Source: Microthyrium microscopicum (taxonomy: Eukaryota). Taken from it: a stretch of DNA of 64,000 nucleotides. The stretch spans positions 1 through 64,000 of the forward strand of contig MU004248.1 of the NCBI GenBank assembly GCA_010405405.1, given 5' to 3'. The position numbers and the translations under genes were made by a program. Positions 1 to 64,000 of the stretch are shown one piece after another. How positions within the stretch are numbered: the first letter of the stretch is position 1; every line of letters begins with the position of its first letter. The notes below the pieces were generated by a model that saw only the letters and a list, made by a program, of their open reading frames with translations, searched no databases and was not told where the DNA came from.

Positions 1-394
1 TACTGATGAATTCATCTTAACGGTAATTCCGCTTAGTACGAGAGGAACCGCGGATTCAGATAATTGGTTTTTGCGGCTGTTCGACCGGGCAATGCCGCGA
101 AGCTACCATCTGCTGGATTACGGCTGAACGCCTCTAAGTCAGAATCCATGCCGGAACGGGATGATCTTCCTGCGTCGCCGTAGTCGTGTACGAATAGGCT
201 TCGGCCCCGAACCTTAGCAGGCGGGCAACGAATTACTCTGAGAAACAGTGTGGTTTAGCTCGTGAAATGCAATTTTACAGCGCGCAGGGTTAAAACCTTT
301 GCAGACGACTTAGTTGCCAAACAGGGTGATGTAAATAGTAGAGTAGCCTTGTTGTTACGATCTATTGAGTCTAATCCCTATGTTTGCTTGTTTG
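1..394 (+). rRNA. 3' end of nuclear LSU (25S/28S) rRNA gene, 5'-truncated by the window
   Basis: Sarcin-ricin loop AGTACGAGAGGAAC, GGCTGAACGCCTCTAAGTCAGAATCC, and terminal motifs TTTGCAGACGACTTAG and AGTAGAGTAGCCTTGTTGTTACGATCT. The 3' end is approximate. Confidence 0.97.
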
Positions 395-692
395 AAGACT
401 TTGAGAAAAATTTCTTCCGATTTAATTTAGTGGCCTTGATGCTACTGTTAGAGCGGGAAAATATCTAAATTTGGGTCTGATATGTGCGCAGGTCTACGTG
501 TATTATTGTTGGCGCAGTTTTGGCGAAGTGACATACATACCTTCGAGGGTGGAGCCGGCGATAAGTTCTTGCTGCACGATGGATGCTACGCTGACGACCT
601 CCCTGAAGCTATCGAAATGGTGCCTCTCATCAAAGCGTTGTAACATACAGGTATTGCCTTGGGTATAACTTCATTTAGCTGTATTTACATCA

Positions 693-723
693 ATTCTACC
701 TCACTCAGTCAGTGAGGTAGAAT
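693..723. other. Perfect inverted repeat, 13-bp stem and 5-nt loop
   Basis: ATTCTACCTCACT (693-705), CAGTC, AGTGAGGTAGAAT (711-723). Confidence 0.9.
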
Positions 724-729
724 AGTAGC

Positions 730-768
730 AAGCAATGACCTGCGCATAGGGCTTGCAGGTTATTGCTT
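730..768. other. Inverted repeat, 14-bp stem with one G-U pair and 11-nt loop
   Basis: AAGCAATGACCTGC (730-743) pairs with GCAGGTTATTGCTT (755-768). Confidence 0.85.
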
Positions 769-844
769 CTTATTGTTTTCACTACCCCATATGTCCCTTT
801 TGGTGTGGTCCTGCCTTTCGACTATTAGTAAATACTTTATCAGC

Positions 845-950
845 TTTCGCAACAATAGATTCCTTCTATCAATATATTGTAGTTTGACGAGAAAGCCATA
901 TAGTTTCGCAAGAGGAGACTACTTCTATTAATATATTGTAGTTTGACGAG
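845..950. repeat. Two-copy imperfect direct repeat, 59-bp period
   Basis: TTTCGCAA at 845 and 904; CTTCTATYAATATATTGTAGTTTGACGAG at 863-891 and 922-950. Confidence 0.9.
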
Positions 951-1060
951 TACAAAATTACTGACTGAAGAGCATATTCTAGAGATGCTTTGTAGCTATA
1001 AGCGAATATTAGATCTTTACTAGCCAGATCTTCAGCCTTACTTACATATTAACCACATGG

Positions 1061-3224
1061 TTATCCTTCCTCCTCATCGCTTTCCTCCTCCTCATCGCTT
1101 TCCTCCTCCTCGCTTTCCTCCTCCTCGCTTTCCTCCTCCTCCTCATCATCAACCTCAGTTTCCTTCCAATTCCATAGCATGCATCGTCTATCATCGAGGC
1201 CATGAAACTGAATGCCACGTAGAGAAGGAATACTTTCCCTGAGATATTCAAGAAGATTGTCTTTATTTTCATCATTTTCATCATCATGAAAATGGACAAA
1301 ATGTAACTCCATGAAATCTATCCGACTCTCCCCGGGCTGCCCAATAGGCGCTAGTGTTTGTGACCACTCCACGCCATTCACAACCAGTGAATCTAATTGC
1401 GGACAAAGGTTGCAAAATCTAACCAAGTCCTCGAGAGACAACCCAAGCTGCCCTGCTTGAAGCCTAGGATCTACCTGGATGCAAACTCCCCTGACTTTAG
1501 GCAAGGCTAAAGCAAGCTCTTCTAGAAAATCTCGGTTCATTGCTCCAAGCGGAGAGCCGACTGAGTCTACCAACTCGAGTTCGATCAGCTTCGGTGCCGC
1601 CCGCAACAGCCGGAGGAGACTGGACTTGGCCACATCAACTAGATCTGATCCCGGGAAAGGTCCATAAGTCTGAATATGAAGATATTCAAGCTTTGCCAGG
1701 TTACAGTATACAGGCAATGTGTCGAGCAAGGCTATATACTGATCCATGGCTGTATCGTGGTGATAGATACTATAGATACTAGGGGTTTCAATGTATATGC
1801 TCTGAAGGGAAGGTAACTGGGCAAAATTGGACACAATATAGCTTGTAAGACCCAGATTTGCAGCTTGTAGGCACATGTGCGTTATTTCGGGAAAGATTGG
1901 CCCGGTTTTCCTGAATATATGTTCCCATTGATCAAAAGATCCTGCTAGACTGCAGCGCAAGACCTGGATCGGTGATCGTGCGATGGCACACAGGAGATTC
2001 GTATTGTCGAGTGGCCTAGATGACATGGAAAGAATCTTTATGCTTCTTGCTTCAAGCAATGCTGCCAGTTGGTCCGTAAAGATTTGAGCACGCATACCAT
2101 GAACTGTCGCAAGTCTTAGAGCTTGCAGATTTGGCGCTGCCGTAGCTGATCTTAGAATGCGAGCCAGGAGATCTGTATCCAATGGTGGATTTTCGGGATG
2201 CTGTACCAACTCGCCGCCTGGGTTCAATCGTATGTAATCTCTAGCCTCCATACAGTATATCGACAAGGACTTGAGCGCATCGTTGAAGAGTTGTGTCATA
2301 GGTATCACGTCGTATGGTGGGCTATCCAGCACCAAGACTTCGAGCCTAGGAAACCAAGTTTCGGGTGAGCGCCACTTCCTCATCTGATTAAAGACAGCGG
2401 GATCAATTTGAGGTATGTGTGCCACTGGATTAGTGCCGGGATTGCACCAAAAACGAGCATATTGGGAATACAGGTCGAAGCGTATCCAATCTTGTTCTTC
2501 CATATCTCGCACAAACGTCTAGTCATAGATGTAGAAATTAGCCTTTTATTTTCTAGTCCTCCAAGAACACGATCTTTCTTCTCGTAACATACCAGCTGAG
2601 AAGCATGCTTGCAAATTAAAACATCATAAGCTCCATAGATTTTAGCGTTATTTGCATCGAGCAAGTTGTGTTGCTCCCGCAGATTTACGATTTGACGTTG
2701 AGAATTGAATAGAACCTTTCGCCGTGCATTGCGCTCCTCAATTAGGTATCGTTTCAGGGGCGTGGTACCAACTTCTTTCCACAATGAGCGTGGAAATGTT
2801 TTGAGTAGACTGGGAGTTGTTAGCGTCAGAACATGGAGGCATGTAATGTTCGCCTATATTGTTTTTGGAATAACAAGTTTGTTTCTCACATAACTAACAC
2901 GATCTAGTGACTGAGAGAGAAATTGAGAAGAGCGAGGGCAAGTTGGCAGCCATACTCCATCATAGAGGGCACCATGCTCCCAAGACTTGGCAGCACGGTA
3001 TCGAAGAAAGCTTTGCAAGTCAAGCCCAGGGATAAAAGATCCTTAGAGGGATGTGTTGTATGGAAGCTGCCATTCCTCCAGGGTGCCCAGCATTGGTCCG
3101 CATCCTTGGCGTATTCATTGAGGAAGACCTCATCTCCAAGGACGTCCTGAACTTGTAAAGCCTCTCCCACGATGCTTTCTACGATGAGTAGTCGTATTTC
3201 GGAGATGTCAAGTGCTCTGTGCAT
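1061..3224 (-). CDS. F-box-like / leucine-rich-repeat-like protein with acidic tail, 647 aa, 3 exons (3224-2956, 2809-2593, 2518-1061)
   Basis: Three ORFs join in frame via introns 2955-2810 (GTATGG..GCTAAC..CAG) and 2592-2519 (GTATGT..GCTAAT..TAG). Product reads MHRALDISEIRLLIV...DLLSLGLTCKAFFDTVLPSL...SMMDLLKTFPRSLW...DWIRFDLYSQY...WFPRLEVLVL, then LxxLxL repeats. Family assignment is by motif recognition. Confidence 0.85.
1067..1150. repeat. Coding minisatellite (15- and 18-nt units) encoding the acidic C-terminus
   Basis: TCCTCCTCCTCGCTT and TCCTCCTCCTCATCGCTT units encode EEEES / SDEEEE on the minus strand. Confidence 0.9.
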
Positions 3225-3489
3225 CTTGTGTCCTATGGTCGCGAACAGATTGGAATAAGTGATAGAGGTAGCGTCGAGGAACAATGACAGGAAAGCTTTA
3301 CAAGAACAATCATTTGCTAGAGTTGTCCTTGTTCAAGATAGTTAATAACTTGATGCAGATTTTAGCCTCTTCAACCCGGCTCAAAGAACAGAAAAAAAGT
3401 GGTAAAAAGCAAGTTCGTGCGCACAGACCGGCCTTCAGCCTTGTTCTCAGCCTTACAAAGGCTTTGTATCTTAAAAACATGAAAGCATC

Positions 3490-3645
3490 TGTCACGGTCA
3501 CGGAGCTAATGTAGTAGTAGTATAGTAATATAATTAAGAAACAAACTTTAAGGTTTATTCTACTGCTACTCTAGTAGAGGATATATCTTTTAAGGATACA
3601 AGCTATATAATCTATACTTAGAGTTAGGGTTTAGTTCCTATAATA
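3490..3645 (-). repeat. 3' LTR of element A
   Basis: Colinear with 49502-49657; differences are C/T and G/A transitions. Confidence 0.93.
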
Positions 3646-6600
3646 TAATCTCTTCCTTTTTATAATTAGTAAATATACTTAGCTATTTTGTTTACTTATT
3701 AAACTTCTAAGTATAAAGCTTTATATAGAGCCTTTATAACTTTAAAAATAGCTTTAATACTACTCTTTAGAAAATACTCTTTTATAGTTAAGAATAATAT
3801 TAGCCTAGTTAATTTATTAACTATAAAATTAGTTTTAAATTTAGTAATTAGTAACTAGTTTACTTAATTATTCTACTAATAATTAATATAAGCTTATAAG
3901 TACTACTTTAACTTTATATTTATAATTTTAGTCTAGCTATTAATCTTTAAGTAGAATAATATAGAAAGCTTTAGCTTAGTTCTAATTTAAGTATATAAGT
4001 ACTACTAAACTTTAAAAATAAACTAAAAGCTTTTATTAAAAACTATTATATTTAAATAGCCTTCTAAATACTATATATAATCTATAAACTCTTAAATAAC
4101 TACTTTAACTTCTAGACTATTTAATAATATATACTATTTTAACTTACTTAGCTAGTCTACTATAACTATTATATATTTATATACTTAGCTAGTATAATAA
4201 TACTTTAGTAATAAAGTAATAAAATTTATACTAATATCTACCTAGTATTTTATAAATATTAATAGTTAATAAAATAAGCTTTACTTTATTATCTTAAATA
4301 GCTTAACTTTTTTATACTTAATATACTTTACTATATAATTTATAATATTTTTTATAATATAAGGCTAATAATATAACTAAGTAATATATTTATATAAAGT
4401 ATTATAATTTATATAGCTACTTATTAGTAAATTATAAGATACCTTTAATATATTAAGAACTAGGATACCTCTAGTTTAAGATAACTACTAATAGAATATA
4501 TCTATATAAGATAAAGCATTATTAGTTAGGTTAACTAATAATAACCTATTATAAATATAGATAGCTTAGTAAAGTCTTTATAGCTCTAAGTAATAAAGAA
4601 AAGGGATTATAAGGATCTAAGTAACTTTCTAGTAATTACTCTTATCTTTATTTTTATATATCTATTTAAACTATAATAATTATAGTCTTTACCTACTTAG
4701 AATAACCTATTTTTAATATAGTAATTACTTCTTAATCTTTAAGTACTTAAAGAAATTATTTTTATCTTTTATCTAATTAGAAACTATATCTAATAGTAAA
4801 TATTTAGACTTTAGTACCTAGATAAGACTTAGGTAGCCTTAACTATTAGGCTAAGGGTTACTAGTACTTATTATACTCTAAACTAATATATTTAAAAGTC
4901 TATTAGACTTATTTAATATTAAACTAGCTAACTCTAATCTACTTAGGCCTAAGAAAACCTAAAATAACTTTATAATACGCTATAAAAAAGAACTTAATAT
5001 ACTTATTAATAAAAAGAAGCTAGAACTTAAGATATAAAAGCTAATAGTAAAAGCTAGAGCAATTTAGTCTAGTAAGCTTAAAACTACTTAAGAGTTAGAG
5101 AACTTTAACTAAGTTAATATAATAAAACTTAATTAGTATTTTTTAAGCTAAGCTCTTACCCTCTTAGGACCTTTAAACTAAAATAGGCTTAAGATAGAGC
5201 TTTATAAAGGGAAGAGTCTCTAGAAATATATATCTTAGGTTAATAATATTAAATAGAAGTTTATTAAACTCTTTTATTAAAAGAATACTTATAACTAGTA
5301 ACTCTACTAGTATATTTATAAATATAATTAGCTTAAGAAAGAGCTATTATAAATAGGATTAAATAATTTTATCTTCTATAAGAAGTCTTAAGACTTAGGA
5401 TTCTAAAAGATATAGTAAGTAGTCTAAGACTACGTATTAGGCTATCTAAGCTACTTTATAAAGTAAGAATATATTACTTTTAAGAAGTCTTAAATAATTA
5501 AATTAGGTTAATACTATCCTTAAGAGCTCTATAATAACCTTCTTAGGTTATAGAAGAAATAGGAGTATAATAACTAAAAAGATTATTTCTTTTAGTTCTA
5601 TAGAAGCCTTCTTAAGAATATATAAGAGAAGATTCTCTTTAATAAGAAGTTTACTACTACTATAGTTAAAGAGGCCCTTAAAAAGGCTAACTTATACTAG
5701 ACTCTTAGTTCTATAGAGGCTAAGGCTTATTTTGCTTCTAAAAAGATAAACCTAAAATAACCTTTTCTAAAATAACGCTTATACTCTTTAAAAGATAAGC
5801 ATAAGTATAAGAAGGGCTTAAAAGAGCTAAGAATACCTAGAAAGTTCTTCTATCCTTTAAAGGATAGTAAAGTAGAATAGGCTATACCTAAAATAACTTA
5901 GAATATAGATATTTTACTAGAGTTTAACTTAAAAAAGGTTAAATACTTTAAATATAGTAAACTCTACTTTAAAATAGAATATTCTAAGCTATAAAGGAAA
6001 AATAAGACTATAAAGTTATAAACTAGGACTTAGTAGCTTCTTTTATTAATAAGATAGCCTAGCTTAGTACTAAATAGCTTTATAAGACTATTATTATATA
6101 CGTTCTAGAGACGTTAAGAGCTAAGAATAATAACTTATTTAGTAAGATAAACTTTATAAGACTAAAGTTAAAGTAAATATACCTATAAAGGAGTTTAAGA
6201 AATAATAAGAGCTAGGAGGCCTTATTCTTAGATATTATAATTAATTATAGGTTATACTTTAACGTTATAGATATTAAGCTAGCTAAAAGATTTTAGCTCT
6301 ATATTACTCTCCTTTCTAAAATACTTATAACGTACCTAGATAGTACTTCTATATAAATTTATAGAGTTATAGAAGCTATAGTAATAGTAGTTAACTTAAA
6401 TAGCTTCTCTAAGACTAGAATAGGGTTATTTTATATTATAGACTCTTTATATTACTTTATTATTATAAGAATACCTTAGTTAGAGAAGTAGAATCTTCTT
6501 CTAGACTTTAAGAATAAGACCTTTACGTAAGAGTAACTTTTTAGTAGCTTCTATAGTAAGATAGAGACTATAAATACTAATAAGTTCTCTAAGTTAGCTT

Positions 6601-6899
6601 AGAATAGTTTATCTTAACTATTTAATTATTTAGTTAAGTTACTAGACCTAAATTTATCTATAGAAGAGCTCCTATATTATAGGTTAGATAATAAAGAGAT
6701 AAGTTATATTATAAGCCTACTAAATAGGAAAGTAACTTAGAGAGAAAGAAGAGTTAAGAGACTCTTTAATTAAGGTATTTATATATAATAGGGATAGTCT
6801 AAATAAGTATAGCTTTAGGGGGTTTAACTCCTAATATTATCTCTTCTATTTAAAAAATTCTAGCTAAAATACTAAATTAATTATAAGATCCTAATCTTA

Positions 6900-8200
6900 T
6901 TTAGCTATGTCTAATACTTACTATTCTTATAGTTTATAATAAAGCTTCTATTTATAACGTATAGATCTATATATTTACTTTTAGGTATAAAATATAAAGC
7001 TTAAGTTATTAACTATTAATTCTATATTAGTATTTTGCCTATTTTAGACTAAATTCTAAGTATAAGGCCCCTTTTTTAGTATATAATATTAGTTCTTTTT
7101 AGTTATAATTCTATAAAGGTTACTTAATTAATAAGTTATTTTATTTATACTTAGTTAGAGCTCTATTATAATATTAAGGAATAAAATTAAAAGAATATAA
7201 CTATAATTAAGTTATTATANNNNNNNNNNNNNNNNNNNNNNNNNNNNNNTTAATTAATTAATTAATTAAGTAAGTTATTTATTATAATAGCTATAGCCTT
7301 ACTAACTATATAGAGATAGCTACCCTAATTATTAACGCTTTTAATAATACTATTAGCTTTAATAGTTATATTCTTATTACTATTACTTTTCTTTATATAT
7401 ACGTTACTAACTATAATACTTCTTAATCTTATTTACTTACTATATATAAGGTAGCTATACGTAAGGCTTATTAGAACGATATAAATAAGAGCCTTTACTT
7501 TCTTAACTAAGTTCTATTTTATTACTAGAATAATATTATTTATAACCCTTATCTTTATTTGCTAACTACTCTTTAATATAAGAAGGTATATATAGTTATT
7601 AATTATTATAATCTATAAAATTATACTTTATTTAAGGTACTTTATATTAACTAGATTATATGTACTTCTCTAGCCTTTCTTAATTTATATTAATATATTT
7701 ATAGAGTAAAGCCCTTTATATTATAGCTAACTATTCTTTTAACTCCTTTAATAAGCGTCTTAACTTATTAAATACCTTCTCTAAAGAATTTACTAATAAT
7801 TTATAGCTTAACGTTTATAGTATTATAATTTATTAAAGCTCTCTTAGTATAATTTAGTTAATTAGTAGCTAAGCTAGTTATCTTAAAGCCTTAGGTATTT
7901 ATTATATAAGTATCTTATAATTCCTTATTAAAAATAAGTAAAATAAGACTTATAAAGAGTAGTATTATACTTATTATATTAACTATTTTAATTTAAAGAA
8001 TTAGCTATAATATATAGATTACGTTTAGCCTTTAGGATTTCGTAGTAATATATATTTAAACTACGTCTATAATAATAATATTAGCTTAGCTAAGAAGTAT
8101 CTTTATAATAATAAAGAGAAGGTTACTAAAGAAGATAAGAATCTTTTACTATTAACTATCTACTTTAGTTCTTCTATACTCTAAGGTACTACTTAGGTTT
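6900..8200 (+). pseudogene. Putative RIP-decayed intron-containing cargo gene antisense to element C, with a Cys-cluster relic
   Basis: 44-nt intron-like segment 7270-7313 (GTAAGT..ACTAAC..TAG) plus other donor-like sites. Frame 7975-8106 has only TAA/TAG stops and a Tyr spacing that de-RIPs to a six-Cys pattern. Boundaries approximate; contains an N gap. Confidence 0.5.
7220..7249. other. Assembly gap (30 N)
   Basis: Run of N. Confidence 1.
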
Positions 8201-11200
8201 ATCTTTTTTAGTAGTAAGAGTTTATTAAGTATATCTTATTTCTTTAGTTTTTTTATATTTTTATAATTTTCTAGTTTTATTTAGTAAAAAAAAAAGTCTT
8301 AGTATAGATAAAAGAAAAGTATTTCTATATATAGGTTATAAATAGTATTTTTAATTATATTTTTATAGAATTAATTACTATAATAAGAAGGCTAGTTTTT
8401 AATCTTAGTTATACTTAAAGAATAGACTAGTTTAGTACTAATCTTTTATAATTATCTTATATATATTTTATTTTCTCTATTTACTTTATATAAGCTTCTA
8501 ACTATTTAATAAAGTTAATTAGTTCTTTTATTATATTTAAATAATTTACTTATTTAATAACGTAAATTATATAAAGTTTACTCTTTATTATCTTTTTATA
8601 TTTTTTAGCTATAATCTTCTTTATTAGCTACTTTTCTTATTCTTTTTTATCTAAGTTCTTAACTAAGATTAGTAGTAGATAAGAATTATTAACGTCTTAA
8701 CTTAGAAATAAGTTATTTATTATTAGTCTAAGTAAATTAATATAGAATTTCTTAGTTCTTTATAACGTATTTAGTATAATTATATATAAGCTTACTACCT
8801 TTATAACTTAAAACTTAGAGTAATAGTAATTAAACTTCTTCTTTACTTATTTAGTCTTAGTATTCTTTAGGTTTAGCTAGACCTAATTACTAACTTTATA
8901 CTTAGACGTTTAGATTCTTATTTAGTTAACTTATTTTTATATCTTTTCTTAGATAAGGGTTATAATATCTTAAGCTTATTTTATAGCTTTTAAAATTATA
9001 TAAGTAGCTTCTTTTCTCTTTTCTTTTAAAGTATTCTTTTATTTAGATAAGAAAGCTTACTTAGAGAAGTCTAAGAAAGTAAAGTTTTTAAAGCTATAAA
9101 ATAAAAAGAAGAGTAAGAGTTTTATTATAAATAAGCATTATAAGTTAAGTATAAGTTAAAGTATTAGTATTAGTAAGAACTAGTTTAATTATATATAATT
9201 TATATATATTTATATTTTAGCTTTAATATTTAAGTTCTACTATTTTATAAAGCTATTTATTTAAGAGTAAAATATAGTTAATAGCTATAGTTTTATCCTT
9301 AGTAGTATATAGAACCTTATTTAGAAATTTCCTATAAATACTAAGTTATAATTATAGATAATTATATTAGGAATACTATAGAAAGAATAGACGTATTATA
9401 AGAAAATAGTTATAACGTCTTTAGCTTCTCTCTAAGTAAAAAAAATTAGAATTACTCTTTTATTTAGCTAATTAGTAATAACTATTAAGATTATATATTT
9501 ATTTAATAAAGGAAGATTTATTATAAAATCTATAAATAGTTCTTACTATTATTAGCTTAGAATAAGTAGAGGCTTTAGAAAGCCTCTTTTTTACTTATAA
9601 CTAACTTTTAATTAGCTATATATATTATAATTTTTTATAAAATGCCTTATATTAGCTATAATTTTAGGCTAAAAAAAGTATAGCTATAGAGTTTAGTAAG
9701 TTCTTTTATAGTTAGGATAGCCTTAAGTTAAAAACGTATAAGCTACTTATAGTATTACTATCTATAAAGGTTTTAGATTTAGGATCTATAGTTATCTTCT
9801 TTAATAAAGATAATCCTTACTATTAATTAAGTAGTTAGAAATAGAGATTTTAATATTTATAATTAATAGAGAAAACTTCTATTTACTAGCTTTAATTATT
9901 TAATAGGCTACTTAATAAATATTATTAGTCTATACTACCTTATTCTATTAAGTTACTAATAGTTTTAGGACGTTTAATATTAATAGTAGTAAGCTAAGAA
10001 TTAAAGCTTTATTAGCTAGTAAAGTCTCTACTAATTTATCTTTAACTATTATAAGAAGGGTAGTAATATAAATAAGTAAGGCTTATAGTAATTTAAGTAA
10101 TTAATCTTCTTAAGTATAAAGTAGTTAGAAAGTTCTAGCCTAGATCCTCTTATTAGCTATATTCTAAAGTATATTTTATTTATAATAAGAAAAACTATCT
10201 ACTATATTATTTTATAGGCCTAAATAGTACTTAATTATTATATTATACTTTATAAGTTTAATAGACTATTAAATATATCTTTTTATAAGCTTTTATAGTT
10301 TTATAAAATGCTCTAAGTTCTTATAATTAAATATTACTTTAAACTTTTCTATTACTTATAGTTCTAAGTCTTATTTTTTTAGAGTAAGTATAATTATAAG
10401 TATCTCTTTATTATAGATTAAGTAGTTACTTTAAGTAGAGTTATACTTTTTAAAGAAATAGGCTACTAGTTAAAACTTACTTATCTTATCCTTTTATACT
10501 AATATAGCTTCTAAAGAATAACTAAAGAAGTTAGTATAGATAAAAGTCTTTTTATTATAGTTAAATAAAGCTAGTATTTAGTTAGTAGTAAAGAGCTATT
10601 TTAGCTTCTTAAACGTAGCTCTCTTTAAGTCTTTAAATAAAAAGAGAATATTCTTCTAGGTAAGTTAAATAAAAAGTTTTATAATTATTTAAAAGTTTAG
10701 TATAAATTTATAATAGAAATTAATAAAGCTAAGGAAAGCTTAAACTCTATAAACATTCTTAAGAGCCTTCTATTCTTAAATTACTTTAACTTTAGCTAAG
10801 TCTATTAAGATTTTTTATCTAGCCTTAATAATATAACTTAAGTATATTATCTAAGTAGTTATAAATTTATACTTCTAAATATTAAGGTAGAGTCCTACTT
10901 TTTATAGCTACTTAAAGACTTTATAAATATAAGCCTTATATTACTTCTTAGTATTTAAGTTAAAAATTAAGACGTTATTTAAGTATATAAAAATATAGTT
11001 ATTTAAGATATCCTAAAGAGTAGAGTTAATAAACCTTTAAAAGATACTTAGAGTATTTAATAACCTAAATAATATTACTATCTATTTAAATAAGCTATAT
11101 TATATCTAAAAAGCTATCTTTTACTTATTACTCTTATATATTTAAATCTTATAGAATACTTAAGATATATCTAGCTTAGTAAACTATTATATCTTTCCTA

Positions 11201-12105
11201 AAGCATTTAGTATCTTATAAATAAGTAGTAAAAGGTAATAATCCTTTATAGTTAACTTATTTAACGTATAGTAGTTATAATAAAACTAAATTAATCTATC
11301 TACTTTATAAATAAAGAGAATTAGTACTCTAATAAATAAGTTACTTACTTAAATAAACCTACTTTCTAGTAGATTATTAAGGATTTTTCTAAGGGCTAGT
11401 AATTTATCTTAATTTATAGAGTATAATACCTACTAAGGTAACTAAGGTTTCTTTCTATTAGCGTTTAGAATTAGGTTAATCTTATAGTCTATAGAAAGGC
11501 CTTAAATAAGTAGCTATTTATTAGCTAGCTTTCTTTAAAAAAGGTTAAGATAATCTAAATACTATTTAGGAAGCTTCCTATAAAGATTAATATACTTCTT
11601 AGAAGTAAGGGCTTTTTATAAGTTATAAAGACTTATAGTAAAGACTTATATAATTAGTATTAAGCCTTCTTAAGACTATCTTACCTACTTTCTAGCTTAT
11701 TAAGTAAGTATCTTAAATATTATAACTCTAATAGCTACGTAGTTATACTTCTTTTAAGGAGTCTTTAGACTTATAATTATATAACCTATTTTATTAAAGA
11801 CTAGCTTCTTAAGTTTTATATAGAGAATAATATCCTATTTCTTTATCTAAGGTAGACTAAGAATTATATTATAGCTTAGAGTCTCTTTTACTATAAAGGC
11901 TTAAATAGTTTCTTTATAGCCTTTAATATTAATCTTTATAATTATTATTTTATAAATTTCTCTAACCTTATTATTTATCTCTTTAATAGAAATTGCCTAA
12001 GGTAGTAATATACGTTTAAGTTTATATCTTTAGATAAAATAGAGACTTATAAGGAAATAGGTTAAGTAGCTACTATTAATAAAGCCTATATATAAAGAAA
12101 GTTAA

Positions 12106-15100
12106 TGTTATGGATCTACTACTATTGATCCTATTATAACATTATTAGCATCCTCTATTACGTAATGCTAAAGGCTTAGCGCCTAAGGATTATCTAGTAT
12201 AGCTTACCTATAACTATTTCCTACCCTCTCTCTTAGATTCTTTATATTAGTTTTCTTAAATTATATCTACTATTAGCTTATACCCTTACGCCTATAGGTC
12301 CCTAATATAAAACTAATACCTTATACTATTTAAAAAACAATCCTAATTTTTAGCGTATTAAAATCTAAAGATTTAATACGTTTACCTATATAAATATAAA
12401 ATCCTATTTTTAGATCTTAGTAGATCTAACCTACTAGCGTAGTAAATACATAAACTCTTAACCCTTAACCCTACTAAAAGCTTAGACTTCTAGCGTCTAA
12501 TTAAAGGGCTTAAAGGACCCTAGTTAACTTAAAACTTCTACTCTACTAAACTTATAGGTTAATAATCTTTCTTTACTACTACTACTTCTTTTTACTACTA
12601 TACTTATAGTAAGACTTTACTTATTCTACTATACTATAATAAGCCCTAAAGATAAACTATAATAAATTAAACCTCCTACTCTTTTCTTTAAATTACTTAT
12701 TATATCTTTATAACCTATCTATACTTTATTTTAAAACTTCTTAGCGCCTATACCTACTACTTATACTTACTCTATATTAAATCCTTATCTTACTATAAAA
12801 GACACTAGTAAGACTTATAAGACCTATTCTATATCTTATCTTTATAAGTAATAGCAATTAGAGACTTAGAATACTACTTAGTTTATAATTATACTACTTT
12901 ATATTTAGATTAATAGTAATAATAATAACGCTACGATAGAACTATCTTATAGCTAAGCTTTATGCTATAATTCCTTATACTCTTATTATAGCTCTATAGC
13001 TAAGGCACCTCTACTATCTAATGTCCTAAAAATTATTAAAAGTAGCTATATCTATAGCTAATTATAATTTTAAAATAAAGGCAAAGAGAAGGTATTCTCT
13101 ACTAATTTTTTAATTGCTATTCTTTAACTAGTAGACTAGGCCTAGATTAAAGAGCTACTCTTAAACTACTAAATATCCTCTTACCTTATTACCTACTAAT
13201 TAATTACTCTAAATAAGAAGAATTAAGTACTCTTAGTATAACTCCTCTATAAAGAAGTTACCTTCTAAGCCTAAGAAACTATTCTTTTAGATAGTATTAT
13301 TAAAAGCGTCCCTCTAGACTCTATACTTATACGTTATACTTAAGGTAACTTATATTTAGAAATTATTAAGACTTATAAAGGATTCCTTTATAGTATTACT
13401 ATATTACTAGAACTTTAGTTTAAATAGCTACGTAGTTATATTAAATTAATCTAAGTAGCTAATCTCTATATTTAAGAGACCTACGCCTAATTAAATAATA
13501 TAATAAATGCTTACTAATACTATAAGTAAAGTATTAAAGATATAACTAATAAACTTAATAACGCTATAGTTGTAGCTAATAAAACATACGTAAAGGTAAA
13601 CTAACTTTATAAATAACTTAATTATATAATTAAAGCTAACTATAAAGATAATAAATATGTCTTTTACCTAGAGAATACTTATAATATAAATTAATAGGAA
13701 CTTAATAAAATACTTAATAATATTAAATAACTATATACTTTCTATACTAAGAAGCGTAATAAGATTATAGCCCTTCGCCTCTAGAATAAAGATCTTAAGG
13801 ATTAGCTTAGTTAGTTTATATATAAGTCTAAAGAGAATATCTACTAACTTAACTCTAATAATAAGTAAGTAATACCTCCTCTTTATTAATAAGTCTCTTA
13901 TATTTAAATTAATAACCTAACCCTAGTAGTATCTAGATTCTTAGCTAGTAGTAAAAGCAAAAAACGTAAATAAAGTAATTTAGGCAAATACTCTAGTTAT
14001 AACCCTAAATAATACTCTATATAAAAACTCTATATTAAGGACTATCTCTATAATAAGTAAGCCTCTTTTCCTATAGAACTAGACGCTACTATTTAAGTAC
14101 GTAGTAAGACTCTTAATATTACCCTTAGATTTGTTAAAGACTATACTTAATATAAATTACTAAACTTATACTTTAATATAATAAAGTTCTAGGAGGATCT
14201 AAATTAATATACTTAAAAACGCAATACTTATAAAGATACTATTACCTAGTTATAAAATTCTTTAAACTAAATAAAGAAGAATAAGAAGCTTACTCTATAT
14301 ATTACTAAGTTTAATAGTAAAATTGCTAATACTAGCCTTATAGAAGTAGATAAGGTTACTTATTTTAAATATATAATTATTAAAGAGATTATATAGTGCC
14401 TATTCTTTTCTAAAGCTACTACTATTACTAAATATATTAACAAGTTATAAGTTATTAACTAAAACCTTAAATACAAAACTAATAATAGTAAGAAACTATC
14501 TAGTAGTTAGAATAATAATAATAGTAACTAAACTAATAACTAAATTAACTACGTACTACGCTATAAAGTTACTCTTTATTAATATCTAATATAAGACTAC
14601 TACTATACTTAATATAACAAATGAGATTATAATTATAAAGATAAGAACTTAAAGTATAAGGGCAAGCTAGCCCTCTCTAATTTTAATATCTTTATTAAAC
14701 TTACTAGTATTTATCTATAGTAAGATAATACCTAACTATAAAACCTAAACTTATAGTATAATTACTTATTAATATATAACGATTATTACTACTAGGACTA
14801 AGGAAACTAGACGCTTCTTTATAATGCTACGTAGAGAAGCTAAATAAAATAAAAGCGTATAATAAACAATAAAAATGTTAAATAAAGGCTATTATTAACT
14901 ACCTAAGCGACTCTAAGACTAAAAGTAATCCTATAGGCATAGCTATTATCTATATATTAGTAGCCTATATTCCTATTAACTAATTACTAAAATATTCTAT
15001 TCTAAAGATAAGCTAATAGTAGAGTACTACTAGCAATATCCTTATTAATAATAACGCGTATACTAAAACCAAAGTCCTAATTAATATAGATAATAATATT

Positions 15101-18100
15101 TTTAGTATTATTAACTTCTACTATCTTAAAATCTATAGCATTCTATTAGTAGAGATAACCTAACCCTACTACACTAAAATAACTAATAACTACGCTATTA
15201 CAAAGATAACCTATATAGTAGCTATTATATTACGTATTAGTATTTATCTTAAATAGATTCTCTACTTTATAATAGAAGTTACTAACTATAATATAATCTT
15301 TAGTAACCTATAGGTAAATAAATACGAAGTTATACTCTAAGGAGGCTAACATATATTAGGTTTCTACTCTAAGCATTATATAAGGTACTATATAGCTTTC
15401 TATTACTTAATTACTATTAACTATAAAAGTTAAGTAGTTATAAATAAATAATAAGAAAGAACTCCTAATATCTATATAGTATTACTATAAGTCTTTATAG
15501 CTATAATTAAGCATAAAGATTACTATTTTATAGCTCTTTACTAAGAAGACTTTAAAGCCTTAAAAGAAAAAGAAGACCCTAACCCTATCCCTTAGTAGAA
15601 CGTTGCTAGTATTACTATAATCTCTACTAAAGACTATACTAAATAGCGTAAAAAGCTTAACTATAACCTACTAACGTAAGAGGAATTACTAAAATTAATA
15701 CTACTAGAATTCTATTATTACGTCTTCTTATTTAACTCTTACTAAGCTAATAAACTACTACTATACTAATTAGGTTTTAATTATACTATTACTATTAACC
15801 TAAATATAAAAGCACCTATATATAAATCCTATAGTATATCTTACTAATAGGTATAGGTCATTAAGGAATATATTAAGAATATACTTAGAAAAGGCTTTAT
15901 TTAACTAAGTACCTTTTACTATACTATATCTATATTATATATTAGCAAACTAGGTAGTAGTATCTATATCTATATTAACTACTATAGACTTAATAAGATT
16001 ATACTAACTAACTAAAATATATCCTTACTCTTAATAGAAATATTAATAAAGATCTATAAAGCAAAATTCTTTTTATAATTTAACGTTATTACTATCTTTA
16101 ATAATATTTAAATTCACGAAGAAGATAAGTATAAGACTATGTTCTTAATATGCTATAAACTCTTTAAAACCTTAGTAATGCTATTTAGTATAATAAGATT
16201 ACTAGGAAGTTTTTAATCTTATATTAATAGCGCTATATATAAATACCTTAATAACTTTATTATAGTCTACCTTAATAACGTCCTTATTTAGAGTAAGACT
16301 AAAGAGGAGTATATTACTTATGTTTACCTAATCTTTAATAAGCTTAAAAAAGCTAGACTCTACCTTAATATTTCTAAATCTAAGTTTATAACCTAATTAG
16401 TTAAATATCTTAGTATTATTATTATACCTAATAGAATCTAAATAGATAAAAAGAAAGTTAATACTATACTTAACTAGTACTACCTTACCTTCCTAAAAGA
16501 CGTCTAGATATTTCTTAGCTTTATAAATTTCTATTACTATTTTATTAAAGGATACTTAAAAATTATTATACTACTTACTATACTAACTAAAAAGGATGCT
16601 TCTTTATACTTCCCTTAGAATAAGACTAGACCTAAGAAATAAGTATTTAACGCCTTAAAGAAGGCCTTTACTACTACCCTAATCTTTTATTATTTTAACC
16701 CTAATGCTAAGACTTAGGTTAAGACTAACGCCTTAGATTAAGTAATAGTAGCTATCCTTTTATAAAAAGGCGTAGATAGTAAGCTTTACCTAGTAGCTTT
16801 TCTCTCTAAAAAGATAACTCTAGTAGAATATAATTACAATATTTATAATAAAGAGCTTCTTATAATTATATAGGCGTTTAAGAAATAAGAACCTAAATTA
16901 TTTTTAACCTTTAACCTTATATAAGTTTTTACTAACTATCTTAACTTATGCATTTTTATATTAACTAAAAAGCTATTCTACTATTAAGCTTAATAAGTAG
17001 AGTTCCTCTTCTAATTCTAGTTTAAGATTAAATATTATAATAGTCTCTTTAACATAAAAGCAGATATACTAACTTAGAAATTATAAGATCTTCTAAAATC
17101 TAATAATAATCTATAGATTACTTAATAAATATAACTAATCCTTTCTCCTTATAACTTTAATACCTACTATAAAATATCTTACTCTTATAATACCTAATAT
17201 ACTATTAAGATTACTATCCTCCTTATTAATAGTAAATAACTTATAATAATTAAACTTACTATAATTATTACTAATAAAGTTAACATACTAACTATAAAAG
17301 GTAAGTTAATTAATTAACTAACTATAGAAAGTTCTACCCTAATCCTAGGTAAGCTAATTAATTACCTTAAGATAAATAGTGCGCTAGCTAACCTAAAAAT
17401 ATTATAGAAAGATATTATTAAGGCTAGCTAATTAGATAAGCTTATCTAAGTAATCTATAACTCTAAGGTAGTATAATCATATTATCTACTATATAGTACT
17501 CTAAAGAAGAATTTAATTAAATTTAGAGACTACTAAGTACTTACTAATAGCACTATTTAATATAGATAATAACTCTTTATCTCTCCTATAGAACGTCTCT
17601 AATACTATACTATTATATATATATATAATTATAAAGTTATAGGTTATAGTAGTATAGCTTCTATATACTAGCGCCTTTATTAATTTTACTTCTAGCCCTA
17701 TATAGCTAAGGATATAAAGTACTATATTAAAGTATATAAGTACGCATTTTCTAAACTAGTTAAGTAAAAGAAGTAGGATCTTCTTTACTTATTCTTACTA
17801 CCTAACTATACTTAGTCTAATATTTCTATTAACTTTATAGTTACTTTACTACCCTATATTTATCTTAAGACTATCTACTACTATATTATAATTATTATAA
17901 ATAGACTAATACGTACTTAATAGTTTATTCCCTTCTCTAACTTAAGTATATAGATAATAGTCTTTACGTTTCTTAACTAAATATAGAAGTATATAAGATA
18001 GCTTAACTCTATCCTCTCTAACTATAGTTTATAATTTATATTTATATTCTAGCAACGTCTCTATAAGCATATTAATATTATTATCTACCTAATTACTACT

Positions 18101-19525
18101 TAGTACTTATAAGGTAATAGTATTATAGAAATATTAATTATAGTACTAAAAGCTTACCTTAGATGCTTTATTAACTAGTAATAAAACGACTAGGTAGGAC
18201 TACTACTATTTATTAAATTTAAAGCTAACTATGCTATCTACGCCTCTATTAAGATAAGTCTTTTTTATATACTTAATAGTTATTTTCCCTAATTAGGATT
18301 AGAACTAATACCTTTAAAAGCTCTCTTAGGAACTAAGCTAACCTAGACTAAGTAATAGCTTACTAACTAGTATCTTTATACCTATACTAACCTCTATAAA
18401 TACCTTTATAAATAGATCTTATAGTCTACTACCCTTATAAAAGAGTAAGCTAATAAGACTTATTAACTAGTACTAGACCTTAAACTAGGCAATTAGGTAT
18501 AACTTAACGCCTACTATTATAAATCTCTCTAACTATTAAAGTCTCTTAATAATAAATCTACTAGACCTTTTAAAATTATTAAAAAGATTAATACTCTTAC
18601 CTATAAGCTAGAATTACTAGAGAAGATAAAAATCTACTTAGTCTTTTACGCTTAGCTACTCTACCCTATCCCTAAATATACTATAATACTCTAAGAACCT
18701 AATAACCCTTCCTTAATTATAAACGTAGATAATAATATAGAATAAGAATAGGTAGTTAACTATATTATTAATAGTAAGATAGGCATTATAAAGGGCTTTA
18801 GCAAAAAGAAAGTCTTATAGTATAAAGTTTAGTTTATAGGATAGAATAACTAGAACTATAACTCTAACTAGTAACTATAGTTAAATCTTAACTCTTACCT
18901 AAAGCTAGTTACTAAATATTATAACTAGAACCTTAATAAACCTAAACTATACTCTATATTTATAGACTCTTAAAAGAAGAAGGAAGAGGAATATAATTTA
19001 GACAGAATTCCCCTAGAATAGTAAAAGGATACTACTACGCATACCTTAATACTTAGTCTATAAATTAAAGTATTTTAAAGATATCTTAAGGTTTATTAAT
19101 ATCTCTTAATAGTTACTTTAGTAGGCTAGAGGGCAGCATAAAGAATAGGTACGTATAGTAGTTATATATAAAGGAAGGTTATTATCTTTGCTTTTATTGC
19201 TTTTATATTTTATATTTTATATCCTAAAAAGCGTTAGAATTATAGGACTATATAACTTAATTATAGATCTTATCTTTTTATAAGTTTTTAGCTTAGGAGC
19301 GCTAATCTTAGAGGGAAGAGTATTATTATAGATCTATTACTATTAATCCTATTATAATATTATTAGCATCCCCTATTACGTAATACTAAAGGCTTAGCGC
19401 CTAAGGATTATTTAGTATAGCTTACCTACGACTATTCCCTACCCTCTCTCTTAGATTCTTCGTATTAGTTTTCTTAAATTATATTTACTATTAGCTTACA
19501 CCCTTGCGCCCATAGGTCCCTAACA
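12106..19525 (+). mobile_element. Element D: full-length (7.4 kb) RIP-degraded chromodomain Ty3/gypsy inserted at the protease region of C
   Basis: 202-bp LTRs at 12106-12307 and 19324-19525 (TGTTAT..CTAACA); TSD GTTAA at 12101-12105 and 19526-19530. RT relic VYLNNVL at 16265-16285; PPT GAGGGAAGAG at 19311-19320. Confidence 0.95.
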
Positions 19526-22500
19526 GTTAATTTACTATTAAAGGTATTAAAAAAAGCTCTATAACTATATTTTAAGTAAAGAACTTTTAACGTTATCTTA
19601 AAATAATATTTTTATAATTTTCTAGCTTAGTATTACGTCTTTAATCTAAGCTTACTAGTTTTCTAATTCTATATTAGTAATATTATATAAATTATTATAA
19701 GAGTTATTATTTCTTAGCTAAGTAGTAGTAGCTCTTACTAGCTAGCTACTCTAAGGAATATTTAGAACGTTAGTAGTATTAGCCTAGAATCTACTAGTAT
19801 TATTTTATAAGTATCTACTTCTAATAGTATCTTCTTTACCTTATTCTTATTTATAACTAGCCTAGCTATAGGAGGAATTCTAACTTTTAGATAACGCTTA
19901 AGGTACCTATTTATAATTCTAAATTTTATAATTAGCTAAGTTATAGTAAAAATAAAAGTTATTTTACTTATAGTAGTTACGCTAGGCTTAGCTAGCTCTA
20001 ACCTAGACGCCTTTTATTATATCTAGGTCTTAATTCTTAGATAATTAACTCTACTAAGTACTTATTTTAGCGCTTAAGCCTTTTAGGCTATAATAATTTA
20101 TATAAGCTTAAACTATTTAATCCTAGGTCTTTAAAGCTTTTTAGGTAAAGATATCTAAATTATTAGGCTAGGAGTAAGTAATTAAAGCTATCTTAAGACT
20201 AGAATCTATAGTATTTTTTAAGAACTATATCTAGATAGAGGTAGCTTAAAATTATACTCTAGTATAAATAAGATTGTTAAGAATTAAACTTAATAGACTC
20301 TCTAAGATAGGCATTATGGCCTAAGTGCCTTAGCCTAATAGCTATTAGAAGCTAGCGAAGCTACTTCTTTAGCTTTAGTATATTCTATAGTTAAGAGAAC
20401 TAATAAGTTCCTAATTATTATAATTAGTAGCTAAGTATACTTCTAAGATAGCTTAGCTTATAGATAAACTACTCTAGCTTAAAAAGAAACCTTAAAGGTT
20501 CCTAGGTAATAAGATAGAGGCTAAGGAATTTCCTTATAATTTCTTAGTAATTACTCCTATCCTTATTTCTATATGCCTAATCTATTAAGTATCTTATAAC
20601 TTTTTTACTTACTCTATAACCTTAATTTTTAATATTATAATTGCTTCTTACTAATAAAGTACCTATAAAGCTTTTCCTTTAAAATACTATAATTAGTTAT
20701 AAGTAATAAACTAATGAAACCTAAAAGTAAGGCTCTTAAAGCAAAACTAGCTAGATTAAATCTAGCTATACTAAATATAGCTATACTAACTCTAATAGAA
20801 CTAAGTAGCTCTATAGATAATACTACTAATATAGAATAAGCTTATCTAAAACTAGTAATAAATATAAAAGAAACGCTAGAATAGTTATAAGCTAAAATAT
20901 AGTAAATATATAATATGCTTAAGATTAAATAACTTAAAGTAATAAAAGTAGCTTATAAACGTAAAGAACTTTACTTAGTTAAATAGATCTATAAATAAGG
21001 TTAATATAATGCTAGCCTAGCTATTTTAGCCTATATTAAATATAATAGCTCTAAATTAGCTTATAGTAGTAATAAATTATAAATATATAAAGCTAAAAGC
21101 TTATAAAAGTATAAGGATTAGGTCTTTAATATAACTAATATACTTACTATAAAGAAATATAAGGAAGACTTATACTTAGTAGTCCTCTAAGCCTATAATT
21201 ACCTTAATAAGGAGGTTATATAACCTACTTAGAATAATTATATTAATTTCTAGACCTAGTTAGCTAAATTAGACTAATATAAACTTACGTAGGCCTTTAT
21301 AGAATAATAGGCCCTTAAACTCCTTAGTTTATTTATTAAGAGGTATTATAAGGCCTTTTAGAGCCTCTTAACTACTATAATAGGGAAAAAGACCTCTTAA
21401 AAATACTTTAATAAGCTTATGCTTCTCTTTTATAAGTATAAGATTAATAATATATTAATTTACTTATTATTCTTTAGTAATAAACTATTTACTTACCTTA
21501 GAAATAATATAATCTTTAACCTAGACTATATAATTAAGATAGCTAAAAAAGCCTTATCTTAATATATTTTAAAGCACTTAAGACCTATTAGTAACTAGAA
21601 AATACTAACTACTTTTAAGAAAGATACTAGAGATAGTAAATTCTCTAAATAGCGTTTAACATCTATAAATCTAAAGAATAAGACTTAATAAAGTTTCTAA
21701 AGAAATAAGTTAAAAAAGTCTAGACTAAGCCTTTTTAATAAGGCTTTAAAGCTAAATAAACTAAAGAGTAACGTAACGCCTAAAATTAAATAGCTATTTT
21801 CTAGTAATCTTAGTAAAGGTAAGTACTAGAACTATACTAAGATAGGCTATATAATTTATAACTATCCTAACCTAAAGCTAAAAGAAATTAAAGGAAAAGA
21901 CTAAGCTATAAGGTAGCTAACTAAGATCTTATAGCTTTTATTATAAATAATTTAGTCCTTAACCTCTTTAGTAACTTTTATAAAATTATTATTACTTAAG
22001 TCTTAGAAGTAGTAAGGAATAAGAAGATTTTAAATAAAGAGGTATACTAATTAAAGAAATTATACTAAATTATTCTATAAGGAACTACTTAGAATTAAGT
22101 AGGCTAAGATTATATGCTATAGAGTATAATAATAGATAGTAAAGCCTATTTTAATATTATAAACTATACCTTAGCTAAGAAGCTTTAATTAGAAATATAT
22201 TATCTCTTAGAAGAGTTAGCTAAGTACTTAAATAGTATGCCTATAGCTATTTATAGAGTAGTAATTACTAAAGTTATAGTAGTTAACTCTAATAAGATCC
22301 TAAAGACTAATAAAGTATTATTTTGTATTATAAACTTACTATACTATATAATTATTATAAAGATGCCTTAGCTTAAAAACTAGAACCCTTTATTAAACTT
22401 TAAGGCTAAGACTTTATTCTTTATTTATTTAGAAGATAACTATTATAGTAAGATTAGCTTTATCTCTCTAGAGGAGTTACTCTAATTAAGTTAAGATAGA

Positions 22501-25500
22501 TCTACTTAGCTCTTTAAGTATTTAGTAGGTTTATTAGACTATATTAGTCTATAAGACTTATTATATTACTATAAGAAGCTTATAGAGGCCTTTAGTAAGG
22601 ATAAAGTATAGAATTTAGTAGAATATAGTCTATAGAACCTAACTATTAATCTTAAGCTAAGTATAAGTATACCTTACTAGCCTATTTATAGCCTATTAAA
22701 AGCAAAACTAGTTATTCTATATAAATACTTTAAGAGAAATCTTAAGAGGAGATTTATTTATAAATCTTAGTCTTCTACTAAAGCTCTAATTATTTTTATA
22801 AAAAAAAAGGATAGTACTTTATATCTATATATAGACTATAAAAGCTTAAATAATATTATAGTTAAGGACTATTATACTCTACTACTAATTAAAGAGTTAT
22901 TAGACTAACTATTAAGAGCTAAGCTCTTTATAAGCCTAGACCTTTATAAAGTATACTATTATATTTATATTTATACTAATAATAAGTAGAAGATAGTATT
23001 CTAAACTAAATATAAGTTTTTTAAGTACTAAGTAATACTCTTTAAGCTTACTAATACTTTTACTACTTTCTAAGCGTATATTAACTAAGCTTTATATAGC
23101 TTTATTAATATAACTTATATTATCTACTTTAATAATATTTTTATCTTTTTTAAGAATAAAGAAAATTATATTAAATATATAAAGAAAATACTTAAAAGAT
23201 TTATTAAGTTTAAGTTATACGCTAAGCTATTAAAGTATAGCTTCTATATAGACTAAACTAAGTACCTTAGGTATATTATAACTTTAGATAGTACTATAGT
23301 AGAGCTAAAATAGATTATAATAATTATAAATTAGCTAATACTACGTAATATATACTAAGTAAGAGAGTTTATTAACTTTATAAATTACTATTAATATTTT
23401 ATTACTAACTTTTCTTATATTACTTTTCTATTAAACTTTTTAACTAAGAAACTTCTAGGGTAAGCTTTAAAAAGCTAATAGCTATATAATAAAGAATTAG
23501 TTCTTATTAATCTCTTTTCTAAAGCTATTTAATTTTTTAATAACTTAAAAGCTACCTTTACGCGTATATTAATCTTTACTTACTATAATCCTATATTAGA
23601 GACCTATCTAGAGATAGATACCTCTAGGTAAGTAATCTATAGTATTTTAAGCTAAAAGTAAACTAAGCTAAGCTAAGAAGGCTAATAGCAACTTATAGCG
23701 TTCTACTTAAGAAAGCTATTAGGATTTAAGAGTTGCTATAAGACTTTATAGTAAAAGTTCCTAGCTATTATTAACTTTATAAGAGTCTTTTATAAGTACC
23801 TATATAGTATTCTAAAGTTTTTAGTCTTAATAAATTATATAAATCTTTATTTACTTAATATATCTTAAAATATCTCTACTATATATATAAGATAGGTAGA
23901 CTTTCTTACTAAGTTTAAGTTTAATATTAAGTATTATTTAAAGAAAATAAACCTTATAAATAGATTCTTATAGAGACTAGACTACGTCTCCTTAAGTAAT
24001 ATAGAATAAAAAAGAATTATAGATACCTTATTAAATCTTATCTAAGATAAATTATAACTATCTAAGGCTTCTAAGCTAGATAAAGACTTAGTTAGGTTTA
24101 TTAACGCTTTAGTTATATCTATTAGTACCTTATTATAGTACTTAAGAAATAATTCTTAGAAAATAGATATTATTACTACGTTAAATATACCTAATAGCCT
24201 TTTTATTAAGCTAATAAAAGATAAATAAACCTATCTATAAATAGAGGTTACTATAGAGGATAGTAAAGTCTAAGTCTTTTAACGTTTTTATAACAACTCT
24301 TTAGAAAGAGGCTATAAAGGCTAACGTAAGATATTAGAGAAGATTTAATACTATTATACTTAGGATAATATTAATAAAAATATCTAAAAGTACTACGTAG
24401 CCTATTTAGAGTATAAATAAAATATATTTATTAAATAAAGCTAAAATAAGCTTCTTTTATCTCTACTAGTACTAATAGCTCCTTAAGAAGATATTATAAT
24501 TAATTTTATTACTAACTTACTCTTAAGCGTCTTCTAAGGATAGCTATATAACTCTATTATAGTAGTTATCTATAAACTAACTAAAATAGCTTACTACGTA
24601 CTCTATTATAAAGATATAGACGTAAATAATCTTACTAAGCTTTTCTTATATAAGGTAGTATAACTTTATAGCGTACTAAATATAATTATATTTAATAGAG
24701 GCTCTATATTTATCTCTAAGTTTTAGAATATATTCCTTTACTACTTAGGGATCTAATAAAAGCTATTTACTATATTCTAACTCTAGATAGATAAGTAAAT
24801 AGAGTATTAAAACTAAAAGATTAAGTACTATTTATATATTTATTATAGCTAAGAGTAAAATAATTAAGCTAAAAAGCTTAATTCTACTAAGTTTATATAT
24901 AATAATAGTATATATAGCTTAACTAGTATTACTCTATTTATAATATATATAGGTAGGTACTTATATATACTAGAAATATCTAAAGAGTACTTAATAGATA
25001 CTATTCTTAACGTAAAGGAACTAGTAAAATATATTTTATTTCTTTAGAGAGTCCTTTAGGCCTATCTAGAGAACGTTTAAACTCTATAAGCTAAATACTA
25101 TAATAAAGGCTATAAAGACGTTACCTTAAAGGTAAATAACTAAGTTCTACTTAATATAAAGAATATTAGAATAGCTAAGTCTAAAAAAAAACTAGATATT
25201 AAGTATATAGGCTTCTTTAAAGTAATAAAAGTTATTAATTATAATACGTATTATATTAATCTACTTAAAGACGCTCTAGTTTATAATATCTTCTATATTT
25301 CTTTATTATAATAATATATATCTAATATACATTTCTTATAATAAATAGTCTTACCTTAGAAAACCTTAAACTTTAAAAAGACTAATTACTATAAAGTTAA
25401 AGGCGTAATTAAATATAAGGTTAATAAAGATAGTACTTATTACTATAAAGTAAAGTAGAAGAACTACCTTATATTTAAAGTAAGCTAAGAACTTACTAGT

Positions 25501-26199
25501 AATTTCTTTTTAGTTACGCTAAAGTACTACTAAGAGAAGTTAAAGAAAAAGAATATCTTCTTAGCTAAATTAATTTTAATAGGAGTAACTAAATATAACT
25601 TAGAATAACTTAATTTAGATAAACCTTATTTAGAGCCTAAGAAGCTAAGGAGATATTTAAAAAAGCCTTTAGCACCTACTAATTCTATACTAGCTAAGAA
25701 AAGGCTAAGTAGACTAAAATAATTATAATAAGACTTAAGATAAGCTTCTTTTTATAGAGAGGATAAGTATAAAAGTATAATTACCCTATAGTATATATAA
25801 ATATATAATAATAATTTATCTTACTTATAATTAAGATAAGCCTATTTAGATAAAACTAAATAGTACTTAGATAGTACTATTATAATACTTTAGAATAAAT
25901 AGGTTCCTATAGATATATATATAAATATAGTTTAAACGAAAAAGACTTAGAGAAAATTTAGAACTAAATAGAAAACTAATTTTAAACCTAAACTTAAAAC
26001 TATTAATATTACTTTAGCTTTACTTATTAGCTTTTAAAAAGGTACTCTTTAAATACTTTAAAATAATAATTCTAGGTTTATAGAGATATACTCCTAGGTA
26101 CTATTTAGGTTTATAAGAAAGGACTTAGAAATTTAAGAAAGTATTTTATTAAAAGAAACTATCTTATATTATTTATATAAATTAGTTTAAATAGAACCT

Positions 26200-27950
26200 A
26201 ATAGCTACTAAGTACTAATAAATAGCTTATAATAAACCTAAAATATAACTAACCTTACCTATTAGATACTAAACGTATTAACCTAATGCTAGATATATTT
26301 ACTAGATACTATATTTACTCTTTAGACTCTTTAGACTCTTTAGACTCTAAATTATTATCCTTAGAATTAATCTAACTTATTATAACTAAATAGTAATAAA
26401 GAACTACTTACTTATTTATTCTAAGCTTATATTTATTAATCTAGCTCTAAAGGGTTATAAACTAACCTATATTAAAAGCCTTCTTTTTCTTTTTAGCGCT
26501 ATTAATTTATTAAGAAATAAGTATCTTTATAACGTTAGTAAGGTTGCTAATTTAACGTAATAAAGTACCTATAACCTAGAATAGAGTTAGTTAGAATCTA
26601 AGTAATATAATTAGAGTACTTATATTCTTTTAGCTACTATTTATAAGTAGTTTAAATTTATAATAATAGGTATAGAGGTTATTATAGCGCTTAATATAAG
26701 TAATATTAATAATAATTCTAAGTAAAGCTACTTTAGAGTAATAAGTAGCCTTCTTAGTTATAAGAACCTTCTTACTATTTCTATAATATACTAGTATTAT
26801 ATAGATACTATTATATTTATCTTTAGCAATACTAGAATATAAAGGAAAGATATTATTCGTAGCATTAATATAGATATACTTATTTATATTAGTTTAAATC
26901 TAAGTATAATAAGAAAGTTTACTTATGTTTAGATAGCTTCTATAATATCTTTATTAGTAATGCGAACTACCTTTTTAGTATAAAGAAGCTAATCTATGTT
27001 ATACTTACTTAAATTGCTATTATAGGTTTGCTAGTAAAGTATATAGACCTTTATTACGTTATAACGCTTCTAAAGAAGGTCTTTAGTAATACCCTTCTTA
27101 TAAGAGATAACTTAGGAAATAATTAGTAATGATTAGATTTAAATTAAATTAATTAGGAATAACTTACCTTAAGATACTATTAATAAGACTTTATAGTCTT
27201 ATAGATTATATAGTAGTAACTATCTTAAACCTTAAAGGCTAAGGCGTAGTCCTTAGAAGCTATATAGTACTAATCTTTTAGATTAGTATATAGAAAAGTT
27301 TTAGCGTATACTTTAGTATATTACTAATATAAATTAAGTATAAGAAACTATTTAATAATTAACTTAGCCTTATTCTTATATAGAATAAACTTATCTATAT
27401 TAGATAGTTTTATCTTATTATTATTAAAGTTATATAGAAGATATTTACTATCTAATTAACTATAATTAATTAATACGTTATAAATAAGGAAGGTCTAGTA
27501 TAATTTAAACTAAGCCTAAGCCTTATTAATACGTATAATACTATTATTATATATTTACTTTGCGTTAGGCTAGAAAGGTTTAGATTTATTATTATAATTA
27601 TACTTAGGAGCCTTTCTCTTCTTTTTAGCTTAGGTAATATTCTTTTTAATCTCTTTAGATTTAGAAGGCTTTAAAGAGAAGTAGCCTAAACTTAATAGTT
27701 TAATATAGTTATTATTAGTATTAATTTAGGTACTATTAATGAATTTAATCTTATTAGTTACCTTTTTAATAGTATTAGTATTAGTAGAATTAGCTAGTTT
27801 TATAACGTTAGTAATTAAAGTCTTTAGTAAAGTAGTAGTATTCTTAAAGACTTTAGAGGTATCCTTAGAGACCTTAGAGGCGTTAAATAGAGATAGACTA
27901 AGTCTATTTAAAGCCTTATTAGCTTCTACTTTATTCTTTATAGTAGCTAT
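26200..27950 (-). pseudogene. Putative RIP-decayed intron-containing cargo gene antisense to element E
   Basis: Minus-strand frame from 27950 reads IATIKNKVEANKALNRLSLSLFNASKVSKDTSKVF... with only TAA/TAG stops. Donor-like GTAAG motifs at 27167 (ACTAAT branch, AG at 27111), 26411 and 26258. Boundaries approximate. Confidence 0.5.
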
Positions 27951-28819
27951 TAGAGAGAATAGATATAAAAGGATATAAAGTATACTAAGTAGATTTATAA
28001 GGAAGCTATTAGTAAAATATTAAGACTACTAGCTAGGACTTATTTTTATACTATAGCCTTATTTATAAAAGTTAGCTTTACTTAGTTAGTTAGGGTTTAC
28101 TTAAGTATATACCTTAATTTTATAAAAGTAGGATAAAGAAGAATTAAAAGAAGTATATAATTATAAAATTAAATATACCTTATTTAATACTCTTCTATCT
28201 AATTAGGTTAGTAGAGAATAAATACTTACTTTATTAAGTACTTCCTATTAAGGAAAGCTTTAATATTAATTCTTATTATAAGTAAAGATTCTAAAGAAGG
28301 AAGTTGCTCTTAGTAGGTAATAACTTATAGATTAGGTAGGCTTAAGGTAATAGCCTAAGGAAACTTAAAAATGCCTAAGTTCTTAATAAACCTAGATAAA
28401 CTTAAATAAGAACCTAATAGTAACGTTTAGCTTTATAAATTATTATTTAAGGGGTACTTCTTTAAGCAATGTTTAAAACTAAAAATAGGTTTACTAGAAT
28501 TTATTAAGATTATTATTTAGCTAGCTAGATAGTAGCTAAGTAGTTTATACTATTATGATATAATATATCTTAAAGTATATTAATACTACTAGAACGTAGT
28601 TAACTCTTTAAAGACTTATAAGGACGTTTAGGTCCTTATTAAGGAGATAATATTAGGAATTAAACCTAATAGACTCTTTAAAATAAGTATTATAGCCTAA
28701 GTGCTTTAGCCTAATAGCTATTAGAAGCTAGTAGAGCTACTTCTTTAGCTTTAGTATATTCTATAGTTAAGAGAACTAATAGGTTCTTAACTATTATAAT
28801 TAGTAGCTAAGCGTACCTT

Positions 28820-31800
28820 TGTAATGATTCCTTACAGTGCTAAGTATTGAGAGAGATCTTAGTGTTACAAGATCACGCGCTAGACCTGAAAGGGTTAGCG
28901 CGTCCGAGGTTCTGCCGAGCGGACTTACTTCCCTCGCAGATCCGTAGTAGTTCTAGATCTTCTTCCTCTCTTCCTTGTACGTAGATTCTTAAATACTAGC
29001 TAATTATCTACTTAACTCTAAGTCCTACTACTCGTTATATAATCTACGTACTATAAAAACTGTTGCGCGCTTATACTACGTATTAAAAAGTATTATTTGG
29101 CGTAGGTAATATCCTATTACTTTCTATATAGGCAATATCCTATTACACTTTACGCGTAAGACTCTAAAATTTTGAGCCCTACTTTAAAATCTAATAATAC
29201 TAAAACTAATTAGCGCGTTAGAATTCCCTAATGCTAATTATCCTAATTAGTATTAGACTAATAAAAGGTCTAAGCTTTAATTGCTCCTTAATTACTTATG
29301 TATAGGAATACTAAATTTATCTTTCTTACTATAATCCCTCTAAATACTACTTTTAAACTAAAATTATTCTTAACTCTAAATCCTTTCTATAGCGTTTATT
29401 AATTAAAAACTTTAATAGCTAGTAAGAATCTATTACTAATATAAGTAACTAAGTTCCTTTACTACTATAAGGTAGACGTAGAGTAAATAGCTATCTATAC
29501 TAATCCTCTTTACTCTAGCGTAAAGCTAACTAGCCTAATTGTTATTAATTCCTATCTTCTTTACGTTGCTTATTAATTTTAAGTTGCCCTCCTACTATGC
29601 TAAATATTAGCTAGTTAGATACTTAAGATACTATATAGATTTTATAATCTATAAAGAAACTACCTACACGTAACTAGGAACTATAGAAATTATTAGTAAA
29701 CTTTAATAAAGATAATAATAACTAGCTACTTAGGTTATTATAAAAAGAAAGTAAGGAGAAAGCCCTAATCTATAATAATAAAGAAGTAAGATCCTTAAAA
29801 TAGTATATTAAAGACACTACTTATAAAGAAGACAAGGAATTTAAAAGTAAAGAGGAAGATAATATTACCAAAATCCATAGAACCTTTAAAGATAATACTA
29901 GTTTACTATAAGAAATTATTAAATAATTAGTAGTTATATAAAAGAATCTAGAATTAGTAAACGTCCCTTTAATATTTAAAAGCTACTATATAGTTACTAT
30001 GAACTTAAACTATATTATTAATCTCCTAGTAGACTATAAGCTATTATAATTCTAAGCTATAGTATACTAAGTATTACCTAGTTAAGAAGGCTAAAAGCTA
30101 AAGCCTACCCTACTAATAGCATAAAAAACCTTAGAGGACTTAGAACTACTATACTATAATTACTTTATTATCTAATCTAGCTAAGGCCTTACTTATACTC
30201 TAAAAGGTAGCCTAGACCTAGATAAATTTATTATAATATTATTTAACTACTACTTAAAGATATAGGCTATATTCTACTTTTATAACGTAGAGTAAGATAT
30301 AAATATTATCTAAGCTAAGTAATTAAATAAAGAGAAAGCCTATAGCGCCTAGCTAGAGGAAGACGCTAAACAAAACTAGAATCTAGTAAATAATCTTATA
30401 AAAGTAAATAAAGACTATTAAATAGAGATTTTATAGCTAAATACTAAACTTTAAGATAGTGACGTCTCCCTTAATAAGAGAGTTACTACTTATAAAACTA
30501 TAAATAACCTCTAGTATGATAATACTCTCCTAAAAAATATAGTTATATTCTAATCCTCTAAGCTAAATTAGTTCTAAACTATACTTTAGTAGAAAGTTAA
30601 TAAAGTTATAGTACTTTAAGTATAAGTTAAAGCTCTCTAAAAGTCTAAGGTACCTAAGAAGATAAATAACCCTTACGCTAATCTTAATAAGAACGCTAAT
30701 AATAACTTATTACGCTCTATGTTAGTTAGTCCTAATTTAAACTTAAATTACTAGTCTCTATATAGAAGTTCTATACCTTACTAATTTACTCCTAATTCCT
30801 TAATATACGCTATAAATAAAGGTTTTAAGAAATAAAGAGAAAAGCCTACTAAGTTTAATAAGAAGGATAAAGATAAGTACTATGTTTAGAAAGCTAAAGC
30901 GCTTAATTACCTTAATAAGAACGCCCTTATATACAATATAGAGTTATCTAAGATTTATCTAATTTAGGAATAAATAGATAAATAGGCCTTTGCTACTATT
31001 AAGGAGCAAAGTAAATAAGATTCTTATAACCTATATCTTTACTTAAAAGAGGTATAGGTAGACCTAGACTATAAATATACTACTAAGGATAGTTTTATAA
31101 AGGCTAAAGCCTAGCTTAAAATACTAAAAGCTTAAATAAAGGCATTAGAGAAGGTAGAAGAATATCTTACCTATTTCTCTTCTAATTCTTATAAAGTAAG
31201 ATTATTTAACGAAGAGAAGATTATTAAACTACGTAACCTATTACTAAAGCGTTTTACTAATTATCTACTATTTATTAAACTAGACTCTTACTCTAAATTT
31301 GTTAATAACCTCTATAAGGTATTTTACTAAATAAAATATTAACCTTCTATAGAAACTAATAATAATAACTACTTTAACTTTAATAGCTTTTATAGAGGCT
31401 ATAAAGGTAGAAGGCGTAGAAACTATAATAGTAGTAGTAGTACCTATAATAATACTACTAATGATAATAATAAAATTATACGTTTATAAGAAGTCTTTTA
31501 CGTCCTATGAAAGGATAACTATTATATCTAATGTAGAGAATAAGGATATAGCTATTAGAAAGTAAACGCCCTATATATAAGTAAAGATCTTTTTTCTAAT
31601 ACTAAGATTTGTACTAAAGTTGCTTATATAGCTACTATCTTTACTATAATATTTATATAACTTAATTCTAATCTTTTACGTACTAATAATAACTTAGAAA
31701 ACTAAAGGCTCTTTTATATAGATATATAAAAAAGCTAAATAAGCAAGAAGTGCATAACTATTAAAAAAAGAAGAAATACTAAGTATATATATTAGACCTA

Positions 31801-34800
31801 AAGGACGAGCTAGAAACTATTCCTACTACTAACAAAACATTAAGATATTAAGCCTATATATCTAACCCTAACTTAGATAATAAGGAAGGGGATAAAGACG
31901 CGCTAAATTATAACTTTAACTTTGACCTAGAGCCAAAAAATCTAGAGCCTATAGAGAAGACTTAGTTAAAATAATTAACTATAAAGAAATAAACGTTTAA
32001 TAAAGAACCTATCCTTACTAAAGAATAAATCTAGAGCATAGTTTAAGATATAATTAAGCGCCTACAAAAGCTAGTAGAGCTAGAGCTAGCAGTAATTTAA
32101 ATCTTCTTAGTATCTATTACTAATAGCTTCTATCTAAGAAATATTTTAGAGATACTCATAGTTAGCGATTAGTAGACTACTAAAAGTATAGCTTATTTAC
32201 TAAAAGCAAAATATTACGTCTAAATTAATATATTAATTAATATAGGAAGTAAAGCAATAAGTATTATATACTTAAAATTTATTTACTAATATAATATTCC
32301 TATAATAAATCTATCTACTTCTTAAGTAATATAACTTACTAATAGCAAAGCTATTACTAAGGTAGATAAAGCTACTATAGTAAACGTTTACCTTAGTAAG
32401 CATATTAAGCAAATCTGCTATTTCATTATAGACGTTGCTAATTATAATATTATCTTTAGAAATCTATAGATAAACCTTTATGAAGTTACCTTAAAGAAAA
32501 GCAAAAAAGAGATCTACTTTAACTTCGCTTATTACTTAGTAAATTACTTACTCTATAGCTACTTAATATTAATAGATTATAAAGGCTATTCTTATAACCT
32601 TACTAACTCTCTACTAGATAAAAAAGATATTACTATAGTTAGCATAGTAGCCTTTATAAAAATATTAAAATAAGGGTAGAAATTTAGCAAAGTATAGCTA
32701 AAGGATTTAGATAAAGATAAAAATAAAGTACTACTAGATTCCTCTATACCTAAGACGCTAAAAGAGAATATTACGATTAACCTCTCTAAGATATCTTTAG
32801 AAGATTATAAAAAGTAGTATAAGAAGTATAATTAGCCTCTATTAAGTTATAAAGAAATTTTAAAGAAACTATTAAAGGAATTCTATTGCTATATTAATAT
32901 CTTTAACCTAAAGCTAAGTAATAATTTAGCACTACACTATAGCGAATAGGACTACTCTATTAATATTATCTTTAATACTACTATTCCTAAATAAAGATAT
33001 AATACTCTCTTATATTAAGAATTGCTAGTTATTAAATAGTATATTAATTAGATACTTAGCCGTAATTAAGTTTAGGCTAGTAAATCCTACTTTGCCGCCC
33101 TAATGTTATATATATATAAACCTAAAGATAGTATCTATGTCTATATTAATTACTAAGGCCTAAACGAAATAACCTAGAAGAACTATAACGTCCCTTTATA
33201 ATTACTAGAAACCTTAGCTAGAATATACTATATAAAATTCTTCTTAAAATTTAATATTATTACTACTTTTACTTATATTTAAATTAAACTAGGAGATAAG
33301 TATAAAACTACGTTCCTTATCTATTACAATCTCTATAAATTTAAGGTTATATTATTTAGCCTTATAGGAGCTTTAGGCACCTTTTAAGCGTACTTAAATT
33401 ATATCCTTATAGAATACCTTAATAACTTCGTTACTAGCTATATAGATAACCTCCTAGTCTTTAGTAAGAGCTAAGATTAGTATACTACGTATATCTACCT
33501 TATCTTAGAGGCTATAGGTAAAGTAGGCCTCTACCTTAATATTAATAAATATAATTTCTTTACTAAATAAATTAAATACCTTAGCCTTATTATTACTACT
33601 ACTAGCATTAAAATAGATTTAGATAAAGTTAAAAGCGTTATTAAGTAGGCTTAACCTTTATTAATTAAGGACGTATAGGCATTCTTAAGCTTTACTAATT
33701 TCTACTACTATTTTATTTATAGTTACTTCTAAACTACTACTTCTCTTATTACCTTTACTAAAAAAGATACAATAGTAATCTTTTTATAAAATCTAGACGG
33801 ACCTAAGGACTACGTATTTAAAAAGCTAAAAAAGAACTTTACTACTATACTTATCCTTTACTACTTTAACTATATAAAGAAAATGTAGTTAGAAATAAAT
33901 ACTTCTAATTAGGTATATGCTATAGTGCTCTTCTAAAAGGATAAAGAAGGCAAATTATAGCTTATTGCATTCTTATTAAAAAAGATAAGCCCTATTAAGT
34001 ATAATTATAACATTTATAATAAAGAGTTATTAGTAATTATCTACGCCTTTAAAGAATAGGAACTAGAGCTATTCTCTATAGTAGATATAATTAAGGTATT
34101 CTTAAACTACTAGAACTTATAAACCTTTATAATAACTAAAAAGTTATCCTACTAATAGGCAAGATAGGCTAAATTTCTATTCTAATTCTACTTCTAAGTT
34201 TAGTATTGCTCTAGTCTATTTAATAATAAAGCTAATATACTTACTTACTAATTATAAGATCTACCTTAGAATAATAATAACCTACAAGTCTCTTAGTAAG
34301 TCTAACTGCTATTATTCCCTTACTAGTTTAATACCCCCTATGCTATTAAGTTAGCCTTATTATTAATTAAACTAGTAGCACTATTAATTATATACTTAGC
34401 TACTATTATTTAAAATAAGTTAAATATCTTAACCTCTATAAAGGAGTTAATAGATCCTATAAAAAGGTTAGTTAGTAACAAAAGACTACCTAGGGAGAAG
34501 TTAATAGAATCCCTAAGAGATAATAAATCCCTAAATTTTAATAGCAATTAGTTTATATAAGATATAGTTTAAGAGTCTATTAGTAATAAAACTATAAAAG
34601 CAATCTAATAGGCTAAAGCAAACTACTAGACGTATTTACTCTTTAATATACCTAAGTAAGAAGGTATTAAGTTAGATAACTATGTAGTTACTATAGATAA
34701 TATAATTCTATACTATAACTATATCTTTATTCTCTATAGTAAACTACGTTACTAAGCTTTATTCTTTACTTATAGCTATAAAGTTATAGGCTATAAAGAA

Positions 34801-36699
34801 GTAGCTATAATCTATTATTACTTATAAGAGACCTATTAGTAGTCTAGAATATTATAAGATATAAAGATATATATAAAAGGTTATAAATACGTCTTTACTA
34901 AACTAGTATGATAAAAGAAGTAAAGATTCTTAAGAAGCTTCCTCTTACTAGAACGCGCTTAGTTAGATATCTTTATTAACTTTGCTATTTTATTACTATA
35001 CTACTACTACTAAGAAGTAATCTATTACTATGTTATAGTTATTATAGATTATTATATAAGAATACGTCGCTTTATTCTACTACTAGACCTCTCTATAGAA
35101 TCTATAGTTTTAGTATTTATTAACTATATCTAAAGATTAATAAGTTAGCCTAAAAGTATCCTTTTAGATCGTAGTAGCTAATTTACCTTAGCCTTTTAGA
35201 AACGTTTATATAAACGTGTTAGTACTATTCTTTACCTTAGTATAGCTTTTTACCTAAAGATAGACGGTATTATAGAAATCTCTATTATAACCCTAAAGTA
35301 GTATTTATAAGCCTTTATTAATTAGGATTAAGATAACTAGGTTGCTTTACTACTATTTATGGAATTTATAGTTAACTTAGTAGTAAATATAACTATAGGA
35401 ATTATGCCCTTCTAGGTATAAAATAGCTTTAATCCTTAATTAGGCCTTAAAGCTAATTACTCTATTCTTTACTTATTCTACGCCTCTATTACTACTAATA
35501 AAGAAGAAGCTAATGTAGATATTATATAATAAGGCTATACTAATATATATAAATACTTTATAGAGTAACTTACTTAGGCTTAGGCATAATAAGCTAAGTA
35601 TACTAACTATTACTATTAAGCTATACTAAATCTATAGCTAGGTAATTAAGTAAGATTAGATACTTGTAATTACTCTACTTCTTATTCTTTAAAAATACTT
35701 AATAGTAAAAGCTTTAAACTTTTCTATATTATTAAAAAGATTAACGCTATTATATATAAGCTAAATCTACCCTCCTTAATAAAAATACATAATGTCTTTT
35801 ACGCTTAGATCCTTTACTATATTACTAATAATACTAAACTTCTAAAATATTTAAATCCCCTTCCTATAATTATAGGTAAGACTAAAGAAACTATAAAATA
35901 GTAAGTAGATATAATTATTAATAGCTATTACAAGCCCTAGACTAAGAAAAAGACGTTATAGTACATAATTAAATTTATAAGCTATAATATAGTAGAATAG
36001 TATGATTAGTATAACGCTAAGAACGCTCTAGATTTAATTGTAGAGTTCTACGCCTATTACCCTAATAAGCTAAGCCCTTACCCCTCTTAGATCTTACTAT
36101 AGCTAGAGCCTACTAAAGATAATAACGTTATGTATAACTTTAATGGTGTCCCTACTAATTAGTACTAAAAAGTTTACTTTCTTTATATTATTAATACCCC
36201 TATTTAGCATAGATATACTAGCCCTTAAACCACTAGGACTTAAAAACTAGAGTATTCTAAAGATATCTTAAGGTTCGTTAATACCTCTTAATAGTTGCTT
36301 TAATAAGCTAAAGGTTAAAATGCTCTAAATATCTAATTGTTAGCATTATATTATAGAAGGAATTTATTAGACTAGACTGGATTAGACTAGACTAGACTAG
36401 ACTAGACTAGACTAGAATAGACTAGGAGAGTAATAATAAGCTAAGACAGCCTAGAGAGCTATTCTAAAAGAAAGGGTCGTGTAATAATTCCTTATAGTAC
36501 TAAGTATTAAGAGAGATCTTAGTATTATAAGATTACGCACTAGACCTAAAAGGGTTAGCGCGTCTAAGGTTCTACTAAGCAGACTTACTTTCTTTATAGA
36601 TCCATAGTAGTTCTAGATCTTTTTCCTCTTTTCCTCGTACGTAGATTCTTGAATACTAGCTAATTATCTGCTTAACTCTAAGTCCTACTGCTCGTTACA
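28820..36699 (+). mobile_element. Element F: full-length (7.9 kb), innermost and apparently least RIP-mutated chromodomain Ty3/gypsy, related to D in pol
   Basis: 220-bp LTRs at 28820-29039 and 36480-36699 (TGTAAT..GTTACA); 4-bp TSD CCTT/CCTC. RT relic YIDNLL at 33439-33456; PPT AAAAGAAAGGG before 36480; TTAGAAAACTAA at 31694-31705 resembles a RIPed GGAAAAC gag-pol slippery site. Confidence 0.95.
36366..36425. repeat. (ACTAG)n pentanucleotide microsatellite in the 3' UTR of F
   Basis: About 12 units; one unit reads ACTGG, suggesting a pre-RIP (ACTGG)n. Confidence 0.9.
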
Positions 36700-39600
36700 C
36701 CTCTAAGGTAGCTTAGCTTATAGATAAACTACTCTAGCTTAGAGAAGAACCTTAGAGGTTCCTAAGCAATAAGATAGAGGCTAAGGAATCTCTTTATAGT
36801 TCCTTAGTAATTACTCCTATCCCTATTTCTATATGCCTAATCTATTAAGTATCTTATAACCTTTTTACCTACTCTATAACCCTAATCTCTAATAAAGATA
36901 TTATTAAAACTTAGCTTAAAAGATTCTTTATTCTCTACTTTCTTATTAAATCTCTTAGAAGTTTATTAAAGCTTTTATTTCTTTATATAAGTTATAAAAG
37001 AGAAAGTTTATTTATTTTATAAACTTATTAAAATTTATAATGCTATAGCTAATAGGATTCTAAATCTAGGGAAGGACTTATTAAGTAGTATCTTTTATAA
37101 GCTAGCTAAATATATAGTAGATTTAGGCATAGTTATCTATATAAATTTATTTATTAATATATAATTTTGCTTTAATTATTTAGTAAAAACTAGGATAAAA
37201 GGTTAGGTCCTTATATAAATATTATTTTAAGTTTAGGAGAGCTAGTTAAAAGTTTTATAGTAGTAGTTAAAGTAGCTTATATTAGATAGCTAAAGGATTT
37301 ATTAGAGGAGGTAGAGGAGGGGCTACTAATCTAGCTATTATAATTAGAATCTAAGAAGGATTAGCTTATAGAATTAAAGAAGGATAGTAGCTATAATTAG
37401 AGGTTTCTCTAATAAAGGATATAGTTAATATTAAAGAAAAAGTTATACTAGGTATTATAGATTCTCTTTAGAGTTATTTTTATTTCTACTACTACTACTA
37501 GGTTAGCGTCTTATAGATAATATTATTTACTTATTATATAAAGATCTTACTATTAGCATAAATATTAGTAAGTTATTTATTCTAACTATTAACTTAGGTT
37601 TAGAGTTTAGCGTAGATTATTACAATCTATTACGTATTCTTATTTAATTATATATAAATTTTACTAGTTAACCTATTTAGTTATTATAAAGCTTATTTAT
37701 AACTAATAATAGTTATACGTAATTATAAAATAAATAAATTAAGTATATTATTAAGTAGTAAAATACTATCTATTACTTATTATAAGCTATTATTAGTTAC
37801 CTTTTAGAATATATTTAAGTAGTTCTATAGCTCTATCTATTATTAGTTAATATATATAAAGTACGCTTCTACGTTCTTATAAGTAAAGTCTTTAGAGAAC
37901 GTTTCTTTATCTTATCTAGTAGTTATTAAGTAAGAGGGATCTTAATTTACTATTTTAGCTATTTATTAATAGATAAAGAGAAAGTAGGTAAAAAGAAGGG
38001 TTAGTTTTAAAGTTACCTAATGTTATAGGTTAGATAATAAAGAGACAAGTTATATTATAAGCCTACTAAATAGGAAGATAACTTAGAGAGAAAGAAGAGT
38101 TAAGAGACTCTTTAATTAAGGTATTTATATATAATAGGGGTAGCCTAAATGGGTATAGCTTTAGGGAGTTTAACTCCTAACATCCTAAGTAAGTATTTAT
38201 AGTTTGCTAAAGCCTTTAGTAAATAAGATATACTTAAACTAGCCTAATATAGTCTATAAGACTTTAAGATTAACCTAAAGCTAGGCGCTATAGTACTATA
38301 TAGACTTATTTATAGCTTCTTAGAGGCTAAGTTAGTTATTCTATATAAGTACTTAGATACTTACTTTATAAGAGGTTAGATTTAAAAGTTAAGATTCCTT
38401 ACTAGAGTTCTTATCCTCTTTATAAAGAAGAAAGATAGAATATTATAACTCTATATAGACTACTAAAGCCTAAATAATATTACTATTAAGGATTAGCATA
38501 TATTACCTCTTATTAAGGAGTCTTTAGATAGACTTTAAGGCGCTAAGTTCTTTATTAGTTTTAACTTACGTAAAGCTTATTATTATTTATATATTAAAGA
38601 TAGTAATAAGTAAAAAACTACGTTTAGAACTAAATATAGGATATTTAAGTATATAGTAGTTCTATTTAGACTTATAAATACTCCTATGGCTTTCTAAGTA
38701 TATATTAACTAAGTATTAAGAGGCTTAGTAGATATAATATATATTATTTATCTTAATAATATTCTTATTTACTCTAAAACTAAGAAGTAATATATTAAAG
38801 ACGTTTAAGAAGTTCTATAGTAACTTATAAAGTATTGTTTATATATAAAACTATCTAAGTATAAGTTTTATACTAGTAGTATAGAGTATCTAGGTTATAT
38901 TATAACCTTAAATAGTATTACTATAAATTAGTTATAAGTTAATATATACCTAAATTAGCTAAAACTATGTAATGTATATTAAGTAAGGAAATTTATTAGC
39001 TTTATAAACTACTATTATTAGTTTATTACTAGATTCTTCTATATTACTATACTACTAAACGCTTTAACCTAGAAAGAACTAGGTTAGGCCCTAAAAGGCT
39101 TAAAGCTATAATAAAAAGAGTCTATAGATATTAAATTACTACTAAATGCCTTAGATTCTTTTAATAAACTAAAAGATTCTTTTATAAATATACTAATTTT
39201 AGCTTATTTTAACCTTATGCTTTCTATATAGTTAGAAATTAATACTTTTAGAAAAATAATTTATAGGATATTAAGCTAAAGATAGCGTAATAAAGGCTAA
39301 GATAGCTTATAAAAACCTATTATATTCTATTCTTAGAAATTATCTCTACTAGAGAGTTACTATAAGACTTTATAATAAGAGTTCTTAGTAATTATAAATT
39401 CCTTAAAAGTATTTAGAAAGTACTTATAAGGCTTACTAGACTAATTTTAGGTTTTAATAGACTATATAAACCTTAAATTACTTAAAATAATACTAAAAAT
39501 ATTATTAATATATATAAGATAGGTAGATTTACTCTTAGAATATAATTTTAATATTAAGCACTACCTAGGTAAGATAAATCTAGCTAATAGACCCTTAAGA

Positions 39601-41779
39601 CGTCTAAACTATATTAAAGAGGGCTAAAAAGAATAGAAAAAGACTATAGAAGCGTTACTTAACTTACTTTATAATAAGTTATAGCTTAATAACGCTTCTA
39701 TAGCTAAAACTAACGCTATTAGACTTATAGACTCTATTATTACGTATATTAGTATTAATATATAGTATTCTACTATAAACTAACTTAAAAGGAGTTAAGA
39801 TAAGCTTACTAAGACTTAGAAGTATTTAAAAATAAGCTCTAGTAAAATTTTAGCTATTAATAAACTACCTTTAGCTAAGAATGACTTAGACAAAGCTAAA
39901 TAGATAAGTAGAAATCTTGTTTTTATTAAGAAAGAGTTATAAAAGAAGAAAATTCTATAAAGGTTCTATAATAACGCTATAGAAGGTAATTATAGAGAAT
40001 TAAAGAAGATACTTAAGAAGATTAAGCGCTATTATACTTAGAACTATATCTAGAAGAACGTTAAAAACTATTATAAGGCTTATTTTAACTATTAACGTAA
40101 TAAATTTATTAAATAAGCCTAGAAAGGATTACTAATATTCTTACTAGTCTTAAAAGCGCTATAGAAGGATATTACTATAGATTTTATTATAGATTTGCTT
40201 CTAAGTATCTATAATAGTTAAATTTATAACTTTATTATAGTAGTTATTAATAAATTAATTAAAATAGCTTACTATATCTTAATAAGAAAGAATATAGACG
40301 TAAAAAACTTTACTAAGATCTTCTTATAAGAGGTTATATACCTATATAGCGTACCTTATACTATTATATCTAATTAAGAACTTCTCTTTATTTCTAAGTA
40401 CTAAAAAATATTTCTTTATTATCTTTCTATCCTTAGAAAGCTCTTAATAGTATTCTATTTATAGACTAATAATTAAATAGAGCGCTTAAACTAAGAAGTT
40501 AAGTACTACTTATAAATTTATAAGTATTAAGAATAAAACAATTAAGTAAAATAGCTTAGTTTAGCTAAGTTTAACTATAATAATAGTATTTACTTATTAA
40601 CTAAAGTTACTTCTTTTATTATATATACTAAAAGGAACCCCTATGCTCCTAAATTAGCTAAAATGTTATTAAAAAGTATTATACCTAATACTAAAGAAAT
40701 AGTAAACTATATTCTATCTCTATAATACGTAATAAGAAATAAATTAGCTAAAGTATAGCTATACTAAGCTAACTAGTATAATAAAAGAAAGAAGAATATT
40801 TATTTAAATATTAGTAACTAAGTCCTACTTAATATAAAGAATATTTAAACTATTTACGTTAAGAAGAAGCTTAATATTAAGTATATAGGTCTCTTTAAGA
40901 TTATAGAGGTTATAAATACTAATACTTACTAGCTTAATCTCTTAAAGAATATATAAGTCTATAATATATTCTATATCTTTTTATTAGAACTATATAAGCT
41001 AAATCCCTACTTTCTATAGAAGTTTATATTACTATAGGATTCTTTAAACTTAGAAGACTTAAATATATATAATATAGAGAAGATAATAAAGTATATAGTA
41101 AATAAAAGGAATAAATATTACTACTTTATAAAATAGAAAAATTACTTAAAGTTAGAATTAACTTAGGAGCCTATAGCTAATCTTTCTTTAATTACTTTAA
41201 AGCGCTATTATATAAAGTTAGCTAAAAAGAGTATTATACTAGTAATAAGTATAATTAAAAAAGTAATTAAATATAAAATAATATATCTAAATAATATTAT
41301 AGATAGGTTAATAAATCTTAACTCTATAAGACTAAAAAGATAGCTAAGAAGGCTAAAGAAGATCTAAAAGACTTAAGATAAGCTTTTAAAGAAAGGAGAT
41401 AGTTACTTTATAATTTTCTTACTAATTAGAACCTAAATTAATTTCTTTATATATATATTATAATAAATTAACCTAAAGTAACTTAAATTTAGTATTAGAT
41501 AATAAGTATATAGAAAAACTACTAAATTATAAATATATAAAATAACTTAAAATAATATACAAAATAAGTTACTATACGTATATAAGGAATATCCTTTTAA
41601 GAACTCTTTATAATATAAAATAAGGTTAAAATATATATTAGAAAATATATAAAAGAATAAGTAATTTCTAACTAAGAGTTAAATTAGCTATATAATAGTT
41701 CTATAAGGGTATCTACTAATAAACCTATCCTTAAGAAGTCCTAGAAGGATATTTATTAACTAACTTATCTTTAAGAGAT

Positions 41780-43600
41780 ACAAAATAACTTAATATAATA
41801 AGAAATAGCCTTACTTAGCTAATTAAGGCTAAATATAAATAATACTAAATTCTAAAAGACTTAAGATAATCTATCTAACTCTATTTTAATCTAAGAAAAA
41901 GCTATCTAACCTATTTTATACTTTTTTATAGTAAGAGCTATAGCCTTAACTTTAGAATAGTTTTTATTAATATAATTATTTTTATAAAAGGCTTTAATAG
42001 CTTTTTTAATATAGGCCTTAACCTCTTAGTGCTTAGAAGTACTAAGATAAGCCTTATAGTGCTTAAGAAGTACTTAAGAATTTAAAAGAATGCTAGCTAG
42101 GTTATTCTTAATATTAGTAAGTTACTATAAAATAGTTAGACGTAAAATAACTTAATATAGATATAAAAAAACTTACCTAAGATATATTAAGTTTTTAAGG
42201 ACTAATAATATAGTAGAAGTCTATATGCTAAGAATATAGTATATTATAGTACTTAAAGTGCTTAGAAGAATAAAATTAGATATTAGCACTTAAGAAGGCT
42301 AGATAAGCTATAATACGCTTCTCTAATTCTAAAAGGCTATTATTTACTAGCTTTTAGGTAGCTTTAGTACCTATATAGTAGTTAATAAACGCGTAAGTTA
42401 TATAGAAGCTACCCTTAGTAATACTAAAGTATAATAGGAAGAAGTTAGTTACTAGCTACTTAGATATATAACTATAAACTAATTAGCGTCTAAATACGTA
42501 AAGCTAGACTAGAATTAGTTAAAATAAGTACTTATAACTTATAAAGAGTTACTATATACTTATAAGCATACTAAATATTATTATAAAGTATATACTTATC
42601 CTTATAAGATAATTTATTCTAAGAACTATTCTTAAGAGTATAAATAACCTTATTAATAGTAATATAGACTAAAATAAGCTTAGCCTTATTATAAAGGTCT
42701 TAATAAGAAATAACCTACCTATATTAGTATAATATAATATAAAATAAGCTAGAATAAGATATTATCTTTAAATAATCCTTAATTAACTTTATATTAAGGT
42801 ATTTAATAAAGTACTTACTTAAACTAACTTACTAAGTATAATAATAGTCTAAGTTAGAAATAAGGTAGAGTTTAGTAATTAAAAAAGGAAGAAAATATAC
42901 TATATAGACCTCTATATAATACTAATAGGAATTTAGAATTAAGTAGTACTATAATAGGCTAAGTAAGGCTATAACGCTTTTATTAGCGTATTTTTACTCT
43001 ATCTTATTCTTAAAGACTACTTTAGTAAGGTTTATAATATTAGTAGTTAAGATTTAGTTATTATAGAACGTGTTAATATTCTTACTAGTAAGAATAGTTA
43101 TTATAATCTTACTAAAGTTAAAGTTATTCTTAGTAAGGACTTAAAAGCTTTTAATAGAATCTTTAAGTAACTTATTTATATTAATGCTTACTTTAAATAA
43201 AAATAGGTTTAAAAGTATATAAGTTAGTTAAGATAAGTTATTAAAGATTAGAAAAGTATAAAGTATACTAAAATAGATTAAAAAAACCTAAGAAGATACT
43301 AAGTAGCCTAATAACTAAAAAGAGAAAATTTATAGTTACTAGAAAAAAATCTATAATGTAAAATAGATTAGTAATAATAATCTTTATATATATTTATAAA
43401 ACTATAGAATTTCTACTTACTTTAAAATTTAGAGTATAAAGAATAAGAGATAAAGAATTTAGAGTAAGAAGAGTTATTTTATATTTAAATCTCTTTACTT
43501 TTCTAAAATAGCTAAGTATTAATATAATAGTACTTAGTAAAGACTTATAAGAGCTTTCTATAGTAAAAGGAAGTTATATATAGTATAGTAAATACTTAGA
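41780..43600 (-). pseudogene. Putative RIP-decayed multi-intron cargo gene antisense to element B
   Basis: Minus-strand intron-like segments 42176-42125 (GTAAGT..CTAAC..TAG), 42718-42669 (GTAGGT..GCTAAG..TAG) and 43420-43351 (GTAAGT..ACTAAT..TAG); further donors near 42818 and 43191. The intervening frame of about 120 codons (42550-42177) has only TAA/TAG stops. Confidence 0.55.
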
Positions 43601-45771
43601 AAAGTTATAACTTTCTAAATAGGAAAGTATAATCTTAGCTTTAGAGTCTCTAAACTTTTAAGTAAAGATTTAAATACCTTACTATAAATAACGTAAAATA
43701 ACTCTTAATTAGATATAAAAAGTATTAAGATATATATATAAGGGGTACCTCTTTAAGAACCCTTTTTAATATAAAATAAAGTTAAAATATACTTTTAATC
43801 TAGAGCTAAATAAGGCTTATAAAGTAGTTTTATATATAAGTTATAGCTACCTAATCTACTATAAAGCTAATTATGCTAAACTAATATAAATTTAGTATAT
43901 TTAATATAATATAACTAACTAAGTTAAGCTATATATATTTTAATAACTTAATAACCTATACTATATATAGAATAACTATTTAGTAGTATTTTAATAAGAT
44001 TTAATTAAATATAAATAGTAGTACTACGCTATATTTATAGATAAGTTAATTTAACTCTAATAAAGCTAGTATTAACTAATTAAGACCTTAATAGAGCTAT
44101 TAACTACTTATTAGATATTTTACTAATATATTAGACCTTAATAACTAGACTTCTTTAAGTTTAAGTTAATATAGTTAATTATAGCCTAAAACTAGTAAAA
44201 AATAAAGAGCTATCTATTTAGAGTAGGTAAAAAATAGAGGGCTATTTATCTTAAATAAGTAATATACTAAAGCTAAAGAATAAGAATATTACTAGGCTAT
44301 AAAAGACTCTCTAAGGTATAAGTAGCCTAATTCTATATATTTAGTTAAGTCTTATCCTCTTTTAAGTCTTAGTATAATAGAGTATAGTTAAAAGCTATAT
44401 ATAAGTATAAGAAATATTTATTAAAACCTTTAAATATACTTTTTAGAATAAATAGCTTTAAGAAGAGGAATAATATTAAGAACTAGAATACTTCTAGTTT
44501 AAGATAACTACTAATAAGATATATCTATATAGGATAAAGCGTTATTAGTTAGGTTAACTAATAATAACCTATTATAAATATAGATAGCTTAGTAGAGTCT
44601 TTATAGCTCTAGGTAATAAAGAAGAGAGATTATAAGAGTCTAAGTAACTCCCTAGTAATTACTCTTATCCCTATTTTTACGTATCTACTTAAACTATAAT
44701 AATTATAATCTTTACCTACTTAGAACGACCTATTTCTAATATAATACTTCTTAACGTACCTAACTAATAAGGATAAATAACTAATTTTTTATATATAAGA
44801 GCTTATTCTAAATTAATAAATCTAATATTTTTAAATAATAGCCTTTCTTAAATAGTTCTAATAGTAAATACTATATTTTTTACTTCTATATTATAATAAG
44901 GCTTTAAAGTTTTTTATTCTTTAAGTAACTATTCTTTATTAGCTTAAGAATACTTTAATAATCCTTAGGATCTAATTTTATTAAGCTTTCTTTAATTCTA
45001 GTATAACTATTCTTAATACTTTTAGCTTTTTAGCTATTTATAAAAATTTTAGTTTATATCTTATTCTTAATTCTAATACTAGTATTCTTATTCTTATAAG
45101 TAATCTCTTTATAAATTATCTTAGCTAAGTCTAGAATATCTACTTTTTAATTATTTAATATTATTTTAGCTAGTTCTTTTATATATCTTATATTTTAATA
45201 TAAATTCTTATTAAAATAATAAGCTCTTAGAATTTACTATATTATTTAAGTCTACTAAATATCTTCTTTTTTTAGTATATTACTTAATAGCTTAAATAGT
45301 ATATTTACTACTTTATTTTATATATTTAGAGTATATAAAATTTTAAAGTTAAACTTAAATAAAAACTTAGCTTATCTAGCCTACTACTAATTTAAGTATT
45401 TTAATATTATAAACTATTTAAGGTTCTTATAGTTTATAATAACTTTAATTAGGTTATTTATTCTTAATAACTCTAGGTTTTATTTCTTAAATATATAAAT
45501 TATAGTAAGTAATTCTTTATTATATATTTTATAATTTATTTTTATTAATAATATCTTCTTAGAAAAGAATACTACTAAGTAAAGCTAACTATTATATTTC
45601 TAAAATAGTATAATACTAATTATAAAATCTAAGGTATTAGAATAAACTTAAGTTTTAAAGTCTAGATTAAAATATTTTAAGATAAGTACTATTATAAATA
45701 TCTTCTTTAATTTATTAAAGCTCTTTTACTTAATATTATCTAACTTTTAAGAAAAAGTAAATTTCTTTATA

Positions 45772-45781
45772 NNNNNNNNNN
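45772..45781. other. Assembly gap (10 N) inside the RT-RNase H region of element A
   Basis: Run of N; both flanks are element A pol, with the RT C-terminal part missing. Confidence 1.
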
Positions 45782-48700
45782 TTCTTATAGACTTAGTAAA
45801 TATAGTACTTATACTCTTTTAGTATATTACTATAAATTAAAATATTATTAATATAAGCTATATAATATATATTTAATAAGTTATATAAAATACTATTAAT
45901 ATATTTTTAAAAAGTTACTAATATATTAGTAAGCTCTATAAGTATAACTAAATACTTAAATAACTTAAATTTTATTAAAAATATAATCTTTTTTTTATAT
46001 CTTTTAGTAACTTAAATCTTATTAAATATAATAATAATATTAAGCTTAATATAATATTTTACTTTTACTACTAGATTAAATATTTTATTTATTAAAGGTA
46101 GAGTATTATAATTTTTAATTATAAAGTTATTTAGCGCTTAATAATCTATATAAATATAAATATTTTTTTCTAACTTACTTACTATAACTAGTAGTAAGCT
46201 ATATTTTAATATACTTAAGTAAATATACTCTTTTTTAATTATATTATTAATATATACTTTAATAGTTTTTATTTATTATAGTAATATTCTTTAAGCTTTA
46301 AAAAATAGTAGCTTTACTTCTTTTTTTAAATAGATCTTATAATTTACTTCTAAGTAATAAAGTAATATCTTTTATATTTCTTAAAAGTTTTATAGACTTA
46401 TAAGATTACTTAAATAATAAGAAATTTAAATCTAGAGATACTTTATAGTAGAATATTCCTTTTTTAATTTCTTAAAGAACTTATTATAATCTATTATAGT
46501 AGTATATATATTTACCTCTTCTAGCTAGTTAGATATATTTACTTCTTTTAGCTAGTTAGTTATATCTATATCTTAATTATAAATATTTTCTATAATAATA
46601 AAAGTAATAAAATAAGTATCCTAGTATAGAAAAGTAGTTATAGTTATTATAAAGTATAACTTAATATTATATAGTCTTAGATTAGGTAAGTTTAAGTAGA
46701 CTACTTTACTATTATAATAATAAATAAATAAATAACCTTCTTAAATATAATAATTTATATAATAATTAAAATTAAAAGTTATTATTTTATTCTTAAAATC
46801 TAGGTATAAATTATATTCTTTTAGCTACTCTATACTTATAATAATATTAAAGTAAGTAATAAGAGTAATATAAGCCTAAGCTTTATTATAATAGTTTCTA
46901 ATTAATAATAATATATAAGCTATAAACTCTAGCTTACTATAATTCTTATTTATAACTTTTATTACTTTTAGCATTTATAATTTTATTTTATCTAGTTTTA
47001 GTTAATAAATAAGCTTCTTATTAATAAAAATATAAAATACGTTAGTATCTAATAATATCTAGTTCTTAATAAACTTTTCTTCTTAGTTATAAATATAATA
47101 AAGAAAATCTTATTATTTAAACGTCTATAACGTCTCTTTATTTATAAAAGTAAATAGTAAAATTCTTATAGATAAGTTTCTTAGTAGTTAAGTTAGGCTA
47201 TTAAGCTAGGAACTAGCTACTTAGTCTTTTAGTTTAAAGAATTTTTTAAGTTATATTTATTTTTTATATTTTTAATATAAGTAATAAAATTCTTTAACTT
47301 ATAATTTATAACTACTTTCTTAAAGGCTTTATAAAAAAGAGACTCTTTATTTTTATAGAGTAGCTTCTTATTATTAATATAATAATTAAGTTTAATATAT
47401 TTAAAGTATAAGTTATTCTTTTAGATAAGCTTATATATTTCCTTTTTATATAATTTTAAGGAATTCTTATTTTTTAAAAAGTTCTTCTTTATATTACCTT
47501 TATTATTTTTATTATCTTTATTATTATTATTATCTTATAATTTTAACTTATTACTAAATAACTTTTTTAAAAGCTTCTTTTATGCTACTTTTTTAATATA
47601 TTTTATATTTAGAGTTACTTTTATAACTTTAGTCTAGTAAAAGAGTTTATTTAAACCTTTATAATAAATACTATTATTAATAATATAATAAATACTCTAC
47701 TATAAACTTAATAAGAAATAATTAGTTAAGCTAATATTATCTATATTAAGTATATTTTAAATAAATATATAAAAGTATTATTAGTACTATATAATAATCT
47801 TTTTATCTTTTTAAGTATAGCTATTTAAATATAAAGTCTATAAAGTTTTAAAATTATAATTAGTTTTACTCTATTAAAACTTTTTATTAAAAATAGCTTA
47901 TAGTTAATCTAGAATTATAAAGTAGTATAAAGAATATAGCTATAATTTTTATAAAAATATTTTTTATATATTACTCTTAATATAATCTATTAAGTAATCT
48001 AGCTTATTCTAATTAATAAGAAACTAAGCTTTATCTACTTAGAACTTTTAGAAAACTTAGTTTTTTTATACTTTATAGTTATTATCTTCTTTACTACTAA
48101 ATTCTAAGATATTACTAAGCTATTTATACTTTAAGAATACTTTTATTCTTAATAGAATAATACTAAATATAGCTAAAGTATAAGTACTAGATATATATAT
48201 AGATTAACGTAATTAAGTTTTTATAAGTATAATAATAAGTAAATTAAAACTCTTATATTAAAATTAATTTTATTAGCCTCTTTTTTTTATTTCTCTTATA
48301 CTTAACTAGAACCTTATATTTTAAAAGTAGCTAATTATTTATATAGAGTATTAACTTATATAGATAACTAGTCTATCTTTTTAGTATACTCTTTTATTAA
48401 ATTATAATAAGTATACTTTATATTCTAATATTTCTTTATTTATACTTATAAATTTATATATTTTTATTTATAAAGCTTTAGATTTTATATATTATTTATT
48501 TTTACTATTATTAAATAATTCTTTATAATATCTTACTTTAAATTATAATATACTACTTTATAATAAATTTTTTATTAATATTTTAGTATCTTTTTAATAT
48601 TCTATATTAAATCTTTCTTTAAACTTAAATAAATTAAGTAAACGTTATTATTAATTTTATAGCTAATAAAGATACTTTCTTCTTAGCTAAGGCTAATATA

Positions 48701-49501
48701 GTAAAGACTTAAATTATACTAATAGTACTTTTTATATTCTTATTTCTACTCTTTTTTTAAGCTATTCTTACTCTTTAGTAATTTTAATTTATTTTTAATA
48801 TTAAAATCTTCTATATATATTAAGTATTTATAATATTTATTATTTTTTTACTCTTATTCTAAATTCTATAAGGTTTCTTAGATATCTTTAATTTTTTATA
48901 ATAGCTTTATTTCTAATTATAATAAGTTATTTATTAAAGCTTATAAATTATTTTATAAACTACCTATTAATAAGTAATTTTTTTTTTTAAAGCTTTTTAT
49001 AATACTTACTTCTTCTTCTTCTTTTTAATCTTTATTATAGTCTTATATTACTATTATAGATTTAAATTATAAATATATATTATAACTAGCTAAATTAAGT
49101 TTAATAGTAATAAAGTATATAAACTATTATAAATATTTTATAAATAACTATAAAATAATAGTTTAATATATTATAAAGATAATATAGAGTATATAGTAAG
49201 AAATTATTAAATTATTTATTTTAAAGTAAAAAGTAAATAATATTAGTAAAGCTAGCCTTTATTAGTATAAGCTTTATAAAGTCTTAATACTAATAATAAA
49301 GTATTAGAATTAAGATTTATAATTTTAAGTCTATTAAATCTTAATTATACTAGCTTTTTAGTAAATAAGAAATAAGTAAATAGTCTATATACTTAAAGAG
49401 CTATAAATTTAGTTTTTTTATTATTAAATATATAAAGTAAAAATTTTCTTATAAAAGTAAAATTTTAGCTTATTTACGTAATTATAGTAGAAGTTTATTT
49501 A

Positions 49502-49657
49502 TATTATAGTTATAAAGCTAATATAGTAATAGTATAGTAATATAATTAAGAAATAAACTTTAAGGTTTATTTTACTACTACTCTAGTAGAGGATATATCC
49601 TCTAGGGGCATAGGCTATATGGTTTATGCTTAGGGTTAGGGTTTGGTTCCCATAACA
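49502..49657 (-). repeat. 5' LTR of element A
   Basis: Colinear with 3490-3645; ends ATAACA and is followed by TSD GCATC. Confidence 0.93.
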
Positions 49658-50533
49658 GCATCCAAGTATACGTGACGAGATTTCTATATTTCTATCCTCA
49701 AGTCTCGGCTCAACTTGTAGACGTATAGGTTCAAAAGCTTTGACAAAGACAATGCCCGGCAAGGCTTATTAGTAGCTAGCAACCGATAGGCAAAATGAAT
49801 GGCTTGACCCCAGGCTCCTTTGATCGCTATCCGCTAAGACCTGTTATCGCCCACTTTGGTTCCTATCGAGTATGTAGAAAACGTTTTGTATATCACCTGC
49901 GATGGGTATTAAAGATTACACTTTGAATAGATACAGTAATAGATATCGCACCTTACGGGAGCGTCGCATTCAATTTGTCCGTCTAGTGAGTTCTATATAA
50001 CCGTGGCGTCAAATCCATCGACTCTTATAATCGCTATTCCCCAAACTTTGAAGGAAAATAGAAGGAAAAAAACGTCCCCCTACGTCTAGAGCTATCTGCA
50101 GACTCTGGTAGTTAATTGGCCTACGGGGTGCTCAAAGGCCATGCAACACAGGGTCGGCATAACCCTCATTTGTGCGGCATCTCTGCGGCTGCTAAACATA
50201 AAGAAATTGGGACCCCTATTCAGTCATTTAGTCGTATGAAATCCCCACAGTCTCTCTAACCAAGCTGCTACGTGCTGAAAATAGTACCCTTACTGGCAGT
50301 TCAGCGGGCTGCAAATCCACGAACTAGGAGATATTCAGCATATACCGCATAAAGTATTAAGCTTCTTGGCGCATATGCTTATCAAAAGCCCGTGGCATGG
50401 GTGCTCTGACGAGCGCCTGGTGCAGCCGAAGGTTGTTCTGTTCATATATTAGTGTTGATCACTTCCTTCTAGCAGCAGAACCAATCTTTCTTATGGCCGA
50501 CAAGAGTGGCTTTCTGCCAGCTACGACAATTCA

Positions 50534-50583
50534 TGCTGTAATCCTATAATATGCGTTGCTGTAATCCTGTAATATGCGTTGCT
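50534..50583. repeat. 23-bp tandem duplication in intergenic DNA
   Basis: TGCTGTAATCCTRTAATATGCGT twice, then TGCT. Confidence 0.9.
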
Positions 50584-51502
50584 AGATATTCTAGAAGAAC
50601 TCAATGGTTTGATGGTGTCAGTAGGGTTTTGTCTTGGAGAAGTACATCCATTTCTCCGACTCTGTCAGTCACTGCGGGATCACACGGCCATCAACCTTAA
50701 TTTGCCAGCTCTGAGTTCACGAGATAATAATAAACTTGCTCAAATTTTCACAGTCAATTTGCTGGAATTTCTTTTATAGGTACGAGTTGAGTCGGACGCA
50801 TTTTGAAGCATAGCTTTGTTTCGAGCTGGGTAGGCGCACATGAAAGCCAAGCATCTCCAAACTCTGATTTATCTTCCTCAAGAACTCGTTGCCATAAATA
50901 GTTAATTCAACAAGATTTGGTGGTAGACAGGAGGTTTTGATACAGAACTACAGCACTCTAACCCCGGAATCCCAGCTGAAAAGTGCTCGGCTACAGCCGA
51001 ATGAAACAAGCATATTCAGATGAAACTATATTCCCGATATATATATTTGCTCACACTCAAGTTACCAGATTCCATAGCATAGATCTATGAGCGCTACGGA
51101 TTGACTTGGACAAGGACAGGGCTATTGATGTACTCTACATAGTAATATATATCAAGACCCTATACGGTAATCTATTGGCCCCAACCGTTCTGTCCCGTAC
51201 ACTGGTAACTTGAGTTAGATTGCTGGCTACAACTTTATCTGTGCAGTATCCGTCAGATTCCATGTTAAGATGCTTGGCTCGCACTAAAGACTGCAGATGG
51301 CGAATAGACCTAGAGCAACAATTCGCAAGTGACAGCTTGGTCTTTTCTCAATTGCTTGGAAGTCTTCTCAGCGACCAAACAAATTGAGCAGGAAAATCTT
51401 GGAAATATTCATTCTCTGAACCGTGGAAAACTCACCATTCTACGCAACCAAAGGCCACTTACTGGCGCAGTGTGGTGAGCCGCGCCACCAACAAACACTA
51501 CC

Positions 51503-52920
51503 ATGGCTACGACCAACAACATGGAGAAGCCAAGAATGACAGTGGAAACCAAAGAGACCCTCGCAGGGCCCAATAGCCAAGAGAGTGAACGACAAACAAG
51601 CTCCGAACCAAGTCCCAATGCAATCACTGCCCAGCCAGATGCTCCAGCAAAACGGAAACCTTTGCCTATGCGCATCATCAGATTTATGCAAGACCAATGG
51701 TTTCTAATAACACTGGTCATTCTTGTCGTCATTTCCTCGCAACATCAGGTTCCTGTCGAGCATCAGAAAACAAAGAGCACACTCGTCTCATACATATGCG
51801 TATCAGTCATCTTCTTCTTAACAGGATGTACCCTCAAGACTCAGATATTGATTGAGAACTATTCAAGATGGAAGATACACTTGTTCGTGCAGCTCCAGTC
51901 GTTCTTCATGACTTCGCTCGTCATGTTTGCCATAGTCAGCATGGCCGCAAGTAATAAGGACTGTAAGAAAAATCCCTCTATACCAAGAAATCGCACAGAT
52001 CTGTCACTGTCCGATCTCATGGCCAAGTCTCGCACAATCAAAGCTGACAGTTCACAGTTATGGACCCGGGTCTGCTTGTTGGCATGATTCTCACCGGTTG
52101 TGTTGCCACCACAATCTCCAGCAACGTCGTCATGGTATGCTTATCCCCATTCGCACTCTGGACATATGACTGACCACTCACAGACTGGCGACGCGCACGG
52201 CAACCAAGCACTAACTGTCGTCCAATCGACCATCGGTAACGTCCTCGGACCGTTCATAACACCGTTGCTCTTCAAAGGCTATACAAGCTCCGGCGCCTGG
52301 TACAATAGCGTATTGCCCGCCGAGCCAGGCGGATATGGTGAGTTATACAAGCGCGTATTCAAGCAGCTCGGTCTCAGCGTTTTTATTCCACTAGTAGGTT
52401 GCCTTTCAAATTTCTGAGGATTTATCGCTAATCAGATCGGTAGCTCGTGGGCCAAGCCATGCACAACTTCTTCCCCGGCCCAGTCAAACTGCTCTGCACA
52501 ACCTACAAACTTTCCAAGCTTGGCTCCATGGCCCTGCTAATCATCATCTGGCAAACCTACGACAGTGCTTTCAGCTCAGGCGCGATCCGGCAGGTACCTG
52601 GCAGCAACATTGCATTTGTCGTATTCATGTCCATGGCCATGTTTGGGTTATTTCTTCTTATCTCTCTATACACGGCCAAAATGTGGCTTTCGCGAGCTGA
52701 CACTGTCGCTTGTTGCTACTGTGTGCCGGCAAAGACGCCAGCGATGGGTGTGCCGATTAGTACTGTGCTGTTTGTAGGACTAACTCCAATGCTAGAGGCC
52801 AAGTTGCAGTTGCCGCTAGTACTGTACCAAGGATTGCAGATTATGGCGGGAACAATCTTGACGGGTCCGTTTAGGAGATGGGTAGATTCAGAGCGGCAGG
52901 AAGCAGAACCTGGTGCATGA
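51503..52920 (+). CDS. RCH1: Sodium/bile-acid cotransporter family (SLC10A7 / yeast Rch1-like), 4 exons (51503-51962, 52058-52134, 52184-52393, 52444-52920)
   Basis: Motifs DQWFL, VIFFLTG, TTISSNVVMT..AHGN, STIGNVLGPFITP, AKTPAMGVP; GT-AG introns restore the frame. The start could be a downstream ATG. Confidence 0.85.
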
Positions 52921-53171
52921 AAGGAATGATGAGGAGTACTGCGGCGTTTGAGGTCTGCGGACGGTAAAGAAATACCTCGTCCTCTTGAAATATTGTACTT
53001 TATAGATGATTCGGTAGTGGAGTAATCGCTCCCGGCTTTGGGCGCAAGTTTCTGATATGCATCACGAATAGAACGGCGGAATAGATATAGTCGTGGCATG
53101 AGCTTTGCAGCTTGGTTGTATTGTTATTGTACATGGGTTTTATGGTTGATCATTTGGTGAGCCGTTATAAC

Positions 53172-55142
53172 TCAGGTCATTAGGTATTTGGGCCCATCGC
53201 CGCCTTGAGGAGTAACCTATTTGAAGTCAGAGAGTAAATTTTGATGGTGATACTATATTTACCCAATTGATGTCCTGGTCAGGAACTTTGATATCGCAAG
53301 TTTTGCAGTGTACGCAACTAAACATGTTAGTAAGACTCTTGTCACAGGTATTATGACTTACTTTTGGGCATTGATTTGAAATCTGACCCCATATTCTTTC
53401 GTCTCATCTTCAACATATTCGTAAACGCCCGCCGGACAAAAGCGATTTTCAACCCCTTTGTACTTGGGCCACTCCATCTGAGCATGCTTGTCCCAGTCTT
53501 TGACCTGCAAGTGCACTGGTTGATCTTCCTCGTGATTGGTGCCCGAACGACTAACAGATGTCAAGATGTCAAAGCTGATCTTTCCATCTGGTTTGGGATA
53601 CTCAATCTTTTTGCATTGATCTGCAGTTTTTGTTGCTATATGATCTGGTTTCCCGTGTTGGAGAGTCCAGGGAGATTTGCCTCGTAGAACGTATGCTTCT
53701 AAACCAGAATATATGACACCACCATAGAGTCCAAGAGGAGAGTGGAAAGACGGACGCATATTGCGTACTTGCTTGAGCTCGGCCCAGATACTTGAAGATC
53801 GTAAAGCATCTTCATAGTCATATAAAAAGACGGAGCCATTGTCCTTTGAGGTGAGTGCCGAATAAGCAGCTTCAGCAGCCAGCATTCCTGATTTCATGGC
53901 CGTATGTGTACCCTTAATCTTGGGCAAGTTGACAAAACCTGCAGAATCACCTATCAAGGCGCCACCGGGAAAAGCCACCTTGGGTATCGACTGGAATCCG
54001 CCTTCAACAAGTGTCCTAGCGGCGTATGATATGCATTTCCCTCCCTCTAGGACAGAACTGTACAGTGGATGATGTTTCATCTTCTGGAACTCACCATATG
54101 GAGCCAGCCAGGGGTTCGGATAATCCAGGCCTACCACAAGTCCCACGCTCACCATATTGTCCCCGAAATGATACATCCATCCACCACCATAAGTATCGGT
54201 AGGAAGTGGATAGCCCAAAGAGTGTACTATTTCGCCTTTGCGGAAGTTTTCCGGTTTGACCTCCCATACTTCTTTGATACCGAGTCCGTAGGTCTGGTGT
54301 TGGCTGTCTCTCCTCAAATCAAACTTTTTTATGATTTGCTTTGAAAGGCTACCATGGCAGCCTTCGCCTAACATTGTGACTCGCGCATGGAATTCCATGC
54401 CGCGCTCAAAGCTATCTTTAGGTTTTCCAGCGCGAGAGACGCCCATATCGTTGGTCGCAACACCACGCACCGAGCCGTCTGGCGTATAGAGTACCTCGGA
54501 TGCCGCAAAGCCAGGATATAATTCCACGCCTAGCTCTTCAGCACGTTCGCCTAGCCATTTTACTAGCTGACTCAAGCTAAGTATAAAGTTGCCATGGTTG
54601 TTCATCTGCGGAGGTTTCGGAAGGGGAATGGCTGAGTTCTTGGTGAGGAAACGCATTTTGTCCTTGGTAGCTGGTGTTATGAATTCGAATTTATTGGGGT
54701 TATCGTCCGAATTCCAATCGGGCAAAAGTTCGTTTAATGCTGTGGGTTCGAGTACGTTGCCAGAAACAATGTGGTCGCCTATTTCGCCAGCCTTTTCGAG
54801 TACCAGCACACGGAATTCTTCATTGCCGGCTTCATTAGCCAGCTGCTTCAGACGAATGGCAGCAGCGAGACCAGCAGGCCCGCCACCGACTATACACACA
54901 TCGACCTGGTCACTCTCGCGATCCTGTTGGCGGGGGTCGAATTCATCTTCGGAAGGTCTTCTGGCAGTCAAGGAGAAGGTTCTGAGCTGGAAAGAGCCTT
55001 TGTATTGCGTTGAAGGTAATATTAAACGATTTGATCGTGCTATGGAAGCGACAGGACGTATTGCACGCGATACATGGAGATGTCTTTTGGAGACATGACG
55101 TAAGGTGGGATGGAGGCACCTGAGAGATTGTTTAGAGGCCAT
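53172..55142 (-). CDS. CIR2: Mitochondrial ETF-ubiquinone oxidoreductase, 3 exons (55142-53362, 53317-53263, 53216-53172)
   Basis: FAD motif IVGGGPAGL, KIKGTHTAMKSG, RFCPAGVYE and the spliced 4Fe-4S motif NCVHCKTCDIK; basic N-terminal presequence. Confidence 0.96.
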
Positions 55143-55890
55143 TGGCCGTGGGTATGGAATCGTGAGATATGAGCAGAGGGATTATATGCAGGAAATCGAA
55201 GTCATGAAGAAGACAGAAAAGAGAATTTGGGTGTAGAAAGCGGTGGCGCGGGAGTAAAAGCGTCAATGGAGTTCACAAGCTCTGAGTTGGCTGGTAGCGG
55301 GTATGCTCGGCTGGATGGGGTGTATGTTGAATTGACCCAATCATCACGAAGCAATTCGTGATGGCTTAGCCGCCACATAAGCGATGCACGCGAGAATAGC
55401 CGCCGCCGTCGACCTGTAGGCTGTAGCCATGTAGCGAGATCCCGTATCCGTATTCGTATCCGACGTCGGAAAGGACTTTTACGATAACCACAGTCCATAG
55501 CCGAACAAGATCTGAAACCGGGAATGCAGCATCTTGCATCGATTATTACCGTCTTTTCTTCTCTTGCATCTTACCTTGCCTTTCCTTGATCAAGATCAAC
55601 ATTGTCCACCCTTGCCCTGTGAGCCCGTGGTTGGCCATTACTGCACCTTGCATCTCTTTAAATTCATTGAAAGCTACACATCTAGTAGTAGCTGAGCAAA
55701 CCTTCGTGCCATCTTACCTTCCGTGCACTCCTCTAATCCGACCTGTCTCGCTGATATTACTTTCCTGTTCATAATTCTCTCATTAACACTTCAATCGCCC
55801 TCATGTCTTCAACTCTGCTACTTTCTCCTACCCATATACTCGCCTCATCCGCCATAATGTTATAGTATCCGCCGCTATCCGCCATTGACA

Positions 55891-57684
55891 ATGCCTGAAC
55901 GCCAATTGAGCATTGCGACATATGCCGTCGGGGCCTCGCTATGCGCTATCAGCCTTCTCTACGTCTTTGGGCCCGGTTTTGCCTTCGACGGCGATGCCTC
56001 CTCAGGTCACAAACGCCGCATCGTTGGCCTCGAGAATCCCGCAAATATGTGCTTTTGCAATTCTGTGCTCCAAGCACTTGCAAATTCCCCCGGCCTACGC
56101 AAGTACCTCATCCGCGAGGTTCACCGCCGGAATCTTGATGGACCCGAGGTATACAGAGGTCGATATGAAGATGTAGACGGTGAAGGCCGAGACGCAGACA
56201 TGCTTTTGTGGAAACTGGACAATCTACAGCAAGGGATTGTGTCGCATGCCCTGAAAAAGATGCTAGACAGACTAAATGAGCGGCCTATATACAAAAAGAC
56301 CATCACTGCTACCGATTTTATATACTCCCTGGAAACGGCTTTTCGTACCCGCATTAGTCGCCAGCAGCAGGACGCTCAGGAGTTACTGCAGATTGTGCTG
56401 GAAAGATTATGTGATGAGTATCATGCTGGTAGCAGAGCACGGCGGAAATTCAAGGGACGGAACCAACAACAAGATTCGGACGTTTCTCAACACTCGGAAA
56501 GAAGCAGTGAGGAACCACCCAGAACACCGACGACTAAAGAGGATGATGAAGAAGAAGAAAGCAAGCCTGATGGAGAACAATTCCCCTTTGAGGGCCAAAC
56601 TGAAGCTCGAATTGAATGCAAAACATGCGGGTTTACCCCTAAACCTGCCGTTTCTTCCTTTGTTACCTTGACCCTCAACGTCCCACAGCAATCGCAAACC
56701 TCACTCAATCTCTGCTTCGATGGCATTTTCCGGGAAGAAACCATTGAAGGCTTCAAATGCGATAAATGCCGCCTCCTTCACGCACAAGGCGTCAAAGAGC
56801 AGCAACTCACCCAGAATCCTGATCGCCGGACGAAAAAGGCCCTACTAGCTGATCTCGCGCATATTCAATCTGCTCTGGAGAACGATCCTGAGCGACCCCT
56901 CGATGAAGACGCTCACCTACCGCCCCGCGCCGACGCCCCAGCCCGTACAATCACTCGCAGTACTCGCCTCTCCCGCTTTCCCCGAGTCCTCGCCATCCAC
57001 CTATCCCGTTCTATATACTCTACTACTTCCCTCAGCACCAAAAACACTGCGCGCGTCGCCTTCCCCGAAACACTATCACTCGGCCCCCTTCTCAACACGC
57101 GCCAATTCCGCCTCAGCGCGGTGGTCATGCACAAGGGGGGTCATAACAGCGGTCATTACGAAACCTTCCGTCGCCAGTTCACGCCCGTGCCATACAGCAC
57201 GCCGCATAGCTTTGGTACCAGCGGTGTATACTCACGCGAGCAAAGCCCGAATCCATCGGCGCTCGCGACTCCTGTGAGCGCAAAACCCAGCACGCTTGCA
57301 GGCGCTACGATACCACCAAGTCCATTGGATATGCGCGCGTCCCGCATTAGCGAATCACCTTCGCAACCAAGTCGATCAGCATCGACGCGTAGCTCGGCAT
57401 CGTCGCGGAGTTCCTTGAGCGCATCACTGCGAAGGGCGAACTCGCGGGTGGCGTCAGCAGTACATGCGCCGACGAGCGCACCGCGGACGGAAGAGGAATC
57501 GAAGCGGGTCTCGCATGCAGTGGCTGAAGCGGAGATGGCAAAGGTGGTGAAACGGCAGAAGAAGCTGGCACAGCGCTGGTGGCGCGTAAGTGACGAGAAG
57601 GTCAAGGAGAGTAAGACGACCGAAGTGCTGGGGATGCAGAAGGAGGTATATTTGCTGTTCTATGAGGCAGAGAATGTGGAGTAG
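55891..57684 (+). CDS. USP/peptidase C19 ubiquitin hydrolase with N-terminal hydrophobic anchor (Ubp16-like)
   Basis: Cys box GLENPANMCFCNSVLQAL, QQDAQELL, His box VVMHKGGHNSGHY, WWRVSD and YLLFYE; first ATG at 55891. Confidence 0.92.
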   Translation: MPERQLSIATYAVGASLCAISLLYVFGPGFAFDGDASSGHKRRIVGLENPANMCFCNSVLQALANSPGLRKYLIREVHRRNLDGPEVYRGRYEDVDGEGRDADMLLWKLDNLQQGIVSHALKKMLDRLNERPIYKKTITATDFIYSLETAFRTRISRQQQDAQELLQIVLERLCDEYHAGSRARRKFKGRNQQQDSDVSQHSERSSEEPPRTPTTKEDDEEEESKPDGEQFPFEGQTEARIECKTCGFTPKPAVSSFVTLTLNVPQQSQTSLNLCFDGIFREETIEGFKCDKCRLLHAQGVKEQQLTQNPDRRTKKALLADLAHIQSALENDPERPLDEDAHLPPRADAPARTITRSTRLSRFPRVLAIHLSRSIYSTTSLSTKNTARVAFPETLSLGPLLNTRQFRLSAVVMHKGGHNSGHYETFRRQFTPVPYSTPHSFGTSGVYSREQSPNPSALATPVSAKPSTLAGATIPPSPLDMRASRISESPSQPSRSASTRSSASSRSSLSASLRRANSRVASAVHAPTSAPRTEEESKRVSHAVAEAEMAKVVKRQKKLAQRWWRVSDEKVKESKTTEVLGMQKEVYLLFYEAENVE

Positions 57685-58215
57685 GATCTGTGGAGAAGTA
57701 ATGATCTTGACGAAAAGATGAGGAGCTATTGATACCCTTGACAAAGCGAATTAGATTGGCGACACATTTGCTTAGTGCTCTACAAGTATGATAATGGACG
57801 CCATGCAAGAGCGGCTTGTTTATATATACAAGAGCTATGAATGATATACTACTACCTGTGTAGAAGATACATGACTTTGAGGTTGATTGATATCACTGTG
57901 AGCCTAATTTTGAGCATGATTAGACAAATTTATGAATGAATACGAATATATCAGGTTTCTGGGACTATATGGTAACAGATTTGATTCGCTTTCTCGGACA
58001 TTGATTGTTGAGCATTTTTATACCTTAGGTACTACCTACATGTCTGGTCCACCACCTACCAAAATTTCAACCAACTTGTTAACCTAGAAAAACTCTACTA
58101 CAACCACCACCCATCTTGGAACCCATAACCCGCAATAAGCAGCTGGCTTGCGCCTCATAAGAACTCTCAGAAGCCATTCTGAATACTCACACAAGTCCAA
58201 AAAATTCAAGCCGTC

Positions 58216-58676
58216 ATGCGTGTATGTTTTCCCACCATCGTCCATCAGTTCCCAACTAACTCAATATCTAGATCATAGATCCAGGCACCCAACCACTCAG
58301 CAACGCCGAAGTGCTTGCCCATCTTACATCTCAACCCACCACCATCCCCAACTATCCCGGCATCCATGAACTGCCAGAGGAGTTGAAGAAGATTACCCGC
58401 GAGACCATCACCTATCTCTCGCGCCCAACTCAGCCTGCCTCACGTTCACGGGCACCAGCTGCTCTCAACCCGGACGCTATCCACAACCTCACCACTACTC
58501 TCAAAAACAAACCCTGGCGCCTGCTGCAGAGCGAAATCCTACAGATCCTTAACCATGTTCCAAGGGAGATCACTGAGCTTGGTATGGTTGTTGAGGAGCT
58601 TGATCAGCGGTTTGAGCCGGAGCAGCAGGAGCTGTTGCTGAAGGTTATCCAGGATGAGTGTGCAAAGTTAGTATAG
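58216..58676 (+). CDS. RPC17: RNA polymerase III subunit C17 (Rpc17/RPC9, Rpb4 family), 2 exons (58216-58221, 58272-58676)
   Basis: Intron GTATGT..ACTAAC..TAG gives MRIIDPGTQPLSNAEVL; C-terminal EILQILNHVP...VVEELDQRF. Confidence 0.82.
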
Positions 58677-59450
58677 ACACCCCACTTCAAATTGAAAGTA
58701 CTGTTTTTGGTTCACTCTTATGTTAGATGGCGGTGAGAAGTTTCCTGGATAATCTGTGATTTCAGGCCCATCTGGATTGGATATCAAGCAGGTGTTGTCA
58801 AAGAATCACCGGTTACACACTTTGCTTGAGTCGAGACAAAATATACTACTACGGCTCTGGACCAAAAGCTTATGGTATGTCACACTATTTTCTTCTTATT
58901 CTCGCAGGTGAAATCTATGCTGTACTATTTGTAGTCCTCTAAGTATGCTAATCTAATTCATAGCTCTCGTACTGCCGCTCCCAGTCTACGTCAACCAACT
59001 CGACAGAAGCCATCATTCAACTGATGTGGATGGCATTTGATTTATCCGTGTTATTGCAAATAATATATTCGTAACCTTCAGAGCTGGGCCTCCCTTATCC
59101 CAACGAATGGTCTCACAATAACCATGGGCGGTGTGATGCTGATGTTCAGCATCATCTTTGGCAGTTTCGTACGAAATAGTAATATGGGATTCGTCCGGCA
59201 CAACCATGGTGGCGCCCATGGTAGTCGCCGCGTGCGATCCTGATCGGATCAGGATGATCTTTACATCGGGCTCTAAATCGAGCGCCGGAAGCTGACAATG
59301 CAAACAATAAAATCAAACTCGTTGCTGGTGATAGGATAATGAGTAGCTGTAGTATGTTCGGCGTTTTCCAAAAGATGTTGTATTATAACGAGGAAACGGC
59401 GACCCATGCCTTCCCCAAAAAGCTGAGCCCGTTAACCGACAGAGTGGTAA

Positions 59451-61262
59451 TCAAAGCAATTTGACTGCCGACAAGGACGATGCGAGGCCGTCGGTTTGGT
59501 CGTCTCCTTTGGACGAGGATTTATTAGTCCACTGCTGCTCCTTACGAAAAGCCTCCAGATCTGCAGCCATTTCCTCTGCTGTCCGTTCCCTTCGTTTTTC
59601 TTTCTCCTGCCTCGATTTTGGCTCTGGTTTTGGAACTGTTCTACGTCGCCGAGGGCTAGTGGGAGACGGAGAGTTGTTGGAAACTGAGCTGGAAGATGCG
59701 GTAGGAGAGACTTTCGTCCGCCCCGAGAGCCGCGATGCGCCGGGTACTTTGGCCGCCTTTGAGGCGCTGCTTGGAGTCTTCTTGGGAGTCCCAGTTTTGG
59801 TAGTCTCCCCACTGGAATCCGCAGCCTTACGGTTTCGGATCTTGTCGAGTCTTTCTCGACGTATTTGTCGACCGTTTTTCTTGGCTCTGGAATTTTTATC
59901 CTGCACTGATTCAGTGGGTAACTTTCTCAGTTTATGGATGGCGGTTTTCCGTTTGACAGAACGAGATACTGCATTGAGGGCGGAAGGAGCAGCTGGGGGA
60001 GTTTGGATGCCTTGTGTAGAGGATGAAGTCACTATTCCAAGGTCGTCCTGTCCTTGTTGTCTGACCTGACCACCATTAGGAGACTCAGGTTGGGAAGGTA
60101 GTGCCATATCGGCAGAATTACGGGTAAAGCCATCTTCTATGTTGGCGATATCATTCTGCTGGTTTGGGAGGATGGTATCAGGAGCTATAGCCTGTGTCAT
60201 AGTGTTGGATTGCTCTGTAATTACAGGTGCAATGCTACTGGAAACAGTTTGTTGTATGCCAACTGGGGGATAAAGTGGACTATGAGTGGAAGATGCAGCC
60301 TGTGCCTTAATGGCGAACTGCTGCATGAAAGCAGCTCCCAGCCCGTTCGGAGCGTTTTGTTGCAGTCCACTCGAGGGATGCTGAGGAACGGAGCATAAGG
60401 ATCCAGCTTGGACGTCCTGGCTGCTCTGCTGTGACAAGGCTTGATATCCGCCATTCACCAGCTCATCATCGCTCATGACAGCATCAGAAATACTGGCCTG
60501 AGAAGGGAGACTCTGCTCAGGATCGCTAATGTCGAGACGCCGGACACCTTTGGTAATGGCTCTCAACTTCTTGTTCAGGCAGTCCTCAGGGCTGATCGGG
60601 AAGTGTCGCTTAGTCACTCGAGGCTTCCCTTGAACTGCCAATGGACTTGTTGAACGACTGCTACGGCCGCGCTTTGGTGACTGTGGTTCTGGGCTATGCC
60701 CGGAGACCTGCTTGCTGGAGGGGGGGGACTTGCTTCGGCATAGGGATCGCCCTTTTTGGTTTATCTGCCGAAGGATATTGCCTACTGTGGCAGGCACTTG
60801 AGGAGACTCTGGAGATAATGGGCCGAAGTCCTTGAATTTGACAGCTCGATTGCTGCTGACTGGCTTGGTGACAATCACTGGGTGTGGTGGGTGCATTGTC
60901 TTTGTTCGTAGCTCTTTGGCGATTTCAGGCTTGCAGACGACCGCGAGGACACCATTATTGGCCACTGCTCGCAGGACTGGAGCAATACTTTCTAACCTAG
61001 AAGTAATGAGTTAATCACACATTTCAGTCAGGCAGTCAGGACTGGCGTACCCTTCGTTGTCGGCTATGAACAAGAGCAATCCAGAAGTGGCCGCGTCAAT
61101 GTGCCCAACTGGGACGGCCTGTGGCGAAGCGCTGGTTGATGATCCAGAAAGAGCTGTATTGGCATCTTCTATGATCATATTTTCCGGAACTGAGGAAGCA
61201 CAAGAGCGGTCGACATATTGGAAGCTTGGTAGCCGAATATAATTCGAAGTTGTGGCACCCAT
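59451..61262 (-). CDS. Hypothetical Ser/Pro/Gln/Lys-rich low-complexity protein, 585 aa, 2 exons (61262-61051, 60996-59451)
   Basis: The 504-codon ORF joins the upstream ORF in frame through intron 61050-60997 (GTACGC..ATTAAC..TAG). No recognisable domain. Confidence 0.7.
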
Positions 61263-63200
61263 CGTAGCGGATATAGTCCAGAGCTCCAAAGAAGTGTGAG
61301 AAGTCGTCGAGTAAAGAAGTGAGAGTACGCGACTTTAGTATGTCAAGAAGCGGTTGAGAAATAAAGAGGGCGAGTAGTAGAAAGATTGACCCTGGCCATG
61401 GTGTCAGTAATGTCCCAAAGGCAATTAACCATGAACATGGTCCGGCGCTCTTACCAGAAAGAGCGTTAACTGCTGATTCGTAATACCTGTTAGGCGAAGC
61501 ACAACCGTTTGGATGCTTAGAAGTAAGACTTGGAGAAGGGCCAGAAATAGCGTGGAAGCTGAATTATGAAATGTAGATGGTGTTGGGTCAAGTCTGAGGA
61601 CACAGGCTGGGGCGAAGGAGATGGAGCAACAGATGGGCAAAGATATAGCTTTAAAAAACAAGCCGCCTTTCACTCTACCACGTTAGTTCTTTCGCGAGGT
61701 CGATAACAGGCAATGACTGGCTCGTCCGAATCGAGAAGCTGCGGTGGGCTCCATTCCACCTCATTCAGGTTCAGATACTACCTGTTACCTCGCGTCTGAC
61801 ACAACGAACCACCTGAGCATCTAACACCGCGCTCGCTGCTGATTCGAGGACCACTGAATGCCATTCGACGTCTATATAAAATGATAGCACGGAATATATA
61901 CATGGCTATGAGCAACGGGGCTAGCCGCAATATCAATTGAATCAATAAAATCAAACATCAAAGATTATGACATGGTTTTGACCACAATTTGTATTGAGCA
62001 ACGCAATGAATGAACAAAGGTCGTTCAATGCGAAAAGAGTGTTTAAGTAATCGTAATTCTACATAGACCCAGAGATACAATGTCATAGATCAGTTTTACC
62101 GACACTGTAAATACTATACTAATTGTTTGATATGGGTCTTGTGTTCCATGCACAAGCCATATTGATCCAAATCTGTACTTGGAAGTCAAACTCCTCTCTA
62201 ATCTGTTTTATAACCCAACAAGTCCTCACTGCCTGAGAAATTGTTGGATGGACTAGCAAACATATCTTGCCATGACGCTTCAGTATTAGCCCCACTCTCA
62301 AACATATCTGCGCTTGTATTGTCCCGAAGAGGGCTTTCGTCGTCGATTGAATGGTACGTACTGGTCTTGCTTTGCCAACGAAAGAAGTGCATGAGCAGTT
62401 ATGGAGTCTACTCTCCTGACTTGAATACGACTTGGTGTAGACTCTGTGTTGCTTATTTCCATCTCGGCGTTGTCCATATCGATGTCTTCAAACTGGCGGA
62501 AAGGCATGTCGGAGAATTTTTGGAAGTCGCAGCAATTAAACGACAGGCTTGGCGGTTCGAACGAATTGCCGAGGTAAGATCGACGAAGGTTGCGATCCGT
62601 GAGTTGACGAGTTGGAAACAGAGATCAAATGCGGAAGCCCGGTAGCGTTTAACTATGTTTATGATGAAATGTCGTGGCAAAAGTCACTGAACCAGTCCCT
62701 CGCACGGCCATTCGCCGAACTTACTAGCGTTAGATGTGACAATTCATTGAGGAAGATGCTTAGATCGTGGTGTATATATTCTGGGAAAGTGTCCATCACT
62801 GATCGGACACTAGGTAAATGGGTCTGTAACTTGCTGGCGATGACGCCCAAACAAGCCAGGACATGGCCTATATATTCCCATGGCTTGATGTTCAATTGTA
62901 CTTTCAAGTGACCGTTGCAAACAATAGTTCGTGCTTGTTACTTGTTTTGTCAAAGGTGCATTAGAGCTGAGATGAGGTGAAGTTAGGAGCTATAAGGCTG
63001 ATAATAAGGCTGAGGACGAGGCTCAGGCTTGGCACTTTGCGCCAATGACAGTGGTTCTGGTCACGTCACGCCGACTTCGCACTGGCATGCTTTTTTTTTT
63101 GGCATCAGATGAATCATAAAGAGTTAGTTCTTCTGAAATAACATTATCTCTCCAACTCCTCTATTCATCACGCCTGAATCCATAAATCCTCAACGCCGTT

Positions 63201-64000
63201 ATGCCTTCGCGCGATCAAATTCACTACTTCGGTGCTGGCCCCGCTCCTCTGCCCACTCCTGTGCTTGAGAAGGCCGCCGGTGCACTCCTCAACTACCAAG
63301 ACACCGGCATTGGTATATGCGAAATCTCTCACAGAAGTGCTCAGGCCAATCAGGTCCTTGCCGATGCAAAGTCTGCACTGACACAATTGCTGGATGTTCC
63401 CGATACATATGATATTCTCTTCCTACAAGGTGGCGGGACGGGCGAGTTCAGCGCAGTTGTATACAACTTGGTGTCCATATGGGTAGAGAAGAGACGAAGA
63501 CGGGCCTTGGAAGATCTGACAATCGCACTGGCAGATGGAAAAGAACCGGGCTCAAAGGAAGACTTGAATGCCAAAGTTCTGCAACGCCTCAAAGCTGAAG
63601 TGGACAAAGAACTCAAACTTGATTACCTTGTTACTGGATCCTGGTCTCAAAAGGCAAGCCAAGAAGCAGCTAGACTTGTTGGTGCCGATAAAGTCAATGT
63701 TGCAGTGGATGCCAAAGCCAGAAACGGTGGCAAGTTCGGCATTATCCCACCAGAGTCGGAGTGGAGTCTTACTCCACGAAAGAGAGAAGGCGGTCCAGGT
63801 TCAGCTCTCATATACTTTTGCGACAATGAGACCGTCGACGGAGTAGAATTCCCCTCTTTTCCAACATCGATAACTGGCCATGCCGAGGACGATGTTGATG
63901 ATGATGCGCCTCTGATTGTTGCCGATATGTCATCCAATTTCATCAGCCGGAAAGTCGATGTGAAGAAATATGCTGTCATCTTTGGCGGAGCGCAAAAGAA
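63201..64000 (+). CDS. SER1: Phosphoserine aminotransferase, 3'-truncated by the window
   Basis: MPSRDQIHYFGAGPAPLP, EISHRS, FLQGGGTGEF, VTGSWSQKA, YFCDNETVDGVEF, ADMSSNF, FGGAQK. Missing from the ORF track because it runs off the end. Confidence 0.97.
   Translation, partial: MPSRDQIHYFGAGPAPLPTPVLEKAAGALLNYQDTGIGICEISHRSAQANQVLADAKSALTQLLDVPDTYDILFLQGGGTGEFSAVVYNLVSIWVEKRRRRALEDLTIALADGKEPGSKEDLNAKVLQRLKAEVDKELKLDYLVTGSWSQKASQEAARLVGADKVNVAVDAKARNGGKFGIIPPESEWSLTPRKREGGPGSALIYFCDNETVDGVEFPSFPTSITGHAEDDVDDDAPLIVADMSSNFISRKVDVKKYAVIFGGAQK

Follow-up and report, generated by a model that had tools for sequence, protein, structure and literature searches.

In the window, as we call the whole 64,000-nt stretch analysed here, three Ty3/gypsy chromoviruses (B, E, and C) have long regions between pol and the 3′ LTR that lie inside the elements, show coding-like periodicity, and are present in many copies. 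We lean towards the reading that the sister families B and E, and separately C, are chromoviruses in which further protein-coding sequence lies after the chromodomain and before the polypurine tract (PPT), antisense most likely in B and E. Such a region would be an additional ORF inside the retrotranscribed unit, as in plant Tat/Retand elements and in Botrytis Boty. In each of B and E, two blocks in different frames would together provide ca. 1.5 kb of coding-like sequence, most likely on the strand opposite to gag-pol, in which case transcription would start at a separate promoter close to the 3′ LTR. By analogy, the product may be an accessory protein serving the element, perhaps with a DNA-binding or regulatory role.

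Nested elements and their pol-to-3′ LTR regions

The AT-rich block at 3490-49657 is saturated by RIP and consists of six nested Ty3/gypsy chromoviruses, referred to as A to F; an ETF-QO gene flanks it. All of these jumping genes are dead and heavily mutated, every copy in the window having been killed by RIP. As RIP is saturated, stops have replaced almost all Gln, Trp, and CGR-Arg codons, and the whole block contains no intact ORF of at least 120 aa. The outermost element A (3490-49657, minus strand) was delimited by LTR mapping, TSD, and IN profile. Its LTRs lie at 3490-3645 (3′) and 49502-49657 (5′) with the TSD GCATC, and it has no long pol-to-LTR region, as its integrase match ends near 3749-3870 (IN profile, minus strand, 3870). 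A is interrupted by B (4450-44746, plus strand; LTRs 4450-4723 and 44473-44746), which has gag at 4724-6669 and pol from 38185 to ca. 41283, matches SH3_Tf2-1, RNase H and, weakly, Chromo, and has a P0001 chromodomain alignment reaching 41181. B is interrupted at ca. 6670-38184 by C (6670-38184, minus strand; 3′ LTR 6670-6838, 5′ LTR 38016-38184), whose pol runs from 12093 down to ca. 8472 on the minus strand with an RNase H match of E=2.7e-12. C is interrupted by D and by E together with F. The elements D (12094-19525, plus strand; LTRs near 12094-12307 and 19312-19525) and F (28820-36700, plus strand; LTRs 28820-29040 and 36480-36700) serve as comparators with a short pol-to-LTR region. E (20275-36894, plus strand) has its 5′ LTR at 20275-20634 and gag-pol from 20635 to ca. 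25650, and the insertion of F divides its 3′ LTR into one part at 28651-28830 and another at ca. 36700-36894, with the TSD AAGAT on both sides. F is a later insertion, because other genomic copies show joints that skip 28811-36702, and the TSDs of E and A confirm the nesting map. With transitions collapsed, the LTR pairs of A, B, C, D, and F are 99-100% identical, and the two split halves of the E 3′ LTR reach 95-96% identity.

The end of pol was located by a RIP-invariant profile of its SH3/chromodomain end. This profile ends at 18721 in D, 36078 in F, 8697 (minus strand) in C, 25509 in E, and 41187 in B, and the 3′ LTRs start at ca. 19312-19326, 36480, 6838, 28651, and 44473, respectively. 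The distances are therefore ca. 0.6 and 0.4 kb in D and F and ca. 1.9, 3.1, and 3.3 kb in C, E, and B, which bears out the original prediction that the latter three stand apart. Counted from the end of pol to the PPT or 3′ LTR, the regions span ca. 3.2 kb in B, 3.0 kb in E, and 1.6 kb in C vs ca. 0.4-0.6 kb in D and F. We refer to the long regions as cargo and delimit them without regard to strand at 41283-44472 in B (3.19 kb; PPT AAGAAGAGGAATA ending at 44472), 25650-28650 in E (3.0 kb; PPT AAGGAGATA ending at 28650), and 6839-8471 in C (1.63 kb), within ca. 100 nt of the limits first proposed (41400-44473, 25770-28650, and 6837-8480). The C cargo contains a run of 30 N at 7220-7249. PPT-like purine runs lie directly 5′ of the 3′ LTRs in B, C, and E, and this placement supports that all three long regions are inside their elements. 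Over 1072 residues, and in spite of RIP, B and E pol are identical at 50.7% of amino-acid positions, and the two elements align in gag, pol, and the LTR ends; they are sister families. Hence, the cargo represents at most two lineages, and not the three independent cases originally envisaged.

Genome depth was taken as the source-genome contigs at a likeness of at least 80%, summed per bin. In all cargo bins it resembles that of pol without a step at the edges; it is 2996-5889 in the B cargo vs 4355-7653 in B pol, and 3042-6531 in the E cargo vs 5251 in the last pol bin. As the E and B cargo recur across the genome at roughly pol depth, they are parts of the elements rather than random spacer. 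Pieces of both are also found in a second organism's run at ca. 85-92% identity (24-39 differences in 266-434 nt). The depth further speaks against old foreign passenger DNA, i.e. a piece of a nested transposon or of a transduced host gene that was acquired by an ancestor of each family and is carried along, has no role in the element, and differs between B and E, since an independent high-copy element would not equal pol in depth without a step. We regard such an origin as quite unlikely. It would fit with the cargo having no other match in the rest of the window, and with the absence of a transversion-level alignment between the E and B cargo, which non-homology and fast divergence would both produce, though gag, pol, and the LTR ends align. 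In transition-collapsed global alignment of E and B, the cargo scores 1004 vs a control mean of 974 (sd 17), and gag scores 865 vs ca. 620; the cargo gives 79 diagonal matches vs 71 in a reversed control. A passenger is also suggested by an imperfect direct repeat of ca. 110 nt in the B cargo (41526-41636 and 43681-43792), whose copies are 2.15 kb apart and enclose both coding-like blocks. These copies are, however, 91% identical with transitions collapsed vs 99-100% in true LTR pairs here, so they do not mark a recent nested LTR element. Moreover, both diverged sister families keep ca. 3 kb with periodicity at the same place, where an active retroelement would be expected to shed sequence of no use to it, and a single genome contig runs from E 27212 into B 42937, a roughly collinear, if weak, link.

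Coding-like signal and its orientation

We measured the period-3 power of the purine/pyrimidine (R/Y) sequence relative to background, with micro-repeats masked. The R/Y sequence is conserved in these elements, because the LTR pairs differ almost solely by transitions (116 transitions vs 3 transversions), and RIP, which makes only transitions, cannot alter the R/Y pattern. The masked power is 9.4 and 5.3 times background in E segments 1 (27200-28100) and 2 (26200-27000), 6.5 and 3.9 in B segments 1 (42400-43300) and 2 (41700-42300), and 7.1 and 8.6 in C segments 1 (7640-8340) and 2 (7140-7740). The E and B segments are placed on the minus strand, and in each of the two elements segment 2 is in another frame than segment 1; the C segments are given without strand. 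The highest period-3 value in Markov simulations (300 per segment) is 4.7-6.6, and the p-values of the segments are post hoc, as the segments were chosen after a sliding scan. Taken together with the controls below, the data support that the long regions of B, E, and C contain protein-coding-like sequence. In E, the signal is absent from 25650-26200 and 28150-28650.

It is highly improbable that there is no gene and that the periodicity stems from short repeats or from RIP acting on skewed sequence. The E cargo does contain several micro-repeats with periods of 9, 12, 18, or 21 nt, and masking lowers the power of E segment 1 from 16.2 to 9.4 and that of E segment 2 from 8.4 to 5.3. Nevertheless, the signal outlasts masking in all six segments at a level at least that of genuine pol windows (3.9 and 5.3 in two of them; gag reaches 17.8), and TRF detects micro-repeats only, of at most 80 nt. 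Four non-coding controls, taken from LTRs and untranslated parts of these elements and equally RIPed, give 0.0-0.7, and the transitions made by RIP leave the R/Y pattern untouched. Homologue searches were empty, a point against the additional-ORF reading and one that the absence of a gene would predict. Pfam has no match on 12 frames and also misses RT and integrase on the RIPed DNA here, phmmer with the E antisense segment returns 0 matches among 1.84 billion representatives, and a metagenome scan for cargo homologues gives 0 confirmed.

The coding-like DNA of E and B is probably read antisense to gag-pol. In 6/6 segments, the antisense strand has the lower stop count, with 18 vs 27 and 20 vs 21 in E segments 1 and 2, 22 vs 31 (per 300 codons, best frame of each strand) and 18 vs 21 in B segments 1 and 2, and 20 vs 21 and 14 vs 17 in those of C. 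We combined stop counts and an R/Y dicodon score in a linear discriminant, calibrated on 34 known gag-pol windows with 76% correct; the cross-validated accuracy of the strand tests is 67-76% per window of 600-900 nt. With this 76% accurate classifier, P(antisense) is 0.94 for E, 0.90 for B, and 0.56 for C. The proposed antisense orientation is therefore favoured in E and B, and for C the odds are about even. E segment 1 contains the longest run of codons without a stop in the 46-kb block (97 codons, 28019-27729, minus strand) and E segment 2 the second longest (87 codons, 26893-26633, minus strand), both antisense and in the predicted frames.

Coding sequence on the gag-pol strand itself, either as a C-terminal extension of pol that is reached by readthrough or a frameshift, or as a separate third ORF in sense (env-like or of another type), is unlikely, and evidence exists on both sides. 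The R/Y dicodon score alone favours sense for B segment 1 (+6.6) and C segments 1 (+7.6) and 2 (+2.7), and the sense strand of the B and C cargo has a purine excess. The closest unmutated pol relatives of B and E include elements with such an arrangement: in L011, its near-copy L013, and L017, which are intact and have LTR pairs, the sense pol ORF extends ca. 255 aa beyond the chromodomain and continues to 18-38 nt before the LTR. Many degenerate relative copies likewise conserve a sense frame after the chromodomain, with 30-43% amino-acid identity between distant members. Against a sense reading stand the stop counts and the combined classifier in B and E, as well as ca. 550 nt in E between the pol end and the first coding-like block where the period-3 power is 0.5-0.7. 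The relatives' sense extension, made into a RIP-invariant profile of poor quality, gives no match in the window (15.9 vs a null mean of 16.6).

Intron-like triplets

Five donor-branch-acceptor triplets of 44-70 nt occur opposite to gag-pol across the three cargo regions. They are located at 7270-7313 in C (44 nt), at 26940-27008 on the minus strand between the two coding-like segments of E (69 nt; GTAAGT ... TACTAAT ... TATAG), and at 43420-43351 (70 nt), 42571-42504 (68 nt), and 42176-42125 (52 nt) in B. When these sequences are simulated with Markov-1 and Markov-2 models, 3.1-3.3 triplets are expected, and the cargo sense strands have 0 vs ca. 3 expected. The density on the antisense cargo strand (0.64/kb) exceeds that in the gag-pol cores (sense, 0.30/kb, 10 in 32.9 kb; antisense, 0.27/kb, 9 in 32.9 kb), but a Poisson estimate of the excess is p ~0.08-0.2. 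Hence, the predicted antisense triplets exist at chance level and give no basis for calling the cargo intron-containing. Antisense introns, if there are any, would persist through retrotransposition, since the genomic (sense) RNA would not be spliced at them. The E triplet does not explain the frame change between its flanking segments, since 69 nt is a multiple of 3.

Relatives and known systems

Fungal elements with an extra gene between pol and the 3′ LTR are already on record, whereas the original prediction knew of no such description. The gene brtn of Boty-like Ty3/gypsy elements in Botrytis cinerea and Sclerotinia sclerotiorum is described as antisense and located in this slot (Zhao et al. 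2011, Virology 417:248, as cited in PMC8365987, PMC7264820, PMC4227169, and PMC5987419). Among 80 metagenome relatives, seven loci, which represent six distinct unmutated elements, carry a conserved antisense ORF of Zn2Cys6-like type that starts 0-450 nt past pol, a further precedent for the slot. This ORF appears to be brtn-like, and in the metagenome and Botrytis relatives of this kind the slot is ca. 0.9 kb and the ORF ca. 190 aa. As far as these citing papers describe it, Boty resembles B and E in being a fungal chromodomain Ty3/gypsy element with an extra opposite-strand gene in the same place, the orientation here being a favoured one. The host differs (Leotiomycetes vs Dothideomycetes here, a leaf-litter fungus whose flanking ETF-QO gene is 100% identical to that of Microthyrium microscopicum), and so does the size, as B and E have slots of ca. 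3 kb with ca. 1.5 kb of coding-like sequence. The brtn-like ORF family has no detectable similarity to the cargo: its RIP-proof profile leaves no trace in the window, and the Zn2Cys6 spacing motif is absent from the antisense frames of the cargo. B and E pol are nearer to relatives without that ORF, the closest unmutated ones being L004, L008, L010, and L011, none of which carries it.

In plants, the Tat-lineage elements Retand, Grande, and RIRE2 are reported to have antisense ORFs in a long pol-to-3′ LTR region, which in Retand spans 2.9-6.6 kb, often with short tandem repeats, and for which a function in regulation or DNA binding has been proposed; 97% of Tat-lineage clusters are stated to encode a TRP28 domain (PF04195) (PMC11963269, PMC7264820). 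Pfam, which is nearly blind on this RIPed DNA, finds no TRP28 in the cargo. As summarised in these sources, the Retand-type elements share with B and E a long region (ca. 3 kb here) with coding sequence antisense to gag-pol, and they differ in belonging to plant non-chromovirus lineages, whereas the elements here are fungal chromoviruses with all copies RIP-dead. Other additional ORFs are drawn in consensus classes of B. cinerea LTR retrotransposons (PMC8365987), so that, by description, more than one fungal LTR-retrotransposon family has an extra predicted ORF.

Nested elements in a RIP-saturated block

The window contains a 46-kb block at 3490-49657 with 15-28% GC, which lies between gene-bearing flanks of GC 0.45-0.51 and in which no ORF attains 120 aa. 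Based on direct repeats and a self-comparison with transitions collapsed, the block was resolved into six nested LTR retrotransposons, which are referred to as elements A to F. Element A is the outermost one, lies on the minus strand, and has LTRs at 3490-3645 and 49502-49657 and the TSD GCATC. Inserted in A is element B (plus; LTRs 4450-4723 and 44473-44746), which in turn hosts element C (minus; LTRs 6670-6838 and 38016-38184). Element C carries both D (12094-19525, plus) and E (20275-36894, plus; TSD AAGAT), and F (28820-36700, plus) sits in the 3' LTR of E. This map agrees with the TSDs of A and E, and other genomic copies of the E LTR without F have joints that skip 28811-36702. The transition-collapsed LTR pairs of A, B, C, D, and F are 99-100% identical. 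Five LTR pairs show 116 transitions vs 3 transversions, and the RIP contexts are CpA (40), CpT (27), CpC (13), CpG (5), and ambiguous (31). The low GC of the block is caused by RIP. Two N runs are present inside it, at 7220-7249 (30 bases, in the long pol-to-3' LTR region of C) and 45772-45781 (10 bases). In the flank, the ETF-ubiquinone oxidoreductase (ETF-QO) gene at 53361-55142 on the minus strand is 100% identical to the Microthyrium microscopicum protein and hence places the host among the Dothideomycetes; the same protein is 75-87% identical in other Dothideomycetes and Leotiomycetes.

The elements have the hallmarks of chromoviruses, namely six LTR pairs, TSDs (in A and E), PPT-like runs that precede the 3' LTRs (in A, B, C, E, and F), and a pol in which RT is followed by RNase H, integrase, SH3, and chromodomain. 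With stops read as X, Pfam scans on chosen frames found RT_RNaseH_2, RT_RNaseH, and SH3_Tf2-1 in B and E, RNase H in C, and a weak Chromo match in B (E=0.005, below the cut-off). In these frames, RT (RVT_1), integrase (rve), and gag were missed. We then used RIP-invariant profiles written in a purine/pyrimidine codon-class alphabet, which were built from the unmutated pol of P0001, the best clean relative of B pol, and from five metagenome pol ORFs. The RT profile matched all six elements at 85-165 nats (null maximum ~17), the integrase profile all six at 39-98 nats, and the profile of the SH3/chromodomain end five of the six (not A) at 26-60 nats. Purine/pyrimidine tests thus recovered RT and integrase in every element where Pfam found neither, and may aid the reading of RIP-ruined DNA elsewhere.

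Coding signal in the long pol-to-3' LTR regions of B, C, and E

The SH3/chromodomain profile ends at 18721 in D, 36078 in F, 8697 in C, 25509 in E, and 41187 in B, and the P0001 chromodomain aligns to B as far as 41181. Between these ends and the LTR starts, F and D have ~0.4-0.6 kb, C has 1.6-1.9 kb, and E and B have 3.0-3.3 kb, which bears out the size contrast of the original prediction. Since the 3' LTRs of B, C, and E are each directly preceded by a purine tract, the long regions fall within the elements. These regions (B 41283-44472, C 6839-8471, E 25650-28650), referred to as cargo, occupy the interval from the pol stop to the PPT/3' LTR.

As RIP makes only transitions, it leaves the purine/pyrimidine string as in the live gene. 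RIP is saturated here, with nearly all YRR codons counted in six cargo segments being stops in every frame. Under such RIP no cargo frame reaches 120 aa, and the period-3 signal is positive in six of the six segments. We measured the period-3 Fourier power of the purine/pyrimidine string, raw and after masking of micro-repeats; TRF detected only micro-repeats of 80 nt or less. The segments were picked after a scan and the figures are post hoc, the strongest surviving correction for ~300 windows: 16.2 raw and 9.4 masked for E 27200-28100, 8.4 and 5.3 for E 26200-27000, 7.6 and 6.5 for B 42400-43300, 3.2 and 3.9 for B 41700-42300, 6.1 and 7.1 for C 7640-8340, and 8.0 and 8.6 for C 7140-7740. When each segment was simulated 300 times under a Markov model, the highest values reached were 4.7-6.6. 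Control values were 3.9 and 5.3 for pol windows, 17.8 for gag, and 0.0-0.7 for LTR/untranslated sequence. We conclude, on figures that are post hoc, that all three cargo regions probably hold formerly protein-coding sequence.

The cargo of E and B recurs in the genome. Contigs of the source organism's run were matched at a likeness of at least 80% to the E and B cargo. Every E and B cargo bin is covered at a depth of 2996-6531 with no step at the cargo edges, as summed over contigs, a sum in which single contigs bridging pol, cargo, and LTR are not visible. This is similar to the depth over pol, which is 5251 in the last pol bin of E and 4355-7653 in the pol bins of B. The differences between contigs and window are overwhelmingly transitions. 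The run of a second organism contains pieces ~85-92% identical to both the E and the B cargo.

Despite RIP, the B and E pols share 50.7% identity over 1072 residues. Once transitions are collapsed, identity is 83-85% for pol and 74% for gag plus the LTR end. Judged by these identities, B and E are sister families. Their cargos, in contrast, were not alignable in protein, global, codon-class, and diagonal tests. The two exceptions are a 60-nt match (E 26795 / B 42387) and a genome contig in which E 27212 is joined to B 42937. Specifically, the comparison was not significant at the protein level (best 28.5 bits, control 33.5), the global alignment gave a z of ~1.8, the codon-class alignment scored 584 vs 528-575 in controls, and the diagonal-band count was 79 vs 71 in the control. 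The local collapsed alignment scored 65, whereas none of the 12 controls exceeded 53 and none of the six with the same orientation exceeded 46; the score of 65 stems from the 60-nt match. This would mean either that evolution of the extra gene is far quicker than that of gag or that B and E hold different sequences.

The B cargo also contains a direct repeat of ~110 nt (41526-41636 / 43681-43792), which encloses both coding-like blocks and is 79% identical raw and 91% collapsed. We considered this repeat as the LTRs of a recent nested element and rejected it, given 91% collapsed identity vs 99-100% for true LTR pairs.

Strand of the cargo and intron-like triplets

The cargo of B, C, and E had been predicted to hold antisense, intron-containing genes. 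Strand was assessed with a purine/pyrimidine dicodon model, which picks the right strand in 49 of 73 held-out coding windows of 600 nt and in 45 of 62 of 900 nt, and with stop counts, which come out lower on the sense strand in 34 of 50 held-out windows of 900 nt (5 ties). With positive values meaning element sense, the dicodon scores are -1.9 and -6.9 for E 27200-28100 and 26200-27000, +6.6 and -3.0 for B 42400-43300 and 41700-42300, and +7.6 and +2.7 for C 7640-8340 and 7140-7740. The stop counts are lower on the antisense strand in six of the six segments. A linear discriminant combining both measures (34 windows, 76% correct) assigns antisense a probability of 0.94 in E, 0.90 in B, and 0.56 in C. 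The dicodon score alone points to sense for B 42400-43300 and for both C segments, against the combined classifier. E also contains the longest and second-longest stop-free stretches of the block (97 and 87 codons), both on the antisense strand and in frames that the dicodon model predicted independently. With a discriminant that is 76% correct, the antisense reading is likely for the B and E cargo and about as probable as not for C. Purine/AT skew was also tried as a strand guide and dropped, as the pol sense strands are not consistently purine-rich. A presumed-RNA run was uninformative on expression, with 4 contigs matching only the LTR and short low-complexity pieces.

The antisense cargo does contain donor+branch+acceptor triplets, five in number and 44-70 nt long, as originally observed. 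This number is not significant compared with the 3.1-3.3 expected from Markov-1 and Markov-2 simulations. The density of triplets, proposed as a check of cargo against pol, is 0.64 per kb in antisense cargo vs 0.27-0.30 per kb in gag-pol cores, which is not significant and lends the introns no backing. The best-looking triplet (E 27008-26940, 69 nt) keeps the frame, yet the coding blocks flanking it differ in frame. Spliceosomal introns in the cargo are therefore unsupported.

Relatives, precedents, and other coding-like regions

Homologues of the cargo were searched for directly. Pfam gave no match at E<=1 in 12 cargo frames, TRP28/Transposase_28 (PF04195) included, and scans of this type also missed RVT_1, rve, and gag in the RIPed pol. 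A phmmer search with the single antisense frame of E 27201-28100 returned 0 matches among 1.84 billion representatives, and a metagenome scan with the same antisense stretch returned 476 pattern matches, 0 of them confirmed. Because Pfam fails even on RT in this DNA, little can be read into these negative results. A word-based search with B pol gave 24 matches, the best 27% identical, with no close named fungal relative among them; the blank is probably due to AT-rich words swamping the index.

Unmutated relatives were then collected by a metagenome scan with P0001, which yielded 80 loci. Seven of the 80, representing six distinct elements (L001 = L002), are unmutated chromoviruses with a conserved antisense ORF 0-450 nt after pol, located at L001:3869-4699 (-) and L042:5769-6404 (-) and also present in L002, L003, L046, L048, and L063. 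Over 146 residues, the ORFs of L001 and L042 share 34% identity, and both contain CX2CX6CX8-9CX2CX6C, the spacing of the fungal Zn2Cys6 (Gal4-type) cluster, followed by a coiled-coil-like stretch. The protein P0145 of this family matches Pfam Zn_clus with E=0.004, below the curated cut-off. It has 29 homologues of 152-217 aa (about 190 aa), of which all named ones are from Leotiomycetes, and these include a Botrytis cinerea protein on 12 contigs. The Zn2Cys6-like family is probably brtn, a gene of Boty-like elements, and no source name confirms the name brtn/BRTN for it. A targeted literature search on Botrytis found no description of a Zn2Cys6 reading of a retrotransposon antisense ORF; a fungal zinc-cluster protein borne by a retrotransposon would be a candidate regulator.

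We inspected the window for this ORF family. With tblastn, the L001 and L042 ORFs have no match in the cargo, and an HMM of the 31 family proteins (P0145-P0175) finds nothing in six-frame translations of the AT-rich block. The RIP-invariant profile of the family scores 15.3 in the window vs a null of 16.7 ± 2.1 (maximum 22.7) and 25-165 for the pol profiles, a test that a fast-evolving small protein could still escape. The zinc-cluster spacing was also searched as CX2CX6CX5-12CX2CX6-8C in YRY codon classes, in which a RIP-made Cys-to-Tyr change still matches. It occurs 7 times in 92,332 codons, approximately chance by estimate, with none in the antisense frames of E and B. The matches in cargo, at C plus 7300-7407 and E plus 26800-26889, are stop-containing, Tyr-rich low-complexity sequence.

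The B and E pols score 167-226 with L004, L008, L010, and L011 vs 145-172 with the ORF-bearing clade of P0001 and L042. By these scores, the B and E pols are closer to relatives where no Zn2Cys6-like antisense ORF was found: the four loci are not among the seven ORF-bearing ones, and L004 and L010 end ~300 nt after pol. Among these relatives, the intact ones with LTR pairs (L011, L013, and L017) have a pol that continues in sense for ~255 aa past the chromodomain (L011:11859-12620, L017:11982-12758) and stops 18-38 nt before the 3' LTR. This extension is basic, of low complexity, and kept in frame in degenerate copies. Pfam gives only sub-threshold noise for the L011 and L017 extensions and for the gap ORFs of L035, L051, and L032, and a profile of the sense extension has no match in the window.

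Antisense additional ORFs of the aORF-3R type are found in Grande, RIRE2, Retand, and Boty. Extra genes of LTR retrotransposons are known in plants and in a single family from fungi. No fungal description of such an arrangement was known to the original prediction; four papers already cite brtn as an antisense gene in the pol-to-3' LTR interval of Boty-like elements in Botrytis and Sclerotinia (PMC8365987, PMC7264820, PMC4227169, PMC5987419). Plant Retand elements are described as having pol-to-3' LTR regions of 2.9-6.6 kb with antisense ORFs (PMC11963269). The arrangement in B, C, and E is probably of a known kind, for which Boty provides a fungal precedent. It departs from Boty in host class and size, and it shows no detectable relation to the Boty-type ORF. 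We regard it as unlikely that B and E represent a Dothideomycete chromovirus lineage with a fast-evolving antisense gene of ~500 aa unrelated to the Zn2Cys6-like ORF of Boty, that their genes are non-homologous in the same place, and that the pol-to-PPT interval of fungal chromoviruses is a recurrent capture slot for accessory genes, as put forward in the original prediction. An additional fungal example, larger and from a different class, would broaden the range of LTR retrotransposons with extra genes and would be a hint that the pol-to-3' LTR interval serves retroelements in general as a site for accessory genes. All copies in the window are destroyed by RIP and are thus of no use for functional tests; what they offer is a lead towards live relatives in other Dothideomycetes.

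Another coding-like region is located at the 5' side of D and F. The distance from the 5' LTR to the RT start is 3.4-4.0 kb in these two elements (D 12308-15728, F 29041-33022), and is shorter in E (~2.05 kb) and C (~2.4 kb) as measured to the RT alignment starts. The 5' part of D and F has a strong period-3 signal of up to 14.7 and 17.4, respectively, and may hold a gag of unusual length or an additional ORF at the 5' end.

Follow-up and report, generated by a model that had tools for sequence, protein, structure and literature searches.

The window (the whole 64-kb stretch of DNA analyzed here) consists between ~3.5 and 50 kb of nested, AT-rich and RIP-mutated repeats, including the Ty3/gypsy chromoviruses D and F, each of which carries 1 copy of the motif described below (Table 1). 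Compared with an un-RIPed relative from the same genome (family H), the pol of D was 32% identical over 1333 aa and that of F 37% identical over 1372 aa. The un-RIPed H element (L069/L075) has LTRs identical over 226 bp and encodes a 754-aa gag and a 1443-aa pol in different frames. Its pol domains follow the order PR-RT-RH-IN-SH3-chromodomain (Pfam), with Chromo scoring E 2.4e-5 and 24.6 bits against a cut-off of 25.1 in one search and above the cut-off in another. In D, F, and H, the PBS had an exact 10-11-nt complement in the element's own LTR, a self-priming layout described for Tf1 and Tj1 (PMC4600332). With a chromodomain integrase and a PBS complementary to their own LTR, D, F, and H fit the Tf1-type self-priming chromoviruses. 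The closest database pol proteins were at most 54% identical to those of this clade, and its C-terminal pol tail was shared by 1 of 120 database pol proteins.

The first-pass annotation had described the D and F LTRs as unrelated and had found neither the LTRs nor the flanking UTR to align. For the flanks this held, as the 60 nt on either side of the motif carried 26-27% transversions between D and F, the level of shuffled flanks (25%). The LTRs, in contrast, reached a local alignment score of 83 against 59.8+-7.9 for shuffled sequences (maximum 85.5 of 300), with one short box common to both, and this weak alignability points to diverged homologues rather than unrelated sequences. Judged from these comparisons and the pol matches, D and F are homologous chromoviruses with deeply diverged LTRs, so that "unrelated" was an overstatement.

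Table 1. Features of elements D and F in the window; the polypurine tracts were assigned from sequence.
Feature	Position	Strand	Detail
Element D	12106..19525	+	RIP-mutated Ty3/gypsy chromovirus; target-site duplication GTTAA
LTRs of D	~12106-12307 and ~19324-19525	+	pair identity 91%; 17 of 18 differences are transitions
PBS of D	12309..12319	+	exact 11-nt complement at 19462-19472 in own LTR
Inferred pol stop of D	19022..19024	+	after chromodomain and DG-x-P-x-W-like tail; matches stop context of un-RIPed copy
BLAST match, D side	19059-19132		74 nt
Ungapped match, D side	19068-19132		65 nt
Motif copy D	19064..19132	+	conserved unit, ~69 nt; outer stem 19075-19080/19116-19121; inner stem 19088-19091/19102-19105
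Motif copy D, loop region	19092-19101	+	invariant strands: 5' 19080-19085, 3' 19108-19113
Motif copy D, ends			candidate short closing stem at both ends
Polypurine tract of D	19310..19320	+	~230 nt past motif-core start
Element F	28820..36699	+	RIP-mutated Ty3/gypsy chromovirus; insertion site is another LTR
LTRs of F	~28820-29039 and ~36480-36699	+	pair identity 88%; 27 of 27 differences are transitions
PBS of F	29041..29051	+	exact 11-nt complement at 36637-36647 in own LTR
Inferred pol stop of F	36166..36168	+	
BLAST match, F side	36241-36314		74 nt
Ungapped match, F side	36250-36314		65 nt
Motif copy F	36246..36314	+	conserved unit, ~69 nt; outer stem 36257-36262/36298-36303; inner stem 36270-36273/36284-36287
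Motif copy F, loop region	36274-36283	+	invariant strands: 5' 36262-36267, 3' 36290-36295
5-nt tandem repeat	~36369-36425		upstream of F polypurine tract; common to families G, H, and J
Polypurine tract of F	36466..36476	+	~205 nt past motif-core start

The match between the two 3' UTRs reproduced exactly as first noted, with 56 of 65 positions identical, no gaps, and all 9 differences being transitions; BLAST extended it to 74 nt (85%, E 1.8e-16). RIP causes C-to-T and G-to-A changes only, and we therefore scored conservation by transversions and gaps. On this measure, D and F had no transversion in 66 motif columns (P ~2e-7), compared with 188 in 899 columns (21%) of 3' pol. Across the D/F alignment of pol and UTR (4109 columns), 7 windows of 65 nt lacked transversions and gaps, all of them at the motif, and the best window elsewhere had 5. 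Conservation at the motif exceeded that of reverse transcriptase and integrase. The suggestion that the 2 copies were identical before RIP was not quite borne out, as 5 of 8 F copies have G at one outer-stem position where all 19 D-type copies have A.

We searched the 37.1-Mb fungal genome, from which all motif copies come, with each motif copy and obtained 40 scored DNA matches apiece. Clustering of the matches by their flanks gave 8 of type F, 22 of F' (including a duplicate segment), 22 of D and D' together, and 1 of G (later 8). A RIP-tolerant pattern of the core matched 55 times, and its reversed control did not match at all. In total, 7 families of Ty3/gypsy chromoviruses (D, D', F, F', G, H, and J) carry the motif, at 1 per element, in the 3' UTR and outside the LTR, which goes beyond a recent exchange between D and F only. 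A single copy is un-RIPed, the H copy, which was found through a chromodomain search and holds a diverged motif 97 nt past the pol stop. The placement between pol and polypurine tract that had been noted for D and F held in all 7 families, with the core lying 55-106 nt past the pol stop and ~190-240 nt before the tract.

A covariance model was trained on 27 copies and scored the D and F copies, both in its training set, at 93 and 97 bits, respectively. Among the 30 best of 122 pol-tail loci, the model matched behind the pol end in every case; 17 of these 30 belong to family J, which was outside the training set (E 1e-6 to 5e-3) and whose motif is longer by one A in the loop and shorter by one base in the 3' bulge. 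Neither the remainder of the window, including its other gypsy elements, nor locus L064 gave a model match below E 0.16. A tree of purine/pyrimidine-coded 3' pol grouped F with F' (98), H with H2 (98), D and D' against the rest (100), and H weakly with J (76), with no particular order supported at deeper nodes.

Within D, D', F, F', and G, transversions amounted to 0-3% inside the motif and 12-23% in pol. The flanks of the sister pairs F/F' and D/D' were pol-like (9-14%), with 0 and 3% in the motif. Between H and the D/F group, in turn, 17% of the 66 motif positions were transversions, approximately the pol rate, and the near-identity among the 5 families may thus partly reflect exchange. Gag was far more diverged than the motif, with no match between H and D and 30% identity over 270 aa between H and F. 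RIP has itself eroded this Gag comparison.

The nested stems and 8-nt loop proposed from D and F alone were recovered in the wider set, where the un-RIPed copy folds the inner stem with an 8-nt loop and other families carry compensatory changes. The outer stem comprises 3 bp in H and J and 6 bp in the other 5 families. Inward of it follow a bulged (Y)G, an A-U and a C-G pair, a 1x2 loop, and a U-A and a C-G pair; then come an internal loop of pyrimidines (0-3 nt on each side), the inner stem (2-4 bp), and a loop of 8 nt (9 in J) closed by U.G. The internal loop reads CUU/UUC in the un-RIPed copy, is 2x2 in D and F, and is deleted in G. Two strands, GACAUC and GACAGU, were near-invariant, as was the apical loop UUCRUCAA(A)YG; the two strands pair in short helices that include a bulged G and a small asymmetric loop. 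The stems vary in sequence yet stay paired. Pseudoknots from loop to bulge or from the 5' linker were considered by inspection and were not retained across families.

Pair types were counted in 89 distinct copies. At the innermost position, H and J have C-G and the other 5 families G-C. One step outward, the pair is mostly G-C in D (11/17), F (5/8), and G (5/8), G.U in F' (20/21), C-G in H (6/8), and U-A in J (17/17). The third is A-U in D, F, G, and H, Y-G in D', and unpaired in J; in F' it is G.U in 8 of 21 copies and A-U in the others, as expected from RIP. Of the outer pairs, one reads U-A in H and J but A-U or G.U across the D/F group, and the one next to it is G-C or A-U by family. In family G, a paired deletion of 2+2 nt leaves the helix perfect (8 copies). 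The residual unpaired cells are of the types that RIP produces; in 7 mutated H copies, retention was 7% for CpA, 20% for CpG, 0/91 for TCGA, and 77% for CpC. An apparent A-U pair in D' was discarded as covariation because L148, a less mutated D' copy, has G.U there. Pair swaps that RIP cannot generate, together with the paired deletion, thus provide the covariation whose absence would have spoken against a structured RNA.

Of the 41 core columns, 7 changed purine/pyrimidine class between H and D, and 6 of the 7 make up 3 predicted pairs, all within the stems drawn from D and F alone (P 5e-4; matched by 0.05% of 200,000 random placements); the exact dot-bracket for this comparison was written with H already seen. 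In the 27 copies, 83.7% of cells were paired, compared with 24-55% for slid partners; with one copy per lineage (8 rows), the values were 80.8% and 24-47%, and the covariation score was 0.437 against 0.054-0.192. Pairs with both sides changed were not in excess of shuffles (26 and 67 of 500), and kinship among the copies inflates the other shuffle results. Given that a single branch carries all 3 pair changes between H and D and that the families share ancestry, the evidence amounts to ~7-8 events rather than hundreds. A G.U pair fixed within a family would be A-C on the opposite strand, which favors the sense strand. The pattern as a whole argues that the motif is very probably a selected RNA structure.

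Predicted stability was low. The 41-nt core of the un-RIPed copy folded at -6.5 kcal/mol, its inner stem had a probability of 0.95-0.98 alone, at most 0.04 within 66 nt, and ~0.55 in a 120-nt context, and the fold was no better than shuffled sequences (z +1.27 and +1.36). An apical 2-bp stem with a UU bulge had a pair probability of 0 to 0.04, and the 8-nt loop was preferred. A palindromic kissing-loop dimer site of the kind known as HIV DIS, Ty1 PAL, or Ty3 PAL6 was rejected, as the apical loop is not self-complementary: its self-duplex energies were -0.6 and +0.2 kcal/mol, and 68% and 93% of 500 shuffled loops did equally well or better. Neither a notable complement to the loop or 3' strand nor an outstanding cyclization complement was found in the RNA of the intact element, and in an uncontrolled scan of that element for long-range pairing, the strongest windows reached -45 to -38 kcal/mol and none stood out.

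All families share a similar pol tail and stop context. By eye, the pol frame of F continues through the motif with no break. D and F pass through the motif in different frames, G is 4 nt shorter, and J shifts by one inside the motif. A conceptual motif peptide was present in 0 of 184 related proteins. A coding remnant was therefore ruled out by the stop upstream in the un-RIPed copy, the frame differences among families, and the missing peptide, and the non-coding status first assigned to D and F held across the families. A captured host non-coding RNA or coding fragment was likewise rejected, with no Rfam match and no conserved frame. The Rfam comparison, which could have exposed a known host RNA, returned best values of E 2.7 (F region) and 6.2 (un-RIPed copy), each for an unrelated family.

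We also searched beyond this genome. Protein-guided searches returned 0, 2, 29, and 0 loci, and these 31 distant chromovirus loci (27-41% identical), several of which end at or before the 3' UTR, gave no model match below E 2.4. Pattern searches matched 0 and 5 times in IMG/VR and 6 times in JGI metagenomes, the 6 JGI matches being prokaryotic sequence without the stems; of the 9 distinct metagenome and IMG/VR loci scored with the model, none was better than E 3. As no match was found elsewhere in the window, in L064, in these loci, or in distant chromoviruses, the motif appears clade-specific and so far belongs to one genome. In the literature searched on fungal LTR elements, no such 3' UTR motif is described, and we found no mapped RNA signal of comparable kind for chromoviruses of filamentous fungi. 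The main text of the Li and Breaker survey of fungal motifs mentions no transposon, LTR, or gypsy (PMC5640933), and the relevant passages of a review on ribozymes list none from fungal LTR elements (PMC6765202). As an element that a single clade of fungal chromoviruses carries in the 3' UTR, the motif is thus apparently undescribed, a provisional statement because subscription literature and repeat databases lay outside the search.

The motif is real and very probably selected and probably has a role as a control signal, as far as the sequences of a single genome indicate. Our leading interpretation, held tentatively and as somewhat less than probable, is a docking hairpin in the sense RNA for a conserved, probably host, protein that would aid export or stability of the unspliced genome, a CTE-like role in an element that is itself neither CTE nor ENE. 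The motif would act as a selected cis-acting hairpin in the genomic or messenger RNA of this self-priming clade. Its variable but paired stems, displaying invariant strands and a loop at low intrinsic stability, suggest the anatomy of a protein-docking site. The divergence of Gag, far greater than that of the motif, favors as partner either a host protein or an enzyme encoded by pol; the partner would be better conserved than Gag and most likely a host RNA-binding factor. Reverse transcriptase or integrase satisfies the argument for a conserved partner equally well. Because this long, unspliced RNA for the most part terminates at the stop of gag, assistance with its export or stability is plausible, and the host factor might support this prematurely terminating genomic RNA by export, stabilization, or routing to particle assembly. 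Its role would then equate with those of CTE and ENE at the same position in other LTR retroelements: the MPMV CTE is reported to have NXF1 as partner and to need no viral factor (PMC12789967), and the ENE of Evade is placed between the ORF and the 3' LTR (PMC12501189). A bolder version, speculative and rather unlikely, would make the motif the first equivalent in fungi of the transport elements of retroviruses, a compact hairpin recruiting a host export or stability factor, e.g., of the Mex67 pathway, with a loop that outlasts reverse transcriptase and integrase and a module possibly passed between families.

The same structural evidence would fit a site for an element-encoded protein (Gag/NC in packaging, or reverse transcriptase or integrase in reverse transcription and strand transfer near the polypurine tract) loaded in cis after pol translation, and this is the rival we take most seriously, although we consider it unlikely. 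It agrees with the restriction of the motif to the clade and its absence from the other gypsy elements of the window, L064, and the 31 distant chromoviruses, with its constant closeness to pol stop and polypurine tract, and with the requirement of Ty3 packaging and localization for UTRs or POL (PMC4974528, PMC11381356). However, Gag is barely alignable across families in which the loop letters are near-constant, the mapped dimer and packaging signals of Ty1 and Ty3 given in these sources are 5', and the loop and 3' strand lack a notable complement in the intact element's RNA. An upstream enhancer of 3'-end processing or stability, which would confine polyadenylation to the 3' LTR or protect the tail as an ENE does, is improbable: the motif does occur only at the 3' end, outside the LTR and adjoining a U-rich tract past the stop codon, and 6 of 7 families have the small pyrimidine internal loop, but that loop includes C, spans no more than 2-3 nt on each side, and has been deleted in G, the un-RIPed motif has no U run longer than 3, and the motif lies >300 nt upstream of the inferred R region. 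An exchange of the segment among families, through template switching between co-packaged RNAs and largely or wholly without selection for the segment itself, would account for the contrast between motif and pol in D, D', F, F', and G and for H being alike in both; it is quite improbable, since it leaves the paired changes, the paired deletion, and the invariant strands in H and J unexplained, and in F/F' and D/D' the flanks, unlike the motif, have diverged as pol has.

Two further readings rank lower still. The invariant letters include two GACA half-sites ~28 nt apart, and DNA too tolerates G.T pairs, as would suit either a cluster of transcription-factor sites or a hairpin that the plus-strand DNA forms while single-stranded in reverse transcription; a DNA-level element nevertheless seems very improbable, as stem covariation is needless for a double-stranded site and the spacing differs by 4 nt in G. 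Catalysis, raised in the first-pass annotation, fared worst, and a new self-cleaving ribozyme or nuclease-blocking fold is to be considered highly improbable. The many invariant unpaired nucleotides would suit it, as would a possible 5'-linker pairing with downstream sequence in the MFE folds of F and F', but this pairing is lost in D' (L148) and H, and the fold is weak. Among the small self-cleaving ribozymes already described (hammerhead, HDV-like, twister, hairpin, pistol, and hatchet), none was matched in Rfam, and core patterns were absent on the sense strand, those of hammerhead, twister, and hairpin in 5 copies; the sole lead was one HDV-loop-like 7-mer on the minus strand. Cleavage at the motif would, moreover, sever the polypurine tract and the R end required for replication.

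Returning to the docking hairpin, such a signal would matter because export, protection, and choice for packaging of unspliced LTR-retrotransposon RNA are poorly defined even in Ty3, whose cis sequences are called "not precisely defined" (PMC11381356). The motif is a candidate that is small and sharply delimited, with a fold that covariation supports and one natural copy that has escaped mutation. Further, it shows that selected RNA structure can be recovered from repeats ruined by RIP when the analysis is confined to changes beyond the reach of RIP.

The likeness to retroviral CTE/RTE elements, first proposed from position, stands for position and falls for architecture. In all 7 families, the motif occupies, as they do, a site at the 3' end of the unspliced RNA that precedes or abuts the 3' LTR, and like the CTE it would be a structured cis element with a proposed host-factor docking role. 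The CTE carries two repeated internal loops. Such repeats are absent from the motif, which is a single copy per element with unrelated flanks. The CTE is also a 234-nt stem-loop that binds NXF1/TAP in vertebrates (PMC12789967), whereas the motif is ~69 nt and fungal, with a putative partner. The ENEs of plant and fungal LTR retrotransposons, such as that of Evade/Copia93 (PMC12501189), form a triple helix with poly(A) and feature a U-rich internal loop between helices. The motif does not have such a loop: it is without U-rich tracts, its loop is 0-3 nt per side and missing in G, and its conserved letters are those of the apical loop and GACA strands. Among the Ty3 and Ty1 cis signals (the 3' part of a bipartite PBS, CYC3, and palindromic dimer sites), those of Ty3/gypsy show a 3' UTR that holds replication signals (PMC4974528, PMC11381356). 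The elements described here are, in contrast, self-priming, with a loop that is no working palindrome and no cyclization complement that stood out; compared with Ty3, their layout makes a tRNA bridge unnecessary (PMC4600332). In the literature searched and in the 31 distant relatives, the Tf1/Tf2-like self-priming chromoviruses showed no 3' UTR motif of this kind, yet it is with them that the clade shares its domain order, split gag and pol frames, and PBS complementary to its own LTR.

Among the families of this genome that carry the 3'-UTR hairpin motif (D, D', F, F', G, H, and J), pol ends after the chromodomain in an acidic tail with a DG-x-P-x-D/E-W-like terminus in every case, and this ending was found in 1 of 120 database relatives (P0067). 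The primer-binding site (PBS) differs in sequence between the chromoviruses D and F, each having a match in its own LTR; one PBS sequence is common to F and H.

A short TTAGCGC...CTAAGG box is common to the U3 regions of D and F, which are elsewhere barely alignable, with a variant in H; it is a candidate promoter element. The 5-nt tandem repeat before the polypurine tract (PPT) is present in F, F', G, H, and J and absent in D and D', and its units in the unmutated copy are of the GGACC/GGACT/GGCCT type.

Coordinates of features (window positions unless a locus, L, is named)
Feature	Element	Position	Remark
PBS / own-LTR complement	D	12309-12319 / 19462-19472	self-priming layout
PBS / own-LTR complement	F	29041-29051 / 36637-36647	self-priming layout
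pol C-terminus	D	18990-19021	example
pol C-terminus	F	36130-36165	example
TTAGCGC...CTAAGG box	D	~19385-19405	U3
TTAGCGC...CTAAGG box	F	~36551-36571	U3
5-nt tandem repeat	F	36369-36425	upstream of PPT
5-nt tandem repeat	H	L069:1960-2020	unmutated copy
LTR interrupted by F		28653-28816 and 36696-36894	
Other nested LTR pairs		3504/49516, 4450/44473, 6674/38020	

F was inserted within an LTR that belongs to another element; the second LTR of that pair lies at window 20277-20634. A 3' segment is duplicated in an F' copy (L026:2034-2575), giving a second motif copy.

RIP in this fungus strongly affects CpG besides CpA and is strongly context dependent (L136-L143), with TCGA, CCGA, and CCGG retained in 0 cases and ACGT, ACGC, and GCGC retained at 48-60%. 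Unlike the other, heavily mutated family H copies, L075:96-7760 (G000:C2:1270095-1277759) has no RIP signature and its LTR pair is identical over 226 bp, and both features mark it as having inserted very recently. Another locus, L064 (G000:C2:941387-944551), also holds an unmutated chromovirus-like pol frame (1267 aa), which belongs to a distant clade, and the motif is absent from this locus.

Eukaryotic Ty3/gypsy integrase-chromodomain sequences were also encoded on 29 contigs of prokaryote genome assemblies (L107-L135), which are likely contaminated with eukaryotic sequence. The pol C-terminal tail is a possible marker for locating the motif-bearing clade elsewhere.
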